From positions 32,001 to 96,000 of the IMG/VR virus record IMGVR_UViG_3300025141_008848: a stretch of DNA of 64,000 nt, one strand, 5' to 3'. The DNA comes from a virus. Below, in pieces: positions 1 to 64,000 of this stretch. Both the position numbers and the translations under genes were made by a program. The notes below the pieces were generated by a model. The model was not told the DNA's origin and did no database searches. It saw nothing but the letters and a program-made list of their open reading frames with translations. Every line of letters begins with the position of its first letter. The stretch's first letter is position 1.

Positions 1-27
1 TAATCTACTTTAGTATAAAAAGCCATT

Positions 28-1164
28 CTATATTACAAATATTGTACCAGGATTCATTGGTCGATAACCTAACGATTTATTTAAACTTTCCGCTTCTAGA
101 GCTTTTCTTTCTAACATTTTATCATTTCTTAATCTTTCTAATCTAGTCATTAATTCTTCTACTAATTTGGCTATTTCATCTTTAGATTCACTAAGTAAAT
201 CTGCATACTCCATTGTTAATTCTGAATCCGGTGTTTTAAGGTTACCACTAAATTTACCTCTAACCCTACCTAACATTTCTTTTCCTTTTGCGAAAAAGTA
301 ACGTCTTACCCATGATTGGGCAGGAGGATTAAGTTCAGTAAAAGTCATTTCATCTAATGTGACATCACTAGGTAATAATATAATATCTTTATTCGCGTCT
401 AAACAATCATCTCTATTTTCAGGTCCCGAGTCGTAGTACCAATACCAAACCCGGTGTTGATGAGTCATAATATTACCAAAGTCAAATCTACCACCAGGAA
501 CATTATATAAATGAACATATTTTGGTCCGTGTACACCACCTGGTCCAGCAGTAACTCTGTACGTCATCTCACCACCAATCATACGATTTTTTATATTTCT
601 ATCCTGCATCCTCAACAAGACATCAAAAGCGGGCATTAAGAAATAAGAACCTTGTATTCCCATCTGAGCCATACCTCCACCGCCCCCTAAGCCCATACCA
701 CCACCCATACCACCAAAACCACCTAGGAAAGGGTCAATAAAGGACTCATTTAGCTCGGCTCTAGAGTACCAAAGTAATTCATTAAGTTCTCTACCTGCAG
801 GAATTTCATATATTTGAGTGTCAGCACTAAGAGTAATATAGTCTTGTTTTAGTTGGTACGGTCCACCAGCTTGTAAACCAACAATTTTAGAATAAGCATA
901 AGTAAAGGAGGTTTCAAAACTCAAGTCTCTTGTTAAGAAGGCACTTGTTAAAGATATAACATCTAGGTCTTGACCATATAACGAAGACCACTGATTTTCT
1001 ATTAACCAGTCCTGCACATACTGACCATAATCAAGTATTGCCAATTCAATAGCTGTATCTAACATCTCATCTTCAAGTTCTACCCCACGTAATGGTGCAC
1101 CTAAGGTATGTCTAAGTTGGGTAAATAATTTCTCTCTTTTTGCTGGGTCAATTGTTGCTGGCAT
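28..1164 (-). CDS. Neck/head-tail adaptor protein (T4 gp13-like)
   Basis: The N-terminus 'LRHTLGAP..GVELEDEMLDTAIELA' and C-terminus 'WVRRYFFAKGKEMLGRVRGKF' fit the gp13-like neck pattern. It lies near gp14/gp15-like genes and has a TATTTATA motif upstream. Confidence 0.75.
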   Translation of the reverse strand: MPATIDPAKREKLFTQLRHTLGAPLRGVELEDEMLDTAIELAILDYGQYVQDWLIENQWSSLYGQDLDVISLTSAFLTRDLSFETSFTYAYSKIVGLQAGGPYQLKQDYITLSADTQIYEIPAGRELNELLWYSRAELNESFIDPFLGGFGGMGGGMGLGGGGGMAQMGIQGSYFLMPAFDVLLRMQDRNIKNRMIGGEMTYRVTAGPGGVHGPKYVHLYNVPGGRFDFGNIMTHQHRVWYWYYDSGPENRDDCLDANKDIILLPSDVTLDEMTFTELNPPAQSWVRRYFFAKGKEMLGRVRGKFSGNLKTPDSELTMEYADLLSESKDEIAKLVEELMTRLERLRNDKMLERKALEAESLNKSLGYRPMNPGTIFVI

Positions 1165-1179
1165 AATATATCCTTTCTA

Positions 1180-1187
1180 TATAAATA
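1180..1187 (-). promoter_or_regulatory. Putative late promoter TATTTATA
   Basis: Reads TATTTATA on the minus strand, 15 nt before the neck gene ATG. The same motif precedes many structural genes. Confidence 0.6.
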
Positions 1188-1203
1188 CTTGGAAGTTGGT
1201 ATT

Positions 1204-1227
1204 AAAAAAGGTCCCATAAGGACCTTT
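1204..1227 (-). terminator. Rho-independent terminator
   Basis: Hairpin AAAGGTCC-CATAA-GGACCTTT followed by a T-run on the minus strand, downstream of 1253..1837. Confidence 0.7.
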
Positions 1228-1252
1228 CATAAAATATGTGTTTAAATGAGGA

Positions 1253-1837
1253 TTATTTAGTATATGAATTAAGTATTGACTTTAATTCTGTAACGGCTTT
1301 CTTTTTACCGTCTGCAAGTTCTTTATCGGTAAGTGCAGGTTCGGACTTTTCCCACGCAGTGGTAGAAACCTTTTTAATTCTGGTAACAGCTGTCGAAAGG
1401 TTACTAAGCATATCAGCAAAACTAACATTTTTTTGTTCTTTAATAACTCGTTCTACAATTCTTTTTAAAGTACCTTCAGTAACCTTAACAACCTTACCTT
1501 CTCTTACACCTTGTAATGCGTTATACATTTTTCCATGACCTTCAGATTGTTCATTTTTCTTTTCTACCTCTTTTGATTTTTTTTCTTCTTTATCAGTCAT
1601 TTCTTCGTCAGTCATATCTTCATAGATGTCTTCTATATGACGAGCAGCGGTTTTAATTTTCTTTAAATCACTAAATGATAAGGTTTGGTCACCAGTCTTA
1701 TGACCTACTAATAAAGATTTAAGGTTTTTTAAAGCTTTATAAGCTTTTTTTAATTCTGATTTAATATCTCCTTTAGCCTCAGTTAAAGTAACCAACCGGC
1801 TTCTAAGTTGTTTTTTCGTAAATTCTTTTTTACCCAT
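1253..1837 (-). CDS. Hypothetical charged protein, putative internal head protein (start moved to MGKKEF at 1837)
   Basis: TATTTATA (1853-1860) sits just upstream of the ATG at 1837, and the longer start overlaps the helicase. Contains the motif 'VVKVTEGTLKRIVERVIKEQ' shared with other ORFs here. Confidence 0.6.
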   Translation of the reverse strand: MGKKEFTKKQLRSRLVTLTEAKGDIKSELKKAYKALKNLKSLLVGHKTGDQTLSFSDLKKIKTAARHIEDIYEDMTDEEMTDKEEKKSKEVEKKNEQSEGHGKMYNALQGVREGKVVKVTEGTLKRIVERVIKEQKNVSFADMLSNLSTAVTRIKKVSTTAWEKSEPALTDKELADGKKKAVTELKSILNSYTK

Positions 1838-1877
1838 TTCAGTTTGTTTATATATAAATATAAGGAAAAGTAGGTTT

Positions 1878-3611
1878 CTACAACCCACCAAGTATTTCAC
1901 CCAAAATATCCGCTTCATTTATATTATCACCCATAACAGTATCTATAACGGACTTCTTTTTATTAACTAATTCGTAGATTGTTCTTTCTATGGTGTTGTC
2001 ATAAATTGGGTATATACACGATACTTTTTTATCTTGACCTATTCTAAATGCTCGGTCTTCACATTGGGACATATCAGAAGGGACAAAGGAAAGGTCGTTG
2101 AATATTACCACTTCTGCTGAGGTTAATGTTATACCCACTCCCGCTGCTTTGACATTACCTATAAAAACCTTTATTTTATCATCATTTTGAAATCGGTCCA
2201 CACTTTCTTGTCTGTCTTCTTTTTTCATAGTACCATTAAGAACTACAGATTCTTTTTTATATTTCTGGTGCAGAGTCATTAAAGGTTCTGTAAAATTAGT
2301 AAAAACAATAACTTTTTTATCTTGTTGTAGACATTGGTCTATTAGTTGTGTTGTCTCCTTAACTTTTTCTAACGCAATTATCTGTCTAACTTTCATTAGT
2401 TTAGCTAGTTGTATAGACAAACCACTACCTCTATGTTGTCGACGCCAGTCAAGATATTCTCCCATCTCATCTTCGTAGGATTTGGATTTAAGCTCCATAT
2501 AGATTGGGGTAATTATTTTATCGGGCAAGTCTAGTACATCCTCCTTCAATCTCCTCAAGACCTTATCGTTAGTTTTATCTCTAAGTTCTTCCAAGTTAGT
2601 CGCACCAAAAGTTAACCATATTTTCCTATAACCCCTAAAAATCTGTTTACCATCACAGTATCGTCTAACATAATTAATCCAATTATTAGCAACTCTTGAC
2701 CCAACCAGCTTTAATAAATTATAATAATTCATAGGTCTAGATGTCATAGGTGTACCTGATAATAACCATAACCTATCTATTTTACTTGTAAGATTATTAA
2801 CTAATTTAGTTCTTTGTGCTTTACCATTAGAAACATAATGTGCTTCATCTATTATAACTAAGTCAAATTTAGCATCTAATATGTGTGTTTTTTTGTCGGA
2901 ATCTTTAGGGAGAGAATGAAAATTCTTTAATATATCATAATTTATAATAACATATTCCCCATCTTCCCATTTTTTACCTTCCACAATACCTACTTCTACA
3001 TTACTATAATTTTCTATTTCTCTTTTCCAATTAACCTTTAATGAAGCGGGACATATTATTAATACTTTTTTTAATTTAAGATTGATACTAGCCATAATAG
3101 CAGAGCTAGTTTTACCTAAACCCATATCATCAGCCAATATATATTTTTTATTAGAAACTAATTTAATGATAGCTTTTTTTTGATGCTCAAATGGTGGACG
3201 ATGTGAAAAAGCTGTAAAATTAACATCTAAATCAGGATTTTCTCTAGGTACAATTTGGTTCTTAGGGACCCAGAAAGAGTTAAGAGGGTGAGAATCTATC
3301 ACCTTACCCCAGACATGATAAGCTTTTTCAGTTTCAGATAAAAGTTTTTCTATCCAGATAGATTTAGGTGGGGTCTGTAGAAATTTAGTTGACATAAGCT
3401 CTTTAGATAAGTAATCGTCTATTTCCATCCACAACCTAACAATTTTAGGTTTTTCATTATAATTGTTATTAATATAGTCTGATTGGGCCCTTGTCAATGT
3501 CAAAGATTTACTATTAAGCATGTTATTTTTAAGACCTATAATATAGTTATTGGCCCCATCATAATTAACTAATGTATTTTTAGCTTTAATCTCTGAAGGA
3601 AAATTTTCCAT
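1878..3611 (-). CDS. SNF2-family (SMARCAL1/ZRANB3-like) helicase/translocase
   Basis: Motif I 'ILADDMGLGKT', II 'IIDEAH', III 'LSGTP', V 'AAGVGITLT' and VI 'QCEDRAFRIGQ'. Confidence 0.9.
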   Translation of the reverse strand: MENFPSEIKAKNTLVNYDGANNYIIGLKNNMLNSKSLTLTRAQSDYINNNYNEKPKIVRLWMEIDDYLSKELMSTKFLQTPPKSIWIEKLLSETEKAYHVWGKVIDSHPLNSFWVPKNQIVPRENPDLDVNFTAFSHRPPFEHQKKAIIKLVSNKKYILADDMGLGKTSSAIMASINLKLKKVLIICPASLKVNWKREIENYSNVEVGIVEGKKWEDGEYVIINYDILKNFHSLPKDSDKKTHILDAKFDLVIIDEAHYVSNGKAQRTKLVNNLTSKIDRLWLLSGTPMTSRPMNYYNLLKLVGSRVANNWINYVRRYCDGKQIFRGYRKIWLTFGATNLEELRDKTNDKVLRRLKEDVLDLPDKIITPIYMELKSKSYEDEMGEYLDWRRQHRGSGLSIQLAKLMKVRQIIALEKVKETTQLIDQCLQQDKKVIVFTNFTEPLMTLHQKYKKESVVLNGTMKKEDRQESVDRFQNDDKIKVFIGNVKAAGVGITLTSAEVVIFNDLSFVPSDMSQCEDRAFRIGQDKKVSCIYPIYDNTIERTIYELVNKKKSVIDTVMGDNINEADILGEILGGL

Positions 3612-3649
3612 ATTAAAATATAATAAAAAGAGAAAAGAAAGACAAATTG

Positions 3650-3657
3650 TATTTATA
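3650..3657 (+). promoter_or_regulatory. Putative late promoter TATTTATA
   Basis: Motif 16 nt upstream of the gp14-like gene, followed by AAGGAAGG. Confidence 0.6.
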
Positions 3658-3673
3658 ATAAAAGGAAGGACCT

Positions 3674-4189
3674 ATGACTAATAAAAAAATACCGATTACA
3701 AGAATATCTAAATTTTTTAGTTCCGAAGATTTTCAACTAGAACAAGATGTGGGCATGGAGTGGTTACATGGTGATATGCATTTTACTATGGTTTTATTTA
3801 GGGTAGATAAAAAATTATCTGATGTTGATGATGTATATGGGGAGTCGAATGTTGAAGAAATTAGATATAAGCCCCCGGTAGAGTTTAATGCTTATGTAAA
3901 AATTGACCCACCTAACAATAAAAGTTATGGTGGTGGATTAGTTAATCAGATGGAACCAGGCAATATGACTTTAGGTGTGTACAAAAAACATTTAGAAGAA
4001 TTAGATATCGACATAAATTATGGTGACTATATTGGGTACCCAGAAAATGAAACTACAATGAGATATTATGTGGTCGCAAATGATGGAAGAGTGACTTCAG
4101 ATATTAAACACACTATAGGTGGGTATAAAGCTTTCTACAGAACAATAGTATGTTCGTGGGTTAGTGAAAATGAATTTAGAGGAGTGTAA
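3674..4189 (+). CDS. Head completion/neck protein (T4 gp14-like)
   Basis: 'DDVYGES' motif, size, and position between the gp13-like and gp15-like genes. Confidence 0.55.
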   Translation: MTNKKIPITRISKFFSSEDFQLEQDVGMEWLHGDMHFTMVLFRVDKKLSDVDDVYGESNVEEIRYKPPVEFNAYVKIDPPNNKSYGGGLVNQMEPGNMTLGVYKKHLEELDIDINYGDYIGYPENETTMRYYVVANDGRVTSDIKHTIGGYKAFYRTIVCSWVSENEFRGV

Positions 4190-5268
4190 TGGGAATACCT
4201 AAAAAAATAAAAAAAACCTTAAATATAGCACCAGGACCTATACAAGGGCACTACCCAACAGGGTACAATGGGATAACAACGCCCTATAGACGAAAGGAGT
4301 TAGCAGAGTTCATTACTGACGATGGAACTTATTTACCTAAATCAGTTTTACATGCTGACCTTGATAAAGGAATGTTAGATTTTACACAAGAGCAATTAAA
4401 AACAGTAGCTAATGGAAAAAAAGTTAATGTTATTGACCGTATTCTCACCCTACAAAGGTGGGCAGAATTTGCTCAAACATGGAAATTTGCTAATCAGGAT
4501 AAAAATGTAGAGTTACCATTTATTGTTGTGGTGAGAAAACCAGATGTACAATACGGAACCAATCCCGCTTTACAATATACTATACCCGATAGAAAACAAT
4601 TTCATTATGCTAAGGTACCTACTTGGGACGGCAATAGAAAAGGGTACGACGTCTATACTATACCACAACCGGTCCCAGTAGATATTACATATGATGTGAA
4701 AATAATATGTAATAGAATGAGAGAATTAAATAATTTTAATAGGGTGGTACTCCAAAAGTTCACTTCTAGACAAGCATATACTTTTGTTAAAGGTCATTAT
4801 ATTCCTATAGTATTAAGTTCTATTGGGGACGAAAGTCAGATAGATACAGAGGAAAGAAGATACTATCAACAGAATTACCAATTCCAATTACAAGGGTTTT
4901 TACTAGATGAGGAAGAGTTTGAAGTTAAACCAGCTATTAGTAGGAGTTTAACGATGTTTGGGGTAGACGAAAAGGAAAGAAAAAAAGAACAAAAGAATAT
5001 TGGAGAAGATAACGCCACAAAAACAAATAGAAAATTAACATTCCAGGCGGGTGTTACAGTAATTGTTATATCATATAAGGATAAGGTGAATGTTTCAGCT
5101 TTAAGAATTAAAAATATAGCATCTTATTCTCTTTCTGTTAATGCTATAAATTTTGGTCAGTCATATGACCCGATTATGATTAATCCTGGTGATATTTTAC
5201 AAGTAACGATTGTAAAACAAAATCCTGGTGTGGCTATGTTAACTTTACAAGAAATCCTAATCGGTTAA
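4189..5268 (+). CDS. Tail terminator/sheath stabiliser (T4 gp15-like)
   Basis: 'LPFIVVVR' and 'PVPVDITYDVKIIC...ELN' motifs, and position immediately before the sheath gene. Confidence 0.6.
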   Translation: MGIPKKIKKTLNIAPGPIQGHYPTGYNGITTPYRRKELAEFITDDGTYLPKSVLHADLDKGMLDFTQEQLKTVANGKKVNVIDRILTLQRWAEFAQTWKFANQDKNVELPFIVVVRKPDVQYGTNPALQYTIPDRKQFHYAKVPTWDGNRKGYDVYTIPQPVPVDITYDVKIICNRMRELNNFNRVVLQKFTSRQAYTFVKGHYIPIVLSSIGDESQIDTEERRYYQQNYQFQLQGFLLDEEEFEVKPAISRSLTMFGVDEKERKKEQKNIGEDNATKTNRKLTFQAGVTVIVISYKDKVNVSALRIKNIASYSLSVNAINFGQSYDPIMINPGDILQVTIVKQNPGVAMLTLQEILIG

Positions 5269-5436
5269 ATCCTCACCATATATATCTTTAGTGGTTTTAC
5301 AATTTTCCTTTATTAAGTGTTCTATGAATGCAAACATCTTTAACCCTTTCTTATTACAATAGACTTTAAGTTGGGTATGTGATTTAACACTTATCTTTAA
5401 ATTTTTTATTTTTGGTTTTTTATCTGTGGTGGGCAT
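5257..5436 (-). CDS. Small ribbon-helix-helix DNA-binding protein (59 aa, not in the ORF track)
   Basis: Translated by hand: MPTTDKKPKIKNLKISVKSHTQLKVYCNKKGLKMFAFIEHLIKENCKTTKDIYGEDLTD*. A beta strand followed by two helices fits the Arc/CopG RHH pattern. Confidence 0.7.
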   Translation of the reverse strand: MPTTDKKPKIKNLKISVKSHTQLKVYCNKKGLKMFAFIEHLIKENCKTTKDIYGEDLTD

Positions 5437-5469
5437 TACAGGGTATATTTTTAATATAACTATGGTATT

Positions 5470-5499
5470 GTATGAAAAAAGTATGAAAATTTACATACT
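5470..5499. promoter_or_regulatory. Putative operator (direct plus inverted repeat)
   Basis: GTATGAAAA at 5470 and 5481 (11-bp period), overlapping the near-palindrome AGTATG-AAAATTTA-CATACT (5480-5499), between the divergent RHH and sheath genes. Confidence 0.45.
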
Positions 5500-5548
5500 A
5501 ACCCTAAAATATAGCTATTTACTACGTAACTTTTGTCAATACCACATG

Positions 5549-5556
5549 TATTTATT
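5549..5556 (+). promoter_or_regulatory. Putative late promoter TATTTATT
   Basis: Motif upstream of the sheath gene. Confidence 0.55.
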
Positions 5557-5592
5557 ATAAAAGAAAATAAAATATCTTAAAAATTATAAAAC

Positions 5593-8500
5593 ATGGCAGA
5601 CGGTAATAAAATATTTGTTTCTCCAGGGGTATATACTTCAGAGAAAGATTTAACATTTGTAGCACAAAGTGTAGGTGTTACTACATTAGGTATAGTTGGA
5701 GAAACCTTAAAGGGTCCAGCTTTTGAACCAATATACATTCAATCATATGATGATTTTACAACTAGGTTTGGTGGGACTTCACCAATGACTTATGTGGATT
5801 CACAAATACCTAAATACGAATTAGGTTATATAGCTAAATCGTATTTAAGTCAATCAAACCAATTATTTGTAACAAGAGTATTGGGGATAAGTGGTTATGA
5901 CGCAGGACCATCATGGAGTGTTGTTACAATAGGAGAATTAGACGGCACTACTTTAACAGGTAGTACATCCGCAACCACCCAACTAACACTACCATTCTTT
6001 ATTCCTTTAACAGGGACAAATGGTACTATTGGGGCTAATTTTTCTGCGAATGATGCTTTACACGATGATTTCTTCAGACAACTTCCTGGAACCATAGCGA
6101 GTCATTTTTACAGTGAACCATATCAAACGGGTGATACAACAGCAGATAATGTGAACACTCCGTTTACAATGAATAATGGTACCACACTACCTAATTTACA
6201 AACATCTTTTATAAATTTCTTTAACGGAGGATACTCCCCAACAACAGTAGCATCAGGGTCAACTTGTTATTCAGGAGGACCAGTTTATTATTCTTCTACT
6301 ACTTTAGCTTCATGGAGTTGTCCACTAGTATACCAATACGGTTGTATACCTGAAGCAGTTGAATCAGCAGCAACAGGTACTACAATTGCAACATTTTCTG
6401 CTGAAACATCAGCACTAACAGTAACTAATGTACTATCCACTGAATGTACTGATTTTTCATCTTACAAAAATGATTCGTGGTATTATGGGTTATTCGATTA
6501 TGTAGATGCGGAATGTTGTACCGGTACAACATTTAGTGGGATATCTTATCAACTATGGTTAAGTGGTGGATGTAATAATGGTGGTGGTCTTAACGCTTGT
6601 ACAGGGGTTACAGGAACAACATCAGCTGGAACTGAAGTATATTCTGGTAATGTTATTGTAGATTTAATTACTTATACTGGTGTTGAACCGTACACCGACT
6701 ATGATGGTATGGTAGTATTAACATTAAGGTCTAGAGGACTTAGTACTAAGGCTTCGGGTGGACCGGTATATGCTTTAACAGCAGACACGGCGAGTTTTGA
6801 TTGTACTGGAGATTATGCTAAAGTATTAACAAATCCATTTGCTTCATTTGGGGTAAGTGCAACCACTACCGGTGGTGATGTATATACATTTAAAACTTCT
6901 ATGGCGAACACTTCACAAGATTATGTGTCAAGAGTGTTTGGTAGAAGTCCATTTGATAAAAAAGAATCTGAGGTTCCTTTATTTGTTGAGGAGACTTACC
7001 CAGCACTTTTAACTGATGGTTGGAAGAAAGGAAAAATTAGAGGGTTACAATGTTGTTTTAAATATTTACCTTCTGCACGAGACATAACTAATACAAATAC
7101 CATTGCGTGGTATATGAGAGAATGGACAACACCAGAAACACCATGGATTGTTTCCGAGTTACAAGGTACGGACATATTCAGATTATTTAAATTCATCTCA
7201 ATATCTGATGGTACAGCAGCAAATAGAGAAATTAAAGTTTCTATAATTAACTTATCATTCGAAAGAGGGGAGTTCGATGTAATCGTAAGAGATTTCTATG
7301 ATACAGACGCAAACCCACAAGTTTTAGAAAAATACACTAGATGTAGCTTAGACCCAACAAAAGTATCCTTTATAGGTAGAAAAATTGGTACTTCTACAGG
7401 GGAATTTGAATTAAAGTCTAAATATACAATGTTATATCTAGGTGAAGGATTGTTGGATGGTGTATTTAAGAATTCATTACCAGCTGGTTTTGAAGGATAT
7501 AGATTTAGAGGGTATGATTGCCCAGTTAATCCACGTATTATTTATAAAACAAAATATTATAAAGCAGGAGAAGTAGTGTATGACCCAGCTTTCGGTAGTG
7601 GTGTAGGTAATAACCAAACTATAAGTGGGGGTGATAAGATAAGTAAAGTTTATCTAGGAGTCTCAAATAGTATAGGAGCTGCTTATGACCCAGATTTCTT
7701 TGAATATAAAGGAAAACAAGTACCTAGTACATTATGTACAGCAGTGGAAGGTGGTGACTGGAATGTAATAACTCCTGGTTTCCACATGGATTCAGGAGCT
7801 ACAGTAGTGTTGGGTGGAACAGGAACTTATTTAGATTGGTCAGGAACTACATTAAATGGTAAACAAGTATTTGATTGTGGTGCCGGACAATTTAATCACG
7901 AACCAACTTTAAGTACTGAACCGTACAAACAACTTAGAAGTCGTAAATTTACAGTTGCTCCACATGGTGGGTTTGATGGTTGGGATATTTACAGAAAAAC
8001 AAGAACAAATTCTGACGATTATAGAATGGGACTAAGCGGATTCTTAGCAGGACAATGTGCTGGAACATCGGAATTCCCACAAGCAACTGGAAAGGGTACC
8101 TTTAAAAAATTAAGTAGTACAGAAGCTAACACAGATTATTTTGCTTATTTAAGAGGTATTAATACATTCAGTAATCCTGAAGCGGTAAATATTAATGTGT
8201 TTACCACACCTGGTATTGATTATGTGGATAATTTAGGTCTAGTAAATGAAACTATTGATATGGTAGAAACTGATAGAGCGGATTCATTATATGTAGTAAC
8301 GACACCAGACTACAATATGTTTGTTTCTAGTACGACAGACCCAGCTAACCAAATAACACCAGAAGAAGCGGTAGATAATATGGAAGACTCACTGATAGAC
8401 TCTAATTATACCGCTACGTATTATCCTTGGGTACAAGTTAGAGATACGGCAAATAACAAACAAATATTTATACCACCAACAGCGGAGGTAATGAGAAATA

Positions 8501-9021
8501 TAGCTTTAACCGATAATATTGCATTCCCATGGTTCGCATCTGCGGGATATACTAGAGGTATTGTGAACGCTATAAAAGCTAGAAAGAAACTTACATTAGA
8601 TGAAAGAGATACTTTATATGTGGGAAGACTTAATCCTATAGCAACATTTAGTGATGTCGGACCAATTATTTGGGGTAATAAAACACTACAAATTAGAGAA
8701 TCAGCACTAGATAGAATAAATGTTAGAAGATTATTATTACAAACTAGAAAGTTAATCTCAGCAGTATCAATTAGACTACTATTTGAACAAAATGATGATG
8801 TAGTAAGACAACAATTCTTAGACTTAGTTAACCCAATTCTAGACTCTATTAGAAGAGATAGAGGTTTAACTGACTTTAGAGTGGTACTTTCTAATGACCC
8901 AGAGGAGATAGATAGAAATGAAATGAATGGTAAAATCTACATAAAACCAACAAGAGCATTAGAATACATATTCGTTGAATTCTTGATAACACCTACTGGT
9001 GCATCTTTTGAGGATGTATAG
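5593..9021 (+). CDS. Contractile tail sheath protein (T4 gp18-like) with large insertions
   Basis: N-terminal 'FVSPGVYTSEKDL', plus 'YTATYYPWV', 'PWFASAGYTRG', 'IWGNKTLQ..SALDRINVRRLL' and C-terminal 'IYIKPTRALEYI'. Confidence 0.95.
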   Translation: MADGNKIFVSPGVYTSEKDLTFVAQSVGVTTLGIVGETLKGPAFEPIYIQSYDDFTTRFGGTSPMTYVDSQIPKYELGYIAKSYLSQSNQLFVTRVLGISGYDAGPSWSVVTIGELDGTTLTGSTSATTQLTLPFFIPLTGTNGTIGANFSANDALHDDFFRQLPGTIASHFYSEPYQTGDTTADNVNTPFTMNNGTTLPNLQTSFINFFNGGYSPTTVASGSTCYSGGPVYYSSTTLASWSCPLVYQYGCIPEAVESAATGTTIATFSAETSALTVTNVLSTECTDFSSYKNDSWYYGLFDYVDAECCTGTTFSGISYQLWLSGGCNNGGGLNACTGVTGTTSAGTEVYSGNVIVDLITYTGVEPYTDYDGMVVLTLRSRGLSTKASGGPVYALTADTASFDCTGDYAKVLTNPFASFGVSATTTGGDVYTFKTSMANTSQDYVSRVFGRSPFDKKESEVPLFVEETYPALLTDGWKKGKIRGLQCCFKYLPSARDITNTNTIAWYMREWTTPETPWIVSELQGTDIFRLFKFISISDGTAANREIKVSIINLSFERGEFDVIVRDFYDTDANPQVLEKYTRCSLDPTKVSFIGRKIGTSTGEFELKSKYTMLYLGEGLLDGVFKNSLPAGFEGYRFRGYDCPVNPRIIYKTKYYKAGEVVYDPAFGSGVGNNQTISGGDKISKVYLGVSNSIGAAYDPDFFEYKGKQVPSTLCTAVEGGDWNVITPGFHMDSGATVVLGGTGTYLDWSGTTLNGKQVFDCGAGQFNHEPTLSTEPYKQLRSRKFTVAPHGGFDGWDIYRKTRTNSDDYRMGLSGFLAGQCAGTSEFPQATGKGTFKKLSSTEANTDYFAYLRGINTFSNPEAVNINVFTTPGIDYVDNLGLVNETIDMVETDRADSLYVVTTPDYNMFVSSTTDPANQITPEEAVDNMEDSLIDSNYTATYYPWVQVRDTANNKQIFIPPTAEVMRNIALTDNIAFPWFASAGYTRGIVNAIKARKKLTLDERDTLYVGRLNPIATFSDVGPIIWGNKTLQIRESALDRINVRRLLLQTRKLISAVSIRLLFEQNDDVVRQQFLDLVNPILDSIRRDRGLTDFRVVLSNDPEEIDRNEMNGKIYIKPTRALEYIFVEFLITPTGASFEDV

Positions 9022-9042
9022 TATTTATAATAAAATTTAATT

Positions 9043-9948
9043 ATGAAATTTAATAAAAAATTAGTAACAGACACTATAAGTCAACCTAAATCGGGTAAAA
9101 AAGTATTTACGGAAGGTAAAAAACAAAACGTTATTCTTAGTGAAGAACAATTAGATAGACTGCTGTTACAATTAAATGAATCTAGAGAAAAATCTATAAA
9201 TGGTATAATAAAAGATGCTTATGAGTTGATTAGAGAGGCAATTAAGAGTGAAAATTTAGATTTAAGTATAGATAATTATTCTCCAGTACTTACCGAAGAC
9301 CAATCAGAGTGGAGTGGAGGTAGGAATCCAGGTGTTGCTGCGGCGGAAGGTTTAGAAAATGTACTTAACGGTATAAAGAAAGCGTATGACATGATTAAAG
9401 ATAGTGATACGAGAAAGAAATTAGCTAATTCTATTACTAAATTAGGTAATTTTATGACTATTACTGCTGACGCAATTGGAGCCGGAAGAGACCAAAGAGC
9501 TCCTAGAAGTAGTGACTCACTAAGAGACCCACTACCATATCCTGAATTAGAAACCGTAACTGTAGATGATGAAGAAGAAATTTCTGAAGACGATGTAATT
9601 GATGTTAGTGATGTGGATGGGATAGAACTAGTTACCGGTGATGATGAAGTAGAAGACATTCAAGAACAGAAAGAAAAATTAATCCAAGAAGAGATTAAAA
9701 AAATGAAACAAATAATAAAACCACTCACAAAATCAATGTTAAGAGAAGATGAGAGGTGGATGCAAGATGTTAATAAAGATATAGAAAAAAGAGGTACGGA
9801 AGGTGTATTTCATAAATGGTGTGTTGACCATGGATATGAAAATGGATGTTCAAAAGGTTGTTGGGATAAAGCAGAGAAAGCGGGAGACCCGTGGAGAGAA
9901 AGAGCTGCACTAGCAAAAACTTTTTGTGACGATAATCCATATAACTAA
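9043..9948 (+). CDS. Acidic modular protein, putative internal head protein
   Basis: TATTTATA at 9022-9029. Motifs 'VILSEEQLDRLLLQLNE' and 'LIQEEIKKMKQII', and a small C-terminal domain 'WMQ...RERAALAKTF'. Confidence 0.5.
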   Translation: MKFNKKLVTDTISQPKSGKKVFTEGKKQNVILSEEQLDRLLLQLNESREKSINGIIKDAYELIREAIKSENLDLSIDNYSPVLTEDQSEWSGGRNPGVAAAEGLENVLNGIKKAYDMIKDSDTRKKLANSITKLGNFMTITADAIGAGRDQRAPRSSDSLRDPLPYPELETVTVDDEEEISEDDVIDVSDVDGIELVTGDDEVEDIQEQKEKLIQEEIKKMKQIIKPLTKSMLREDERWMQDVNKDIEKRGTEGVFHKWCVDHGYENGCSKGCWDKAEKAGDPWRERAALAKTFCDDNPYN

Positions 9949-9973
9949 TAAAACCAATATAAAAAGGTAAAAA

Positions 9974-10486
9974 ATGAAGAAAATTAAATTAAAAGAAGAA
10001 GAATTAGTGAGTCTAATTCAAAAACTAGTTAAAGAAAACCTAGGTAGTGGAAATGGTCAAAACTTTGGAATGATGGGAACACCAACGGCAAAGTATAAAG
10101 AAATGTTTGAAGCTGAAAATATCGAAGAAGATAGTGAAGGTGAAGAAACTTATAACTATGGTGAAGATGAAGGTGAGGACCGAAAAGAAGAAGGTAGATT
10201 AGAGGATGAAAAAGATATGGCTCCCCATGATAGGATTCGTGAGATAGAAAAACATTTAGATGCACTTAAAGATGACATGTCTTATGATGAAGACCATGAA
10301 GATAGAGATGAGGAAGGTGAACATTTTGAGGGCCTAGATAAAGAAGGTACCTATAAAGGAGCACCTAGTAAAGTAGAAAAAAGAGATACGTATGATGGGA
10401 GACCAGGAAAAGTGGTTGGTGTATACTCAAACATAAAAGACCAAAGAAATGAGTCTAGAAAAATAAAACGTACATTAAAAAAATAA
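9974..10486 (+). CDS. Acidic protein, putative internal head protein
   Basis: N-terminal 'MKKIKLKEEELVSLIQKLVKE' motif and a strongly D/E-rich body. Confidence 0.5.
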   Translation: MKKIKLKEEELVSLIQKLVKENLGSGNGQNFGMMGTPTAKYKEMFEAENIEEDSEGEETYNYGEDEGEDRKEEGRLEDEKDMAPHDRIREIEKHLDALKDDMSYDEDHEDRDEEGEHFEGLDKEGTYKGAPSKVEKRDTYDGRPGKVVGVYSNIKDQRNESRKIKRTLKK

Positions 10487-10492
10487 CTAACA

Positions 10493-10978
10493 ATGAGAAA
10501 TAGATTTAAACTTAACGAAGAAGAAAAAAATAGAATTAGAGGTTTACACGGAATAAGCGTTATAACGGAACAAGATGACGCTTCGTTTGAGGTGGTAAAT
10601 GCTGTGGATGACGAAGAGGGTGTAGTAACAGCAGATACTCAAGGAGAACCAGAGGTTGAAGAGATAGTAGACGACGAAATAACAGCTGAAGAAATAGTTG
10701 ATGTACCAGAGGATGAAGATTCTTGGTTAGAAGAGAGATGGGAAGACCTATCAGAAGTAGTTAGAAATATATTCCGAAGAAGTAAGGCGTTCGCTGCTTG
10801 TAAACCATCAGTAACATCTTGTCCAGCCTTTAATGAGGTAAGTAGAAGACGTAAAAAAAGAATATTACGTGGTATAAGTTTGTCTTGGCCAAAAATAAAA
10901 TGGCCGAAATTTGTGTTACGTTTTCCTAAAATACGTTTTAGAAAAAATCCTTTTAAAGGAGCTGGAAAACATCACTAA
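10493..10978 (+). CDS. Hypothetical protein with acidic N-half and basic/aromatic C-tail
   Basis: N-terminal 'RFKLNEEEKNRIRGLH..ITEQ' motif and an R/K/W/F/P-rich C-terminus. Confidence 0.5.
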   Translation: MRNRFKLNEEEKNRIRGLHGISVITEQDDASFEVVNAVDDEEGVVTADTQGEPEVEEIVDDEITAEEIVDVPEDEDSWLEERWEDLSEVVRNIFRRSKAFAACKPSVTSCPAFNEVSRRRKKRILRGISLSWPKIKWPKFVLRFPKIRFRKNPFKGAGKHH

Positions 10979-11006
10979 ATTCTACCTGCTAAAAAGAAGA
11001 TAAATT

Positions 11007-11031
11007 AAAAGGTCCGGAAGGACCTTTTTTT
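11007..11031. terminator. Bidirectional Rho-independent terminator
   Basis: AAAAGGTCC-GGAA-GGACCTTTTTTT (GNRA loop) between convergent genes. Confidence 0.85.
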
Positions 11032-11266
11032 ATTTCACTAATTTACCAGCATTTAATAATAATAAAACTAATATCATTGGAGCGAGTATAGGGGCTTTAA
11101 GTATGTGGGTAATGATATAGAACACATACCATCTGTTAGTTGGTTCATCCCCTCGTCTAGACTCAAACGATAAATAACCACCATAAATGTCTTTTTCGTT
11201 AATTAACAAAAATACAAACATTAGTATTTGTGATATAATAAGATAAGATATGATATATTCTAACAT
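11030..11266 (-). CDS. Small membrane protein (two hydrophobic segments)
   Basis: Two long hydrophobic runs flank a charged loop. Co-oriented with the upstream lipoprotein. Confidence 0.55.
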   Translation of the reverse strand: MLEYIISYLIISQILMFVFLLINEKDIYGGYLSFESRRGDEPTNRWYVFYIITHILKAPILAPMILVLLLLNAGKLVK

Positions 11267-11330
11267 AATTTTATTTTTTTTTTAAGGGTTAAACTTCTAT
11301 ACTAATATATACGAGTATATTGAAGATAGG

Positions 11331-11909
11331 TTACAATTTTTTAAATCTAAGTTTGGTAAAATAATAGTAATTGTACCCACCAATATTTTCATAAGTCTCT
11401 TGTACATATATATTAATTATTTTATTTTCTATATTTACTACTTCATACTGTATTGGTCTTGATGAACCACCTAAAAGTGAGTAAGTACTTGATATGTCTT
11501 CAGTTATTGTAATGTTATTATTGGTGACGGATAAACCATAGGGGTATATAGAATCACCATTCAGAGTAAATACACCATTACCAGGGATATTTTTGGGAAA
11601 CTCAAAACACCATACTGTTTCATACCTTACTAAAGACTCGATATCGTATAAAGAAATACCATCGTATCTTAAACTACTTTGGACACCACTATCAAACAAA
11701 AATTCTTCACTAGTCTCCTCAGTATCTAAATTTTGTACATACATAGTTCCTTTAACCAAACTCCAACAACCATTTAAAAAGTCTACATGGGTCTGACCCC
11801 CATTATTTTGGGTGGTTGGGTAAGTTGTTGTACAAGGTGGGTATACCTGTTCTTTCACACAGGAAACCAGAACCAACATCAACGACAATATTTTTATTAG
11901 ATTTTTCAT
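11331..11909 (-). CDS. Lipoprotein (lipocalin-like beta protein)
   Basis: Signal peptide II 'MKNLIKILSLMLVLVS-C', and 'LNGCWSL' resembles the lipocalin GxW motif. Confidence 0.7.
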   Translation of the reverse strand: MKNLIKILSLMLVLVSCVKEQVYPPCTTTYPTTQNNGGQTHVDFLNGCWSLVKGTMYVQNLDTEETSEEFLFDSGVQSSLRYDGISLYDIESLVRYETVWCFEFPKNIPGNGVFTLNGDSIYPYGLSVTNNNITITEDISSTYSLLGGSSRPIQYEVVNIENKIINIYVQETYENIGGYNYYYFTKLRFKKL

Positions 11910-11913
11910 ACTA

Positions 11914-11945
11914 CAAAGATAAACAATTAAAATGAATAAACCAAA
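11914..11945 (-). promoter_or_regulatory. Bacteroidota-type primary sigma promoter (-33 TTTG / -7 TAnnTTTG)
   Basis: The minus strand reads TTTG-N20-TATCTTTG, then 4 nt, then the lipoprotein ATG. Confidence 0.7.
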
Positions 11946-11965
11946 TTATTTTATATTTATATTAT

Positions 11966-12832
11966 ATGTCAAAACAAATTATAATAAGTAAAAATCAGTT
12001 AAGTCTTTTAAGTAATTTATTAAAAGAAGAAGAAGTTACGGACTCATCTAATGTTAGAGCGTATTCTTTTGACTGGGATGATAATATCATTAATATGCCT
12101 ACGATTATTAAAATGTTAAAGTCTGGTGATGATGGTTGGGAAAATGTAAGTGTGAGTACTGAAGATTTTGCCTCATTTAGGAATAATAAAGACTATAAAT
12201 TAGATGTGGGTGCTTTTGACAATTTTGTAGATGATGAGGCATTCTTAACAGATTTAGATAAAGCATTAAAAAATAATTCATTCGCCCCATCATTTGATAA
12301 ATTTAAAGAAGCATTAATTTACGCAAACCCCATATCAATTATTACCGCTAGAGGTCATAAACCAGAAACACTAAGGAAGGGGATGGACCTGGTAATCTCC
12401 CACACATTCACCGAAGAAGAGCTAGCCAACATGATAGACAATATACAACAAAATACCCCAGAACTTGATGGACAAAATGCTGATATAATACTAAAAACTT
12501 ATTTAGATAGTCATGATTACCATCCAGTAACTTCTAATTCTTTTACTGATACGTTTGGCCTGGAGGGGGGGTCCGCCGCAAATCCAGAAGAAAATAAAAA
12601 AATAGCTTTAAGAGATTATGTAAGTAAAATAGTGATGAAAACTAAAGAGATGTTGGGTACCAGTTATAATAAATTATCGGTTGGTTTTAGTGATGATGAT
12701 TTAGGTAACATAAACGCGATGATACCTTTTATACGAGAGGTGTTACAGGTGGAGTTTCCTGAGGTAGATTTTATAGTTTACGACACTTCAGAGGGCGGTA
12801 TGAAGAAAATAGTACTAAAACAAACGAATTAA
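11966..12832 (+). CDS. HAD-superfamily phosphatase/nucleotidase-like protein
   Basis: Motif I 'FDWDDNI', motif II 'IITARG', a conserved Lys in 'ENKK' and motif IV 'GFSDDD'. TATTTATA at 11954-11961. Confidence 0.7.
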   Translation: MSKQIIISKNQLSLLSNLLKEEEVTDSSNVRAYSFDWDDNIINMPTIIKMLKSGDDGWENVSVSTEDFASFRNNKDYKLDVGAFDNFVDDEAFLTDLDKALKNNSFAPSFDKFKEALIYANPISIITARGHKPETLRKGMDLVISHTFTEEELANMIDNIQQNTPELDGQNADIILKTYLDSHDYHPVTSNSFTDTFGLEGGSAANPEENKKIALRDYVSKIVMKTKEMLGTSYNKLSVGFSDDDLGNINAMIPFIREVLQVEFPEVDFIVYDTSEGGMKKIVLKQTN

Positions 12833-12903
12833 GTCATTTTTTCTATTACCGATATATTTATAGTATATAATAAAAAACTAACACAGTAAAAAATTAAAAA
12901 ATT

Positions 12904-13392
12904 ATGGCCGACTTATTAATGAAAATGCCGATACCCTACGAACCTAAGAAAAAGAATAGGTTTATAATGAGATTTGATTCATCTCTAGGTATTAACGAAT
13001 GGTATGTAGAAAGTACATCCAGACCCCAAGTTACTATAGGAGCTGTAGAAATACCATTTTTAAATACATCCACATATGTAGCTGGTAGATTTGTGTGGAA
13101 TACAATAAATGTAACGTTTAGAGACCCAATTGGACCATCTGCTTCACAAGCATTAATGGAGTGGGTTAGAGCACACGCAGAATCAGTGACAGGTAGAATG
13201 GGTTACGCGGCAGGATACAAGAAAGATATCGGACTAGAATTACTAGACCCAACTGGAGTTGTTGTGGAAAAATGGATACTTCAAGGATGTTTCTTAACTG
13301 ATGTTAATTTTAATGACTTAGCTTATAGTGATGAAGGTCTTGTAAATATTGCAGCCACATTAAGACCGGATAGGTGTGTATTAGTTTACTAA
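12904..13392 (+). CDS. Tail tube protein (T4 gp19-like)
   Basis: 'YEPKKKNRF', 'YVAGRFVWNTINVTFRD', 'YKKDIGLELLDPTGVVVEKWILQGCF'. TATTTATA at 12855-12862. Confidence 0.9.
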   Translation: MADLLMKMPIPYEPKKKNRFIMRFDSSLGINEWYVESTSRPQVTIGAVEIPFLNTSTYVAGRFVWNTINVTFRDPIGPSASQALMEWVRAHAESVTGRMGYAAGYKKDIGLELLDPTGVVVEKWILQGCFLTDVNFNDLAYSDEGLVNIAATLRPDRCVLVY

Positions 13393-13413
13393 TTAAAAAT
13401 ACATAAATTTTAT

Positions 13414-13438
13414 AAAACCCTTTAATTAGGGTTTTTTT
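13414..13438 (+). terminator. Rho-independent terminator after tail tube
   Basis: AAAACCCT-TTAATT-AGGGTTTTTTT. Confidence 0.75.
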
Positions 13439-13557
13439 ATTGCTTATCACTTGACTTTATTTGTATAGTTTATAATTCTTATAGCGCAACCTATTTAAAT
13501 TAATAAAAACTAAACATATATATTTACAATTATAATATATATATTAAATTATAAGCT

Positions 13558-14316
13558 ATGCAAGAACAAATGGGACAACAACCCGAAACTATACTACCAT
13601 ATGATGTGGTAACCTTACCTTCACAGGGGATATTTTATAAAAATAAAAAGAAGTCTGTAAAGGTAACTTATTTAAACGCTTCCGACGAAAATTTACTTGC
13701 TACACCATCACTACAAGCAAACGGTGAATTAGTGAATACTCTACTTTCTAGAAAAATTTTAGATAAAGATATTAATATTATGGATATGCCAGAATGTGAT
13801 AAGGAAGCTATTTTGGTTTTTTTACGTAATACAGCCTTTGGTTCAGACTATTCCATAACATTAACAGACCCTAAGACTAAGAAATCTTTTGATACTACGA
13901 TTGACCTCGCTGTTTTAAAAACAAATGAGGTTGGTGTCGAAGTAGACGAAAAAAATGAATTCGAATTTTATCTAGAGGTATCTAAACAAAAAGTAAAACT
14001 TGCGTTTTTAACGCCAGAAAACGAGAGAACATTAAAAACTCTTGATGAGGAAAACAAAAAATCTCCTATTAGTAACTATATGACTAGACAATTAGAAATG
14101 TTAGTTAAAGAGATAGATGGTAATAGACAACCGATGACTATTGCAAACCAAATACAAATAATGCCAATTCGAGACTCCCAAGCTATTAGAAAGATAGTAA
14201 GAGAGAACTCGCCTTCACTAGACCTAACTATCTCCGTGTTAACTCCGTCGAATGAAGAGATAAATGCGAGAATTACATTCGGGGTTGAGTTTTTTCGCCC
14301 TTTCTACGGCATATAG
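13558..14316 (+). CDS. Baseplate hub/tail assembly chaperone (T4 gp26-like)
   Basis: 'VTLPSQGIFY', 'DKEAILVFLRNTAFGSDY' and C-terminal 'GVEFFRP'. Located between the tube and tape measure genes. Confidence 0.65.
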   Translation: MQEQMGQQPETILPYDVVTLPSQGIFYKNKKKSVKVTYLNASDENLLATPSLQANGELVNTLLSRKILDKDINIMDMPECDKEAILVFLRNTAFGSDYSITLTDPKTKKSFDTTIDLAVLKTNEVGVEVDEKNEFEFYLEVSKQKVKLAFLTPENERTLKTLDEENKKSPISNYMTRQLEMLVKEIDGNRQPMTIANQIQIMPIRDSQAIRKIVRENSPSLDLTISVLTPSNEEINARITFGVEFFRPFYGI

Positions 14317-14488
14317 GAATGCCCTATTGCAAGAATTTTATTATTTAATGAGACACCTCCATATATCATGGGTAGACCTCCTGTCTATGCCTACATTTGA
14401 ACGTAGATTTTATATAAACTTCCTAACAGAAGAGTTCCAAAAGAAAAATGAGGCAGTATCACAAGCAAAAAACAAAAACAAATTCTAA
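14264..14488 (+). CDS. Chaperone partner (gp51-like/GT-like), possibly made by frameshift from the upstream gene
   Basis: 'SWVDLLSMPTFERRFYI' motif. Overlaps the upstream ORF in the +1 frame across a T6 run. Confidence 0.55.
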   Translation: MRELHSGLSFFALSTAYRNALLQEFYYLMRHLHISWVDLLSMPTFERRFYINFLTEEFQKKNEAVSQAKNKNKF

Positions 14489-14512
14489 CTATTTATAGTA
14501 AAAGTACTATAA

Positions 14513-16462
14513 ATGACAATTCAAGAAGAATTACTTAAGGCAGCCAGGGACAAGAAAACCTGGATACAATTATCTGGTCCCCAGCAAGATGAAGCTAGAA
14601 ACCAATCCTACGACCCAACCAGTTGGAACGCAGCTTTTGCACCTCCAGTTAGTAGGAATAGGTCAGGACCACCAGTAACACCAGGAACTACATGGGAAAA
14701 ATTACAAAAACTTGTTACAGAAAGGACACCAAATAAAGGTTTAGAAGTTGGTGACCTGGAAAAAATGTCTACAATACTTAAAGAAATTAGAACTGCAAAT
14801 GTTGGAACTATAGCTCAGATGGAAGTAATTCTTGACCTATTAGCTTTAGAAGACACTATAAGGTTAGATATATCCAAGTCACTGGGTATGTCCAACGAAC
14901 AACTGTTTGATACTATTGGTGGTTTAAATGAAGCGGGTATGGCCGCAGCTCAGTTTGCTCTAACAGTTGATGACTTATTTGCGACATTTAAAGAAATGTC
15001 CATGGAAGTTGGGAGAAACATATATATACCACCGGAAACAGTGACAAGAGCTGCACTACTAACCAAAACATTAGACGGATTTGATGCTGGATTATTTGCA
15101 GAAGGGTTTGACACGATAGGTTTAAGTTTAGAGACTGCAATGGGAGCGGTAGATGAAAGTGATAATTCCATGTCGGAGATACTACAAACAGGTAGAGAGT
15201 TTGGTGTGGTTATGGAAAAATTTCTAGGTAATGTTGGTTCTAATCTAAAATTAATTAATACATATGGATTTGAAAAGGGTATTGCTGGATTAGGAAGTAT
15301 GGTTGCGAGAGGACAGGCATTGGGTATAGAAATGAGTACTGTTACTAGTTTAGCTGATAAATTCTTTGACCCAGAAGGTGCAATTGATTTCGCTGCACAA
15401 ATGAATGTAATAGGTGGTGCTGTTGGTGATTTAGCCGACCCATTCAAACTTATGTATATGGCAACAAACGACTTAGAAGGTCTACAAGTAGCCATTGCAG
15501 ATACCGCTGCGGCTGCTGTACATTTTGATAAAGAAAAAAATAAATTCTCGATATCACCAGATTCAAGAAGACAGTTAAAGGCAATGGCCGAACAAATGGG
15601 TATGAGTTACCAAGAATTAGCGGATACTGCAGTTAGGTCAGCTAGAAGAGCCGAAGTATTTACCCAGATTGGAGACTTTAGTGATATGAAGGAAACCGAT
15701 AAAGAACTACTAGCTTCAATGGCTCAGATTGGAAAAGGTGGTAGAGCGGAGGTAAAAATACCAGGAATTGAAGAAATGGTGGATGTTTCTAATGTTACCG
15801 AACAACAAATGGAACTATTAAGAAAAGAAGGTATGTCCGATAGTGATATCTACGCACAACAACTTACAGTAGCTGAAAAGGCAAATCAAATGTTAGCGAC
15901 AATAGACGCTAGTATGAGATTATTTGTGGGACAATCTGGGATTAATGATGAAGGTATTAAAAGAGAGTCACTAACCCAAACGATAGCAGGGTCACTTCCT
16001 GGTTTATCACCAGAAGATTTACAAGATTTAAGAGATGGTGATTTTGATAAAATTGAAGCTAAGATTGAAAAAGCTGGACTTGATGGGGCAACCAAAGCAC
16101 TAAAGGAATTAAAAAAGATGCAAGTTAACGATGCGATAATCACTCCAGAGGGTATAACCACTTTTGATAAAGGTGACATTTTAGTAGCCGCACAAAAAGC
16201 AAACGTCCATCTTGGGGATGGACAAGATAATGCAAGTAGAACAGAGACACTAAGTAAAAGCATAACAGAACACACAAATACCAATACAAATACTAATAAT
16301 ACATCTTTTAGAGGAGCTAAATTAGAATTAAGTGGTAATATTAATGTGAATAATGGGGAAGGTAAAATGAATGGACAACAGTTTTTAAAATTACTAGAGA
16401 TGGACAGGGGAGTCGCTTTACAAGCAAGTAAATTAATAAGTGACGCAATGGGCCAAGGATAG
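14513..16462 (+). CDS. Tape measure protein
   Basis: Helical A/G/M/L-rich 649-aa protein directly after the tube and chaperone genes. TATTTATA at 14490-14497. Confidence 0.75.
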   Translation: MTIQEELLKAARDKKTWIQLSGPQQDEARNQSYDPTSWNAAFAPPVSRNRSGPPVTPGTTWEKLQKLVTERTPNKGLEVGDLEKMSTILKEIRTANVGTIAQMEVILDLLALEDTIRLDISKSLGMSNEQLFDTIGGLNEAGMAAAQFALTVDDLFATFKEMSMEVGRNIYIPPETVTRAALLTKTLDGFDAGLFAEGFDTIGLSLETAMGAVDESDNSMSEILQTGREFGVVMEKFLGNVGSNLKLINTYGFEKGIAGLGSMVARGQALGIEMSTVTSLADKFFDPEGAIDFAAQMNVIGGAVGDLADPFKLMYMATNDLEGLQVAIADTAAAAVHFDKEKNKFSISPDSRRQLKAMAEQMGMSYQELADTAVRSARRAEVFTQIGDFSDMKETDKELLASMAQIGKGGRAEVKIPGIEEMVDVSNVTEQQMELLRKEGMSDSDIYAQQLTVAEKANQMLATIDASMRLFVGQSGINDEGIKRESLTQTIAGSLPGLSPEDLQDLRDGDFDKIEAKIEKAGLDGATKALKELKKMQVNDAIITPEGITTFDKGDILVAAQKANVHLGDGQDNASRTETLSKSITEHTNTNTNTNNTSFRGAKLELSGNINVNNGEGKMNGQQFLKLLEMDRGVALQASKLISDAMGQG

Positions 16463-16529
16463 GAGTATTATTTACCTAAACACTTTTACAAAATCACCTT
16501 ACAATCTATTTATTATAAAAGAATAATAA

Positions 16530-19500
16530 ATGTCAATAGGAACAAATACAGGAGGAGTGCAAGCATTTGGTATGATGGGGCCTTATAAACCCAATGTCGC
16601 ATCCACCAAAAGCATAAGGACATTCCTACTAGGTAAAAACCTACAGAGTTCCTATTTAGCGGATGGTAATCCTGTATCACCATCTTTTGGTATCCAACCA
16701 CCAGGAAATCAAATAATAAATGAAATACACGAACAATCGGTAATAGACCACCCAACAGTAGAAGAGACCGCACAACCAAAACTAAAGAGTTTATTTTTAG
16801 ATAATAGTTATGGTCCAGAAGACGGGTACACCGATGTTCAAATAATAGACGTTAAAAAAGTATTACCTAGAAGAGGTGTGGACTACATAACACCATATAC
16901 ATTACAACCTAAATCATTTGTTTCTTCCGAGTATACTCCAGGTGAGATACTCGAAACAGTAAATATAACTAATGGAATTGTTAATACAGTTAATAGTAAA
17001 ATTTTAAATGATAGTGAATTACAACAAAGGTCTAGTGGAGCATTAAGAGAACAATTAGGTTATAATCAAGGGTGGTTTGATAAAGATACAAGTGAGACCG
17101 GTTCCTATGTCTTTAATGTAAGTGCGTCTCCAGGAAAAAAAGAATTAACAGGCACTGATTATTTATCCAGAATAACTAATTTATATTACGGATACTCAAA
17201 TATACCAGGGTATTATTTTGCAGGAATCTTTAAACCAGATATTAATTATTTGGTTAAAAATGGGGTTAGTATGACAGATACTTTTGGTAATGTACAGGCG
17301 ACAGCCAATGCTCTAGCTAATATACTAGGAGGTGGGAATAACATACCCACGACGCCCACACAAAATCCCGAACCAAGTGATAGATTTATCACCTATATGG
17401 GTGAAGAACAACAACATGTATTATTTACTTCTTTAAGTTATAACAAATATAGACCAGATTATTCTAGGGTACAACTAAGACAATCTGTAGATAATGTAAC
17501 CCCATACTACTATGTAGGGTCCAAAGAATCGGACCCAAGCACTATACAATCTCCAATGGGAGCCATTCCGATGGATGAATTTGGTAGACCAGTATTAGCT
17601 CTAGTATATGGACCATCTACATTAGCAAAACAATTAGAAACAGTAAATGGACAAGCGTTGTGGCCTTATTATATGTTTGGTCTGGAAGGGAGTGCGTATA
17701 TCGATGGTGGTAGTTTAGCGGGTGGTTGGACCTGGATGGGAAACCAATCATTTGCCTCATTAAACGCACCATATGATTTATTAGCAACTAGGTCATTCCA
17801 AAAACCAAAACGAAAAGGCGGGATATTAGACCAAACTCAGAAATTAATAGACTCCGCCCCACTAATGGGAGGTGCTAGAAGAAAACATGCTGGTCATGCC
17901 ATAGACCAGACCTCAAAAGTATTTAATGATGGGTACAAAGACATATCTAAAGGTTCCGGAGTTAGATTTGTGGATGAAAGTAAGGGTGTTTTTGGTATTG
18001 GAGCTGGATTAGTAGCGAGAGAATTTTGTAGGACTTGGACAAAAGATAACCCATATTATAAAATGAGTAATCTACAACGATATAAAGGTAATCATTTAGG
18101 TAAGGAAGGGTCAGTACTAACAAATACATTTAATTTAAATATTGCTCCTATTTTTGGAGTAAATGTAGATGCGAATGCAACAGAAAAAAATGTAAAAAAA
18201 TATATGTTTTCTATTGAAAATCTTGCGTGGAGAGGTACTTCTGAACTTTTACAATTACCTAAATCTGAAAGAGGGCCCGGTGGTGGTAGGGTTATGTGGT
18301 TTCCTCCATATGAGTTAACCGTTGGTGATACTAGTTCGGCTCAGTGGAACCCAGTAACTTTTTTAGGAAGGCCCGAACCTATATATACGTATAGTCACGC
18401 AGAAAGAATTGGTACTTTAGGATTTAAAATAGTAGTTGACCATCCATCGATATTAAATACTATTGTTGAAAACACATTAAAAGGTATTCCGGACTATGTT
18501 GCGGACCAAGCATTAGAAGCTTTCTTTGCTGGATGTAAAGAATATGATATTTACGAATTAGCTGCTATGTACCCTAATTTATCTGTGGATGATATTATTA
18601 CCTTACAGAATGATGTAACTGCAGAATTTAAGTCAGACGCAAAAGAAACACTTAAAGATAACACTAATGGTGTAAACTCAGCAACAAAACCTGTGGGAGA
18701 TGATGATTTTCCTAATGATGCTAATAGTGCAAGCTCGGATGGGTCATTCCCTAATACAGCCAACAACAATACAGAAAATACATCCAAAGGAGTATCATTT
18801 GCTTCTTTTTGGGAAAAACTAAAAGGTGAAAAACCAACACAAGAAGAACAAAACGCAGCAAACAATAAAGTAACAACAACTAAAAAATTAGATACAGCAA
18901 AAATACTGGCTAAATTATTAGGAGAAGAGAATTATTTTAACGCATTAAAAGAAGATGACGAGTTTGTGTACAACTCCTTAAAAAGAGAACTACAACACTT
19001 CCACCCGTCATTTCACTCGATGACACCAGAAGGGTTAAATAACAGGTTAAGTTTCCTATTACAATGTACTAGACCAGGGAATACAATACCAACCGTAAAC
19101 CAAGACGGTTCTTTAGATAGTGAAAGAGATGTTGATAATACTGCATTCGGAGCACCACCAGTTTGTATATTAAGGATTGGTGATTTTTACCACACTAAAA
19201 TTGCAATTGATTCTGTAAGTTTTAGTTACGACCCGTTAATACTTGATTTAAATCCTGAAGGAATAGGTGTACAACCTATGATAGCAACGGTTTCTATGAA
19301 CTTTAAATATATCGGGGGTCAAGGACTAGAAGGTCCAGTATCACAATTACAAAACGCTTTATCAAATAATTTCTTTGCTAACACAGAGATGTATAATAAT
19401 AGAAGCGTGAGTACAGCATCCGATGGAGAGAAAAGTATTGTAGACGAACAAGAAATAATAAGAGAGTTAGAAACTGAACAAGCTAACGCAGCGAATGGAG

Positions 19501-19583
19501 AGAAAGAAGGTAATGGTTCTAAAGGGTCGAGTTCAGATGGAGACCCATCAGGCAAAGGATGGAGTTGGTTTAAGAAGAAATAA
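16530..19583 (+). CDS. Baseplate/tube-initiator protein (gp48/gp54-like domain in a large protein)
   Basis: 'WNPVTFLGRPEPIYTYSHAERIGTLGFKIVVDHP' and 'PPVCILRIGDFYHTKIAIDSVSFSY' are tube-initiator-like. Follows the tape measure gene. TATTTATT at 16507-16514. Confidence 0.55.
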   Translation: MSIGTNTGGVQAFGMMGPYKPNVASTKSIRTFLLGKNLQSSYLADGNPVSPSFGIQPPGNQIINEIHEQSVIDHPTVEETAQPKLKSLFLDNSYGPEDGYTDVQIIDVKKVLPRRGVDYITPYTLQPKSFVSSEYTPGEILETVNITNGIVNTVNSKILNDSELQQRSSGALREQLGYNQGWFDKDTSETGSYVFNVSASPGKKELTGTDYLSRITNLYYGYSNIPGYYFAGIFKPDINYLVKNGVSMTDTFGNVQATANALANILGGGNNIPTTPTQNPEPSDRFITYMGEEQQHVLFTSLSYNKYRPDYSRVQLRQSVDNVTPYYYVGSKESDPSTIQSPMGAIPMDEFGRPVLALVYGPSTLAKQLETVNGQALWPYYMFGLEGSAYIDGGSLAGGWTWMGNQSFASLNAPYDLLATRSFQKPKRKGGILDQTQKLIDSAPLMGGARRKHAGHAIDQTSKVFNDGYKDISKGSGVRFVDESKGVFGIGAGLVAREFCRTWTKDNPYYKMSNLQRYKGNHLGKEGSVLTNTFNLNIAPIFGVNVDANATEKNVKKYMFSIENLAWRGTSELLQLPKSERGPGGGRVMWFPPYELTVGDTSSAQWNPVTFLGRPEPIYTYSHAERIGTLGFKIVVDHPSILNTIVENTLKGIPDYVADQALEAFFAGCKEYDIYELAAMYPNLSVDDIITLQNDVTAEFKSDAKETLKDNTNGVNSATKPVGDDDFPNDANSASSDGSFPNTANNNTENTSKGVSFASFWEKLKGEKPTQEEQNAANNKVTTTKKLDTAKILAKLLGEENYFNALKEDDEFVYNSLKRELQHFHPSFHSMTPEGLNNRLSFLLQCTRPGNTIPTVNQDGSLDSERDVDNTAFGAPPVCILRIGDFYHTKIAIDSVSFSYDPLILDLNPEGIGVQPMIATVSMNFKYIGGQGLEGPVSQLQNALSNNFFANTEMYNNRSVSTASDGEKSIVDEQEIIRELETEQANAANGEKEGNGSKGSSSDGDPSGKGWSWFKKK

Positions 19584-19597
19584 TTAAAAACTAAAAA

Positions 19598-20680
19598 ATG
19601 GCAGAAGATTTAAATTATAAAAACCTATTAAATAATTTTATAGATAGTAGTAAATTATATTCTCTAGATGTTAAAACTAGACTGAATAATTTATTCCTAT
19701 ACTCCAGTATGGGAAATGTAGAAGAAATAATGTTTTCTAGAAATTTTTATACTGGTACATTAGGAACAACTTCAGGTAATCTAGTGGGCATACCAAATGA
19801 GGTTATAAGTAGGATAACAACTTATTATACAACTCTTAAACAAAATATAAGTGGGGAAACCACCACAATACAAATAAAACTTAATGAGTGTGCCCCATCA
19901 GAATATGAAAAATTATATATTAAAAATGTACTATACACTACATTAGAACAACAATTAAATGAGGTAATGAGACAAACAATAACGGTAGTTAATAGTTTTA
20001 GAGGCCTACAAGAAAATATCACTAAAACAATAGATAAATTAAATTTTATAACTACTAATAGTTACGATGGACAATATATCGACCCTAATGGTGGTAGAGT
20101 AGTAGCTTTACAACTAACAGGGACCACCGCATTAAATACATTAACCACTAGTTATAATACCAGTAATACCTACTTAAATACCTTTATAACTAATCATATT
20201 AATACAACGTTCCCAAAAAACTATCCCTCGAATGAGGAATATCTTTTCTTTAGTCCACTTATCTATACAAATGATTCACTCATATTTACATTTAATAATA
20301 GAGTACAATTAGAAAAATTATTAAAATATAGAAAAAGTACTCTATATGATGATTTAATAAAAGAAGATAAATCTGGAAAAAATGGGTTATATACTAGTAC
20401 CAAAATCAGATTTCAGGAAAAACTAAATAAAATAATAAGACCATGGATAGATTACGATACTAGTTTATTAGAACCTAGATTCACATCGAAGGTAGATTTA
20501 GGATATGAAACATTAATTGGTAGTTTAAATAATTATTATGTAGATTTTAAAGTGGGGTACAGTATCAATACCGGATATACCGCAGAAAATCTAATTAGAG
20601 TTAATTTACGTGATAAAAACATGGGAATAAGTGACAATAAGTTCAACTATAAAATGGAACAACAATTATACGTTAGTTAA
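19598..20680 (+). CDS. Hypothetical structural protein
   Basis: Long ORF within the baseplate operon. No motif recognised. Confidence 0.5.
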   Translation: MAEDLNYKNLLNNFIDSSKLYSLDVKTRLNNLFLYSSMGNVEEIMFSRNFYTGTLGTTSGNLVGIPNEVISRITTYYTTLKQNISGETTTIQIKLNECAPSEYEKLYIKNVLYTTLEQQLNEVMRQTITVVNSFRGLQENITKTIDKLNFITTNSYDGQYIDPNGGRVVALQLTGTTALNTLTTSYNTSNTYLNTFITNHINTTFPKNYPSNEEYLFFSPLIYTNDSLIFTFNNRVQLEKLLKYRKSTLYDDLIKEDKSGKNGLYTSTKIRFQEKLNKIIRPWIDYDTSLLEPRFTSKVDLGYETLIGSLNNYYVDFKVGYSINTGYTAENLIRVNLRDKNMGISDNKFNYKMEQQLYVS

Positions 20681-20685
20681 TAGAT

Positions 20686-21003
20686 ATGAGTTATTATAAT
20701 AGATATAATGAATTTATTGTTAATGGAGATTATATTATGGTCCCTAGCATAAGACTATCACCCAAATCCAGTGATAGAAAAATAGTTTATAAAGTTGGGA
20801 AAACTAGATTAGATAAACTCTCAGAACAATTTTACACATCACCGTATTACGGTTGGCTAATAATGCAAGCAAACCCAACTTACGGTGGACAAGAATGGAA
20901 TATACCAGACGGGACCATAATTACCGTACCATTCCCATTAATGCAATCACTAGAGGACTATAAATCAAAATTAGACCAACACTTCCTCTATTATGGCAGA
21001 TAA
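20686..21003 (+). CDS. Baseplate wedge LysM-like protein (T4 gp53/P2 gpX-like)
   Basis: 'TRLDKLSEQFYTSPYYGWLIMQANP...IPDGTIITVP' matches the LysM/gp53 pattern. Confidence 0.8.
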   Translation: MSYYNRYNEFIVNGDYIMVPSIRLSPKSSDRKIVYKVGKTRLDKLSEQFYTSPYYGWLIMQANPTYGGQEWNIPDGTIITVPFPLMQSLEDYKSKLDQHFLYYGR

Positions 21004-24000
21004 ATTAAATTCAGGAAATATACTCACCACACAAATAGGTGGTAATGTTGTACTCATAGACCCGAATAAGATAGTTACATCAGATGGTGAGGTCAAAGAT
21101 AGATTAGTAGAACAAGAAGATTTTGTGATGTATGCTAATTTAACAGCTAAAATTTTTCCACGTAGTAAATTATTAGTTGGGGCAGCAGCTGGAGACGAGA
21201 TAAGGGTAGAAATTGCAGGTGGGGATTTAAATTTCTTAAAACCAGAAGGGAAAAGTTCCTTGGACTCAGATTGGACCGAAGCATTCACTAATCCAGATGT
21301 AAATAAAAAAATTAAAACAACGACTAAGGCAGGTGTAGAGATAGCTACTGATATACAAAACCGAAATGACTTCCAAGGGTTTGGAATAACATCTATAAGT
21401 ATTAAAGTAAATTCCTCCTATATACCCCAAGTAAGTATAAACTTTACCGATATTCGAGGTAAAACGCTATTTGAACAAGCAAAAGTTAATACACCCTACA
21501 CAGCTTTTTTTCACCTACCATACCCCACATTTTTTTTAACATTAAAAGGTTATTACGGTAAAGCGGTACAATATCAGTTAACTTTAGAAAAATTTGTATC
21601 GAGATTTGACCCTAGTAGTGGAGACTATTTGGTTACATGTGATTTTAAAGGTAATCATATAGCATTACTAAGGGATATAAATATGCATGAAGCGGTGACG
21701 GCACCCTACATGTACCCAACTAGACAAGACCCAAAGAGTGGAGATGTCACAATGACCAAAGGAAGACAAACATTAGGGGAGGTATATAGAGAATACTATA
21801 CTAAAGGATTGATTGGAGATGACATCTATGAAAGACAATATACTATAGTAGAACTTATAGAAAAAATTCAAGCGATAGATAATGATATGTCCGAGGTATT
21901 TGGTAAGGCTAATTTGGAATCTACCACACATAAATTAGAATTCGCAGAAACTTTGAAGAAATTTAAAGAAGGTGTTATGGGTAAAAAGGGATGGGCTGGT
22001 AAATATCTAGACACTAGACAAATAATGAGAAGGGATATAACTGTAGACGAACCCCCACTTCCCGTATTTAATTCTGACGGTACATTAAATCACAACCCTT
22101 CTAATACCGGAAGAACAATCACAACCGCTGCATATCCTTTAAAAGGGATGTCAGCCACAACATTAGAGACAGACCCCACAAAAAAATTAGATGCTGTAAA
22201 GAAAATTAAAGATAAGGCTGAACAGGCATTAGAAGCAATAACAACTAAGTATATAAAGTTACTGTCTCAAAACCCAACGTTTAATTTTAATAGTGATGAA
22301 GAAGGTGGTAAATATGCGGTAAAAACTCGGCTTAACGACCCTTCATTTAATGTGTTTGAGAATGCACAAGTTAAAGGCAATGTTACAATTGGAACCACCA
22401 CAACACAATTAAACCAAAATGTAGCACCCTGGTTTGTTTTTGAGGGTGGCCAAGATAGCTTCATGACTATATGGCTCATAACAAAAAGAGTGTTTGAAAG
22501 TAAAGGGGAACAATTAGCTAATGATTTAAGTGTTAAATTAAATAGTAGACTACAAAAAGTAATAGGATTTAAACCCACCATTAGAAATGTATTCTCTATT
22601 ATTTTAGCTGGTGCAGATACTTTTCTTAAATTATTAGATGATGTACATGTAGATGCGTTTGCACAACGTACCAACGAACAAAGATTAGCAGCCGCTAATT
22701 CATCTGATGATACAATAAAAAATGTACCAAAAGACAAACAAATAGTTTATCCATGGCCCCAATATTATAAAATTGAAGACCAACAAAAAGGGGAGGGATG
22801 TAGCACAACTTCTTCTGTTTTAACTTATCCTGGGGCAAATGACGTTATAGCGAATACATTAGCTAATAATAGTAAAATTTGGCCAGAAGTAGCTTTTGTA
22901 GAAGAATACACAAAAGCGACAAATTATAAATTTGCCACCTTCAACCCAACAGTTGTTAATGAAGGGGTAGATAAAGACTTTACACCAATAACTGTGGAGG
23001 ATTGGCCACCAACACTAACCCCATACGATAATCCCGAAGATGTAGAAATATGGTTTGAAATTTTAAATAGAGCACAATCAGTTGCTTTAAAGGGTGGTCT
23101 CACAACACGATATCCTAGCTCAACAACACAAGTAGGTTCAGCTATAAGTGAACTTGCAACGTATGATGGTTTAAATCTATACAAAAGAATAAGAGATTAT
23201 GCTACGAGGAAACAGATTTTTTTAGATATAGCTGGACTAACCCAAATACTAAGTATTATATCAGAAGCGGAACCATCTAGATTTTTTTTGTATCAAACAT
23301 TTGGGGTGATTACACCATATGACACAAAACCCACATTTACTCTAAACTATAAACCAAACGCTTATACCGTAGTTGGACAAGAATTTAGTATAAATTCAAC
23401 AGCTTTGGCAATAGGTAAAATGCCCGGATTTTGGGATTTAGCTCCATGCATTTGGGGACCATGGGCACAAGAGAATTATGCAAATGGTAGGTCTACCGAA
23501 ATGTCACCAAACACTTTCTACAACATATCAAAAAATCTAACGTATGATATATTTGAAAAAAATGTTTTAACAGATACATGGACCACATTATATCTTACAA
23601 AAGGAAAATATAATTCTAATAATTTTATAGATGCGGACCAAGAACAAGCAGTGGAGAGAAGTTATAATGCATATCATTTGAATAGTGTTGATACAGTTGA
23701 TGAAGCATATGAATCTTATATAGAGCACAAACTAGTAACTGAAGGAGAAATACACATTAATCCCTCTACAACACTACCACCGACCGACCCACTAGGAAAC
23801 CCAACCGCGGTATCGTCTAGTTCAAATGCACAACCAACCAGACTAACATCCATGTTAAATACCCCTTATTTCATTAACTCATTGTTGGTGGGGGTTGATA
23901 TGGAAAAAAATAATACAACTCCTAATCCATATACACAATCAGCCTACCTATTTTTAAATTCATTACCATTACCTACTTTTAGAGAAAAAGCTTTATCTAC

Positions 24001-27000
24001 TAACGCAGAAGGAAATGAAGAATTTGGTGACTATATTTCCCAAATGTTTAATCAAATGCCTGCTGTACACAAGATACCAGTTTCTCTAATGTTAAAAATA
24101 GGTTCTATATGGTGGAGATATAAAGAACAAGTAAGGACACAAGTAGACCCACTATCATCAATATGGGGAAATATAGGATTTGCCACTGCTATTCCTGGAT
24201 TTACTGGTCCCGCTAATGTATATGATGATGTTAATGGTAATTTAAATACACTGAATTATTATAATGTAAATATAAATGGTAATACTTACCCTTATACCAC
24301 ACAACAAAATGTTACTAAGATTATGCAGGTTGGTGTGTATCCAGCTTTAATAAATGCCATAAATTTTATCGCTACCGGTACGGACACTTACGTGAATATT
24401 GGTGCAGGTCAAGTATTAAATAACTTAGTTGGGGCCGGAAGACCACTAACTATAAAACCTAACTCTAATTTAAAGTATACCGCAACTGATGGTACCGAAG
24501 TAAACTTCTATGATGTATATTTGAATTCAGCAAACATAACTTCACCTACCAACATCAGTACTCCGAATCAACCAGCACAGAATGATTTTCACATTCTTTA
24601 TCCTTCATCAGGTGGACTAGAACAAACAGACGCAAGTACTTATGACACAACAACTTTTGGGAATACAGCTTTACATAATGGAGCCTCAAGAATTCTATGG
24701 GGAGCTTCTAACTATGGTTATTTTGAGCATCGTCCAGGATACCAACCTACAGAATTCCAATACTTTAAAAAAATAGATAATACAAAAGATGAACAAGAAG
24801 CTTGGGAATTTAGAGAACTTGGTGACTACTCGACTATAGAAGTATTAAGAGGGGTGTTTAACACCGAACAATTAGATGCTTTTGAACAAGAATTTCTAAC
24901 ATTCTCAACACCACTAGGGTCTACTAGCCTTGGAGGTTCCTTAAAACAACTAATTAAAGAATTGGTGGTTGTTGAAAAGTCATGGGTGGAGACAGTAGCT
25001 CCAACTGCTTGGGGGTCATCGGTTGGTAGTAACAAATTAGCTGAAGCACAATTACTAAAATTTAATACTTCTATGTTTCACTTTTTAAATAAAAAAGTAG
25101 AATATATTCATAGAACAACCACTAATTTAGACTTAGTAGTAGGTAATGAAACATTATTACAAAGATTGAATTACATACACATGGTAAATAATAATGAAAT
25201 CAATACCACCAAAAACTCAAATAACATATCAGAAATTTATGGTACGTATTCTTCAAGTGTGGTACCAATTCCAGCTTCAGGGAGTCTAATAGGATTCCCA
25301 ACCAACCCACCAGCATACCAAGCAGTTAGAATATTTGTTGGTGAATATTACGCGAGTTCATTGGACCCACAGTTTGGTACACTAACACCAGAAAATCTAG
25401 CCAACCCCATATATAATTTTTTCACTACAATTAATAAAATAACACCAGATGGTATAGAGTTTAATGCAGCCAACGTTCGAGATTTCGCTCCACTTATTAA
25501 GTTATATGCGTCCTATGTTGCATTAAATGGTGTAGTACCTAATGGTGCAGCAGAGTTTTTAGATATTCTTATGGTTGAGGTAGATAGTTTACAACAACCA
25601 CAAGAATTATATATTAGTAATTTATTAACTGAAGTTAAAAAGTTAATAAAACAAAATCTAGAAAAAGATGACACAGCACTAACTGTTATAACAGATGATA
25701 GACCCGAAGTTAAATCCGATGACCTTAAACTAGAACTATACAACCAATTTAAAATAATTAATGATAGGTGGGTATCAGGAACTAACTTAACAGACCAGAC
25801 CCTATTTGAAAAATTTTTATTTTTAGATAGGGGAAACCAAGACATCGGAGACGAAGCAATTATTAATATTTGGGATATACTAAAACTGGATTCACCTTTC
25901 GAACAAACAAACTCTACAACCCTAACCCAAAGTGTCGCGAGTTACCTTAGTATAATATTAGGTAATAATTACTTTAATTTTATTCCACTGCCATCTTATA
26001 TAAATTTCTTTAGTGTGGAGAAGAAAGGATTAAACACCCAATTACAAGGAAATGCAATGTTTGGTACATTTAAAACAGTAGACTATATAGATTCTAGTCC
26101 TGCATTCCTATGTCAATACGTGGGAAAACCATCATCACAATTAAATGTTAAAACACCTAACAATGGTTATGAAGGAGACTCTTTTAAGTTTTCATCACCT
26201 AACAATCCACTAATAAGTGATGAGTGTGGAGATAAAGAGCTATCCAACAAAGTAATGGGATTCAATGTAGACTTTGGAATACCTAACCAAAACATTTTCG
26301 AGTCCATCACATTAGACCAATCACAATACCAGAACACCGCGGAAAGTTTTAAAATATTACAAAGTATGGCAGATTCAGGTGGTGGTGGTGCAACTTCACC
26401 AGCATCAGTATCATTATTTAATGTTTATGCTAGTAGGTCCTATACCGCAAAAGTATCTTGTGTGGGGAATGTTACCATACAGCCAACACAATATTTTCAG
26501 TTAAGGTACCTCCCTATGTTTAACGGGCCCTATTTAATTATTAATGTAGAACATGAAGTAAGACCAAATACTATTGAAACAAGTTTTGAAGGGGTAAGAG
26601 TACCACGACCAGTACTACCAAACATTAAAGACCTAATCCAACGAGTAAATAAAAAATTATATGAAAAAGCAGAAGAAAGATTAGGGGAGATACCTATAGA
26701 TTTATATTTTGACGCCTTAAGTGCAACAAAAAGTCAGAAAAACTTAGACAACACTAAAAATAATCATATAGCAAGTGCAACTACATTCCAGTCACCAGAG
26801 ATAGTAGCGGATAATGTAAGTTGGCAGGACGTCACATTATCAGCGGGAACCTTTGCGGTAACACCTAACGAAGACCCAGAAAAATTACATTTAGGGGTAG
26901 ACATATGCCCAACCTCTGATAAGTTACAAGATGCAAGTGATACGAATGGTGGAATATTAGTATACCCAACCATATACGGGAAAGTTACAAAGGTTGTTGA

Positions 27001-27352
27001 TGGATGCAAACCACTAGAAAAAGAAAATAACTGTGCTAAGTATGGAAATCATATAGAGATTAAAACCAGTATAAATGTAAATCCTAATGAAGATGAGACT
27101 GCTTACTATCTTACTAGGTATGCATTTCTAAGAGAGGGTGTTTTAGTAAACCTTGGTGATGAAATTTTAAGAAATGAAGTGGGGACCGGAACAGGAAAGA
27201 AAATTTTAGGTAAAATGGGGAATAGTGGACTATCCAAAGAAGTCCATCTTCATTTAGAAATAAAAAGAGGACTCAAGAAAAACGATAAAATAATAGAACA
27301 TTATTTAAATCCAACTTACTTCTTACCTAGATTTATAATCAGAAACAACTAA
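20993..27352 (+). CDS. Large baseplate hub protein with C-terminal M23 metallopeptidase
   Basis: Hub-like N-terminus ('FGITSISIKVNSSYIPQVSINFTDIRG') and C-terminal 'GNVTIQPTQYFQL..GPYLIINVEH'. M23 motifs 'HLGVD' (HxxxD), 'YGNHIEI' and 'MGNSGLS..VHLHLEI' (HxH). Confidence 0.75.
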   Translation: MADKLNSGNILTTQIGGNVVLIDPNKIVTSDGEVKDRLVEQEDFVMYANLTAKIFPRSKLLVGAAAGDEIRVEIAGGDLNFLKPEGKSSLDSDWTEAFTNPDVNKKIKTTTKAGVEIATDIQNRNDFQGFGITSISIKVNSSYIPQVSINFTDIRGKTLFEQAKVNTPYTAFFHLPYPTFFLTLKGYYGKAVQYQLTLEKFVSRFDPSSGDYLVTCDFKGNHIALLRDINMHEAVTAPYMYPTRQDPKSGDVTMTKGRQTLGEVYREYYTKGLIGDDIYERQYTIVELIEKIQAIDNDMSEVFGKANLESTTHKLEFAETLKKFKEGVMGKKGWAGKYLDTRQIMRRDITVDEPPLPVFNSDGTLNHNPSNTGRTITTAAYPLKGMSATTLETDPTKKLDAVKKIKDKAEQALEAITTKYIKLLSQNPTFNFNSDEEGGKYAVKTRLNDPSFNVFENAQVKGNVTIGTTTTQLNQNVAPWFVFEGGQDSFMTIWLITKRVFESKGEQLANDLSVKLNSRLQKVIGFKPTIRNVFSIILAGADTFLKLLDDVHVDAFAQRTNEQRLAAANSSDDTIKNVPKDKQIVYPWPQYYKIEDQQKGEGCSTTSSVLTYPGANDVIANTLANNSKIWPEVAFVEEYTKATNYKFATFNPTVVNEGVDKDFTPITVEDWPPTLTPYDNPEDVEIWFEILNRAQSVALKGGLTTRYPSSTTQVGSAISELATYDGLNLYKRIRDYATRKQIFLDIAGLTQILSIISEAEPSRFFLYQTFGVITPYDTKPTFTLNYKPNAYTVVGQEFSINSTALAIGKMPGFWDLAPCIWGPWAQENYANGRSTEMSPNTFYNISKNLTYDIFEKNVLTDTWTTLYLTKGKYNSNNFIDADQEQAVERSYNAYHLNSVDTVDEAYESYIEHKLVTEGEIHINPSTTLPPTDPLGNPTAVSSSSNAQPTRLTSMLNTPYFINSLLVGVDMEKNNTTPNPYTQSAYLFLNSLPLPTFREKALSTNAEGNEEFGDYISQMFNQMPAVHKIPVSLMLKIGSIWWRYKEQVRTQVDPLSSIWGNIGFATAIPGFTGPANVYDDVNGNLNTLNYYNVNINGNTYPYTTQQNVTKIMQVGVYPALINAINFIATGTDTYVNIGAGQVLNNLVGAGRPLTIKPNSNLKYTATDGTEVNFYDVYLNSANITSPTNISTPNQPAQNDFHILYPSSGGLEQTDASTYDTTTFGNTALHNGASRILWGASNYGYFEHRPGYQPTEFQYFKKIDNTKDEQEAWEFRELGDYSTIEVLRGVFNTEQLDAFEQEFLTFSTPLGSTSLGGSLKQLIKELVVVEKSWVETVAPTAWGSSVGSNKLAEAQLLKFNTSMFHFLNKKVEYIHRTTTNLDLVVGNETLLQRLNYIHMVNNNEINTTKNSNNISEIYGTYSSSVVPIPASGSLIGFPTNPPAYQAVRIFVGEYYASSLDPQFGTLTPENLANPIYNFFTTINKITPDGIEFNAANVRDFAPLIKLYASYVALNGVVPNGAAEFLDILMVEVDSLQQPQELYISNLLTEVKKLIKQNLEKDDTALTVITDDRPEVKSDDLKLELYNQFKIINDRWVSGTNLTDQTLFEKFLFLDRGNQDIGDEAIINIWDILKLDSPFEQTNSTTLTQSVASYLSIILGNNYFNFIPLPSYINFFSVEKKGLNTQLQGNAMFGTFKTVDYIDSSPAFLCQYVGKPSSQLNVKTPNNGYEGDSFKFSSPNNPLISDECGDKELSNKVMGFNVDFGIPNQNIFESITLDQSQYQNTAESFKILQSMADSGGGGATSPASVSLFNVYASRSYTAKVSCVGNVTIQPTQYFQLRYLPMFNGPYLIINVEHEVRPNTIETSFEGVRVPRPVLPNIKDLIQRVNKKLYEKAEERLGEIPIDLYFDALSATKSQKNLDNTKNNHIASATTFQSPEIVADNVSWQDVTLSAGTFAVTPNEDPEKLHLGVDICPTSDKLQDASDTNGGILVYPTIYGKVTKVVDGCKPLEKENNCAKYGNHIEIKTSINVNPNEDETAYYLTRYAFLREGVLVNLGDEILRNEVGTGTGKKILGKMGNSGLSKEVHLHLEIKRGLKKNDKIIEHYLNPTYFLPRFIIRNN

Positions 27353-27439
27353 TGTACTCGGCTTTATAAAACAGAATGAGACAATGTTGACTATTAATGA
27401 ATTTACATATATTTATAGATATATAAAAACTATACAATT

Positions 27440-27679
27440 ATGATTACAGAATCACTTAAACAAAAATTAGGAAATTTCATAGGTAAGAAAACGGATAATA
27501 TTGTAGAAAATGGACAAACACCAGAAGGACAACAAGTTTGTGACTTAGACACTGGAATTTGTTATACTATTAAAAGTAGAGATGGTTTAATAGAAAGAGT
27601 AGAAAATAGTATTAGAGTTAATAGAAAAGTACAGGTGGAATCACCATCAGGACAAGTAAAACAATTATTAAATGGGTAA
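27440..27679 (+). CDS. Small hypothetical protein
   Basis: 'VCDLDTGIC' motif. TATTTATA at 27410-27417. Confidence 0.55.
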   Translation: MITESLKQKLGNFIGKKTDNIVENGQTPEGQQVCDLDTGICYTIKSRDGLIERVENSIRVNRKVQVESPSGQVKQLLNG

Positions 27680-28451
27680 TAAAGTAGAAAAAGAGTTATT
27701 GGATGAATTAAAAAGATTCGCCCAAATAAACCATAACTTAAACAATCTAACGGAACAAAACATGGCCACTAATAATGGTTCAGGGTTTTTACAGACTCAA
27801 GGAGCATCCGACCTACTAAAAAAGTTCACTACTCGTCAAGAGATGGGGGAACAAGAAGAAGAGGAGGTGGACTTAGATATTCCTACTGACCCAGAAGCTG
27901 AAGTGGAAGATGTTGAAGTAGATATTCCTACTGACCCAGAAGCTGAAGTTGAGGATGTTGACTTAGATACTCCTACTGGTGAAGATGAAATACTTGACAC
28001 TGAAATAGACAGTGAAGTTGTAGATGATTCTGACTCTACAGAGTTAGATGTTACTGACCTAGTGGCAAAACAAGATGAGGTAAGTGATGAGTTAACCGAC
28101 CAAAAAGACATACTATCTAAAAACACACAGAGTTTAGACGATTTAATGGGTAAATTAACCGACCTAGAATCACACCTTAGTTCCATGGATAACATGGTTA
28201 GTAAAATTGAAGACCTAGAAGGTAAGTTAGAAGAATTCAGACCAAAAACAGAAGAAGAAAAATTAGGTTTAAGAAAACATGATAGTGGCCCATATAACAA
28301 AACACTAAGTGATTTCTTCACGGACAAAGAAGATGTTTTTGACAAAACAGGTAAAAAACAATATATTTTAACCAAAGATGATGTAGAAGACTACAGCGAA
28401 GCCGACATACAAAAGAGCTTCTCAACCCCAGAAGACGAAGAGGAAAATTAA
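27672..28451 (+). CDS. Acidic coiled-coil protein (scaffold/internal-head-like)
   Basis: 'LLDELKRFAQINHNLNNLTEQ' N-terminus, acidic repeats and a heptad coiled coil. Confidence 0.55.
   Translation: MGNKVEKELLDELKRFAQINHNLNNLTEQNMATNNGSGFLQTQGASDLLKKFTTRQEMGEQEEEEVDLDIPTDPEAEVEDVEVDIPTDPEAEVEDVDLDTPTGEDEILDTEIDSEVVDDSDSTELDVTDLVAKQDEVSDELTDQKDILSKNTQSLDDLMGKLTDLESHLSSMDNMVSKIEDLEGKLEEFRPKTEEEKLGLRKHDSGPYNKTLSDFFTDKEDVFDKTGKKQYILTKDDVEDYSEADIQKSFSTPEDEEEN
27874..27978 (+). repeat. 45-bp coding tandem repeat (about 2.3 copies)
   Basis: TAGATATTCCTACTGACCCAGAAGCTGAAGT at 27874 and 27919, partial copy at 27964. Encodes DIPTDPEAEVEDV(E/D). Confidence 0.9.
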
Positions 28452-28462
28452 ACCTCACTTCA

Positions 28463-28494
28463 TTTGACATCCCAAAACTATATTCCTATATTTA
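28463..28494 (+). promoter_or_regulatory. Host-sigma (early/middle) promoter for the replication operon
   Basis: Reads as TTGACA-N17-TATATT (28464-28492) and equally as TTTG-N20-TATATTTA. Confidence 0.65.
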
Positions 28495-28535
28495 TCCATA
28501 TGTTTATTAATTAATAATATTTAAAAAAAAAATTT

Positions 28536-29402
28536 ATGAGTAATAGTTTAGATGCTGTATTAGCCCAATACGAAAAAAACAAAGTTAGTGGTAGTTCCAC
28601 AAAACCACAGATGACATCCGAGGAAAGAATGAAACAATATCTTTCCATTATGTTACCAAAAGGAACAAAACAAGGAGAAAAAAGAATTAGAATAGTACCC
28701 ACATCAGATGGTTCATCACCATTTAAAGAGGTATTTTTTCATAATATACAAGTACAAGGAAGATGGCAAAAAATTTATGACCCAGGAAAAGATGAACATG
28801 GGAAACCATCTGGAGAAAGAAGTCCATTAAATGAAGTTGAAGAAGCTTTAAGATTAGCTGGTGATGCACAATCAAAAGAATTAGCACGCTCTTATCGTTC
28901 ACAAAAATTTTATATTGTAAAAGTTGTTGATAGAGATAATGAAGAAGATGGTGTAAAATTTTGGAGATTTAAACATAATTGGAAAGGCGACGGACCAATA
29001 GATAAGATTATCCCTATTTGGAGAAATAAAGGTGATGTTACTGATATTAATGAAGGAAGAGACTTAATTTTAATCCTACAAACAGTACCTTTACCAGGTG
29101 GAAGAGGAGAATATACTACAGTATCTTCAGTTATGTATGAAGACCCAGGAAAATTATCAGAAGACACAACATTACTAAAAGAGTGGACAGAAGACGAAAG
29201 AACTTGGAAAGATGTATATTCACAAAAACCAGTAGAATATTTAGAAGCTATTTCTAAAGGATTGGACCCAGTTTGGGATTCAGAACTTAAAAAATATGTT
29301 TATGATGACCCTAATAGTGTTAAGAACGCAACCAATACATCTACGATAGGTTCAACCGACCCACAAGCAAACGACCCACAATCCGAAGACTTACCATTTT
29401 AA
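28536..29402 (+). CDS. Single-stranded DNA-binding protein (T4 gp32-like)
   Basis: 'IRIVP', 'VVDRDNEEDGVKFWRF', 'DVTDINEGRDL' and an acidic tail ending 'EDLPF'. Confidence 0.8.
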   Translation: MSNSLDAVLAQYEKNKVSGSSTKPQMTSEERMKQYLSIMLPKGTKQGEKRIRIVPTSDGSSPFKEVFFHNIQVQGRWQKIYDPGKDEHGKPSGERSPLNEVEEALRLAGDAQSKELARSYRSQKFYIVKVVDRDNEEDGVKFWRFKHNWKGDGPIDKIIPIWRNKGDVTDINEGRDLILILQTVPLPGGRGEYTTVSSVMYEDPGKLSEDTTLLKEWTEDERTWKDVYSQKPVEYLEAISKGLDPVWDSELKKYVYDDPNSVKNATNTSTIGSTDPQANDPQSEDLPF

Positions 29403-29411
29403 TTAAGGATT

Positions 29412-30416
29412 ATGGCATTGAAAAAAAGAACATTTTCAGAACTGAAAAACAAGTTTTCAAAGAAAGCTAACTTTAAACCAGAAAGATTTTTTGATTTAGG
29501 GAAAGCTTTTCTTGATGCTACCGGACTACCAGGACCAGCAATGGGACATCTACAAATGTTTCTTGGCCATTCAGATACCGGTAAAACTACAGCTTTAATT
29601 AAAGCAGCTGTTGATGCACAAAATAAAGGAATTTTACCAGTATTAATTATTACTGAACAAAAATGGGGATTCGAACACGCTAAACTTTTGGGTTTTGATT
29701 GTGAAGAAGTGGTAGACCAAACTACTGGTGAAGTAGATTGGGACGGATTCTTTCTTTTTAATAACGACTTTCAGTATATAGAAGAAATTACGGACTATAT
29801 TAATACTTTATTAGATGCACAAGCTAAAGGTGAATTAGAATATGATTTATTATTTTTATGGGATTCTGTTGGTTCAGTACCCTGTAAAATGACTTTTGAT
29901 GGGAAAGGTGGTAAAATGCATAATGCAGCAACTTTAGCTGATAAAATTGGTATGGGATTAAACCAAAGGATAGGTAAATCCAGAAGACAAGATTCAAAAT
30001 ATACAAACACCCTAGTTGTGGTAAATCAACCCTGGGTGGAATTACCCGACAACCCATTTGGACAACCAAAAATTAAAGCAAAAGGAGGAGAATCTTTATG
30101 GTTAAACTCTACTTTAGTTTTTAGGTTTGGGAACCAAAAAAATGCAGGAACTACAAATATTTCTGCTGTTAAAGATAAAAGAAAAGTAAAATTTGCCACT
30201 AGGACAAAAATAACTATTATGAAAAATCACGTAAATGGTTTAGGTTATGAGGATGGTAAAATTTTAATAACCCCACACGGTTTTGTTTCAGGCAGAGAAC
30301 CGGTAGAAGAGAAAAAATCAATTGAAAAATATAAACAAGAATACGCTACATTTTGGAGTGACCAACTAGGTTCCGGTGGTGAATTCGACTTAAAAATAGA
30401 AAAAGAAAATGACTAA
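29412..30416 (+). CDS. RecA/UvsX-like recombinase
   Basis: Walker A 'GHSDTGKTT', Walker B 'LFLWDSVGS', 'VVVNQ' and 'KGGES'. Confidence 0.85.
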   Translation: MALKKRTFSELKNKFSKKANFKPERFFDLGKAFLDATGLPGPAMGHLQMFLGHSDTGKTTALIKAAVDAQNKGILPVLIITEQKWGFEHAKLLGFDCEEVVDQTTGEVDWDGFFLFNNDFQYIEEITDYINTLLDAQAKGELEYDLLFLWDSVGSVPCKMTFDGKGGKMHNAATLADKIGMGLNQRIGKSRRQDSKYTNTLVVVNQPWVELPDNPFGQPKIKAKGGESLWLNSTLVFRFGNQKNAGTTNISAVKDKRKVKFATRTKITIMKNHVNGLGYEDGKILITPHGFVSGREPVEEKKSIEKYKQEYATFWSDQLGSGGEFDLKIEKEND

Positions 30417-30843
30417 ATTAAAAACAGGAGATAAAGTAAAAGTACACTATATAGGCACTTTAAAGGATGGTACTACATTTGATAATTCTAGAGACCATGG
30501 AGATGGGTTAGAATTTATTATTGATGACGGAAAATTACTTAAAGGTTTTAATGATACAGTAAAAGAATTAAATGTTGGTGAAAAAAATACTGTAGCATTA
30601 AAAGCAAAAGAAGCTTATGGTGAATACATTCCAGAAGCTATCATTACTGTAAAAAAGACAGAACTCCCACCAGATTTAAAGTATGATATAGATGGGTTTA
30701 TTCACGGACAGGACGACCAAGGAAGACCAGTCCAAGGACAGGTAGTGAAAATCAATGAAGAGGACATTAATTTAAATATGAATCACCCACTAGCTGGTGA
30801 AGATTTAAATTTTGAAATTGAGTTGTTAGAAGTAGTAAAGTAA
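30409..30843 (+). CDS. FKBP-type peptidyl-prolyl isomerase (SlyD/SlpA-like)
   Basis: 'GDKVKVHYIGTLKDGTTFDNS', 'EAYGE', an insert-in-flap region and 'NHPLAGEDLNFEIEL'. Confidence 0.92.
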   Translation: MTKLKTGDKVKVHYIGTLKDGTTFDNSRDHGDGLEFIIDDGKLLKGFNDTVKELNVGEKNTVALKAKEAYGEYIPEAIITVKKTELPPDLKYDIDGFIHGQDDQGRPVQGQVVKINEEDINLNMNHPLAGEDLNFEIELLEVVK

Positions 30844-30873
30844 AAAAATTGTTTAACCTTTTAAAAATGTGTT

Positions 30874-31881
30874 TTGACAAGAACATTATTAGTTGACGGA
30901 AATTCCTTATTAAGTACTGGTTTTCATGGCATAAAAAATATGTATAATGGTACAGACCATATAGGTGGTTTGTACCATTTTTTAAATACCATTAGAAAAC
31001 ATATTGATGGTTATCTTATAACTAAGGTTGTGGTGCTATGGGATGGAGAAGAAAATTCTTCTTCACGACTTAGTTTATACCCTGACTATAAGTTAAATAG
31101 AAGACTAAGAAAGAAATCTACAGATGACATACAGTCCTATAACAAACAAAAATTACGGATACAAGAGTACCTAGAAGAACTTTACGCGAGACAGGCAACA
31201 TTTGATAAGTGTGAAGCTGACGATGGGATAGGGTACTACTGTGAAAAATCCAACGACAATAATATTATTATACTTACGTCCGATAGAGACCTATTACAAT
31301 TAATATCCCCTAAAGTATCCTTACATATAATATCTTTAAATAAACTCTTTAAAGAGGGAGACAAGGTTCCACTAAACGGGGTAAATATTCCATCAAGTAA
31401 TGTAAGACTAGTTAAAACTATTTGTGGGGACACTTCCGATAATATATATGGGATAAAAATGGTTGGTGTAAAATCACTAATAAAAATAAAACCAGAAATA
31501 CTACAAGAAAAAGTAACACTAAAAGAGGTTATAGAGACGATTAGCTCAAAAGACAAACTTAGTCAAAAAGAAAAAAATATATTAGAAGGTAAAACTAAAA
31601 ATAAAGAACAAAAACTTAATATATTAGATATTAACTATAATATTATAGGAGTGGGAAAACAATTCCTCACTCAAGAAGCAATAAATGGGATAAAAGAATT
31701 AGCCAAAGATGCGATAGACCCAGAAGGTAGACACTGGAAAAATGCTTTAGGCTTGATGATGTCAGATGGAATTCTTAATATTTTACCTAAGAAAGATGAT
31801 TCTTGGGTAGACTTTATAAGACCATTTTTAAGATTAACTAGAATAGAAAAAGATTTTTATAAAAATGAAAAAAATAATTAA
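30874..31881 (+). CDS. 5'-3' exonuclease/RNase H (PolA N-terminal/T4 RNase H-like), TTG start
   Basis: 'LLVDGNS', 'YPDYKLNR', 'EADDGI', 'TSDRDLLQL' and 'GDTSDNIYGIKMVG'. Confidence 0.9.
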   Translation: MTRTLLVDGNSLLSTGFHGIKNMYNGTDHIGGLYHFLNTIRKHIDGYLITKVVVLWDGEENSSSRLSLYPDYKLNRRLRKKSTDDIQSYNKQKLRIQEYLEELYARQATFDKCEADDGIGYYCEKSNDNNIIILTSDRDLLQLISPKVSLHIISLNKLFKEGDKVPLNGVNIPSSNVRLVKTICGDTSDNIYGIKMVGVKSLIKIKPEILQEKVTLKEVIETISSKDKLSQKEKNILEGKTKNKEQKLNILDINYNIIGVGKQFLTQEAINGIKELAKDAIDPEGRHWKNALGLMMSDGILNILPKKDDSWVDFIRPFLRLTRIEKDFYKNEKNN

Positions 31882-32326
31882 AATGAGACAAACAATAGAT
31901 AACGCACAAAAGTGTGAAGTGGTATTAAAATTAGAAAATAATATAGTATGCCAAAGATTCTTTTCAGTAAGGAATTTTAACAATAGAGCATGCAATTCAT
32001 TAGATTTACATTGGACAGTTAGTAACATTATTGATGATATAGTTAGTATGTTAAAACTTAAAACTTTATTTATTATGGAGTCACACCATAAAGTTACTGC
32101 GATGGATGAGGCACAAAATGATGAATATTTTACGCTAACAATTAAAAAAGGAAATAAGATAATTTACGATACAATTACACCTGCCAATGTCTACCCCCCG
32201 AAAGTGAGGTATACAGTGGACATCAGACCCCAAATCTCTTCTATTATAAGAGAATTAACAAAAACGTTATCACAGAAAAAAGTTGTGACACACTACCAAG
32301 ATTATGAATTAAACACTAACTATTAA
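31865..32326 (+). CDS. Hypothetical protein in the replication operon
   Basis: ORF between the exonuclease and helicase containing 'NIVCQRFF' and 'YPPKVRYTVDIRP'. Function unknown. Confidence 0.55.
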   Translation: MKKIIKMRQTIDNAQKCEVVLKLENNIVCQRFFSVRNFNNRACNSLDLHWTVSNIIDDIVSMLKLKTLFIMESHHKVTAMDEAQNDEYFTLTIKKGNKIIYDTITPANVYPPKVRYTVDIRPQISSIIRELTKTLSQKKVVTHYQDYELNTNY

Positions 32327-32352
32327 GGTATTTATATTAAACAAATTTATAT

Positions 32353-33732
32353 ATGAGTGAAAATAAAAATTTCGGGTACCTAGGTCACTCGTTTCAGCTA
32401 AAACTAATTAATTTACTAATTACAGACCGTACATTCTTCCAATCAATAATTGATGCTATCTTAGCAAAATATTTCGATAATCAGTACTTTAAATTAATTA
32501 TGCAATTAATTAAAGAATATTACGAAAAATATCAGACTTCACCTTCATTTGATGCTTTAGACCAGCTAAGTAGAATTGAAATTACTTCCGAAATGGCAAG
32601 AAAAAATATAGTAGATGTGTTGAAAGAAGTTAAAGAAGCTTCTTTTGAAGACCACCTTTTTATTAAGGAAAAATCTATTAAATTCTGTAAACAAATGGAA
32701 CTAAAAAAAGCTATTCGTAAGGTAGAAGGTATAATGGAAAAAGGTGATTTTGAGAACTATGATAAATGTGAGGAGTATATTAGAGATGCGATTAAAATAG
32801 GTGACGGAGATGTGGGGAGTTTTGAGATATTTACAGAATTAGAGAAATTACTTGAAGAAGATTATAGACACCCAGTACCAACAGGAGTAGACGGACTAGA
32901 TAATATATTAAATGGAGGTCTCGCAAAAGGTGAGATAGGTGTTATATTAGCCCCAACAGGGGTTGGTAAAACAACACTGTTAACAAGATTTGCTAATACC
33001 GCTTTTAATATGGGGTATAATGTACTACAAATATTTTTTGAGGATAACCCTAAAATTATACAAAGAAAACATTTCACATGTTGGACAGGCATAGTTAATG
33101 ATGAGTTAAGTAAACATAAAGAAACAGTTTTAGAAAAAGCAGATGAGATGAAAAAATCTGGAGGAAGACTAATCTTAAAAAAATTACCATCGGACGAAAT
33201 GACTATGTTACAGATTAAAAACCAAGTAAGAAAGATTATTTCAGAAGGCACAAAAATTGATATGGTTTTAATAGATTATATAGATTGTATAATACCAGAC
33301 AGGTCTTTTAATGATGAATGGAAAGGTGAAGGTTCTGTTATGAGAAAATTTGAAGGTATGTGTCATGAATTAGATATAGTTGGGTGGACAGCAACCCAGG
33401 GAAATAGGTCATCTATAAGTTCTGAAGTTGTAACCACCGATATGATGGGTGGGTCAATTAAAAAAGCACAGGTTGGTCACGTTATTATATCTGTAGCTAA
33501 AACTTTACAACAAAAAGAATTGGGGTTAGCCACAATCGCTATTGTTAAATCTAGATTAGGGAAAGACGGTATCATATTTGAAAATTGTAAATTTGATAAT
33601 GGTACATTAGAAATTAACACTGATTCGACTTCTACATTCCTAGGTTTTGAGGAAGACAAAATACAAAGAAACAGAGAAAGAGTTACACAAGCACTCGAAA
33701 GAAGACAACAAATAATAAATAAAAATAATTAA
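32353..33732 (+). CDS. Replicative DNA helicase (DnaB/T4 gp41-like)
   Basis: 'GGLAKGEIGVILAPTGVGKT', 'LIDYIDCI', 'WTATQGNR' and 'KSRLGKDG'. Confidence 0.92.
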   Translation: MSENKNFGYLGHSFQLKLINLLITDRTFFQSIIDAILAKYFDNQYFKLIMQLIKEYYEKYQTSPSFDALDQLSRIEITSEMARKNIVDVLKEVKEASFEDHLFIKEKSIKFCKQMELKKAIRKVEGIMEKGDFENYDKCEEYIRDAIKIGDGDVGSFEIFTELEKLLEEDYRHPVPTGVDGLDNILNGGLAKGEIGVILAPTGVGKTTLLTRFANTAFNMGYNVLQIFFEDNPKIIQRKHFTCWTGIVNDELSKHKETVLEKADEMKKSGGRLILKKLPSDEMTMLQIKNQVRKIISEGTKIDMVLIDYIDCIIPDRSFNDEWKGEGSVMRKFEGMCHELDIVGWTATQGNRSSISSEVVTTDMMGGSIKKAQVGHVIISVAKTLQQKELGLATIAIVKSRLGKDGIIFENCKFDNGTLEINTDSTSTFLGFEEDKIQRNRERVTQALERRQQIINKNN

Positions 33733-33745
33733 TAAAGATTAAAAT

Positions 33746-35656
33746 ATGGAAGTATCAAATAGAATCCTTTCGGACATTACTGTGTATATGAAGTACGCTA
33801 AGTATATACCGGAATTAAATAGAAGAGAGACATGGGACGAATTAGTGACACGTAATAAAAATATGCATATTAAAAAATATCCACAACTAAAGGAGGAAAT
33901 AGAAGAAAAATATGAATTTGTATACGACAAAAAGGTGTTACCATCTATGAGGTCCATGCAATTTGGAGGTAAACCGATTGAGATATCACCAAACCGAATT
34001 TATAATTGTGCGTACCTACCAATCGAACATGTGGATTCATTTTCCGAAACAATGTTTTTATTATTAGGAGGAACAGGTGTTGGGTACTCAGTACAAAAAC
34101 ATCACGTAGAAAAATTACCAGTAATACAAAAACCATACCCAAAAAGAAAGAAAAGATTTCTTATTGGAGATTCAATAGAAGGATGGGCAGATTCCATAAA
34201 AGTTTTAATGAAATCATATATGAATGGTGGTGGGTCAAGTATTGAATTTGATTTTTCAGATATTAGAGCAAAAGGTGCAAGACTTGTAACCTCTGGTGGA
34301 AAAGCTCCCGGACCACAACCATTAAAAGAATGTTTAGTAAAAATTAAAGGTATATTAGATGAAAAAGAAAACGGGGACCAATTAACGACACTAGAAGTTC
34401 ATGATATTGTTTGTTATATCGCAGACGCGGTACTAGCGGGAGGAATTAGAAGAGCAGCACTTATTAGTTTATTTTCAGCGGATGATGAACAAATGATTTC
34501 ATGTAAAACAGGAAATTGGTGGGAACTAAACTCCCAAAGAGGTAGAGCAAACAACTCAGCATGTTTAATGAGACATAAAATAACAAAAGAGTTCTTTATG
34601 GATTTATGGAAAAGAGTTGAATTATCAGGAGCAGGAGAACCAGGAATATATCTTAATAACGATAAAGATTGGGGGACTAATCCATGTTGTGAGATTGCTT
34701 TAAGACCAAACCAATTCTGTAATCTTTGTGAAGTTAATGTGAGTAATATTGAATCACAAGAAGACCTAAATACAAGAGTAAAAGTAGCAGCATTTATAGG
34801 GACACTACAAGCAGGATACACTAATTTCCATTATTTAAGAGAAATATGGCAAGAGACAACCGAGAAAGACGCTCTTATAGGGGTATCAATGACTGGTATT
34901 GGTTCTGGTAAAGTATTAGAATATGACATGTCAAAATCCGCAAGTTTAGTTAAGAGAGAAAACACCAGAGTATCTAAATTAATAGGGATAAATCAATCAG
35001 CAAGATGCACAACAGTTAAACCAGCCGGAACAACTTCTTTAACATTAGGTACTTCATCTGGTATTCATGCATGGCATAATGATTATTATATCCGAAGAAT
35101 TAGAGTTGGTAAAAACGAATCAATATATCACTATCTATTACATAACCATCCATCATTAGTGGAAGATGAATACTTTAGACCACACGATACAGCGGTAATT
35201 GAAATACCACAAAAGGCTCCTGAAGGGTCAATAATGAGAACTGAATCTCCATTCCAACTACTAGAAAGAGTTAAAAAAGTAGCACAAGAATGGGTAAAAT
35301 CTGGGCATAGGAAAGGTTCAAACACTCATAATGTATCAGCTACAATTTCATTAAGAGACCATGAATGGGATTCTGCAGGTGAATGGATGTGGGAAAATAG
35401 AAAATATTATAACGGACTTTCAGTTCTTCCCTATAATGGAGGGACGTATACCCAAGCACCGTTTGAGGACATCACAGAAGAAAAATATAATGAAATGTTA
35501 GAAACTCTTAAAGATGTAGACCTATCCCAAGTAATAGAGATAGACGATAATACAAATTTATCTGGGGAGTTAGCTTGCGCGGGGGGAACCTGTGAAATAG
35601 ATGTAGATTTAAAAAGTATTGAGAAAAAAAAAGTAGAAGAACTTAATGAAGCATAA
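33746..35656 (+). CDS. nrdJ: Class II (adenosylcobalamin-dependent) ribonucleotide reductase
   Basis: 'LPSMRSMQFGG', 'YNCAY', 'GGIRRAA', 'TNPCCEI', 'FCNL', 'TTVKPAGT' and C-terminal 'ELACAGGTCE'. No beta-subunit gene is adjacent. Confidence 0.88.
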   Translation: MEVSNRILSDITVYMKYAKYIPELNRRETWDELVTRNKNMHIKKYPQLKEEIEEKYEFVYDKKVLPSMRSMQFGGKPIEISPNRIYNCAYLPIEHVDSFSETMFLLLGGTGVGYSVQKHHVEKLPVIQKPYPKRKKRFLIGDSIEGWADSIKVLMKSYMNGGGSSIEFDFSDIRAKGARLVTSGGKAPGPQPLKECLVKIKGILDEKENGDQLTTLEVHDIVCYIADAVLAGGIRRAALISLFSADDEQMISCKTGNWWELNSQRGRANNSACLMRHKITKEFFMDLWKRVELSGAGEPGIYLNNDKDWGTNPCCEIALRPNQFCNLCEVNVSNIESQEDLNTRVKVAAFIGTLQAGYTNFHYLREIWQETTEKDALIGVSMTGIGSGKVLEYDMSKSASLVKRENTRVSKLIGINQSARCTTVKPAGTTSLTLGTSSGIHAWHNDYYIRRIRVGKNESIYHYLLHNHPSLVEDEYFRPHDTAVIEIPQKAPEGSIMRTESPFQLLERVKKVAQEWVKSGHRKGSNTHNVSATISLRDHEWDSAGEWMWENRKYYNGLSVLPYNGGTYTQAPFEDITEEKYNEMLETLKDVDLSQVIEIDDNTNLSGELACAGGTCEIDVDLKSIEKKKVEELNEA

Positions 35657-35831
35657 ATTTAGTAAAGAAATTTTATACCACTTTAATTGTGGTAAATGTA
35701 ATAAATGGTGGTCAATTGCTGACCACCATTTATTATCTAATAATGTACCAAAAAGCAAAGAAAAGGTACCTAATTTAATTATATGTCCCCATTGTGGACA
35801 CAAAGAAGAAGTAACAGATGAGAAGAAGTGA
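35646..35831 (+). CDS. Small zinc-ribbon protein
   Basis: 'CGKC' ... 'CPHC' cysteine pairs. Confidence 0.6.
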   Translation: MKHKFSKEILYHFNCGKCNKWWSIADHHLLSNNVPKSKEKVPNLIICPHCGHKEEVTDEKK

Positions 35832-36012
35832 CGATTGGATTACAGAATTACATTATAAAGAATTTATAAAACCAAAATTACAACCGAAAGACTTTTATTG
35901 GGAAAATGGAAATATGGTAATGACGAAATACTTTCATGAAAGAAGAGGTAGTTGTTGTGGTAACAACTGCAGACACTGTCCCTATCACCCCCAACATATA
36001 AAAAATAACTAG
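35818..36012 (+). CDS. Small Cys-rich protein (DUF5522-like)
   Basis: 'DFYWENGNMVMT..H.RRGSCCGNNCRHCPY'. Confidence 0.65.
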   Translation: MRRSDDWITELHYKEFIKPKLQPKDFYWENGNMVMTKYFHERRGSCCGNNCRHCPYHPQHIKNN

Positions 36013-36086
36013 TAATTAATATAATACAATCTTAAAATCAAAACCAACCATAAAGTAATATAGGAAGTATTTATTATAAAAAAGAA

Positions 36087-36554
36087 ATGCCAACTCAAAG
36101 ATACGGTATAACATTCCCATTTGTAGATAGCTCTGAAGGTTTTTTTCTAGGCTTAAATACAGACATAGATAGTGAAGTAAGGTCTAACCTTGTTCATCTA
36201 GTTCTTACCCGTAAAGGTACAAGGTATTTTTTACCGGATTTTGGCACTAACTTACCCACCTATGTATTCGAACAAATGGATACGACTACTAAGCTATCTA
36301 TTGATAGAGAAATACGGGAGGCGGTAGATAAATATCTTCCTAGTCTAACAATTAATAATGTTGAGGTAAAAACATTAGAAGATTTACTAGCGGAAGAAAA
36401 ACTTAACGAACAAAATACTGATTTATCTATGGATGATGGAAATATGAGTTTTGTAGGGGAAGCCCAAAGAAACTATTCTATGAGAGTAAGAATTGATTAT
36501 ACCGCGGGTGACGGTGTATTGGAAAGTAAAGATTTTGTTATAATAGACTTATAA
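36087..36554 (+). CDS. Baseplate wedge subunit (gp25/GPW-like)
   Basis: 'NLVHLVLTRKGTRYFLPDFGTNL'. TATTTATT at 36068-36075. Confidence 0.9.
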   Translation: MPTQRYGITFPFVDSSEGFFLGLNTDIDSEVRSNLVHLVLTRKGTRYFLPDFGTNLPTYVFEQMDTTTKLSIDREIREAVDKYLPSLTINNVEVKTLEDLLAEEKLNEQNTDLSMDDGNMSFVGEAQRNYSMRVRIDYTAGDGVLESKDFVIIDL

Positions 36555-36556
36555 TT

Positions 36557-38395
36557 ATGGCAGAAAAAAAAATAGCATACACAGAAAGAGATTTTTTAGG
36601 GGTTAGGAACGAACTTCTAAGGTTAACAAACACATATTATCCAGACCTAATTAAAAATGCTAACGACGCCTCCATATACTCCGTATTTTTAGACCTAAAT
36701 GCTGCAGTCGCAGACAACCTAAATTTTCAAATAGACAGAACCTTCCAAGAAACAGTCTTACAATATGCTCAAGAAAGAAGTTCTTTATATAATATAGCTA
36801 AAACTTACGGTTTAAAAATTCCAGGAAATAGGCCTTCGGTAACGGTTTGTGATTTATCTATCATAGTTCCAGTTTTAGGTGATAAAGAAGATTTTAAATA
36901 TTTGGGAACCATAAGGGCTGGAGGACAGTTTAGAGGTGGGGGACAAGTATTTGAATTAATAGAGGATTGTGATTTTTCATCTCAGTACAGTGCAGAAGGA
37001 ATACCAAATCAAACAAAAATACCAAATTATAATGCTAACGGGATTATACAGAATTATACAATTGTAAAAAAAGAAGTACTAATTAACGGAGTAACTAAAG
37101 TATTCAAAAAAGAAATTAATGACGCTGACAGTAACCCATTTTTTAAACTTTTTTTACCAGAAAAAAATGTTATAGGGGTAACCAGTGTAATACAAAAAGA
37201 CGGGTTAGGGTACCAAACAATACCTAGTACGACAGAATTTCTATCAACTACAGCAAATAAATGGCATGAAGTCGAAGCTTTAGCACAAAATGAAGTTTTT
37301 GTTGTAGACCCTTCTATGCCACCAGATACTCCAGGTATAAAAGTAGGTAAGTATGTTACTGTACCACAAAGATTTATTACTGAGTTTACACCAGAAGGAT
37401 TCTTCCACCTAACTTTTGGTAGTGGAAACCAAACTTCACAAGACTCACTAGATGGTTTTGCGTCAAAAGGTGTTAAATTAGATATGTCACAATTTTTGAA
37501 TAATATATCTTTAGGTAATGCTGTGAAAGGAAATAGCACTTTATTTGTACAATATAGAATTGGTGGTGGGAAATCATCCAATATTGGTGCTGGAGCAATA
37601 AACACAGTAGGTAATGTGGATTTTGTGGTAGCAGGACCTAGTCAACAGATAAACCAAACAGTAAAGAATAGTTTAGCTATAACAAATACTACATCAGCTA
37701 TAGGGGGTGCAAATCAAATGTCCCCAGATGAGATAAGAAATTATATAGCTTTTAATTTTACAGCACAGAATAGAGGTGTTACCATTAATGATTATGTTTC
37801 TAAGTTAAGAACAATGCCGGCTACATTTGGTGCACCTGCTAAAGTAGGGGTTACTGAAATAGAAAATAAAGTTAACCTAAATGTTTTATCTTATACACCC
37901 GACGGTAAATTAACATCATTAGTTAGTGAAACACTTAAGAACAATATAGCTAACTACCTATCTAATTATAGGATGTTAAATGATTATATAGTAGTTGGTC
38001 CAGCAAGAGTTATAGATGTGGCACTAAGTGTAGATTTAATTTTAGAAAAATCCGCTAATGAAGGTAGTATAGTTACTAACGTGATAACAAAAATTAGTGA
38101 GTATTTTGCAATAGATAGGTTAGAGCTAGGAGAAGACCTGACGTTAGGAACACTAAGGAGTTTTATAATGTCACAACCAGGTGTACTTAATATAACAGGG
38201 TTATATGTGTTTAATAAAGTTGGTGGAGAATACTCTCAATCCATCACTACACAACCATATATAAATGCTACCACCAAACAAATCGGGTTAATAGATGACA
38301 CTATTTATGCTCAACCTAATGAGATATTACAAATTCGTTTCCCAGACAAAGATATATCGGTAAGATTTAAAAAACCAAGTAAACCAGTATTTTAA
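36557..38395 (+). CDS. Baseplate wedge protein (T4 gp6/baseplate J-like)
   Basis: 'YTERDF', 'AQERSSLYNIAKTYGLK', 'VQYRIGGG..NIG' and 'FTAQNRGVTINDY'. Confidence 0.88.
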   Translation: MAEKKIAYTERDFLGVRNELLRLTNTYYPDLIKNANDASIYSVFLDLNAAVADNLNFQIDRTFQETVLQYAQERSSLYNIAKTYGLKIPGNRPSVTVCDLSIIVPVLGDKEDFKYLGTIRAGGQFRGGGQVFELIEDCDFSSQYSAEGIPNQTKIPNYNANGIIQNYTIVKKEVLINGVTKVFKKEINDADSNPFFKLFLPEKNVIGVTSVIQKDGLGYQTIPSTTEFLSTTANKWHEVEALAQNEVFVVDPSMPPDTPGIKVGKYVTVPQRFITEFTPEGFFHLTFGSGNQTSQDSLDGFASKGVKLDMSQFLNNISLGNAVKGNSTLFVQYRIGGGKSSNIGAGAINTVGNVDFVVAGPSQQINQTVKNSLAITNTTSAIGGANQMSPDEIRNYIAFNFTAQNRGVTINDYVSKLRTMPATFGAPAKVGVTEIENKVNLNVLSYTPDGKLTSLVSETLKNNIANYLSNYRMLNDYIVVGPARVIDVALSVDLILEKSANEGSIVTNVITKISEYFAIDRLELGEDLTLGTLRSFIMSQPGVLNITGLYVFNKVGGEYSQSITTQPYINATTKQIGLIDDTIYAQPNEILQIRFPDKDISVRFKKPSKPVF

Positions 38396-38511
38396 TAATC
38401 TTTACTATATTCCATTGTTAAGTACTTTTAGTTTTAATGGTGGAACTATTTATTTTATAGCCACTATAAAAATAATAAAATTATTTTATGGGGTAACAAA
38501 TAATATTAAAT

Positions 38512-41500
38512 ATGGGTCAATCATTTAGGGTAAGAACAGACATTAATACAAGTGGAGCAAAAGATAAAAATGTAACATTTGAATTAAAACAAGATTTTGA
38601 TTTATTAGAGATTTTAAGTCTTTCATTAACACAACAAGATGTTTACACACGTATGTGTGCAGATTTTGGTGTTGTTGTGGGTAGAGTTGTGGCTAATGGT
38701 GGTTTTGGTATCCCTAATGCAAAAGTTTCTATATTTGTACCTTTAGATACTAAAGATGAAGAAAATGAGGTAATAAAATTTTTATACCCATTTAAACAAC
38801 CTTTTGATACTGACAATGAAGGAAAGAGATATAATTTACTTAGTACTGAAAAAACATTTAATTGTCATGTAAATGTTGGAACATTCCCAGTTTTAAATGA
38901 TGTACTAAACAAACAAGAAGTTAAATATGTCTACGACAAATATTACAAGTATACGGTAAAAACAAATGAGTCGGGAGACTTTATGATATATGGTGTCCCA
39001 GTGGGTGACCAAACTATCATTATGGATGTGGATGTAAGTGATATTGGGTGTTTTTCGTTATTACCAGAAGATTTTAAAATAAAAGGATTTCCAGATTCAG
39101 ATTTTGATGGCCCAAGATTTAGAGATGACACAAGTATTGATTCATTACCTCAGATATTAAATCTACAAAAATCTATAGATGTTAGGCCTTTTTGGGGCGA
39201 TGAGGAATTTTGTAGAGCTGCTATTACAAGGGTAGATTTTGATTTATCACAAACTGGATTCAAACTCGAACCAAGAGCTGTATTTATGGGTAGTACAGCT
39301 TCAGATACTGACAAAGATTCGGTAAACAATAACTGTAGACCTAAAGCTCATATGGGAGACCTATGTAGTTTAATATCAAAACCTGGAATTATAGACTGTA
39401 TAAGGTATACTCCATTTTTTGAAAATGACCCTCTCGCTTATCCCGCATATACTGCTGGGGGATGGGGAGCACCACTAGGTGGTGAAGTACCTATCTTAGA
39501 AAGGTATTATCTTGAAGATGGTGGTAGGGTTATTGATAATACAGGGTCCTTCCTTATCCACCTACCAATGAATCTTGACTACATGATTACCAACGAGCTT
39601 GGTGAGATGGTGTTATCCGATGACCCAACACTAGGGGTAGCTACAAGAACTAGAGTTAGATTTAGAATAAGACCCGAACAAGCAAAAGGTGGGGCACGAC
39701 AACGAAGAATAGGTTCTCACTTAGTCCCCAATATTAGAGAATTTTATCAACATTGGGCAGGAGATAGTAATGGTGATTGGCCCGGCATCGAACCAAGTTC
39801 CTACACTTTTTCGGTAAAGTATAGTGATTACCACCCCTGGGCACAAAGAAATCTGATGCCAGGAGGAGAAGATGTTTTTTATGATATGACTTTTAATAGG
39901 GTTTATACTTATGCACAATTTCATGACCACATAAAACATGGTGGTAGGAGACAATTTGTGGGGATAAAAGAGATATTACCAGAAATGGACCAACAATGTT
40001 CCACCACAGCAATGTTCTTCCCAATTAATAGTGCGGTTAGAAGTCCCAATCTTATGGTTTTCTTATGGATGTTTTTAATAGATTTTCTTGGACTATTTTA
40101 TCAGTTAATTGCGTATTTTGTTACCATATTAGCTGCATTCTTAAGTCTTATATTAGCCATAGTATTGTTTATAATATGGGTGTTATGTATAATGTGGTGT
40201 TTTCTATATTGTCTCTATATTAGTATATGGGGTGTAACAATATTTCGGATGACCTGGATACTACCTAGTAGTGCGGCACCGCCAGACATATGCGGCCAAG
40301 TAAACATACAGGGTTTTGGTTGTAATGCTGACTGTGCATTTTTTGGTTTAAGAATGGGTATGGTCTTATTTAAACTTAGACAAACCAAATACCCCGAATG
40401 TGAAAAATGTATGTGTAGGACAAATGTTGGGAGTATTTCCACCCCCGATAGTATGAGGTATTTAACTGAAGGACCAAACAGATGGCCATGTCCAGAAGGA
40501 TTTCCAGGTGACCCACTTGCTCAAACTGGTGCTTCAACAGGGACAAGTTGTGTTCCACAATGCCCACCAGGTAACGGGGCTACTGGAGATGACTTCGGAG
40601 GTAAGTTCCAACACGATTGTTGTGAAGAGTCAGATGATATTAGGGTTTGTTGTCATGATAACTATGGGTATAATTCCGATGGTAGTATGAATGCACAATC
40701 AGTTGATGAAAAAGATGGTATAGCTGGTGGAGGTTGTTATGTAAAAATAATATGTTTTGCAACTGGTTGTATAGATGAAAATTTCAATATGACAGTATTG
40801 AGGGAATGGACAAGAAGAGAAAAAATTGCAGTTGCTTTATGTAATGGGATAATGAATTATTTTTGGGAAAACAATTGGGTGAATGGGTTCCTATACCAAT
40901 TCCAATTTAACGCAAAATTAGAATATAACCCGACTACCGAATCTTACGCAACGAACTCAAAATGGTGTAAAAAATTAACATATCTACACCCAACACAACA
41001 TACTTTCTATTATAGGTCTACACCATTTCAGGTTACTGGTATTGGTAAAAATGATGGTAATTTTATAGGGGATACGGACGGTGTTTATAAACCGTGGTGG
41101 ATGATTGGTGGTGGGAACGCTACTAGTGATTTGCATGCAAAAGGAGACATGGATAGGCACATATTATTCCCAACAACGATTGTAGATATGGGTTCTAGAA
41201 ACCAATGTATACAACAAATATGTCTTGACCCTAAATTCAACGAGGAGTGTTCAGTTACAGACCAAATAGGTAGTACAACATTCCAAGACATAACAAACTT
41301 AGTTTCAGATATATACAATATTAAAATGATGTATAGTAAAGCTTCTATGTCTACATTTTTCCCTAGACCAGAATATGAAATAGGTGGAGATGTTGCACAA
41401 GCATTAATGCAGAATTGCATGTTAGGGGTGTATGGGTATGAAGCAAATGTTGGTGATATTGGATGTGAGTGTGATTATGATTTAGACATATCAACCGGTG

Positions 41501-42177
41501 GTGGTGATGCAGACCAGTCCGGAGCTTTAGGTGGACTAGAATATCCATCTCCTAATTTTACTGCTGGTACATATATACAACATGCAGTTAATGTTAATCA
41601 GTTAGGGGGTACCGCACCATTTAATCATACAATTTTATGGGAACCAATCCTTTTTACAGGCTCAACAGAAACCATTATGGACGGGCAAAATTTGATAGAT
41701 TGTGTGACTGTAGACTTATCCAAGTCCAGTCAATATGTCCCATTCTATCCTTGGCATATGAGAAGTGGTGCTCCAGGTGGGTTTGGTGATGCGTGGAATG
41801 ATTGGATTGGTACAATGGGTAAATATAGATATGTATATGGTGTACCAGGACCAGCAATGTCTATCTTACCTGCGTTATCAACGGGTAATGTAGCATGGGG
41901 AGACGATAGTAATATGCATCCCGTAGGAAATTTAGGTGGTGCTCCACCCCTTATTTTTGATGGGAATTACCAAAGCAATATGGGTAACCCACCATTTTCA
42001 GGTACGTCAGGTCAACTAGGGTTCCCAGATTACCCAGTATTAACACCAGCTAGTTCCAAAAGTGTTGTTTTTTCACAACCACTATTTTATTATTTTGGAT
42101 TAAGACCTGGACAAACATCTTTTAACACATTTGTAAGAAAATATATTGATGAAGAAATGGCAGATAACGTAATATAA
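38512..42177 (+). CDS. Large structural protein with carboxypeptidase-regulatory-like N-domain, long hydrophobic segment and Cys-rich insert
   Basis: 'GVVVGRV..GIPNAKVSIF' and 'TNESGDFMIYGVPVG', a hydrophobic run of about 70 aa, and Cys clusters. Confidence 0.55.
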   Translation: MGQSFRVRTDINTSGAKDKNVTFELKQDFDLLEILSLSLTQQDVYTRMCADFGVVVGRVVANGGFGIPNAKVSIFVPLDTKDEENEVIKFLYPFKQPFDTDNEGKRYNLLSTEKTFNCHVNVGTFPVLNDVLNKQEVKYVYDKYYKYTVKTNESGDFMIYGVPVGDQTIIMDVDVSDIGCFSLLPEDFKIKGFPDSDFDGPRFRDDTSIDSLPQILNLQKSIDVRPFWGDEEFCRAAITRVDFDLSQTGFKLEPRAVFMGSTASDTDKDSVNNNCRPKAHMGDLCSLISKPGIIDCIRYTPFFENDPLAYPAYTAGGWGAPLGGEVPILERYYLEDGGRVIDNTGSFLIHLPMNLDYMITNELGEMVLSDDPTLGVATRTRVRFRIRPEQAKGGARQRRIGSHLVPNIREFYQHWAGDSNGDWPGIEPSSYTFSVKYSDYHPWAQRNLMPGGEDVFYDMTFNRVYTYAQFHDHIKHGGRRQFVGIKEILPEMDQQCSTTAMFFPINSAVRSPNLMVFLWMFLIDFLGLFYQLIAYFVTILAAFLSLILAIVLFIIWVLCIMWCFLYCLYISIWGVTIFRMTWILPSSAAPPDICGQVNIQGFGCNADCAFFGLRMGMVLFKLRQTKYPECEKCMCRTNVGSISTPDSMRYLTEGPNRWPCPEGFPGDPLAQTGASTGTSCVPQCPPGNGATGDDFGGKFQHDCCEESDDIRVCCHDNYGYNSDGSMNAQSVDEKDGIAGGGCYVKIICFATGCIDENFNMTVLREWTRREKIAVALCNGIMNYFWENNWVNGFLYQFQFNAKLEYNPTTESYATNSKWCKKLTYLHPTQHTFYYRSTPFQVTGIGKNDGNFIGDTDGVYKPWWMIGGGNATSDLHAKGDMDRHILFPTTIVDMGSRNQCIQQICLDPKFNEECSVTDQIGSTTFQDITNLVSDIYNIKMMYSKASMSTFFPRPEYEIGGDVAQALMQNCMLGVYGYEANVGDIGCECDYDLDISTGGGDADQSGALGGLEYPSPNFTAGTYIQHAVNVNQLGGTAPFNHTILWEPILFTGSTETIMDGQNLIDCVTVDLSKSSQYVPFYPWHMRSGAPGGFGDAWNDWIGTMGKYRYVYGVPGPAMSILPALSTGNVAWGDDSNMHPVGNLGGAPPLIFDGNYQSNMGNPPFSGTSGQLGFPDYPVLTPASSKSVVFSQPLFYYFGLRPGQTSFNTFVRKYIDEEMADNVI

Positions 42178-43988
42178 TGAGTAACGAAAAAAATATAAGA
42201 ATAGTAAGAGGAGAATCTAGATTTGCTGGGTCATCCAATGTAGAAATGGTTGTGCACCCTTTCCTAGAATCTACTACGAAAGAGTTAACACAAGGAGACA
42301 GAAACCTAGTTTTAGATTTAAGAGACCAATTCGATTTTGAACGGGAGTATTGCACAAATTATAGGCTCCATGGTAAAATAGATATTTTATATAATAATAT
42401 TGTTACAGGAGAAACAAATGAACAAGATTTTAAAACATCCATGTATTTTTTACCTGACTGGACAGGGTGTCCACAAGTAGGGGGGGTACCACCAGGAAGT
42501 TGTGTTGGATTAACCCCAGCTTCTACGTTCTCATTTATGCCAGAAAAAAGATTTGGTATTAATGCTAGTTTAAATGGTTGGGAACCATTATTAGCATATC
42601 AGGATAATTGGGTACAATATATTTCTTATATTCACGATGCGGATAGTGGACAAACAATGGAGTACTATATAGACTATGGAACCTCATCAGGACTGAGTTT
42701 CATTGCAGGAGACGGAATCCCATTCCAACCCACAACTAATACCATAGACGGGAAAGAAGTTTTACAATTAATTACACCAGTACCACATGGTATACTACCT
42801 GGGGAATATGTTGAGTTACAATCTACAGCTTTAGTATTTGGGGGTGGAGCAACATTAATGGTTGATGTTCCCATAACTTCTATATTCAACCCTGTTATAA
42901 TGGGCACAAGTACACCCGCACCTCCACAAAACACATTTAAAGTAGATTCGTTAGGTAATAATTTAGCAAACTCGGAAAATTATATCATAAATGTTCAAAC
43001 CAACGGGCTAGACGTAGCATCTATACCAGCTAATGGTCCAGTAGGGACCTTAAAAAGAATAATAAATATAGATAACCCTAATGAAACAAGGTCAGAATAT
43101 TATACACAGATTCACAAATTAATAACTAACCCTAACGATTATACTTTTGATAGAACTGGATTTGAATTGGGAATATACGCTAAAAAAGGTAGAGTATATA
43201 GAGCAAAGAGAACACCAGATAATATAGAAAAAACTATAATAAAAGAACAATACGAATCTTATTTATGGAACTCAAACCAAAATATAAACATTGATAATTA
43301 TTATGATAATTTAAACCGCCCTTTAACTGATGTGTATTTAACCATTTTAACCACAAATAGAAATTTAATTTGGGACTGGAATCCAGGTGGGGTGTCTAGT
43401 CCAGCTGGTTTTGGTTGGGGTTGGAATTTTAAGAAAAATGGGACAGTTGACCCATTTGTAGATAATACACTTAATCCCATAAATTTAACACAAAACGGTA
43501 CTTTGGGTGTTACTCCATTACCAGTTAGTGGAAGTACTTTTAGAGGTGCATTTGCGGAATACAACCCATTTGAATTAAAAGAAAGAGTAATCTCTAATAT
43601 AGGTCATTCTCTAAAGTTTAATAGGGACACATTATATATGTCAGGAGGAACACCATATGATTTTGTGCCCACCATTTACAAATACCAACCACACCATAAA
43701 ATATCTTTAAAAAAATTCTCTAATTATATAAGTTATAATGATAGTTTATTTACATCACCCCAGTATGCTGTTTATTCTTCATCAGAGGAAACATTTAGGT
43801 GGAGAGAAATTTTACCTATTGAATTTTATGAAGATGGTACAAACGGTGTTAGTTATCCCTATCTAAATGATGCACATTATCCGTACCTAAATCTAGAATT
43901 TACAATAGAGGCTGTAGGACCCGCATTAATACCATATAGTTCTGGTAGCATAAACATATTATCTGAATACACTGATGGCTGTCAATAG
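42177..43988 (+). CDS. Hypothetical baseplate/tail structural protein
   Basis: Translationally coupled ORF in the structural operon, beta-rich composition. Confidence 0.5.
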   Translation: MSNEKNIRIVRGESRFAGSSNVEMVVHPFLESTTKELTQGDRNLVLDLRDQFDFEREYCTNYRLHGKIDILYNNIVTGETNEQDFKTSMYFLPDWTGCPQVGGVPPGSCVGLTPASTFSFMPEKRFGINASLNGWEPLLAYQDNWVQYISYIHDADSGQTMEYYIDYGTSSGLSFIAGDGIPFQPTTNTIDGKEVLQLITPVPHGILPGEYVELQSTALVFGGGATLMVDVPITSIFNPVIMGTSTPAPPQNTFKVDSLGNNLANSENYIINVQTNGLDVASIPANGPVGTLKRIINIDNPNETRSEYYTQIHKLITNPNDYTFDRTGFELGIYAKKGRVYRAKRTPDNIEKTIIKEQYESYLWNSNQNINIDNYYDNLNRPLTDVYLTILTTNRNLIWDWNPGGVSSPAGFGWGWNFKKNGTVDPFVDNTLNPINLTQNGTLGVTPLPVSGSTFRGAFAEYNPFELKERVISNIGHSLKFNRDTLYMSGGTPYDFVPTIYKYQPHHKISLKKFSNYISYNDSLFTSPQYAVYSSSEETFRWREILPIEFYEDGTNGVSYPYLNDAHYPYLNLEFTIEAVGPALIPYSSGSINILSEYTDGCQ

Positions 43989-44943
43989 AATACAAATAAA
44001 AGCTTCTTTAAGTGATAAATCTGTCACTATACCTATAGGTCAAACTTTTGAAGAAATAGGCCAAGAAGAATTAATCAAAACTTGGGAAGAAGTAGAATTA
44101 CAAGATAATATAAATGTTATACAAGATTATGAAACTACAAGATATGCATATAAAAATAATGCAGCTCCAGTGGGCTCAGGAGGTAGTAATACAATATCGT
44201 ATAAATTTCATTTTTGGGATGCTGCAAATCAATGGTATACTGGCACAGGTGGAAACCCCCATACATTTAATGTTGTTGGGTACCTAAACAAAGATTTAGC
44301 AAAACCAAAGAAGGCATTTACTAAAAGCTTTTTTAAATTTGATTTTTACGACTCACCTAAAAAAGAAGAACAAAAAATAATGTTTACCAATATAATGCCA
44401 TTAAATAATTGTATAAAAGTAACAACAGAAGTTGACGAACTAGAAGACCCGATAGAGTACTACTCACAAATCGCAAATGACATTATTCCACCTACCTATG
44501 GGGTATACGTACCAACAGCGATATTAAGTCCATTAAAAGGTAAAAATGAGAATTTCTATATACAATGGTTAAAAGATAGAGAATTGACACCCATTGATAC
44601 TTTTTATATGTCTTGTAAATTCTTTAATGCAAAAACTGGTAAGGTAACGAATATGATAAATGACAACCCAACACCAAGTCAAATTAATAATGGGTTAGTT
44701 CTTAATAATTTAGATTGGTTTTATTATAAAGTAAAACTTTTCATTGGACCATCCAATACTTCCACAATTATACCAAAATATAGGTATGTGGTGACTAAGT
44801 TCAATGAAGTCGCGATGCTCACCAATACTGGTGGGGTTGCGGGGACAGGACTTCCAGGTGGGACACCTGCAGACGCTGTACCAAACACACCACAAGTACC
44901 AAATGCGGTACCAATAAAATTTTATGAATATGTAAACCCTTAA
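43975..44943 (+). CDS. Hypothetical baseplate/tail structural protein
   Basis: Overlapping start. Contains 'FTKSFFKFDFYDSP' and 'FYMSCKFFNAKTG', and ends 'IKFYEYVNP'. Confidence 0.5.
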   Translation: MAVNRIQIKASLSDKSVTIPIGQTFEEIGQEELIKTWEEVELQDNINVIQDYETTRYAYKNNAAPVGSGGSNTISYKFHFWDAANQWYTGTGGNPHTFNVVGYLNKDLAKPKKAFTKSFFKFDFYDSPKKEEQKIMFTNIMPLNNCIKVTTEVDELEDPIEYYSQIANDIIPPTYGVYVPTAILSPLKGKNENFYIQWLKDRELTPIDTFYMSCKFFNAKTGKVTNMINDNPTPSQINNGLVLNNLDWFYYKVKLFIGPSNTSTIIPKYRYVVTKFNEVAMLTNTGGVAGTGLPGGTPADAVPNTPQVPNAVPIKFYEYVNP

Positions 44944-44946
44944 TAT

Positions 44947-47900
44947 ATGGAAGTATATAAATACCGAATAAAAAGAACCAACCCAAGTATATATTGGACA
45001 GTGCCCTGTACAGGAGGGACAGATTTTTGGCCTATAAACTTGAGTACTAATTGTTCTGGAATAACCATGTTTAATTCTACCTTTAGTCAAGTTAGGGATG
45101 CATTAGAGGGGGATATGAATAATTTCCCACAAGAACTAACAGGGTGCTCTATAGCTAATCCATGTGTGATTTTAAATGACACAGTAGTGTTACCAATGTT
45201 CCCTTCCCCAGACCCATTTTGTATAGATTCCTCATCTCACCCATATATTTTATTTACGGGGCTAAATCTAATCCAAATGGGGGTCCAAACATTTACGGGT
45301 GAAAGTTATAATGATATGATAAGTGTTTTTGACTTAACCAACTCAACACTATCACAACCACTAAACACTCAAACATCGGCTAATCTAATGCCGAATTCTA
45401 ATTCTTGTTTTTGTCAAAACCCTTTAGGTACAAACTTAAACCAAATACCTATTCTATTAGACCAAGATTTTAATGATATTGGTCACTACGATATTTGGGA
45501 TGGGAATATTGGACAAAAAGATATTTTTTCTAATTTTGTTGTTACAGCGACTACGACTGCGGGAAATAAAATAAAAATATTTAACTCTACAGATTTTGGT
45601 TATTATAAAACATTTCAGGATTCACCATATACTATAAATTGGGGTGATTGTAATTGTAATTGTCCTGTCCCCCCATGTGTTAATTCATTTGGTGACCCTT
45701 GTTGTGAAACTTTACAATTTCCTAATTTGACAAATCCGGTAGACCATACTTATGGTGGGGTTGGTTCTCGAAAAATTACCATAACCCATGAAAGTCCATG
45801 GGGACCTACTTCGGTGTCACAAATGATTACTGTCCCCTTCATGAATTATAACGCATTATTAGCGACAGGAAATATACCTTCTTTTGTGTCCCCAGTTATT
45901 GGACCTAATGGTCCAGTTGGAACTAATTCTTATTTTGGAGCTTACCCATCTACCCCATTAGATTCCGGTACGGATATAATGCAATATAGTGGAATGTCAC
46001 CTATCTTTGCTGGGGGAAATAATAATGACTGTTTTGATGTCACAGGAAATACCGAAAGTTTATTAGGAGCATTCCAAAACTATACAACATCAAGTACTGC
46101 GGGCTTACCACCAGGATACCAACAAGGTATCACAGTACCTCTTATGGGGCAGGTTTTAAATCCAATCACTAATACATTAGTACAAGGAGTTTCTGGTAAA
46201 ATAACACAAGTAAATGCACAATATACGGCATATACAATTAGTATTGGAACCAACACACCAATAACCTTTTATGATTTTAGTAATGGTGTTACTCTCTATG
46301 AAGCTGTAAGTTGCGGGTTAGACGCGTTTGCGTTTGCAGCATTTGATTGTGTTAAATGTGAACTAGGGGATTGTACATATTGTGAAACAAAAGATGAATA
46401 TATTGATAGGATTACATTTTTACCAGAATCCATAACGTTTAATGCCCAACATGGGGAGTGGTTACCTACTACTAATTATGTTGTTGGGGATATTGTTTTT
46501 GATAGTACTTGGGGGGAATGTTGTTGTTATATGGCAGTAAAAGATATAACACAAAGCGCTACTACTCTTTCCCCATGGGCAGGAGTAAAACCAACAGATA
46601 CATTCCAAGGTGTGTGGTGGTATAATGGACAACCAACTGAACATATTTGGGAAGCGTGTACGCCAGAATGTGAAAGTTGTCCTGATTATACCGCAATACC
46701 TTGTTATGACCCAACAAACTGGTTAAACGCATATCCTACATTTGGTCCTCCAGGACCTGCAGGGGTTTATAGTAATGGTAACAATTATACTGCAGGAACA
46801 TTTACGGTTAGTCAATTCGGTAATTGTTATAGAGCATTACAAACAGGAACACTACCACCACCAACAGGACTAACTAATAACGCATATTGGGATTACATAG
46901 GGTGTTCTAGTTGGATATGCCCACCAGTATCCGCTTTGACAGCTGGAACTGTAGCGTGTGAACTGGTTCCTGGAACTGGGTCTACCAGTACTGGACCATG
47001 TACAACTATAGGTTATACCTCATACAATGATTGTTTTGACGATTTTTTAAATGGTGAGTGTTGTGAAGATAGGTATATATGTACTGACCAGTATTCATGT
47101 CAAGGGTGTACAGGGATAACTTCAGCTCATCCATTATATAATGACCCAAGTGGTTTAGACCCCTTACAAGGTCCAGTTTTTGACTCTGAGCTAGATTGTA
47201 ATGCGTGGTGTAACCCACCAGCATTTTCGTGTACTACTCAGATAGCGTCATCTAATAATTGTTGTGTTTCACTTTCATGTGCTGAGGATAACTTAAATGG
47301 AACCCCAGGATATTATAGTAGTGTGGTATTACCCGTTATTGCTGCCGCTGGTACAAACCCAGCACCTTTCTCAAATATGATTGATTACATAGCGTCTAAT
47401 TATGCTTTATGGTTCGTAAGCCCTCTTACAACACCTAACCCATACGACATTAACGATTGTAATTTAGGTGTGGTAGGGATTGCTACTGCATGTTGTGATT
47501 ATACAATATGGGTTTATAATTGTGAAGATGGGTGTATTCCCGCATTTGCTGGTGCAGGGTGGCCAACACCAGGTGATTGTTGGGCTGCTAATCCACAATG
47601 GGCGGGTTATGGGACAACCCCATGTGGTTGGATATGTGACCCTGTTTGTGAACCCTGTGTCGAGGTATACCAACTTGGTGTGGGATACCCCTACACCCCA
47701 CAAGGATTACTTGATTGTGAAATGAATTGTTCTTGTGTTACTGACTGTTACATATGTGACTGTACCGCAACAACAACAGGGGTAAATATAAATTGTGATT
47801 TATACCACGACCCTATTACAGGTCTAGCCGGTTGTCCCCATTGGCCACCAAATGAAGGTATCCCAGTAAACCCAGGAGACCCATTAACCTACTTATACCA

Positions 47901-50900
47901 AACTAATTGTCTATCCGCGTGTACTTGTGAAGGTGGTATTGATTGCTTTATATCCTCTATTGATGGAACACAGATGGGTGGATGTAGTTCATACCCAAGT
48001 TTGTGGCATATGGCACAACAAAATGCAACATGGAGTTTAGGGTCACCAACAGACGCTGCGGGTAACCCTACGGGGTATACCACTGTAGAAGAATGTTGTT
48101 TGGCCACCGAGTGTTGTTGGGCTGTATGTGAAGAAGACCCAGCTGTTTATGACCCTGGTTATTTTGGTATTACCCCTTCAGTTAATCCAGCGTTACAAGG
48201 TGGTGGTGGTGGTACTTACCCATGTTGGTGGTATTCACAGTCAGTACCAGATGTGTATAGTGATTTCGGGGGTGGACAACCTTCTAATTGTTGTAGTCCC
48301 TTATATATTAATAATGCAGGAGCTAATACGGGATTAGCTGGTTGTATTCAAGACCATCCAAATCACCCATATTGTGATATGATAGATTGTATAAATTCAT
48401 TATGTCCACAACCCGCCCCTTCTAATGAAATGATGTGTTGTGTCCCACCAGAAAACTCATGTATATGTGCATGTGATACTTGGATAGCACAAAATGGTAG
48501 TATATTAGTGCCTAGTTGGGAAGGACCTTGGAACGTAGGAATTTATTTAGAAGGAGATACTGTAAGTTACGGTGATGGTAATACACCAGACTGTTGTTGG
48601 ATATGTACATGTCCATATGACCCATTATCACAAGTATTTGGGAGTGGTGTGTTTGATTGTAGTAGTTCACCACCAGATGATGGACCATACAGTAATGGTC
48701 AACCCAACTGTTGGCAAACTTGTGAAAGGTTACCAGCTACGTTCCCTTCTCCACCATCAAATATAGTAGGTGACCCATGTGGACCTTGTAGTGGTCATGT
48801 TCCACCTGTAACGTATTCTTGTAGTACGGCAGGTTGTTTAGCTTCTACTTGTGTTTTTAATCCAGGTGGGATGAACCCGTCTATATGGGCAACACAAATG
48901 AATTGTTATGATAATCCTATGTGTGACACACCAGCATATCCAGGATATGACCAGTGTAGAGCAGATTGTTATTGTGCAGACCCAAATCCACTTGCTGAAG
49001 TTACAAGTTGTACCGTATTACAAGATTATTTAAATGATATATACTCCCCAGGGGCTCTGGGAGGTGTTAATGGCTGGATTGCAGGTACCGGATGGTACTC
49101 AACTTGGCCAATGACTTATCCACCAGTACAACCAGGACTTATATTTAATACTAGTGGTTCATTTTGGTGGCAATATTCATCGTTCGATGATTGTGTGTTG
49201 GGGGTAAATGCTGGTGTAGATTGTTGTGACACCTCAGGATTTACATACGCTTGTGATGATACATGTAATTGCCCAACGGTAAATGGAAATCCATGTGTTG
49301 GTGGTACAGGATGTTACGTAGTAACGAGTGGTCCTCCAGGACCTTTCACATCAATGGGTCAATGTCAAGCCTGGTGCACATGGGAATGTGACCCAACAGG
49401 ACCACAAATATGTATATTTAATGCATTATCGATAGCAGCTACTACATATCCATCGGCATTAGCATGTAGCGTCGCTAATACTAATTGTGAATGTGTTAAT
49501 GGTACTGTAGAGTACTGGTGTGATTGGGCAGGTGCAGACGCAGGATATTATAACACATTGGGAGCAGTCCCTTGTGTAGACAGTGTATATATGTCCAGCC
49601 AAGTTCCAGCATATCAAGCTATGGCGATAGGACAAGGAGCTACAGGACCTGCAGACCCGGCAAATAATTATCATGACGCGGTAGTCTTAGGGAATAATCC
49701 TACGGGACAAGGATTCCCAACAATACAACAATGTCAAGAAAAGTGTAGATTCTGTTGTGATTGTGCACCTCCAGGTTCAGGTATTTGTGATTTATGTGGA
49801 GACCCCGCTGTCACAATATGTAGTTGGGGTGACCAATTCTGTAGTGCAGGTACTGCCTGTCAATATGGAAGTAGTTACCTATCACCTTATGACTGCCAAC
49901 AAAATACAACTCCATATCCTTGTGCAGCACCGATTACTGAATATTGTTGTCATGCAGTAGATGGGTGTCTATCATATATGGGGGCGTATGTAGCGGGGAC
50001 CAACCCAGTTACAAGTGATGGTGTGGGTTGTGTAAGTTTCCATACCATAGCAGGATGTGATGGGGAATGTAATTTTGTATGTGGGGATTGTACACCAACC
50101 GGAGGACAATGTGATTGTACTTTTGTAAATACATTAACACCTAATTGTCTTGCACCTTATCCATTTACTACGATGGCAGACTGTCAATTCTATCTTAGTA
50201 CAGCTGTCAACCTTTTATATGATGCTGGGTCTTGTTGTAGATGTTATGATTGTTTTTTAAATAGTCCTATAACATATTCCGCATATGATGTGGGAAGTAG
50301 TACATGGATAACAATGAGTACCCCTATACCTACGTTTACCACTAGTGCACTAGCATGGGTAGCAGGTACCCAATATAATACGGGAGATGTTGTTAGTGAA
50401 CTTTTTGATGGTGATGACTGTTGTTATGTTTGTGTTTGGGGAGCTAATGAAACAGGAGGTATAACAACTAACTGGACATGGAATCCTTCTTTCTATTATA
50501 CAGCGTATGTTAATGATGTTGGGTTAGGTAACCCAGTTTGGCCAGGTGGTGGTACTGGAAGTTTGGCGTGGATACCTTGTGACGCAGGATGTGTAAATGT
50601 CCAAATAATTACATATAATTGTATTCCAGGAGCAATCTTCGATAGTTGTGAGTATGATACAAATGGTAATCTAATGAATTTAATAGTACCAACCACAGTA
50701 TTTTTATCTCAAAATGATGTAGTAAGGAGATTAGCGGACCCACTGGGGACACCAAATCTTCAATCAACTAATATATTTACAATTAAATTTCCATATGGTG
50801 GATGGCCAGTAGGTTATCCAGCAAACCCTTGTCTATATAATGGATTTCCCCTAGCTATTGCGGGAGGTTTTCTCAGCATAGATAGTGATATGGCAATGCA

Positions 50901-53900
50901 ATACGGCATCCCACAAGATTATGTATCCTGGTCCCAACTTATTGCAGCTCTGGTAAGTGTAGGTGTTGTGGATTACAGTGGTACCCTGGTAAGTCTAACT
51001 AGTACTTTTGACGAAGTATGTGAAGCAATATGGCTAGCAATTGGGTCGATGCCAGGTTCACTACCAAAGTGTATTACCATTACGATAGACCCATGTGAGT
51101 GTACTCAAAGTACATGTGATTGTGTAGCAGTTAATGGACCAGGAGGACAATTCACTAATCTTGGAGATTGTCAATCACTTCTAAATAACGTACCTTGTTG
51201 TGGTACCTGGTATTGTCCAGGACAAACTAACTGTACCTGCGTATTCCAACCTAATATATTAACTGGGTTTGCCACCCAAATAGATTGTTATAACGCTGTT
51301 AATTGTTGTGAAATACAAGAACCAGAATATGCCTGTATAGTAACAGCTCCATCTCCATCATTCGGAATACCTGATGTGTGTGACTGCATACAAACACCAG
51401 GAGGACCTTATACCGGACCAAACGCACTACTTGATTGTCAAACTGACCCAAATACTTGTTGTTCAGGTACTACAATGCCAGACTACTGGAAATGTGAATT
51501 ACAACCTGGGGGTAACTGTCTGTGTGTACTAGACCCCTCACCAACGATTAATTCTTTTACTAGTCTATTTGATTGTCAATCAACACCAGTCTCCAATTGT
51601 TGTTGGACAGGAGTAAGCTACACACATTATTGGGAGTGTATAGATTTCGGAGGTACCATAGGGTGTGAGTGTGTACAAACATCAACAGGTGCATGGCCTA
51701 CATCTGGAGACTGTGAAGCTCAACAAAGTCTATGTTGTTACAGTGGGGTTACAAAATGGGATTGTAAAGACCCGGGGAATGGTAATTGTACGTGCGTACA
51801 ATCAATATTTGGATTCTATACCAGTTTATATAATTGTGAACATAGTATACCTGCAGTAGTCCCACACCCAAACTGTTGTGAAAAAATTTATGGAAATTGT
51901 AAAACATGTGATGGAGCACAGCTAATCCATACAACAGGTAAACATTACGGTCCCCTAGGTGGGCTAGGTATAGCTTCTACAAATGGTGTAACCCTAGCAC
52001 CAATTGTGGATAGGGGTTTATGGGTTACAGGAACGAATAACTACGTATACTTAGATGTGGTAGAAGACCCATTGGATGGTTGTTGTTACGCACTTATTCA
52101 AACGACAAATCATAGTGGGGTTAATATGTTAGGGCCAGGAAGCCCACTTCTAACCTACTCACCAAGTATTGTGTATAATAACCACATTAACGGTTATTTT
52201 GCTGATGGTTCATATAATTCAGCTCCAGGTCCATGTGCAACAATACAACAAGTTTTTTGTCCATGGTGGCCTTGTGACCCTAGTTGTGTAGGAACAGTAA
52301 AAGGGTATGATTGTGATAATTGTCCCGGAACGTGTGTTTGTAACCCTAATAATACCGCAGGTGCTACGTTCCAAGGTCCAGGAGCATTAGCAGCGTGTCA
52401 AGCAGTTTGTATACAAGGGTGTGATGATTGTGCAGTTAGTTTAGCTGGTTATCTCACCGGACCAGTACAGTATGAGGGTGTATGGAGTGCTACTTTTAAT
52501 CCTCCATGGCATGTGTATGATATTAATGATTGTGTGGTAGACCCTGCAGACAACTGTTGTTATTGTTGTGTTGAAGACCCTACCGTTCTCAATCCGTGTA
52601 CACCAAACACACCACCACAACTATGTAAAGTGGCTGGGGAGGTATGGCATCCATTCCCAATATGTAAGTGTATGAAGCCAAATATACAACAATCCAAATC
52701 GAAAGCTAATCCGTGCATACCACAACCTTGTGCTCCTAATGAAACTTGGTTCGGAAACCCAATATGTGATTGTGTCCCGAACGGTCCTGGTGGTTCAGGT
52801 CCTGGTGGTTCAGGAAATATTAACGGATGTGCCGCCAAACATCAACCATCACTCAATCTTGGTGTGAGTGTTGGTGGTGTTGGGTCTATACCAGTAACAT
52901 GGGCAGATTGTAAACAAGATATAAATGGAGACCCATGTGGTCCTGGTGGCTCGAATCCAATTTGCAAGGACTGTGGTCCTGGTGCGATTACCTTCGATTA
53001 CTATGACCACAATACCAGTACCTGGCAGACGGCTAATATCACTGCCACACCCACCCTCCCAATTCCAGTATGGACACCAGGCACTTACACACCTACCGGT
53101 CAACAGGGTAACGTTGTTATGCATAACGGGTGTTGTTTTGTTGTTTGTAACACACACTCAACACCGACAACATATCTCAACCTATCTCCGACAGATGATT
53201 ATATGGAATACTTATGGTGTATGTCACAACACCCTGGAGGAAATCCACTTGATTGGCCAACACTAATGTCTGCCTTTGGTCAAAATCCTATGGCACAAGT
53301 TGTATATTTCCCATGTGATAAAGATTGTGTACCAAGTGTCCCTATAAGAAACAAGAGATATGATTGTAAACGACAAGCAACGTTGGGGAACCCAAATAAT
53401 ATGGGATGCGTACCAAACCCAAATGGAGTTTATGTAGATTTACCAACATGTCAAATTAACTGTAACCAACAGGAAGAATGTAAACAATGTTGTCAAAATA
53501 CTAATTGGGAACCAGGATTATCTGATGCAATGTCAATGACGAGCTCGTATACACTCCTACAATCAAACGCAAATCCGTGTGATTGTGAATTTTGGTTAGG
53601 TGTTGGTTGGGTTCCAGTACCACTTTCAAAATGTAAGGTACGAGATGGTTGTGTACAAGTTAAGGTATGTGACTCACCTTATGTGTGGGCAGGACAACCG
53701 ATATGTGATTGTGTTCTCCCAAACGATATCCCACACGAGGACTGGGCCCATGATGATGGTTGTGTACAAGATAAGGAATGTGAGAATGGTTGGACCTGGT
53801 CATGGAAATTATGTGACTGTGTTATTGAAACCAGAGAAAGATGTATGGAAAGAGAATGTGCAGCAGGAAAATTTTGGGATAAGGAAGTATGTAATTGTGT

Positions 53901-53922
53901 ACCACATAAAAAAATACCCTAA
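44947..53922 (+). CDS. Giant (2991 aa) cysteine-rich multi-repeat protein, putative fibre/adhesin
   Basis: PKD-like N-domain ('YTINWGD..HTY'), then about 2500 aa with roughly 10% Cys by eye, CBM5/12-like W-x-Y-xx-GD-x-V modules, 6-Cys tandem repeats and C-terminal C-x(4-6)-W-x(4-5)-C-x-C repeats. Confidence 0.7.
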   Translation: MEVYKYRIKRTNPSIYWTVPCTGGTDFWPINLSTNCSGITMFNSTFSQVRDALEGDMNNFPQELTGCSIANPCVILNDTVVLPMFPSPDPFCIDSSSHPYILFTGLNLIQMGVQTFTGESYNDMISVFDLTNSTLSQPLNTQTSANLMPNSNSCFCQNPLGTNLNQIPILLDQDFNDIGHYDIWDGNIGQKDIFSNFVVTATTTAGNKIKIFNSTDFGYYKTFQDSPYTINWGDCNCNCPVPPCVNSFGDPCCETLQFPNLTNPVDHTYGGVGSRKITITHESPWGPTSVSQMITVPFMNYNALLATGNIPSFVSPVIGPNGPVGTNSYFGAYPSTPLDSGTDIMQYSGMSPIFAGGNNNDCFDVTGNTESLLGAFQNYTTSSTAGLPPGYQQGITVPLMGQVLNPITNTLVQGVSGKITQVNAQYTAYTISIGTNTPITFYDFSNGVTLYEAVSCGLDAFAFAAFDCVKCELGDCTYCETKDEYIDRITFLPESITFNAQHGEWLPTTNYVVGDIVFDSTWGECCCYMAVKDITQSATTLSPWAGVKPTDTFQGVWWYNGQPTEHIWEACTPECESCPDYTAIPCYDPTNWLNAYPTFGPPGPAGVYSNGNNYTAGTFTVSQFGNCYRALQTGTLPPPTGLTNNAYWDYIGCSSWICPPVSALTAGTVACELVPGTGSTSTGPCTTIGYTSYNDCFDDFLNGECCEDRYICTDQYSCQGCTGITSAHPLYNDPSGLDPLQGPVFDSELDCNAWCNPPAFSCTTQIASSNNCCVSLSCAEDNLNGTPGYYSSVVLPVIAAAGTNPAPFSNMIDYIASNYALWFVSPLTTPNPYDINDCNLGVVGIATACCDYTIWVYNCEDGCIPAFAGAGWPTPGDCWAANPQWAGYGTTPCGWICDPVCEPCVEVYQLGVGYPYTPQGLLDCEMNCSCVTDCYICDCTATTTGVNINCDLYHDPITGLAGCPHWPPNEGIPVNPGDPLTYLYQTNCLSACTCEGGIDCFISSIDGTQMGGCSSYPSLWHMAQQNATWSLGSPTDAAGNPTGYTTVEECCLATECCWAVCEEDPAVYDPGYFGITPSVNPALQGGGGGTYPCWWYSQSVPDVYSDFGGGQPSNCCSPLYINNAGANTGLAGCIQDHPNHPYCDMIDCINSLCPQPAPSNEMMCCVPPENSCICACDTWIAQNGSILVPSWEGPWNVGIYLEGDTVSYGDGNTPDCCWICTCPYDPLSQVFGSGVFDCSSSPPDDGPYSNGQPNCWQTCERLPATFPSPPSNIVGDPCGPCSGHVPPVTYSCSTAGCLASTCVFNPGGMNPSIWATQMNCYDNPMCDTPAYPGYDQCRADCYCADPNPLAEVTSCTVLQDYLNDIYSPGALGGVNGWIAGTGWYSTWPMTYPPVQPGLIFNTSGSFWWQYSSFDDCVLGVNAGVDCCDTSGFTYACDDTCNCPTVNGNPCVGGTGCYVVTSGPPGPFTSMGQCQAWCTWECDPTGPQICIFNALSIAATTYPSALACSVANTNCECVNGTVEYWCDWAGADAGYYNTLGAVPCVDSVYMSSQVPAYQAMAIGQGATGPADPANNYHDAVVLGNNPTGQGFPTIQQCQEKCRFCCDCAPPGSGICDLCGDPAVTICSWGDQFCSAGTACQYGSSYLSPYDCQQNTTPYPCAAPITEYCCHAVDGCLSYMGAYVAGTNPVTSDGVGCVSFHTIAGCDGECNFVCGDCTPTGGQCDCTFVNTLTPNCLAPYPFTTMADCQFYLSTAVNLLYDAGSCCRCYDCFLNSPITYSAYDVGSSTWITMSTPIPTFTTSALAWVAGTQYNTGDVVSELFDGDDCCYVCVWGANETGGITTNWTWNPSFYYTAYVNDVGLGNPVWPGGGTGSLAWIPCDAGCVNVQIITYNCIPGAIFDSCEYDTNGNLMNLIVPTTVFLSQNDVVRRLADPLGTPNLQSTNIFTIKFPYGGWPVGYPANPCLYNGFPLAIAGGFLSIDSDMAMQYGIPQDYVSWSQLIAALVSVGVVDYSGTLVSLTSTFDEVCEAIWLAIGSMPGSLPKCITITIDPCECTQSTCDCVAVNGPGGQFTNLGDCQSLLNNVPCCGTWYCPGQTNCTCVFQPNILTGFATQIDCYNAVNCCEIQEPEYACIVTAPSPSFGIPDVCDCIQTPGGPYTGPNALLDCQTDPNTCCSGTTMPDYWKCELQPGGNCLCVLDPSPTINSFTSLFDCQSTPVSNCCWTGVSYTHYWECIDFGGTIGCECVQTSTGAWPTSGDCEAQQSLCCYSGVTKWDCKDPGNGNCTCVQSIFGFYTSLYNCEHSIPAVVPHPNCCEKIYGNCKTCDGAQLIHTTGKHYGPLGGLGIASTNGVTLAPIVDRGLWVTGTNNYVYLDVVEDPLDGCCYALIQTTNHSGVNMLGPGSPLLTYSPSIVYNNHINGYFADGSYNSAPGPCATIQQVFCPWWPCDPSCVGTVKGYDCDNCPGTCVCNPNNTAGATFQGPGALAACQAVCIQGCDDCAVSLAGYLTGPVQYEGVWSATFNPPWHVYDINDCVVDPADNCCYCCVEDPTVLNPCTPNTPPQLCKVAGEVWHPFPICKCMKPNIQQSKSKANPCIPQPCAPNETWFGNPICDCVPNGPGGSGPGGSGNINGCAAKHQPSLNLGVSVGGVGSIPVTWADCKQDINGDPCGPGGSNPICKDCGPGAITFDYYDHNTSTWQTANITATPTLPIPVWTPGTYTPTGQQGNVVMHNGCCFVVCNTHSTPTTYLNLSPTDDYMEYLWCMSQHPGGNPLDWPTLMSAFGQNPMAQVVYFPCDKDCVPSVPIRNKRYDCKRQATLGNPNNMGCVPNPNGVYVDLPTCQINCNQQEECKQCCQNTNWEPGLSDAMSMTSSYTLLQSNANPCDCEFWLGVGWVPVPLSKCKVRDGCVQVKVCDSPYVWAGQPICDCVLPNDIPHEDWAHDDGCVQDKECENGWTWSWKLCDCVIETRERCMERECAAGKFWDKEVCNCVPHKKIP
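51094..51879 (+). repeat. Six tandem Cys-rich protein repeats (6-Cys pattern)
   Basis: Consensus [W/Y]xC-x(5-14)-CxC[V/I]-x(~8)-[F/Y/W]-x(5-8)-C-x(5-12)-CC, e.g. WKCELQPGGNCLCVLDPSPTINSFTSLFDCQSTPVSNCC. Confidence 0.8.
52783..52814 (+). repeat. 15-bp tandem duplication (GPGGS x2 linker)
   Basis: GGTCCTGGTGGTTCA repeated twice. Confidence 0.85.
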
Positions 53923-53930
53923 AAAAGATA

Positions 53931-54572
53931 ATGGAAAAAATAAGTACACCACTAGAAAAAGAATGGGGTAAGGTTTTTAAATTTGAAGTAGGCCCCATTA
54001 AAGTAACTAAAAAACTTTATAGGCCTACCATTAAAAGATTTGAAAAGTGGTTAAATATAATAGAAAAAGAAGAGTATTTTAATAAATTTGATTTCCTACT
54101 AACAGGTTCTTTCCCTAACTATATTAATAATAATCTACCTTGGCAAACTTGGGATATAGATATTATTTTAATTGATAACGGAAATAATAGTTTAGAATTA
54201 ATTAGAGATACACTGGTACATCTATCTACAATAGCATTAGAACAATGTGATTTTTATATAGATGTTTATTACCAGAATAAAAAAAATGTGGAATTAAACA
54301 AAGTTTGTTATAGAGGAGGTATAAAAAATTGTAAACCTTACAGTTTTGAAAAAGTAGGATTATCTTACGCACCTCATGTTAAAAGAGACGGTGTTATAGT
54401 ATCTAATTGGAATATTGATGAAGAGGTTATAAATGGATTATGGGTTACCAGACTACAATTTCCTTCCGCAAAACAAATCCAAAGAATCAATACTGGATTT
54501 AAATATGATGACGAGATTTACTTAAGTGAGTACAAAAAACATTTTCCACTAATAGAAACAGTAGATAAATAA
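53931..54572 (+). CDS. Pol-beta-superfamily nucleotidyltransferase
   Basis: 'FLLTGSF' + 'WDIDIIL' + 'YIDVY' give the hG[GS]-DhD-D catalytic pattern. Confidence 0.7.
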   Translation: MEKISTPLEKEWGKVFKFEVGPIKVTKKLYRPTIKRFEKWLNIIEKEEYFNKFDFLLTGSFPNYINNNLPWQTWDIDIILIDNGNNSLELIRDTLVHLSTIALEQCDFYIDVYYQNKKNVELNKVCYRGGIKNCKPYSFEKVGLSYAPHVKRDGVIVSNWNIDEEVINGLWVTRLQFPSAKQIQRINTGFKYDDEIYLSEYKKHFPLIETVDK

Positions 54573-54601
54573 GTGTTATGATATTTATTATAAAATAAGT
54601 A

Positions 54602-54823
54602 ATGGGACTGAGTGAAGTAAAAGTAACGGGATGTATATTACCTTTAACTAAATTAGAGGTTTTAATGAATATGGTACAAAGACCAGAAGTAAGGTCAAAT
54701 ATATTTATTGAAAGAGGTAAAGTGACAGTTTTTGAGAAAGCACAAAGGTTAGGACAAATAAACAGTATAGGTGAATTAGAATTACACGGATACGGATACT
54801 ATAAAGTAGAAAAACAACCATAA
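54602..54823 (+). CDS. Small structural-type protein, possibly the detached C-terminal domain of the 44947 protein
   Basis: Has its own TATTTATT motif (54582-54589). Contains 'PEVRSNIFIERGK..FEKAQRLGQINSIGEL..GYGYY'. Confidence 0.55.
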   Translation: MGLSEVKVTGCILPLTKLEVLMNMVQRPEVRSNIFIERGKVTVFEKAQRLGQINSIGELELHGYGYYKVEKQP

Positions 54824-54826
54824 ATT

Positions 54827-55750
54827 ATGGCATTAGGAGCATACGGAATTAAGAGACCAGCAGATGTAAAAGTAGAAGACGTACAAATACTTGTTCATCA
54901 ACAAGCTAGTAGAGACTCATCAGCAGCACCTTCAGTCTATGAGGTACCAGCAACCACAGTATTAACCCCAATACTCCACGCTTCACCTACTCAAACTGGA
55001 GGACCCGCAGGTGAAATTTTGGGGGGACTTTACGATTTACAATTACCCTCAGCAGTATTCGCTAGTAGAGGGATTTATACGGTATATATTAGACCAGTAG
55101 AAATCAGAACAACAATATTGGATTGTGGGATTTTATCGTCACTACCAAATGTAAAAGGACTTGTATTTGACCTTAACTCGATACCACTACAGTATAGAAA
55201 TAGGTTTTCCCCTATGGATTTAGTGGGGTATAGAATAGAATATCTAGATTCAGACAGTGGTGCAAAAATTAATAACTTTTTTAGGATAGTTACCTCTAAT
55301 TTTTATTGTGCGACAGTAGAACAAAATAACACCAACCCAAATCAAACATCACCTAGATATGTTTATACAAACGCAAAAACTAATTTAGTATATTGTACAC
55401 TAACACCAACCAGTGCACCATCTAATAACCCTAACGCAATACCATTTATAGGACAACCAGGACAATCTGTAATAATCACAAACACTTATTTTAACCCTAT
55501 AGTACTTGATATAGAAATGGTAGACCATGATTTCGACACTCTAGCTATTGCACTTTATGGTAATCAAGCAAAATCTATAGATAGTGGAATTTACACCCTT
55601 TATGATTTAAGTGGTGCGGATAACATATACATGCAATATGATTTATATGAGGTTAGAGACCAATTTAACGGACAATTATTCGAAATTAAACAAAATAGAG
55701 GAAACAATATTGATTTTAGTCAAATGTTTGGTACAATAACTAACTTTTAA
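54827..55750 (+). CDS. Hypothetical structural protein
   Basis: Operon position. Contains 'EILGGLYDLQLP', 'GIYTVYIRP' and 'LVGYRIEYL'. Confidence 0.55.
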   Translation: MALGAYGIKRPADVKVEDVQILVHQQASRDSSAAPSVYEVPATTVLTPILHASPTQTGGPAGEILGGLYDLQLPSAVFASRGIYTVYIRPVEIRTTILDCGILSSLPNVKGLVFDLNSIPLQYRNRFSPMDLVGYRIEYLDSDSGAKINNFFRIVTSNFYCATVEQNNTNPNQTSPRYVYTNAKTNLVYCTLTPTSAPSNNPNAIPFIGQPGQSVIITNTYFNPIVLDIEMVDHDFDTLAIALYGNQAKSIDSGIYTLYDLSGADNIYMQYDLYEVRDQFNGQLFEIKQNRGNNIDFSQMFGTITNF

Positions 55751-55755
55751 AAATT

Positions 55756-58700
55756 ATGGCTAGTAATAGATTTAGATACCCACCGGCCCCTAATCACGGA
55801 GGGGATACATTTAGTGACTATCTTGTAGGTAACCAATTTATGGGTAGCCAACAAATGACACTGGGTAATTTCTATAGTATGCCACCCTACGGTAAACCAA
55901 ACTCACCAGAATATAATGTAGGTACATTCTCCACCCCAATAACCCTAGAATCACTAAATATAGAAAATTTAGCTCTAGCACAACAATTATCTAGTAATAA
56001 TCTTGAGGTGTTTGTCAATAACAATATAAGTGATATTTCTAGTTTTGTTTTATATGGGTCATTAAAGAAAAGATTATCTATTGCGGTCCAAAATATAGTT
56101 AATTTTTTTCCAGGAGCTTTATTTGTTGATGGGATAGATACTAATTACTTACCAGGTAATACTACAGCATATGATATATTATATAACTTAGCGACAGAAG
56201 AAACGACATTTAAAACTAATGTTAATATCTTATCTAACCCATTTAGTATAGAATTTACTACCAACGGAAATCAGATGAATGAAAATATTAGTCCAGAACA
56301 AATATTGAATAATTTTGAAATGTTTGGGATTTCTGCAAATACTTTGATAAATATAGCAGATGGAACCACGTCCTCATTAAGAAACCTAACTAAAGAATTT
56401 AAAAAATACTCATTAAGTTTTAGTGGGAAAGTGGGTGAAAAAGAATATAGGATAACCAACCTAGAACCACAAAACACAAATAATAATTATCTAGTTTTTA
56501 CTGTTAAAGGGAACCCGTTTAATGTATCAACACTAGCTGGTGCATCCCCAACACTAACAACCAATACATTTTATATTAAACCCACCCAACAACAAACAGA
56601 AGAAGAATTTAAAAAATTCCAGAGTATAGAAGCATTTTTGGTTAATAGAGGAGTTTCACCCATATACACGGCTACATTTAATACCATTAAAGAAACCACT
56701 GAAGGTGTTAAATATTATGATAAAATAAAAAAGACATGGCCACTAGAGGATAATGTCAATATAGATACCACAACTGAAAATTATACTAACTACCTAATAT
56801 CATTATCTGAGTTAGGTGAAGAGTTAGACCAAGAAAAAACAAATTTAATTTCTAGATTTTTAACTTCACCTATATTAAAAGAATTTGATGGTACTAACCA
56901 AAAAATAGAAAAAACATTACAGATATATGGGAGAAGTTTTGATGACATCAAAACTTTTGTAGATGGAATATCTTATATGACTAATGTGAGTTATGATGGT
57001 GAAAATAATATACCTAATGAACTCATCAAGAATTTTGCACAAACTTTAGGATGGTCTACACCAAGTACACTAAACAACACTACCTTCTTAGACAGTGTCT
57101 TAGGTGTAAACACACCACAGTATTCCGGAACAAGTGTATCCAAAACACCTGCAGAACTGGACATAGAATTATATAGAAGAATATTACTCAATACAGGATA
57201 CCTATTTAAATCTAAAGGAACAAGAAAATCTATAGAATTTTTATTAGGACTTTTAGGTGCACCTGAAGCACTAGTTGAGTTTAATGAGTATGTTGTATTA
57301 GCAGATGCACCAATTAAATTAGACTCAGGGGTTAAATTTGTTTGGGCCTCTCAACCAAACGCAGTTACAGAACCTTCCTACGAAAAGGTAGAAAGTAAAT
57401 TTACAAACCAATGGCAAAAAATATCCGGAGGGTCATATACCACTACTACTATAAATTATAGCATACCATTTGGGCAATACTACTATTCTACCGGAACAAC
57501 ACAAAACCCATTTACACTCGTAGATTATCCTATTGATAGTCAGGGATATCCAACAACTCCTCGAATCACTAATAACTATTTTTTCCAGAGAGGAGCAGGA
57601 TGGTTTGAAATGACGGATAAACATAAGTCGGAATTAGTAATTAACATTAGTGCATCCACCCTTACAGGATGTACCCCAAACATAGTAAATAAATTTAGTG
57701 AATTTACATGGGGTGGTTTTTGGACACTCGGACAGTATTCTAATTCAGTAAAATGTCCTTATTTAGATAGGTTTAGAAGGTTTCCACATATGTCATTTGG
57801 TTTTGGATTAACCAGAATGATAGACGATAAAAAATCTTGGGTTCTAAAGGAAGGTACCCAGTATAGGGATTACTCCTTTAATAATAGAGACGCGTACTAC
57901 CAAACACAAAATGAAAAGTTAGTTCTAAATGTTAAAAATGTTGAATTAGGATTAAATATTGGGCAAGGACTAACATATGATGTGTGGAAACAATCAGCCC
58001 AATCAGACTGTTTTTTTAGTGGGGGAACATTACCTTATCCATATCCTACCACAGGAGGAAGGTGGGACTCCACAAACCCAAAAATTAACGCAAAAACTAC
58101 CGACTTTAAAACGTTTAAAGACCATTTTTGGAAAGTGTTTATTGATGCCAAAAATCGAATGACCATAAATGATGGTAAAACAGGGGGATATCCTACCTTA
58201 CAAAAAATATATCTAGACTATCTCTATAAAAGTTGTGGGGAAAATAATAAGTACACATATAATAAAATGATTGAGTATGCACAATCGATGGGAGACTATT
58301 GGATAAAGATTATCGAACAAATGGTTCCAGCCACTACATTATGGACAAGTGGAGTTAAAATACAAAACTCTGCTTTTCATAGAGATAAGTTTGTATACCA
58401 ATGTTTTAATGTTACAGGGACAAGTCTATCTACAGTATTAAGTTCTACACTTTTAGTATCCAGTACAGGATTTACTGGGTTTCCCGCACCACAATTTATG
58501 AGTGCCCCACCATCATTAAGAATAGCAGCACCCCCACAGTCAGGTACAACGTTCTATAATAATTTATTAAGTGGGGCTCTTGTAATTCCACGTTCCACTT
58601 ACGCAAATTCTTATAATATAGATAACCAAGGAAAGACATTTGGTGGTGCCTTAACGAGTAAAGAAACCAATAAACTCGCTAATAAGTTTCATAGTAATAA

Positions 58701-58923
58701 AAAAGAATATATAGATAAATCCGTATTTACAAAAAAAGGTAGTACTAGTAATTTATTATGTATACATGGTATGAAGGAGCTACGTGGTGGAGATACAACA
58801 TGGTTAGAAAGTTATCGATTAACCCCTAGACCAAGTACACAAAGAGGCGGAATTGAGGGTGGTACCACTATAAATACTAGTAGTCAAGTGAACCACTCTG
58901 GGAGAATGGGTGGTAGTTATTAA
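55756..58923 (+). CDS. Baseplate wedge protein (gp7/P2 gpI-like domain)
   Basis: 'NIPNELIKNFAQTLGW' and 'LYRRILLNTGYLFKSKGTRKSIEFLLGLLG' resemble the gp7/tail-I 'KGT' motif. Confidence 0.6.
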   Translation: MASNRFRYPPAPNHGGDTFSDYLVGNQFMGSQQMTLGNFYSMPPYGKPNSPEYNVGTFSTPITLESLNIENLALAQQLSSNNLEVFVNNNISDISSFVLYGSLKKRLSIAVQNIVNFFPGALFVDGIDTNYLPGNTTAYDILYNLATEETTFKTNVNILSNPFSIEFTTNGNQMNENISPEQILNNFEMFGISANTLINIADGTTSSLRNLTKEFKKYSLSFSGKVGEKEYRITNLEPQNTNNNYLVFTVKGNPFNVSTLAGASPTLTTNTFYIKPTQQQTEEEFKKFQSIEAFLVNRGVSPIYTATFNTIKETTEGVKYYDKIKKTWPLEDNVNIDTTTENYTNYLISLSELGEELDQEKTNLISRFLTSPILKEFDGTNQKIEKTLQIYGRSFDDIKTFVDGISYMTNVSYDGENNIPNELIKNFAQTLGWSTPSTLNNTTFLDSVLGVNTPQYSGTSVSKTPAELDIELYRRILLNTGYLFKSKGTRKSIEFLLGLLGAPEALVEFNEYVVLADAPIKLDSGVKFVWASQPNAVTEPSYEKVESKFTNQWQKISGGSYTTTTINYSIPFGQYYYSTGTTQNPFTLVDYPIDSQGYPTTPRITNNYFFQRGAGWFEMTDKHKSELVINISASTLTGCTPNIVNKFSEFTWGGFWTLGQYSNSVKCPYLDRFRRFPHMSFGFGLTRMIDDKKSWVLKEGTQYRDYSFNNRDAYYQTQNEKLVLNVKNVELGLNIGQGLTYDVWKQSAQSDCFFSGGTLPYPYPTTGGRWDSTNPKINAKTTDFKTFKDHFWKVFIDAKNRMTINDGKTGGYPTLQKIYLDYLYKSCGENNKYTYNKMIEYAQSMGDYWIKIIEQMVPATTLWTSGVKIQNSAFHRDKFVYQCFNVTGTSLSTVLSSTLLVSSTGFTGFPAPQFMSAPPSLRIAAPPQSGTTFYNNLLSGALVIPRSTYANSYNIDNQGKTFGGALTSKETNKLANKFHSNKKEYIDKSVFTKKGSTSNLLCIHGMKELRGGDTTWLESYRLTPRPSTQRGGIEGGTTINTSSQVNHSGRMGGSY

Positions 58924-58928
58924 AAGTT

Positions 58929-61900
58929 ATGGCAAATAAATCATATAAAACAAATATAGACTTAAGAATATTAGGGGAAAGAATAAAATTTTTATTTTTT
59001 GTTTCTAATACAGTGGGTAATACCACAAGTCACTCATACAATAAGAAAAAATGTATGGTTATAGAGTATGATACTCAGATTATGGTAGAAGCTATTTGTT
59101 TGGTTACCGAGATTGGTGAAAGAATGTTTTTAAGATTTAGGGGTGATAATTTAAAAATAGAAAATACTTTAAATCTATTTGGGTTAAGAAAGTCGGATAT
59201 GTTTTTAGAAGTTTTTAAAAATAGTAAAGGTGTGTATGGGTTTGAAAGTATTAGAGGTAATGGTGTAGGAGCATTTTTATCACACCCTAATTATTTTTCT
59301 ACTACTATACCTAAAAATAATTCTAGAGGGGTCGGTGCTTTATTACCATTTGAAAATGGGGTAATGGGAAAAAATCACTCATTACAAATGGTATTACCCG
59401 GTGCAAATATAACTAAAAATATATCAGCTGGTATTTCTTTTGATATGGATATACATATAGAATCAGGGGGTCAATACATACAGTCATTAGGGTTTAAATT
59501 ATATAAGGAAAACATAATAATAATAGAGGGAGAAACACTAGACGTAAAAAATACAAAACAAATTATCAATACAACCCCTAATATTTCCTTAGAGACTACC
59601 TATATACCCTTAACTAGTAATGATTTAGCGTCTCGTAAAGTGATGTATGATTATAAAAAAGTACTTACACCACAAAATGTAGACGCCGACTCAATCACTT
59701 TAATAGAAAGTAATGTCTATACCATCCAAAACCCAAAGAACCTTAATACTAATTTAGATAAGTTAAAGTTAACAAAAAATAATATAATAGAAATTCCTTA
59801 TAATATTTCACGTGTTGTTGAAGATGGTAAGATAAAAACAACTAAAAAAGTTATAAAAAATGGTAAAGAAATTTATCCTTTAGGGTGGATAAATGAATTA
59901 AGAGATAATGAGATAGTGTCGAGTGCTAATAAATGTATTTCTCTTAAATTTAATAATAGAGAACAATTAATTGCTTTTAGTGAAAAACTAAAACAACAAC
60001 AAATAGGTAATATAGAAACTTACCCACTAATGAATACTAGTGCAGAGGGAACCAACACAGTTAGAGGCATGAAAAAAACCTACAGTAAGATATCTCAATG
60101 GATAGAAAGAAGTACCCTAGATGAATATAATGATGTTAAATTTAGTTATGACTCCGATAATTATATTAAAAGTATTTTAATCTGCCCCAGAAAGAAAACT
60201 AAAGTAGATAATACAAATAAAGGAAAACAGAATGGTCTATACAGTGATGGAACCCAATACACCAGATTAAATGGTGAAGCATATAAAGGGTATTTCCACA
60301 TAGACTCTAACCTAGGACCAGTTACCGGAAAAGATAGTGGTGAACCTAGAAGACAAGTACTAATTGGGTTATATAATTATGCACCCATTAGTGCAAATAC
60401 ATCTACAGATTTTTATTTAAGTACTGTAGGTAAGAAAAATAGTGGTTTATATTCAGCATTTACAGCAACGACTACCGATATATATGAAGCTGATAATACT
60501 TATGATTTACATATAAGTGCTTCTTCTTTTTCTGCACATTCCGCAAGTACCGGAACCACAACAATACCAATAAGTAATATAGATAGAGAAGTTGTATTAC
60601 CTATGATTGGTGATATAAATAAACAATACAAACCATATGCCTTTGGTGAAGTTTACGCTAGTAACCCTAATGGGTCACTAGGGTTAAATAACGATAACCC
60701 ACAACACTATATGACTTATAGGGTTAAAAGTAACGGTATATATAGATTCACATACAAAGCCTTTTTAAATGTTACATATACGGATACAAAATGGTGTGAT
60801 TATGTAAGTAGATTAGCACCTAGTGGTGTTACCGCCACAACTGGAATTTACCCCCAAAATGACTATGAGATAAAAAGATTAATAAATACTTCTATTATAC
60901 AAGGAGGTGTGGAAGAAACTGCTACTACTTTACAAGATACTAAGTTTAAATTAAATACGGGTCCTAGATATATAAAATTAGCGGACAGGAAAGAAACCGA
61001 CCCACCTGAGAGTGGTTTATTAACATTTAATTTTACCACCTCATTGTTGAAATATAGGGTAGGTACTGGTACAACTGATAGTATTATATCCGGTACACCA
61101 ACCACATTACAAACAGTTAAAGTATTAAGGTCAACAGAGGATGGTGATGCCAACCACTATTTAACTTTGGACGTGAATGAAAATGATAAATTTTCTAACA
61201 CGTACAATACATGTATTACTGATGGTGTCTCGGCGACCACTATTTTTAAAAGACAAATTCCTATTGTAATTGATACTGGACTTATTAGTTTATTGGAAGG
61301 TGAGGTCATAGAATTAGCTTATGATACAAATTGGGTATCCACATCCAAAGGAAATTATTTTGGTGGAGGAGGAACTACAAATGTGGATATTAATCTCGGA
61401 CATAAACTAGATAAACATGGTAATACTATAGAATCCCCATGGTATAGAGGGATAAAATTATCTAGTGCCGTAGTTAATAAAAATTTATTCTTCGACCAAA
61501 GTAAAAAGTCCAAAGAATTCCAAATGAATACTTCTGGTAATAAACAAAAAATAAGGTTAGATGGTACATTATACTTATCAGACCAGAAATGTGGAAATAT
61601 CCTAAGACCACATATAAACGAAGAATGTTTTGGACAACAGATTTTCTGGGATAGTACAGGAGTGGACGGTAAATTAGTTTGGAATGAAACATCCACCAAA
61701 CCAACTAATAAGTGGCAAAAGCTAATAGAAAGTAATATAATAAAAGATTATCAGATAACTACTAGTCCACATAATAAATTAACGGAGATGGAGAAAGACG
61801 GCGTATTCTCCTTTCACATACCAACTTACGATAGTGATTATGGGGTAAAATGTAATTTTAATTTCCCACAAACAACCCAATCCTATATAATAGTTAATAA

Positions 61901-62705
61901 ATTTAAAAATTATTTTGGGTCGGACTTTAGACATTATATAGTTTTAACACCAGAATGTAATTTTTACAAACCATGTTCAGAAACTAAACTTTTATCCTGT
62001 TATGATATTTTACATAGAACTAGACCAGATAAATGGAAAATACAAAATGTAGGCAATAAAATAACGATAAATGGTAAGGAAATAATGATTATATCGGATA
62101 GGTCAGACGCCAATTCAAAACCAACAACCCTTCCCAACCAAACCATATGCAAGTATTTTTGTGACTGTGGACAAAGTATTGCTGAAGATTTAGAGATAGA
62201 CCCAATATACGGTATTACAGATGTATTTACTGATATTAATGGAAAAGATTGTAACGAATGTGTTAAAAATTCTAGAGCTCATTGTGCAAAAATACATGCG
62301 GCATGTAAACCGATAATCATAGAAGATTGTTCAGAACTAAAAGATTATGCGTTAAGTAATGAGGGGGATGAAGAGAGTATTCCTATTAAGATGAAAGGTA
62401 TGGTTGATGTTGGTGTTGGTGGTGGAGATAGTGATGGCCCTGGAGACCCTAGAGGAGGTTCTACATACTTTTCATGTATAGAAGGGGTATGTCAAGAAGA
62501 TGATGACGGAATATACACATCATTTAGTAGTTGTCAGGAGAGTTGTGAACCAACGGGACCACCAACTCCCCCGCTAGGACCCGATGATGGTGATGACCGA
62601 GGAGGTGATGAATCATACGAAGAAGGTGATGAAGAGATTTGTAAGGAAGGGACCTACTGGTGTGAGAGTAGAAAAGCGTGTATACCACTAAATGAAAAAT
62701 GTTAA
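58929..62705 (+). CDS. Large composite hypothetical structural protein with Cys-rich C-terminal modules
   Basis: Contains a 'GLYSDG.Y...G..YKGYFH' module, S/T-rich runs, and C-terminal 'YFSCIEGVCQEDDDGIYTSFSSCQESC' and 'CKEGTYWCESRKACIP'. Confidence 0.5.
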   Translation: MANKSYKTNIDLRILGERIKFLFFVSNTVGNTTSHSYNKKKCMVIEYDTQIMVEAICLVTEIGERMFLRFRGDNLKIENTLNLFGLRKSDMFLEVFKNSKGVYGFESIRGNGVGAFLSHPNYFSTTIPKNNSRGVGALLPFENGVMGKNHSLQMVLPGANITKNISAGISFDMDIHIESGGQYIQSLGFKLYKENIIIIEGETLDVKNTKQIINTTPNISLETTYIPLTSNDLASRKVMYDYKKVLTPQNVDADSITLIESNVYTIQNPKNLNTNLDKLKLTKNNIIEIPYNISRVVEDGKIKTTKKVIKNGKEIYPLGWINELRDNEIVSSANKCISLKFNNREQLIAFSEKLKQQQIGNIETYPLMNTSAEGTNTVRGMKKTYSKISQWIERSTLDEYNDVKFSYDSDNYIKSILICPRKKTKVDNTNKGKQNGLYSDGTQYTRLNGEAYKGYFHIDSNLGPVTGKDSGEPRRQVLIGLYNYAPISANTSTDFYLSTVGKKNSGLYSAFTATTTDIYEADNTYDLHISASSFSAHSASTGTTTIPISNIDREVVLPMIGDINKQYKPYAFGEVYASNPNGSLGLNNDNPQHYMTYRVKSNGIYRFTYKAFLNVTYTDTKWCDYVSRLAPSGVTATTGIYPQNDYEIKRLINTSIIQGGVEETATTLQDTKFKLNTGPRYIKLADRKETDPPESGLLTFNFTTSLLKYRVGTGTTDSIISGTPTTLQTVKVLRSTEDGDANHYLTLDVNENDKFSNTYNTCITDGVSATTIFKRQIPIVIDTGLISLLEGEVIELAYDTNWVSTSKGNYFGGGGTTNVDINLGHKLDKHGNTIESPWYRGIKLSSAVVNKNLFFDQSKKSKEFQMNTSGNKQKIRLDGTLYLSDQKCGNILRPHINEECFGQQIFWDSTGVDGKLVWNETSTKPTNKWQKLIESNIIKDYQITTSPHNKLTEMEKDGVFSFHIPTYDSDYGVKCNFNFPQTTQSYIIVNKFKNYFGSDFRHYIVLTPECNFYKPCSETKLLSCYDILHRTRPDKWKIQNVGNKITINGKEIMIISDRSDANSKPTTLPNQTICKYFCDCGQSIAEDLEIDPIYGITDVFTDINGKDCNECVKNSRAHCAKIHAACKPIIIEDCSELKDYALSNEGDEESIPIKMKGMVDVGVGGGDSDGPGDPRGGSTYFSCIEGVCQEDDDGIYTSFSSCQESCEPTGPPTPPLGPDDGDDRGGDESYEEGDEEICKEGTYWCESRKACIPLNEKC

Positions 62706-62719
62706 AAAATAAATAATAT

Positions 62720-64000
62720 ATGGCAATATTCGACGGAGATATAAAACTGATTGGTTATGTATTAACAAATGCTTTAAGTGGTAGTTGTGATGGGGGTATA
62801 ATAGGTTCCCAAATTTCAGCAACTACGAGCACTACATCCCCCTATTTAGTTAGTTGGTCAGGGACCAACCTAGGATATACCGCGTGTACTTTTGATATAT
62901 TTAATTTATGTCCCGATACCTATGTTGCAACCGTAACGGATGCCACAGGTGCAACCGGTACCACTAGTATTGTTGTAAGTGCTTTTACAGTACCAACCTT
63001 AACAGGAAGGCTTAGCAAAAATGACTGTATTCTAGACCCCAATAAATTGTGTGATATAACAATTTCATCAGCTGTAGTTGACACCCCAACGTACAAGTAC
63101 GAATTGAGAAAAGATAATAAGTTAATAGATACCCATTATGGTAATAGTGCTGATACTAGTCATCTTTTTAGTGACCTAGAGAATGGGATGTATACTGTGA
63201 CGTTGATTGAGAATGAGATAATTAGTTATACACAGGAACAATCTTGTAGTGGGTGCACCGCATATATGTTTAATGATGAGGGAAATTATGAAATCAGTGG
63301 TGAACCATACGGATGGGAGTTAGACAAAGTGATAGGTACTAACTGGGAAAACTTCATACCAGATGCCCCATTTCACCTTGACTTTTATGGTGGAGTTTCG
63401 GGATTGACTGGGTGGGGTCCCGCAACGGGAGGAACCAACATATACTATGAAGCTGGAATATTAGAAGATGGGACTATAGATTCTTCTAATCCGTATGTGT
63501 GGTTTTATACGGGAGCTACTCATACTAGAATGTCTGACACAGGTCAAGATTGGTATTTAGGTGTTAGTGCACTAACTAAAGAAGAAGGACAAAATTGGAT
63601 AGGTCCGGACATTGCAAAAACTACACCCAACATAGGTAAATTTTACTATAATAGTGTCATTAATAAATTTGAATATTTGTACCCTAGTTATTCTAATTTG
63701 GTTAGTTGGGTAACTTATGACCCTAGAATAAATTATGGTATACCAGGAAATCCTAGAGCTGCAACCTTAACTGGTGGAACCTCAGGACTCACACTTATGG
63801 ATTTATCACCGATAGATGTTACAATAAATGCATCAAATGTGGTTATCGAGGCTAGTAGTATTTGCTGGTTGGCGGGTCCGGGAAATCTTGGAAAATTATT
63901 TTCACATTCAAATAATGGACTAATAACGGGAATGTTAAGTAAGTGTTCATATAACAACTATACTTGGCAAACTAGTTTTAATGCAACTTCTGATAATGAT
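62720..64000 (+). CDS. Truncated large structural/adhesin protein with SprB-like repeat (not in the ORF track)
   Basis: Open from ATG 62720 to the window end: MAIFDGDIKLIGYVLTNALSGSCDGGI...PYLVSWSG...FNLCPDTYVATVTDATG, resembling Bacteroidota SprB repeats. Confidence 0.7.
   Translation, partial: MAIFDGDIKLIGYVLTNALSGSCDGGIIGSQISATTSTTSPYLVSWSGTNLGYTACTFDIFNLCPDTYVATVTDATGATGTTSIVVSAFTVPTLTGRLSKNDCILDPNKLCDITISSAVVDTPTYKYELRKDNKLIDTHYGNSADTSHLFSDLENGMYTVTLIENEIISYTQEQSCSGCTAYMFNDEGNYEISGEPYGWELDKVIGTNWENFIPDAPFHLDFYGGVSGLTGWGPATGGTNIYYEAGILEDGTIDSSNPYVWFYTGATHTRMSDTGQDWYLGVSALTKEEGQNWIGPDIAKTTPNIGKFYYNSVINKFEYLYPSYSNLVSWVTYDPRINYGIPGNPRAATLTGGTSGLTLMDLSPIDVTINASNVVIEASSICWLAGPGNLGKLFSHSNNGLITGMLSKCSYNNYTWQTSFNATSDND

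What the first reader, a model, noticed from the sequence alone, without database searches (positions are those of the whole stretch)
5593..64000. [S/T]-[G/A]-x-[T/S] motif saturates virion proteins: candidate modification sequon
Seen: sheath insert (LTGST, TSATT, QTGDT, ASGST, ATGTT, FSAET, CTGTT, CTGVTGTTSAGT, LTADT, VSATT, DSGAT, WSGTT); 19598 (ISGET, LTGTT, NTGYT); 42177 (VTGET, DSGQT, VSGST, MSGGT); 44947 (CTGGT, CSGIT, VTATT, VTGNT, YTAYT, QSATT, YTAGT, PTGLT, CSGTT, YSGVT); 55756 (ISAST, LTGCT, FSGGT, STGFT); 58929 (ISANT, YSAFTATT, VSATT); 62720 (ISATT, YTACT, ATGAT, VSAFT, CSGCT, VSGLT, YTGAT, LTGGT). By eye it is rare in the helicases, RNR, RecA and exonuclease. Inference: a sequon for a phage-encoded O-glycosylation or other Ser/Thr modification that coats the virion. 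It differs from the host Bacteroidota D-[S/T]-[A/I/L/M/T/V] sequon.
Basis: partly seen in the sequence, partly recalled or inferred. Interest (0 to 1): 0.8.

Follow-up and report, generated by a model that had tools for sequence, protein, structure and literature searches.

The report
Candidate glycosylation sequon on phage tails
A four-residue motif, Ser/Thr - Gly/Ala - any - Thr, is far too frequent in the outward-facing tail and fibre proteins of an uncultured marine giant phage that also carries a large set of sugar-adding enzymes, so it is probably the tag that tells those enzymes where to coat the virus with sugars, although this has not been shown chemically.

Summary
Refined motif: [ST]-[GA]-x-T. 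In the 128-kb contig holding the window it occurs 132 times against 52.6 expected. An unbiased scan of all 8000 a-b-x-c patterns ranks SAxT first, TGxT third and SGxT fourth. The excess is order-specific, survives local-composition shuffles, is not a DNA word, and sits in about 10 proteins with no mutual BLAST similarity: sheath insert, distal tail and fibre proteins. Tube, hub, baseplate core, tape-measure-like protein and enzymes lack it.

The contig carries a ~20-kb block of sugar-nucleotide enzymes and at least nine glycosyltransferases. None of its 27 proteins has a membrane-like segment. One GT4-like enzyme is conserved in all syntenic relatives. Its 33% homologue in an otherwise unrelated 735-kb megaphage lineage co-occurs with the same excess. 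T4, phi92, Mel-JY01 and LR756508 show none.

Sites turn over quickly while density is kept. Two 70%-identical sheaths carry 14 and 1 sites, so the fold does not need the motif.

Best reading (about 0.58): a sequon for phage-encoded cytoplasmic O-glycosylation of exposed virion surfaces. Attachment itself is inferred. Exposure could not be tested, because the sheath model was poor.

The parts
5593..9021 (+). Tail sheath, 1142 aa, with a large insert (about residues 106-850) between conserved N- and C-terminal core parts. The insert carries the motif sites.
   Evidence: PHROG tail sheath and Pfam Phage_sheath_1/1C match residues 848-1139 only. [ST][GA]xT: 16 sites vs 3.7 expected. 14 of them lie in residues 106-450, where 2.8 are expected from local composition; none lie in 1-105 or 851-1142.
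19598..20680 (+). 360-aa protein of unknown family in the baseplate/tail module, with weak motif enrichment.
   Evidence: 3 vs 0.7, z 2.6. No family hit.
42177..43988 (+). 603-aa distal baseplate or fibre-module protein, with moderate enrichment.
   Evidence: 5 vs 1.5, z 2.9. Orthologues in G012 (5 vs 0.5) and G014 (3 vs 0.6) are also enriched.
44947..53922 (+). 2991-aa Cys-rich giant tail or fibre protein of unknown family, motif-rich.
   Evidence: 24 vs 11.0, z 4.2. Sites listed. Counterparts in relatives: 28 vs 7.1 in G001 and 24 vs 6.1 in G002.
55756..58923 (+). 1055-aa fibre-module protein, motif-rich.
   Evidence: 11 vs 4.3, z 3.4. No family hit.
58929..62705 (+). 1258-aa fibre-module protein, motif-rich.
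   Evidence: 12 vs 3.7, z 4.5.
62720..64000 (+). 5' part of a 1192-aa fibre-module protein that runs on to genome position 98298 (window 66298). It has the highest site density in the window.
   Evidence: Window part: 13 vs 2.9, z 6.1. Full gene: 24 vs 7.1, z 6.8.

Best explanation
[ST]-[GA]-x-T is an acceptor motif (sequon) for a phage-encoded, cytoplasmic protein O-glycosylation system.

Proposed mechanism:
1. Soluble phage enzymes make unusual nucleotide sugars.
2. A conserved initiating glycosyltransferase recognises the motif on newly made or folded virion proteins. The best candidate is the GT4-like 412-aa enzyme at genome 20598-21836. The Glyco_tranf_2_5 enzyme at 18459-19556 is second.
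3. A variable set of further transferases extends the glycan.

The result would be a sugar coat on the outward-facing parts of the virion: sheath insert, fibres, distal baseplate proteins and, in relatives, the capsid surface.

Shown here: the motif excess, its sharp specificity, its restriction to particular proteins, its turnover, the gene cluster, and the co-occurrence with the GT family.

Inferred: that the motif is modified at all, that the modification is a glycan, which hydroxyl is the acceptor, and which enzyme reads the motif.
For: 1. Statistics. Genome-wide the motif occurs 132 times vs 52.6 expected (z 10.9). Only S/T are accepted at position 0, only G/A at position 1, and T at position 3. 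Of 8000 a-b-x-c patterns, SAxT ranks 1st, TGxT 3rd and SGxT 4th. Permuted patterns are not enriched and local shuffles do not remove the excess.

2. Protein level, not DNA. Codon use at motif positions equals background, and both Ser codon families are used.

3. Unrelated carriers. The enriched proteins share no BLAST similarity, apart from one N-terminal match between two fibre proteins.

4. Placement. Sites lie in the sheath insert and not in the sheath core. They are absent from tube, hub and baseplate core. In relatives, terminase, protease and scaffold have 0 and portal 0-1, while the major capsid protein has 4 vs about 1.

5. Enzymes on the same contig. There are epimerases/dehydratases, UDP-glucose dehydrogenase, two DegT aminotransferases, a sugar C-methyltransferase and other methyltransferases. 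There are also three GT11, a GT17-like, three GT2, a Glyco_tranf_2_5 and a phrog_7162 transferase. None of the 27 proteins in that block has a membrane-like segment, and no lipid-carrier, flippase or oligosaccharyltransferase family was hit.

6. Co-occurrence. The GT4-like enzyme is 75, 64, 60 and 51% identical in G002, G005, G006 and G003, whereas most of the cluster has no detectable counterpart. All lineage genomes examined are enriched: 139/56, 123/45, 153/47, 220/112 and 364/148. Eighty loci round GT homologues hold 1748 sites vs 593 expected. A 33% homologue occurs in megaphage LR756501, which is otherwise unrelated by BLAST. There, non-repetitive proteins have 19 vs 1.8, 13 vs 1.3 and 16 vs 2.6. 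Its relatives G009 and G010 have 147/42 and 69/21. Controls show no excess: T4 41/38 and Mel-JY01 20/14, phi92 53/46, LR756508 33/30. Mel-JY01 has no homologue of the enzyme.

7. Evolution. In 31 sheaths there are 83 site columns, of which only 5 are conserved in at least 60% of sequences. Each sequence has 10.8 variable-column sites vs 3.8 expected for the whole protein. At conserved columns S/T and G/A interchange, x is free and T is fixed. The G003 and G013 sheaths are 70.5% identical but carry 14 vs 1 sites, with motif residues replaced by D, N, V or P.

8. Hint of avoidance in enzymes: 1 vs 4.3 here, and 8 vs 17.6 in orthologues.
Against: - There is no chemical evidence of any modification.
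- The GT-bearing genomes fall into only two lineages, which may share deep ancestry. The co-occurrence therefore rests on about two independent events against four controls.
- phi92 carries 25%-identical paralogues of the GT and shows no excess.
- The conserved GT is a generic GT-B/GT4-like fold. Its nearest solved structures act on small molecules, lipids or glycans (MshA, GlgM, BshA, PglA, PimA), so nothing marks it as a protein transferase.
- Phage GT clusters can also modify DNA or host envelopes. The contig is only about 40% of a ~300-kb genome, so a DNA-modification pathway elsewhere cannot be excluded.
- A hydrophobic residue is favoured at -1 (86 vs 51). In the weak sheath model many sites sit just before beta-strands, which a structural motif would also give.
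- No relative lacking both the GT and the motif was found. Motif-poor sheaths occur in phages whose fibres are still motif-rich.
- The enriched set used in some tests was chosen after seeing the counts.
- The depletion in enzymes is weak (P about 0.07 here) and the orthologues are not independent.
Confidence: 0.58

Rival explanations
1. The motif is a structural element of lineage-specific beta-rich decoration and fibre domains: a turn followed by the start of a strand (hydrophobic - S/T - small - x - T). The glycosyltransferase cluster would serve something else, such as DNA hypermodification or alteration of host surface glycans.
For: - Hydrophobic or Cys residues are favoured at -1 (86 vs 51).
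- In the sheath model several sites lie directly before predicted strands, at 122, 269/273, 310, 344 and 396.
- A few sites are conserved in position across 31 sheaths (5 columns).
- In one megaphage protein the motif sits in a longer repeated unit, W-S-G-G-T-F.
- The four control phages together show a slight general excess (147 vs 127).
Against: - The carriers share no detectable similarity.
- Beta-rich virion proteins of the same phage lack the motif: 16530 has 0 vs 1.6 and 14513 has 0 vs 1.2.
- T4, phi92, Mel-JY01 and LR756508 tail and fibre proteins show no excess.
- G and A interchange at the same column (A17/G13 and A21/G9), which a tight Gly-dependent turn would not allow.
- Most sites are not positionally conserved.
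- Sheaths 70.5% identical carry 14 vs 1 sites, with D, N, V or P in place of motif residues, so the fold does not need the motif.
Confidence: 0.2
2. The motif is selected for another reason tied to exposed Ser/Thr. It could be a different modification (phosphate, acyl, ADP-ribose, cross-link), or an unmodified Thr-rich surface that binds host polysaccharide, ice or particles, or resists proteases.
For: - The restriction to outward-facing proteins and the density-not-position selection fit any surface-property model.
- Tandem chaining T-G-x-T-G-x-T is strongly enriched (10 vs 0.4). That would build Thr ladders.
- Many carriers are Cys-rich.
Against: - No kinase, acyltransferase, ADP-ribosyltransferase or lanthipeptide-type enzyme was hit on this contig, whereas glycosyltransferases are abundant and one co-occurs with the motif in two lineages.
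- A simple Thr-rich surface would not require S/T then G/A at fixed spacing. [ST]x[ST] as such is not enriched (227 vs 232).
Confidence: 0.12
3. The excess is a chance or compositional artefact: S/T/G-rich low-complexity segments, wrongly called ORFs, or post hoc selection of proteins.
For: - The carriers are S/T/G-rich (sheath insert 27% S+T).
- The enriched set was partly chosen after seeing the counts.
- In the megaphage, collagen-like repeats inflate related patterns.
Against: - Block shuffles of 20 and 40 residues leave z at 9-10, and permuted patterns are flat.
- The genome-wide scan of 8000 patterns involves no protein selection and puts SAxT first at z 9.1.
- The excess is replicated in at least 9 further genomes.
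Confidence: 0.02

Closest known systems
Chlorovirus (PBCV-1) capsid glycosylation
   Same: The virus encodes most of the machinery. Glycosylation takes place in the cytoplasm, the transferases lack signal peptides, and acceptor sites are not in the cellular sequon (review PMC7019647, passages read). Here too the enzymes are soluble and virus-encoded, and the candidate motif is not a known cellular sequon.
   Different: Chlorovirus glycans are N-linked to Asn on the major capsid and penton proteins of a eukaryotic virus. Here the candidate acceptor is Ser/Thr, the main carriers are tail sheath and fibres of a bacteriophage, and attachment is not shown.
Mycobacteriophage virion glycosylation (Freeman et al. 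2023)
   Same: A phage-encoded glycosyltransferase modifies the phage's own structural proteins. This is known to me only from the citing sentence in PMC12619734: glycans at the C-termini of capsid and tail tube subunits, acting as a shield.
   Different: There the glycans sit on C-terminal extensions of capsid and tail tube. Here the motif is scattered through sheath inserts and fibres, the tube has none, and the cluster is far larger. The paper itself was not held, so whether it defines a sequon was not checked.
Bacteroidota general O-glycosylation, sequon D-(S/T)-(A/I/L/V/M/T)
   Same: A short, position-specific Ser/Thr sequon used on many unrelated proteins. The probable host phylum of similar phages is Bacteroidota (PMC12619734).
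   Different: That sequon is not enriched in the carriers (38 vs 40.2).
Collagen-like (G-x-T)n regions carrying O-glycans, as in Bacillus BclA
   Same: G-x-T with Thr as acceptor. Tandem chaining [ST][GA]xT[GA]xT is enriched (10 vs 0.4). The megaphage that shares the GT has collagen-like tail fibres among its enriched proteins.
   Different: The window's proteins have no long collagen repeats (no such Pfam hit). Ala is accepted in place of Gly, and most sites are isolated (median spacing 34 residues).
'Moraphages', large aquatic phages described from metagenomes (PMC12619734)
   Same: Aquatic, over 200 kb, DnaJ/DnaK homologues, no RNA polymerase, four core glycosyltransferase groups, predicted Bacteroidota hosts (passages read). 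This contig has DnaJ, a sigma factor but no RNAP hit, and GTs. Complete relatives are 294-326 kb.
   Different: No sequence of that paper was compared here, so membership is not established. The paper leaves the role of the GTs open and, in the passages read, reports no acceptor motif.

Membership tests
Virus-encoded cytoplasmic virion glycosylation systems | The virus genome encodes glycosyltransferases and nucleotide-sugar enzymes. | tested here: met
   Genome 379-21836 holds three GT11, a GT17-like, three GT2, a Glyco_tranf_2_5, a phrog_7162 GT, epimerases/dehydratases, UDP-glucose dehydrogenase, a DegT aminotransferase, a C-methyltransferase and other methyltransferases. A second DegT lies at 109888.
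Virus-encoded cytoplasmic virion glycosylation systems | The enzymes are soluble, with no lipid-carrier, flippase or oligosaccharyltransferase step. | tested here: met
   0 of 27 proteins in the block have a 19-residue window with Kyte-Doolittle mean of at least 1.6. No such Pfam family was hit. This is a hydropathy test only, and the contig is incomplete.
Virus-encoded cytoplasmic virion glycosylation systems | Glycans are covalently attached to virion proteins. | not testable with these tools
   Needs mass spectrometry, glycan staining or cryo-EM of virions.
Protein glycosylation sequon (general concept) | A short motif with position-specific residue requirements, over-represented in target proteins irrespective of fold. 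| tested here: met
   Specificity profile, unbiased scan, unrelated carriers.
Protein glycosylation sequon (general concept) | Acceptor residues are solvent-exposed. | tested here: inconclusive
   The sheath AF2 model has mean pLDDT 45, with the insert at 60-85. Sites map to loops before strands, two to strands and two to a helix. No coordinates were available, so burial was not computed. Restriction to the sheath insert is indirect support.
Bacteroidota O-glycosylation sequon D-[ST]-[AILMTV] | Enrichment of D-[ST]-[AILMTV] in the target proteins. | tested here: not met
   38 vs 40.2 in the enriched set and 85 vs 83.5 elsewhere.
N-glycosylation sequon N-x-S/T (including cytoplasmic NGT type) | Enrichment of N-x-[ST] in the target proteins. 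| tested here: not met
   127 vs 138.5 in the enriched set.
Phage DNA hypermodification by glycosyltransferases | GTs accompanied by a hydroxymethyl-pyrimidine or similar base-modifying pathway. | tested here: inconclusive
   No thymidylate-synthase-like hydroxymethylase or TET/JBP family was hit among the contig's proteins. A dUTPase-like gene lies between the two conserved GTs (G003 orthologue). The contig is about 40% of the genome, by comparison with CheckV estimates for relatives.
GT4-like GT-B glycosyltransferases (for genome 20598-21836) | Two-Rossmann-domain GT-B fold resembling GT4 enzymes. | tested here: met
   AF2 model with pLDDT 90.3 and pTM 0.88. Foldseek best hits are GlgM, MshA, PglA, BshA and PimA at E 2e-15 to 3e-11, TM 0.55-0.63, 11-14% identity. 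The acceptor type cannot be read from this.
Moraphages (PMC12619734) | Sequence membership in the published clade. | not tested
   Only shared traits were compared. No published sequence was compared.

The most novel reading that the evidence does not exclude
A widespread clade of aquatic jumbo phages, plus a megaphage lineage, would use a previously undescribed four-residue O-glycosylation sequon, [ST]-[GA]-x-T. At least 583 viral contigs encode the conserved GT. The sequon would be read in the cytoplasm by a virus-specific GT4-like enzyme and extended by rapidly changing sets of transferases. Each phage would then wear its own complex glycan coat on sheath, fibres and capsid. Sites would be gained and lost protein by protein as a fast-evolving surface trait.
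Probability: 0.5. Interest if true: 0.85.

Novelty: new variant of a known kind. Interest (0 to 1): 0.78.

Why it matters
Self-glycosylation of virions by virus-encoded enzymes is established for chloroviruses and giant viruses and, among phages, for a few mycobacteriophages.

A defined short sequon would make it possible to predict from sequence alone which phage surfaces are sugar-coated. The question could then be tested in metagenomic phages that cannot be grown.

It would also give a function to the core glycosyltransferases of large aquatic phages, which the literature read here leaves open (PMC12619734).

If it holds, it would supply a cytoplasmic enzyme-and-tag pair of possible use in glycoengineering.

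A glycan coat on sheath and fibres would bear on host recognition, particle stickiness, protease resistance and grazing losses in the sea.

Tried and rejected
- Local S/T/G richness as the cause: rejected by 20- and 40-residue block shuffles and by permuted patterns.
- A DNA-level word: rejected. Codon use at the motif equals background.
- A shared repeated domain: rejected. All-against-all BLAST of 15 large proteins gave one unrelated N-terminal match.
- Pfam GT11 search in five relatives' records: no matches, but the tool warned that nothing rang in its controls either, so it is uninformative. I used BLAST and Pfam scans on fetched DNA instead.
- Sequence search of the conserved GT against solved structures: nothing (best E 0.92).
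- NCBIfam: only a weak C-terminal GT match.
- Protein atlas: virus-only GT1/GT4-like clusters, with no functional name.
- AF2 of the whole sheath with 31 homologues: poor (pLDDT 45), so site exposure stays open.
- phi92, which has 25% paralogues of the GT: no motif excess. This counts as a control, not as support.
- Search for a natural 'knock-out':
  - L175/L176/L178 looked motif-free round the GT, but the whole genome G006 is strongly enriched.
  - Motif-poor sheaths (L071 and a subclade) belong to phages whose fibres are still motif-rich.
  - On those fragments the GT was found in 1 of 5, which says nothing because they are 15-27% complete.
- Long-range periodicity of sites: none. Only short chaining at spacing 3-4 was seen.
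- Literature searches found no report of this motif or of glycosylated sheath or fibres in such phages. Freeman et al. 2023 is not held.

Full report
**What the window is**

The 64-kb window is bases 32001-96000 of a single 128,462-bp virus contig. It encodes a contractile tail:
- a sheath with a very large insert (5593-9021)
- a tube (12904-13392)
- a hub-like protein (13558)
- gp25-like and gp6/J-like baseplate proteins (36087, 36557)
- a 2119-aa protein ending in an M23 peptidase-like stretch (20993-27352)
- a run of very large proteins with no family hit (38512-64000 and beyond)

A replication block is interleaved: gp32-like SSB, UvsX-like recombinase, FKBP, 5'-3' exonuclease, DnaB-like helicase and class II RNR.

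Relatives are uncultured. The best cultured match of the sheath is Microcystis phage Mel-JY01 at 35%. Related viral contigs judged complete by CheckV are 294-326 kb, so this contig is roughly 40% of a jumbo-phage genome and its head genes lie off the contig.

**Checking the observation**

Shuffling each protein shows a bimodal picture. Most proteins have 0-1 matches to [ST][GA]x[TS], about as expected. The sheath (19 vs 6.4), 44947 (24 vs 11.0), 55756 (11 vs 4.3), 58929 (12 vs 3.7) and 62720 (13 vs 2.9 in the window part) exceed expectation at z 3.4-6.1. The proteins at 19598 and 42177 are weaker, at z 2.6-2.9.

Pooled over these seven proteins the count is 87 against 32-35 expected. This holds whether residues are shuffled over the whole protein or only within 40- or 20-residue blocks (z 9-12), so local richness in S, T and G is not the cause. 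Six permutations of the same residue classes reach at most z 3.4. The remaining 30 window proteins have 24 vs 27.

To avoid choosing proteins after the fact, I scanned all 8000 patterns a-b-x-c over all 108 ORFs of the contig. SAxT is first (37 vs 9.3, z 9.1), TGxT third and SGxT fourth.

Varying one position at a time gives a sharp profile:
- position 0: only S (z 9.6) and T (z 6.0)
- position 1: only A (z 8.3) and G (z 7.4)
- position 3: T (132 vs 52.6, z 10.9), with S only marginal (z 2.2)

The motif is therefore better written [ST]-[GA]-x-T. A hydrophobic or Cys residue is favoured at -1 (86 vs 51).

Codon use at the motif positions matches background, and Ser is drawn from both AGY and TCN codons. 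The signal is therefore at the protein level.

**Which proteins carry it**

On the whole contig the enriched proteins are:
- the sheath
- 44947, 55756, 58929 and the full 62720 gene (24 vs 7.1)
- genome 98350-100764 (14 vs 4.1)
- genome 24626-27775 (1049 aa, Cys-rich; 14 vs 3.4)
- genome 30977-32026, a 349-aa fibre with a C-terminal S74 chaperone domain (11 vs 1.7)

The proteins share no BLAST similarity with one another.

Inside the sheath, 14 of the 16 sites lie in residues 106-450, where 2.8 are expected from local composition. None lie in the conserved N- and C-terminal core. From what is known of T4 gp18 (recalled, not checked here), such inserts form the outer surface of the sheath.

Tube, hub, gp25-like and gp6-like proteins, 14513, 16530 and the tape-measure-like protein together have 6 vs 8.2.

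In two relatives whose contigs include the head module, terminase, protease and scaffold have 0 and portal has 0-1. The major capsid protein has 4 vs about 1, and a neighbouring 497- or 678-aa protein is enriched.

'Virion proteins' is therefore too broad. The motif marks what is likely to face outward.

**The surroundings**

Upstream of the window, genome 379-21836 is one block on the minus strand. It encodes two epimerase/dehydratases, a NAD-synthase-like amidotransferase, methyltransferases and UDP-glucose dehydrogenase. It also encodes three GT11, a GT17-like protein, an epimerase fused to a sugar C-methyltransferase, DUF5672, an RmlD-GT2 fusion, a DegT aminotransferase, two more GT2-type enzymes, a Glyco_tranf_2_5 enzyme and a 412-aa phrog_7162 glycosyltransferase. 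A second DegT lies at 109888.

None of the 27 proteins of this region has a membrane-like hydrophobic segment. No polyprenyl-phosphate transferase, flippase, polymerase or oligosaccharyltransferase family was hit.

This is what a cytoplasmic pathway acting directly on a soluble acceptor would look like. The acceptor could be protein or DNA. It is not what a lipid-linked surface polysaccharide pathway would look like.

**Relatives**

Seventy-four viral contigs encode sheath homologues at 49-96% identity. Almost all full-length ones keep the excess, typically 13-22 sites vs 3.4-5.2 expected.

Whole or long contigs of the lineage are enriched genome-wide:

| Record | Observed | Expected |
|---|---|---|
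| G002 | 139 | 56 |
| G001 | 123 | 45 |
| G005 | 153 | 47 |
| G003 (304 kb, complete) | 220 | 112 |
| G006 (298 kb) | 364 | 148 |

In G006 the unbiased scan gives SGxT z 15 and SAxT z 12.5.

The sugar cluster differs greatly between these genomes. G003 has GDP-mannose dehydratase, FkbM methyltransferases, Fringe-like, GT8 and GT25 enzymes, a PF11397 GlcNAc-transferase, sulfotransferases and APS kinase.

Two enzymes are kept. The GT4-like 412-aa protein is 75, 64, 60 and 51% identical in G002, G005, G006 and G003. The Glyco_tranf_2_5 enzyme is 48-55% identical.

The GT4-like family occurs in at least 583 viral contigs. In the 80 best loci, the 10 kb on either side hold 1748 sites against 593 expected. 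Usually this is in a divergently transcribed 550-1400-aa protein at the position of genome 24626-27775.

**An independent lineage and controls**

In GenBank phages, the GT4-like enzyme has a 33% homologue in the 735-kb uncultured megaphage LR756501 and 25% paralogues in phi92-like phages.

The megaphage shares only 13 proteins with this contig at BLAST E of 1e-5 or better, and none of them is a carrier of the motif. Yet its non-repetitive large proteins are strongly enriched (19 vs 1.8, 13 vs 1.3, 16 vs 2.6, 26 vs 5.7), again with a hydrophobic residue at -1. Two relatives of that megaphage show the same: G009 has 147 vs 42 and G010 has 69 vs 21.

Controls show no excess:

| Control | Observed | Expected |
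|---|---|---|
| T4, 99 kb of structural and other genes | 41 | 38 |
| Mel-JY01 structural module | 20 | 14 |
| phi92, whole genome | 53 | 46 |
| LR756508, 143 kb round the sheath | 33 | 30 |

Mel-JY01 has no homologue of the GT in its 190 kb. LR756508 does not appear among the 138 records matching the GT.

Thus nine GT-lineage records have observed/expected ratios of 1.4-3.5 and four controls have 1.1-1.4. The two ranges meet at about 1.4 (LR756501, whose expectation is inflated by collagen-like repeats, and Mel-JY01). The nine belong to only two lineages, so this amounts to about two independent observations. The phi92 result shows that distant members of the GT family need not go with the motif.

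**Evolution of the sites**

In an alignment of 31 sheaths there are 83 columns where at least one sequence has the motif, but only 5 where at least 60% do. Each sequence has on average 10.8 sites in the variable columns, against 3.8 expected for the whole protein. At the conserved columns S and T interchange, A and G interchange (A17/G13 and A21/G9), x is free and T is nearly fixed.

A subclade has motif-poor sheaths with 1-4 sites, while its fibre-module proteins remain rich: G012 has 32 vs 7.0 and 9 vs 1.4, and G014 has 9 vs 0.6.

The sheaths of G003 and G013 are 70.5% identical over 1110 aligned residues, yet have 14 and 1 sites. At G003's sites G013 has D, N, V, P or I at the key positions.

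The fold therefore does not need the motif. What is maintained is density on particular proteins, and this can be switched protein by protein. This is the strongest argument against a purely structural origin.

**Further observations**

- Enzymes of replication and repair carry fewer sites than expected: 1 vs 4.3 here and 8 vs 17.6 in orthologues of five relatives, which are not independent. This is what avoidance of a cytoplasmic modifying enzyme would give, but it is weak.
- The Bacteroidota sequon D-[ST]-[AILMTV] (38 vs 40.2) and N-x-[ST] (127 vs 138.5) are not enriched in the carriers.
- Sites chain in tandem: [ST][GA]xT[GA]xT occurs 10 times vs 0.4 expected. Otherwise there is no periodicity.

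**The candidate enzyme**

The 412-aa protein folds with high confidence (pLDDT 90.3) into a GT-B fold. It is closest to GT4-type enzymes (GlgM, MshA, PglA, BshA, PimA; TM 0.55-0.63, 11-14% identity). This confirms that it is a nucleotide-sugar transferase but says nothing about its acceptor. Naming it as the enzyme that reads the motif rests only on its conservation and co-occurrence.

**What remains open**

- No tool here can show a glycan on a protein.
- The sheath model was too poor (mean pLDDT 45) to judge exposure. In its better part (insert, pLDDT 60-85) sites fall mostly in loops just before strands, two in strands and two in a helix.
- A DNA-modifying role of the cluster cannot be excluded on a 40% genome.
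- The host was not examined. A paper on very similar aquatic jumbo phages predicts Bacteroidota hosts, lists four core glycosyltransferase groups and leaves their role open (PMC12619734, passages read).
- Four literature searches found no report of this motif.

**Verdict**

The interpretation as a sequon for phage-encoded O-glycosylation is the best-supported reading, at about 0.58. A fold-linked structural motif (0.2) and another surface-related selection (0.12) are the rivals. If true, it is a new variant of virus-encoded virion glycosylation, with a new, predictive acceptor motif in a widespread group of large aquatic phages.

Noticed in passing
window 44947-53922; also genome 24626-27775 (outside the window): Very Cys-rich giant proteins. 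CDC (12 vs 1.9), CxCV (13 vs 2.0) and CC-containing patterns are among the most over-represented tripeptide patterns of the whole contig. About 45-residue units such as CC-x-SG-x-T...W-x-C recur near residues 2170-2270 of the 2991-aa protein. Genome 24626-27775 has a run of nine prolines. This may mean disulfide-rich extracellular-type modules in a phage assembled in the cytoplasm.
   Followed up: no
window 38512-42177: The 1221-aa baseplate-module protein has three consecutive strongly hydrophobic 19-residue segments at residues 511-567 (maximum Kyte-Doolittle mean 3.16). That is unusual for a tail protein. Its orthologues are much longer, 1754-1824 aa.
   Followed up: no
genome 30977-32026, minus strand (ends at window position 26): A short fibre (349 aa) with a Peptidase_S74 intramolecular chaperone domain at residues 163-216. 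It has 11 [ST][GA]x[ST] matches.
   Followed up: partly
window 30409-30843: An FKBP-type peptidyl-prolyl isomerase (Pfam E 2.6e-18) sits inside the replication/recombination block. A DnaJ homologue lies at genome 125076-126089. The phage thus encodes its own folding helpers.
   Followed up: no
genome 126378-127553 (outside the window): A 391-aa protein matches Pfam DruA (Druantia defence protein A, E 7e-24). It gives a weak BLAST match to the Mel-JY01 large terminase. It may be a nuclease or terminase-like domain rather than a defence gene.
   Followed up: no
genome 100764-101546 (window 68764-69546, outside the window): A 260-aa fibre-module protein has a dockerin/EF-hand-like calcium-binding stretch (Pfam Dockerin_1, E 1.3e-7). 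Its N-terminal motif (R-L-T/S-x-x-G-R...G-D-S-D-I-D-Y) is shared with the proteins at genome 98350 and 101599.
   Followed up: no
L086-L088 (G003 140-200 kb): The complete 304-kb relative carries two sulfotransferases, an APS kinase, a PF11397 GlcNAc-transferase, a Fringe-like enzyme and a DUF285 repeat protein next to its sugar cluster. This suggests sulfated glycans in that phage.
   Followed up: no
L127-L163 (LR756501): The 735-kb megaphage has collagen-like tail-fibre proteins with extreme G-T-x-G, S-G-x-S and T-S-x-T repeat counts (for example GTxG 1909 vs 252; PHROG collagen-like tail fibre hits). These inflate both the observed and the expected motif counts there.
   Followed up: partly
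L071, L285, L299-L306 and G012-G016: A subclade of the lineage has sheaths that lost nearly all motif sites (1-4 vs about 2.5 expected), while the fibre-module proteins of the same phages keep them. Why the sheath alone is 'undecorated' there is unexplained.
   Followed up: partly

What the first reader, a model, noticed from the sequence alone, without database searches (positions are those of the whole stretch)
44947..53922. A 9-kb gene for a cysteine-rich, multi-module giant protein in a phage baseplate operon
Seen: after an ordinary ~460-aa N-terminal region, about 2500 aa contain roughly one Cys in ten (by eye), much Pro/Gly/Thr/Trp/Tyr, very little Lys/Arg, and at least three interleaved repeat types. 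Established: tailed phage virions assemble in the reducing cytoplasm and their fibres are normally Cys-poor, whereas such composition is typical of secreted eukaryotic matrix, mucin or silk proteins. Inference: this is a long beads-on-a-string virion appendage, either disulfide cross-linked after lysis or metal-stabilised, used to stick to particles or glycans. It could be an undescribed class of phage appendage.
Basis: partly seen in the sequence, partly recalled or inferred. Interest (0 to 1): 0.85.

Follow-up and report, generated by a model that had tools for sequence, protein, structure and literature searches.

The report
Giant cysteine-bead phage baseplate fibre
An uncultured marine giant phage makes a 2,991-residue tail-base protein, one residue in twelve a conserved cysteine, that grew as a huge insertion into an ordinary 390-residue baseplate protein and is most likely a long sugar-binding fibre of small cross-linked beads.

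Summary
ORF 44947-53922 encodes 2,991 aa with 255 Cys (8.5%) and 2.1% Lys+Arg; other ORFs of the window have 0-3% Cys. It is real. 22 complete relatives of 2,440-2,966 aa lie in IMG/VR contigs. Contigs of other marine runs tile it. Cys is by far its best-conserved residue.

Residues 1-495 are the orthologue of a Cys-free ~390-aa protein. That protein fills the same baseplate-operon slot in at least 568 viral loci. The 2,500-aa Cys-rich array is an insertion near that protein's C-terminus. The displaced last ~61 residues survive as a separate 73-aa gene (54602-54823). Relatives keep unsplit and differently split stages.

Two modules fold like CBM5/12 chitin-binding domains and one segment like a PKD domain. 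The rest has no relative outside the family.

Best reading: a baseplate-anchored adhesive fibre of small, probably disulfide-locked beads. Disulfide versus metal is unresolved, and virion presence is inferred from gene order. This scan has already reported close relatives on other DNA. It is a new variant of a known kind.

The parts
44947..53922 (+). Giant ORF, 2,991 aa, 255 Cys
   Evidence: 22 complete relatives of 2,440-2,966 aa with 7.4-8.7% Cys. Mean Cys conservation is 0.83, against 0.27-0.53 for every other residue type.
44947..46431 (+). aa 1-495: anchor part, orthologous to the ~390-aa single-chain baseplate-slot protein (aa 166-494 align to its profile positions 51-315)
   Evidence: hhalign prob 99.6, E 1.5e-24. 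The short protein occupies the same slot in the 80 loci examined. This is the best-conserved part of the giant.
45505..45846 (+). aa 187-300: PKD/Ig-like beta-sandwich with a Cys-rich loop inserted after its WGD motif
   Evidence: VIA-align Z 6.9-7.8, rmsd 2.2-3.2, 71-83 residues aligned to PKD and SGBP-B domains. PKD-repeat proteins hit this part of the profile. The Pfam PKD model is below threshold in relatives only. Local pLDDT is about 50-75.
46432..53919 (+). aa 496-2991: Cys-rich array (236 Cys, 9.5%; K+R 2.0%; D+E 8.9%), inserted into the ancestral protein
   Evidence: No relative outside the giant family for profile positions ~550-1125 among 1.84 billion representatives. No PDB sequence relative.
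46756..46905 (+). aa 604-653: CBM5/12-type module (most canonical copy)
   Evidence: VIA-align to the CBM12 of Vibrio chitin-oligosaccharide deacetylase 3wx7_A 331-380: Z 6.1, rmsd 1.4, 47 aligned, 26% identity. 4nz1, 4nyu and 9jeo are alike. Local pLDDT 52-72.
50341..50592 (+). aa 1799-1882: CBM5/12-type module with a CC pair
   Evidence: SmChiB CBM5 453-497: Z 4.0, rmsd 1.6, 44 aligned, 32% identity. Also Moritella and Chromobacterium chitinase CBMs, the S. griseus ChiC ChBD, the Pa193 fibre, the 7-7-1 fibre and the Pam1 tailspike, Z 2.9-4.1. Pfam CBM_5_12 E 1.7, below threshold.
46459..46530 (+). aa 505-528: W..Y..GD.V..CC motif. Further copies at aa 1191-1218 (48517-48600), 2359-2381 (52021-52089), 2513-2541 (52483-52569) and 2709-2731 (53071-53139).
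   Evidence: Regex. Pairwise self-similarity 25-34% identity, E 2e-7 to 6e-6 against the protein's own pieces. The fold of these copies was not individually confirmed.
49375..49488 (+). aa 1477-1514: example of the beta-hairpin + helix Cys bead
   Evidence: The AF2 secondary structure repeats E-E-H per bead. Weak likeness to Kunitz/BPTI domains: Z 3.0-3.9, rmsd 1.4-2.6, 35-38 aligned. Local pLDDT is only about 50-64.
50629..51066 (+). aa 1895-2040: Cys-poor alpha/beta island inside the array (3 Cys in 146 aa)
   Evidence: Secondary structure. No row of the fold searches covers it.
51082..51879 (+). aa 2046-2311: six tandem 6-Cys units (C, CxC, C, CC)
   Evidence: Alignment A4 has 5 invariant Cys columns. 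HMM self-matches i-E 1e-12 to 5e-15. The units vary in number among distant relatives (gaps).
52597..53919 (+). aa 2551-2991: variable distal part with C..W..CxC repeats. The only K/R-richer stretch (19 K+R in the last 191 aa).
   Evidence: Mean identity to 21 complete relatives 0.10, aligned fraction 0.46. Composition. Repeats.
53931..54572 (+). Optional 213-aa gene between the giant and the 73-aa gene (another first-reader note called it a nucleotidyltransferase)
   Evidence: Present in 10 of 22 complete loci; in the other 12 the gap is 53-84 nt. No Pfam, NCBIfam or PDB-sequence match, so its identity is not confirmed here.
54602..54823 (+). 73-aa gene: the detached C-terminal ~61 residues of the ancestral baseplate protein
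   Evidence: hhalign to the last 61 of 361 profile positions of the short orthologues: prob 99.2, E 7.1e-20. Found after the giant in 24 of 24 loci that reach beyond it (one, L006, is cut after 17 residues), 62-97% identical. It lies in another reading frame than the giant (coordinates).
36087..44943 (+). Upstream block: gp25-like (36087-36554), gp6-like wedge (36557-38395), then 1221-aa, 603-aa and 322-aa genes
   Evidence: PHROGs. Order conserved in all relatives' loci examined.
54827..62705 (+). Downstream block: 307-aa, 1055-aa and 1258-aa genes of the same conserved order
   Evidence: No family match.

Best explanation
The gene encodes a baseplate-anchored giant fibre or adhesin of an uncultured marine myovirus. 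CheckV's completeness figures put the genome at roughly 320-375 kb.

Shown:
- Residues 1-495 are the orthologue of a ~390-aa, Cys-free, PKD-containing protein. In a much larger group of uncultured phages that protein sits between the same 322-aa and 307-aa genes, downstream of the gp25/gp6-like wedge genes.
- A ~2,500-aa array of small Cys-rich modules has been inserted about 60 residues before that protein's C-terminus.
- The displaced C-terminal piece is kept as a separate, well-conserved 73-aa gene.
- Other lineages keep an unsplit 1,134-1,151-aa form and a form cut in the middle of the insertion.

Inferred:
- The anchor part and the 73-aa piece reassemble in the baseplate periphery as the single-chain protein does.
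- The array projects outwards as a flexible string of about 50 beads. These are beta-hairpin + helix beads with 4-6 Cys, about seven CBM5/12-type modules and one Cys-poor domain.
- Each bead is too small for a hydrophobic core and is held by cross-links. I think these are disulfides (about 60%) rather than metal sites.
- The chain is strongly acidic and almost free of Lys and Arg. That would make it poor in trypsin-type cleavage sites and non-sticky towards anionic surfaces.
- The CBM5/12-type modules give weak, multivalent binding to a polysaccharide, either a host envelope glycan or chitin-like particles.
- The fast-evolving distal 440 residues set specificity.
For: A real gene under selection:
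- 20 clusters and 34 loci hold relatives.
- 160 of 255 Cys are at least 90% conserved; Cys mean conservation is 0.83 overall and still 0.69 among the nine distant relatives.

Independent DNA.

Baseplate slot:
- Gene order RNR, gp25-like, gp6-like, 1221, 603, 322, giant, 307, 1055, 1258 in all loci examined.
- The short orthologue sits in the same slot. Of 80 loci, 80 match the 322-aa gene, 79 the 603-aa, 74 the 1221-aa, 74 the 307-aa, 71 the gp6-like and 71 the 1055-aa gene.

Insertion and fission:
- hhalign prob 99.6 and 99.2.
- The 73-aa gene is present in 24 of 24 loci that extend past the giant.
- Unsplit forms L124 and L125, and the mid-split form L127.

Fibre-like evolution:
- The giant is the fastest-evolving gene of the block, 33-62% identity against 45-94% for its neighbours.
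- Identity falls from 0.51 at the N-terminus to 0.10 at the C-terminus.

Sugar-binding modules: CBM5/12 fold matches at 24-32% identity. BFVD hits to phage proteins named chitin-binding or CBM5/12.

Disulfide rather than metal:
- Where relatives lack a conserved Cys they have mostly S/T/V/A/Y/G/I; His accounts for 4 of 298 replacements.
- Neighbouring Cys are lost together: 1222/1255 in 12 sequences, 1667/1695 in 11, 2085/2096 in 4.
- CxxC knuckles are not enriched: 21 observed against 22.8 +/- 4.1 in shuffles.
- Weak likeness of a bead to Kunitz domains.
- Printed precedents of disulfide-bonded myophage baseplates and fibres: Pam3, PMC9942802 (passages), and Milano, PMC10811340 (passages).
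Against: - No virion proteome, image or isolate exists. Nearest cultured phages share only 25-35% identity in sheath and wedge proteins and lack the gene.
- Both AF2 models are poor (mean pLDDT 51.9 and 50.0). No Foldseek PDB match reached E 0.001. The CBM and Kunitz matches have Z 3-6 on segments of pLDDT ~50-75.
- Pfam CBM_5_12 scores 9.1 bits against a cut-off of 26.2.
- I could not read the coordinates, so no Cys-Cys distance was measured.
- Cys totals are odd in 13 of 23 giants, so not every Cys can sit in an intrachain disulfide.
- 21 of the 60 variable Cys columns are lost singly, and clade structure confounds the co-loss counts.
- No sulfhydryl oxidase or DsbA was found in this record or in five relatives' records. 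Only glutaredoxin (5 of 5) and thioredoxin (1 of 5) were found, which phages with ribonucleotide reductase often carry (from general knowledge). The records are 28-66% complete.
- In the unsplit relatives both ends of the insertion are anchored. The array may therefore be a loop or net rather than a free fibre.
Confidence: 0.6

Rival explanations
1. Same appendage, but the beads are held by metal ions (Zn or Fe bound by four Cys). They would then fold in the reducing cytoplasm during assembly, as intracellular Cys-rich modules do.
For: - Virions assemble in the cytoplasm.
- No oxidase was found.
- 4-Cys beads have two Cys in a hairpin and two in a helix, a layout that zinc-finger-like folds also use (recalled).
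- T4 fibre tips bind metal through His (recalled, not from a call).
- Cys totals are often odd.
Against: - Cys to His exchange is rare: 4 of 298 replacements.
- CxxC is not enriched.
- CC and CxC pairs are frequent (26 and 28), and a bead weakly resembles disulfide-rich Kunitz domains.
- About 59 metal sites per chain would be costly in metal-poor sea water, and thiolate sites oxidise in oxic water (inference).
Confidence: 0.22
2. The array is not a free-ended fibre. It would be a loop or net anchored at both ends, cross-linking neighbouring wedges or fibres around the baseplate, comparable to the garland around the Milano receptor-binding complex.
For: - In the unsplit relatives L124 and L125 the insertion starts and ends in the same protein.
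- In L127 each half of the ancestral protein carries half of the array.
- Odd Cys counts leave room for interchain disulfides.
- The garland is described in PMC10811340 (passages).
Against: - In this lineage the array ends in a free, highly variable C-terminus.
- The 73-aa piece is a separate gene in another frame.
- The Milano garland proteins contain no Cys.
Confidence: 0.12
3. The protein is not part of the infectious particle. It would be released at lysis as a free adhesin or decoy, or act only during assembly.
For: - There is no direct evidence of virion presence.
- No RNA holder was listed, which is no evidence either way.
Against: - Its first 495 aa are the orthologue of a protein fixed in a baseplate operon in at least 568 loci.
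- The matching 73-aa piece is kept under stronger conservation than the array.
- It has no signal-peptide-like hydrophobic N-terminus (sequence).
Confidence: 0.05
4. Assembly or annotation artefact: a chimeric contig or a non-coding open frame.
For: It is a metagenome-derived contig of a low-GC genome with a GC-richer stretch (0.40-0.43 against 0.31-0.35).
Against: - 22 complete relatives keep the frame open over 7.3-8.9 kb.
- Independent runs tile the gene.
- Cys-specific conservation.
Confidence: 0.01

Closest known systems
Unnamed ~390-aa PKD-containing protein of the same baseplate-operon slot in related uncultured phages (alignment A5; 1,823 clusters, named only 'hypothetical protein' except one stray translation-factor label among the 120 listed)
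   Same: - Homologous over aa 166-494, plus the 73-aa gene.
- Same neighbours on both sides.
- Similar N-terminal start.
   Different: - The short form is one chain with 0-1% Cys and 5-9% K+R.
- Here the protein carries a 2,500-aa Cys-rich insertion, further Cys-bearing inserts at aa ~20-165 and in the PKD loop, and is split into two genes.
Phage receptor-binding proteins carrying CBM5/12-type domains (Pa193 baseplate/fibre 9b45_2, phage 7-7-1 fibres 9rkv_M, Milano 8fqc_Q1, cyanophage Pam1 tailspike 7eea)
   Same: - The same small module fold (Z 2.9-4.1).
- Location at the baseplate periphery.
- BFVD lists many phage proteins named chitin-binding among the matches.
   Different: - Those proteins are hundreds of residues long and not Cys-rich.
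- Here the modules carry added CC pairs and are interleaved with about 40 Cys beads.
- No sequence-level match to any of them.
Disulfide-bonded myophage virions: Agrobacterium phage Milano (PMC10811340) and cyanophage Pam3 (PMC9942802)
   Same: They show that baseplates and fibres of contractile phages can carry functional disulfides, confirmed by cryo-EM, mass spectrometry and DTT treatment (passages read).
   Different: - There a few interchain bonds link ordinary domains. Cys is 2.1% in Milano structural proteins.
- Here Cys is 8.5% and appears to be the folding principle of each small bead.
- No homology was found.
Bacterial CBM5/12 chitin-binding domains (Serratia ChiB CBM5, Vibrio COD CBM12, S. 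griseus ChiC ChBD)
   Same: Fold and 24-32% identity over 44-49 residues, including the W..Y..GD.V signature.
   Different: - Below the Pfam threshold.
- Most copies replace the second aromatic strand motif by CC[YFW] and add a distal Cys.
- Ligand unknown.
Kunitz/BPTI-type small disulfide-rich domains (comparison of working principle only)
   Same: A beta-hairpin plus C-terminal helix of ~35-40 residues held by cross-links instead of a core (Z 3.0-3.9).
   Different: - The bead has 4 Cys with other spacing, not the six-Cys Kunitz pattern.
- The match is weak and on a low-confidence segment. It is not a member.

Membership tests
Single-chain ~390-aa baseplate-slot protein family (unnamed, A5) | Homology of the body (profile positions 51-315) | tested here: met
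   hhalign prob 99.6, E 1.5e-24, giant aa 166-494. The family also came up in the library-wide profile search.
Single-chain ~390-aa baseplate-slot protein family (unnamed, A5) | Conserved C-terminal ~60-residue motif on the same chain | tested here: not met
   The motif is absent from the giant and from all other giants (hmmsearch). It is encoded by the separate 73-aa gene 54602-54823. The giant keeps only the first ~15 residues of it (aa 480-494).
Single-chain ~390-aa baseplate-slot protein family (unnamed, A5) | Position between the 322-aa and 307-aa genes, downstream of the gp6-like wedge gene | tested here: met
CBM5/12 carbohydrate-binding module (Pfam PF02839) | Score over the Pfam gathering threshold | tested here: not met
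   9.1 bits against 26.2, E 1.7, aa 1803-1817 only. Short relatives give E 0.03-0.07.
CBM5/12 carbohydrate-binding module (Pfam PF02839) | Small three-stranded fold superposable on solved CBM5/12 domains | tested here: met
   - aa 604-653: Z 6.1, rmsd 1.4, 47 aligned, 26% identity.
- aa 1801-1882: Z 4.0, rmsd 1.6, 44 aligned, 32% identity.
- Two of about seven copies. The models have only moderate local confidence.
CBM5/12 carbohydrate-binding module (Pfam PF02839) | Binding of chitin or another polysaccharide | not testable with these tools
   Needs recombinant modules and glycan or chitin binding assays.
PKD domain | Beta-sandwich fold with the WGDG-type motif; Pfam PKD threshold | tested here: inconclusive
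   - Fold Z 6.9-7.8 on aa 187-300, a range the tool calls common.
- A WGD motif is present.
- No Pfam PKD hit in the giant at E <= 10.
- Relatives give E 0.004-0.066, below threshold.
- PKD-repeat proteins hit the profile.
Phage tail fibre / receptor-binding protein (generic) | Conserved proximal anchor, variable distal end, gene in the baseplate/fibre block | tested here: met
Phage tail fibre / receptor-binding protein (generic) | Physical presence on the virion; oligomeric state | not testable with these tools
   No isolate. No match in 50,697 phage records.
Zinc-ribbon / zinc-knuckle type metal modules | Paired CxxC (or CxxH) knuckles; Cys/His interchange among relatives | tested here: not met
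   CxxC 21 against 22.8 +/- 4.1 in shuffles. His is 4 of 298 replacements at conserved Cys columns. This does not exclude other kinds of metal site.
Kunitz/BPTI domain | Six Cys in the canonical spacing and the full ~55-residue fold | tested here: not met
   The matched bead, aa 1477-1514, has 4 Cys. Only 35-38 residues align, at Z 3.0-3.9.

The most novel reading that the evidence does not exclude
The fibre is built as an unfolded, thiol-rich, highly acidic chain in the cytoplasm. It 'cures' only after lysis, when oxic sea water closes roughly 118 disulfides per chain. Infectivity, reach and stiffness of the appendage would then be switched on by the redox state of the environment.

The baseplate socket is rebuilt by split-protein complementation between the 495-aa anchor and a 73-aa peptide. 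Because of this, a loop of a baseplate protein could expand without limit (390 to 1,150 to 3,000 aa) and be cut at different places in different lineages.
Probability: 0.25. Interest if true: 0.85.

Novelty: new variant of a known kind. Interest (0 to 1): 0.7.

Why it matters
- It would be the most Cys-rich large phage structural protein I could find any trace of. It comes from a phage lineage seen in marine metagenome runs of 21 studies.
- It makes an old question directly testable: how a particle assembled in a reducing cytoplasm acquires on the order of a hundred cross-links per chain.
- It offers a natural series (unsplit, mid-split, end-split) showing how a baseplate protein loop became a 2,500-residue appendage and how gene fission tolerates it.
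- The small Cys beads have no relative in Pfam, PHROGs or PDB sequences, nor among 1.84 billion representative proteins for the 1-1200 part. They are candidates for new minimal protein folds.
- If the CBM5/12-type modules bind chitin or host glycans, the fibre bears on how large marine phages find hosts or ride on particles. This is comparable in spirit to Ig-like capsid decorations binding mucus (recalled, not from a call).

Tried and rejected
**Led nowhere**
- Whole-protein self-BLAST returned only the identity hit. I replaced it with a comparison of 100-aa pieces.
- Pfam, PHROGs and NCBIfam gave nothing significant for the giant or its neighbours 38512-62705.
- PDB sequence searches with profiles A1 and A5 gave nothing, or only PKD at E 0.02-0.18.
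- The ESM Atlas gave no usable lead.
- tblastn and megablast against 50,697 phage records found no match for the giant, for the 1,057-aa or 399-aa relatives, or for the 15-kb flank.
- PHROGs gave nothing for ten short orthologues.
- Foldseek against the PDB gave nothing at E <= 0.001 for either model.
- No row of the fold searches covers aa 30-160, the six tandem units or the Cys-poor island. The tool warns that such parts are barely tested, so I do not claim that they are new folds.

**Host and origin**
- Two scans of 185,579 species genomes, with A2 and A5, found no relative. There is therefore no prophage copy and no host hint.
- No RNA holder was listed.
- Parts of the gene lack cover in runs X6 and X8; I draw nothing from that.

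**Lead from earlier agents of this scan**
- They reported that the 4-Cys bead also occurs in T9SS-secreted Flavobacteriales proteins. My one search with the bead region of P0036 returned 2 proteins, itself and one phage-type relative, and no such protein.
- That search depends on shared 5-residue words, so the lead is neither confirmed nor refuted here.

**Redox enzymes**
- Evr1_Alr, DSBA and thioredoxin were not found in this record.
- In five relatives' records, Evr1_Alr 0 of 5, thioredoxin 1 of 5 and glutaredoxin 5 of 5, four of them over the cut-off.
- I reject these as evidence for a dedicated oxidation pathway.

**Rejected readings**
- A simple read-through joining the giant to the 73-aa gene: they lie in different frames here and in the relatives I checked by hand (coordinates).
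- The 213-aa gene as a necessary partner: it is present in only 10 of 22 complete loci.

**Literature**
- Four full-text searches listed no paper on a Cys-rich giant fibre of marine phages.
- I read passages of PMC9942802 and PMC10811340 only. All other papers were seen as search listings.
- Supplements were not opened.

Full report
**1. Observation**

The frame 44947..53922 (+) is open for 2,991 codons.
- It holds 255 Cys (8.53%), 64 Lys+Arg (2.14%), 262 Asp+Glu, and much Gly, Pro, Thr, Asn, Tyr and Trp.
- The other 27 ORFs of at least 200 aa in the window have 0-2.95% Cys and 4-22% Lys+Arg.
- Counted from residue 496, the array has 236 Cys in 2,496 residues (9.5%), with a median spacing of 6. 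The first 495 residues have 19 Cys.
- GC is 0.40-0.43 across the gene against 0.31-0.35 beside it. I attribute this to the codons of Cys, Gly and Pro (inference).

Repeat types are real:
- Six tandem 6-Cys units at aa 2046-2311.
- About seven modules with a W..Y..GD.V..CC signature.
- 4-Cys units ending in Cx3C.
- C..W..CxC units near the C-terminus.

**2. Is it real?**

- A whole-length search of 5.8 billion protein clusters gave 20 relatives of 1,730-2,997 aa, none named and none with a Pfam domain.
- Two scans of IMG/VR gave 34 loci. 22 of them hold a complete gene of 2,440-2,966 aa with 7.4-8.7% Cys and 1-2.4% Lys+Arg.
- In the alignment of 21 proteins, Cys is conserved at 0.83 on average, against 0.27-0.53 for all other residue types. 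160 of 255 Cys are at least 90% conserved. Among the nine most distant relatives Cys is still at 0.69, against 0.10-0.33 for the rest.
- Near-identical DNA stands in 23 listed runs of 21 studies, nearly all labelled marine metagenome.
- Three contigs of run X3 tile the whole gene at about 97% identity, and X2 holds identical pieces. The run flagged as a possible source was left out.

**3. Setting**

- The window is bases 32001-96000 of a 128-kb IMG/VR record that CheckV rates 34% complete. A relative's 210-kb record is rated 66%. The genome is therefore probably 320-375 kb.
- PHROGs identifies a tail sheath, baseplate hub, gp25-like and gp6-like wedge proteins, and replication genes.
- The nearest cultured phages are Microcystis phage Mel-JY01 and the Flavobacterium phages 'immuto', at 25-35% identity in sheath and wedge proteins. 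None has the giant.
- The order RNR, gp25-like, gp6-like, 1221-aa, 603-aa, 322-aa, giant, 307-aa, 1055-aa, 1258-aa is kept in every relative's locus examined.
- The giant is always the most diverged gene: 33-62% identity against 45-94% for the neighbours.
- Identity to 21 complete relatives falls from 0.51 (aa 1-495) through 0.37, 0.34 and 0.25 to 0.10 (aa 2551-2991), where under half of the residues can be aligned.

**4. What it grew from**

- A profile of aa 1-1200 was run against 1.84 billion representative proteins and found 167 proteins.
  - Giants and fragments of giants cover the whole profile.
  - Every other hit maps only to positions ~130-550.
  - So the Cys-rich part between ~550 and 1125 has no relative outside the family.
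- The other hits are mostly proteins of 300-550 aa with 0-1% Cys and 5-9% Lys+Arg.
- Eighteen of them (A5) were used to scan IMG/VR.
- In those 80 loci the short gene lies in the same slot as the giant. 80 match the 322-aa gene, 79 the 603-aa, 74 the 1221-aa, 74 the 307-aa, 71 the gp6-like and 71 the 1055-aa gene. I did not examine the misses; many loci are cut by contig ends.
- The family has 1,823 clusters at E <= 1e-10, named only 'hypothetical protein' except one stray translation-factor label among the 120 listed. It has no PHROG.

**5. Insertion and fission**

- Between the optional 213-aa gene and the 307-aa gene lies a 73-codon ORF, 54602-54823.
- It aligns to the last 61 of 361 profile positions of the short family: hhalign prob 99.2, E 7.1e-20.
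- Giant aa 166-494 align to positions 51-315: prob 99.6, E 1.5e-24. The giant keeps the first ~15 residues of the C-terminal motif before the array begins.
- The 73-aa gene follows the giant in 24 of 24 loci that reach past it (one, L006, is cut after 17 residues). The other ten end at or inside the giant. It is 62-97% identical, better conserved than the giant.
- It lies in another frame than the giant (coordinates).
- The 213-aa gene between them is present in 10 of 22 complete loci. Elsewhere the gap is 53-84 nt.

Intermediates exist in the same slot:
- L124 and L125 encode one chain of 1,151 and 1,134 aa (4.4-4.6% Cys), made of anchor, ~700-aa Cys-rich insertion and C-terminal motif.
- L127 is cut in the middle of the insertion. 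It has a 1,049-aa gene (anchor + beads) and a 1,076-aa gene (beads + C-terminal motif).

The array is therefore an insertion into a baseplate protein that has been cut at different points in different lineages.

**6. Modules**

- Both AF2 runs (aa 1-1200 with 31 sequences, aa 1201-2400 with 24) gave poor models: mean pLDDT 51.9 and 50.0. Only local statements are possible, and I had no access to the coordinates.
- aa 187-300 is an Ig/PKD-type sandwich: Z 6.9-7.8.
- aa 604-653 superposes on the CBM12 of Vibrio chitin-oligosaccharide deacetylases: Z 6.1, rmsd 1.4 Å, 47 residues, 26% identity.
- aa 1801-1882 superposes on the CBM5 of Serratia chitinase B: Z 4.0, rmsd 1.6 Å, 44 residues, 32% identity. 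It also matches other chitinase CBMs and the same small domain in the Pa193, 7-7-1, Milano and Pam1 tail proteins.
- BFVD matches include phage proteins named PKD-domain, chitin-binding or CBM5/12.
- Pfam CBM_5_12 stays below threshold.
- The Cys beads are predicted as beta-hairpin plus helix, repeated many times. One weakly resembles the hairpin-helix part of Kunitz domains: Z 3.0-3.9.

**7. Cross-links**

For disulfides:
- Replacements at conserved Cys columns are mostly Ser, Thr, Val, Ala, Tyr, Gly and Ile; His is 4 of 298.
- Neighbouring pairs are lost together: 1222/1255, 1667/1695, 2085/2096.
- CxxC is not enriched, while Cx3C, CxC and CC are mildly so.
- Myophage baseplates and fibres with functional disulfides are in print: PMC9942802 and PMC10811340 (passages).

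Against disulfides, or open:
- 21 variable Cys columns are lost singly, and relatedness inflates the co-loss counts.
- Cys totals are odd in 13 of 23 giants.
- No oxidase was found in incomplete records.

I put disulfides at about 60% and metal sites at about 22%.

**8. Comparison and novelty**

- The kind is known: a baseplate-attached receptor-binding appendage with carbohydrate-binding modules.
- The variant is not known. It has 8.5% Cys against 2.1% in the structural proteins of Milano and 0.9% in T4. It has bead modules without any catalogued relative. It originated as a loop insertion with gene fission.
- Four literature searches listed nothing on it.
- Earlier agents of this scan reported close relatives (2,894-2,918 aa and others) in other genomes, with much the same reading, including the 390-aa ancestor and the 73-aa remnant. 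I reached the fission result from this window's own data. I could not reproduce their T9SS-bead lead in my one search.

**9. Verdict**

- Confidence: about 0.95 that this is a real, selected gene derived from the baseplate-slot protein; about 0.8 that it is a virion appendage; about 0.6 for disulfide beads; about 0.5 for glycan binding.

Noticed in passing
window 53931-54572: A 213-aa gene sits directly behind the giant, and another first-reader note called it a nucleotidyltransferase. It is optional (10 of 22 complete relatives' loci) and matched nothing in Pfam, NCBIfam or PDB sequences, so that name is unconfirmed.
   Followed up: partly
window 50629-51066 (aa 1895-2040 of the giant): A Cys-poor ~146-aa alpha/beta island lies in the middle of the Cys-rich array. 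It is poorly conserved among distant relatives and has no fold match. It could be a distinct binding or enzymatic domain.
   Followed up: partly
L127:8837-15241: In another lineage the same baseplate protein is cut in the middle of its Cys-rich insertion into two ~1,050-aa genes. The second half carries motifs of the type GCTD..A.NY....DDGSC, which are also seen in P0039, P0043, P0046 and P0062.
   Followed up: partly
window 38512-42177: The 1221-aa gene after the gp6-like wedge gene has 2.95% Cys, the second highest in the window. I did not study it.
   Followed up: no
window 58929-62705: aa 1181-1230 of the 1258-aa downstream protein resemble a bead of a giant relative (P0005 aa 2712-2762; 43% identity, E 4e-4). 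Cys beads may therefore be shared among several tail proteins.
   Followed up: no
G000:C1:24626-27775 (outside the window) and G000:C1:100764-101546: Two further ORFs of the same record are moderately Cys-rich: 1049 aa at 4.0% and 260 aa at 4.6%.
   Followed up: no
window 20993-27352: A 2119-aa ORF has a weak C-terminal M23 peptidase / endolysin-like match (Pfam E 0.0047, PHROG E 0.00047). It may be a tape-measure or tail lysin protein.
   Followed up: no
run X3 (coded 'organism A'): A 2025 run that is not labelled as a metagenome holds the whole gene at ~97% identity and word depth ~52-60, far above the marine metagenome runs. It may be an enrichment or a host-associated sample. I did not pursue it.
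   Followed up: no
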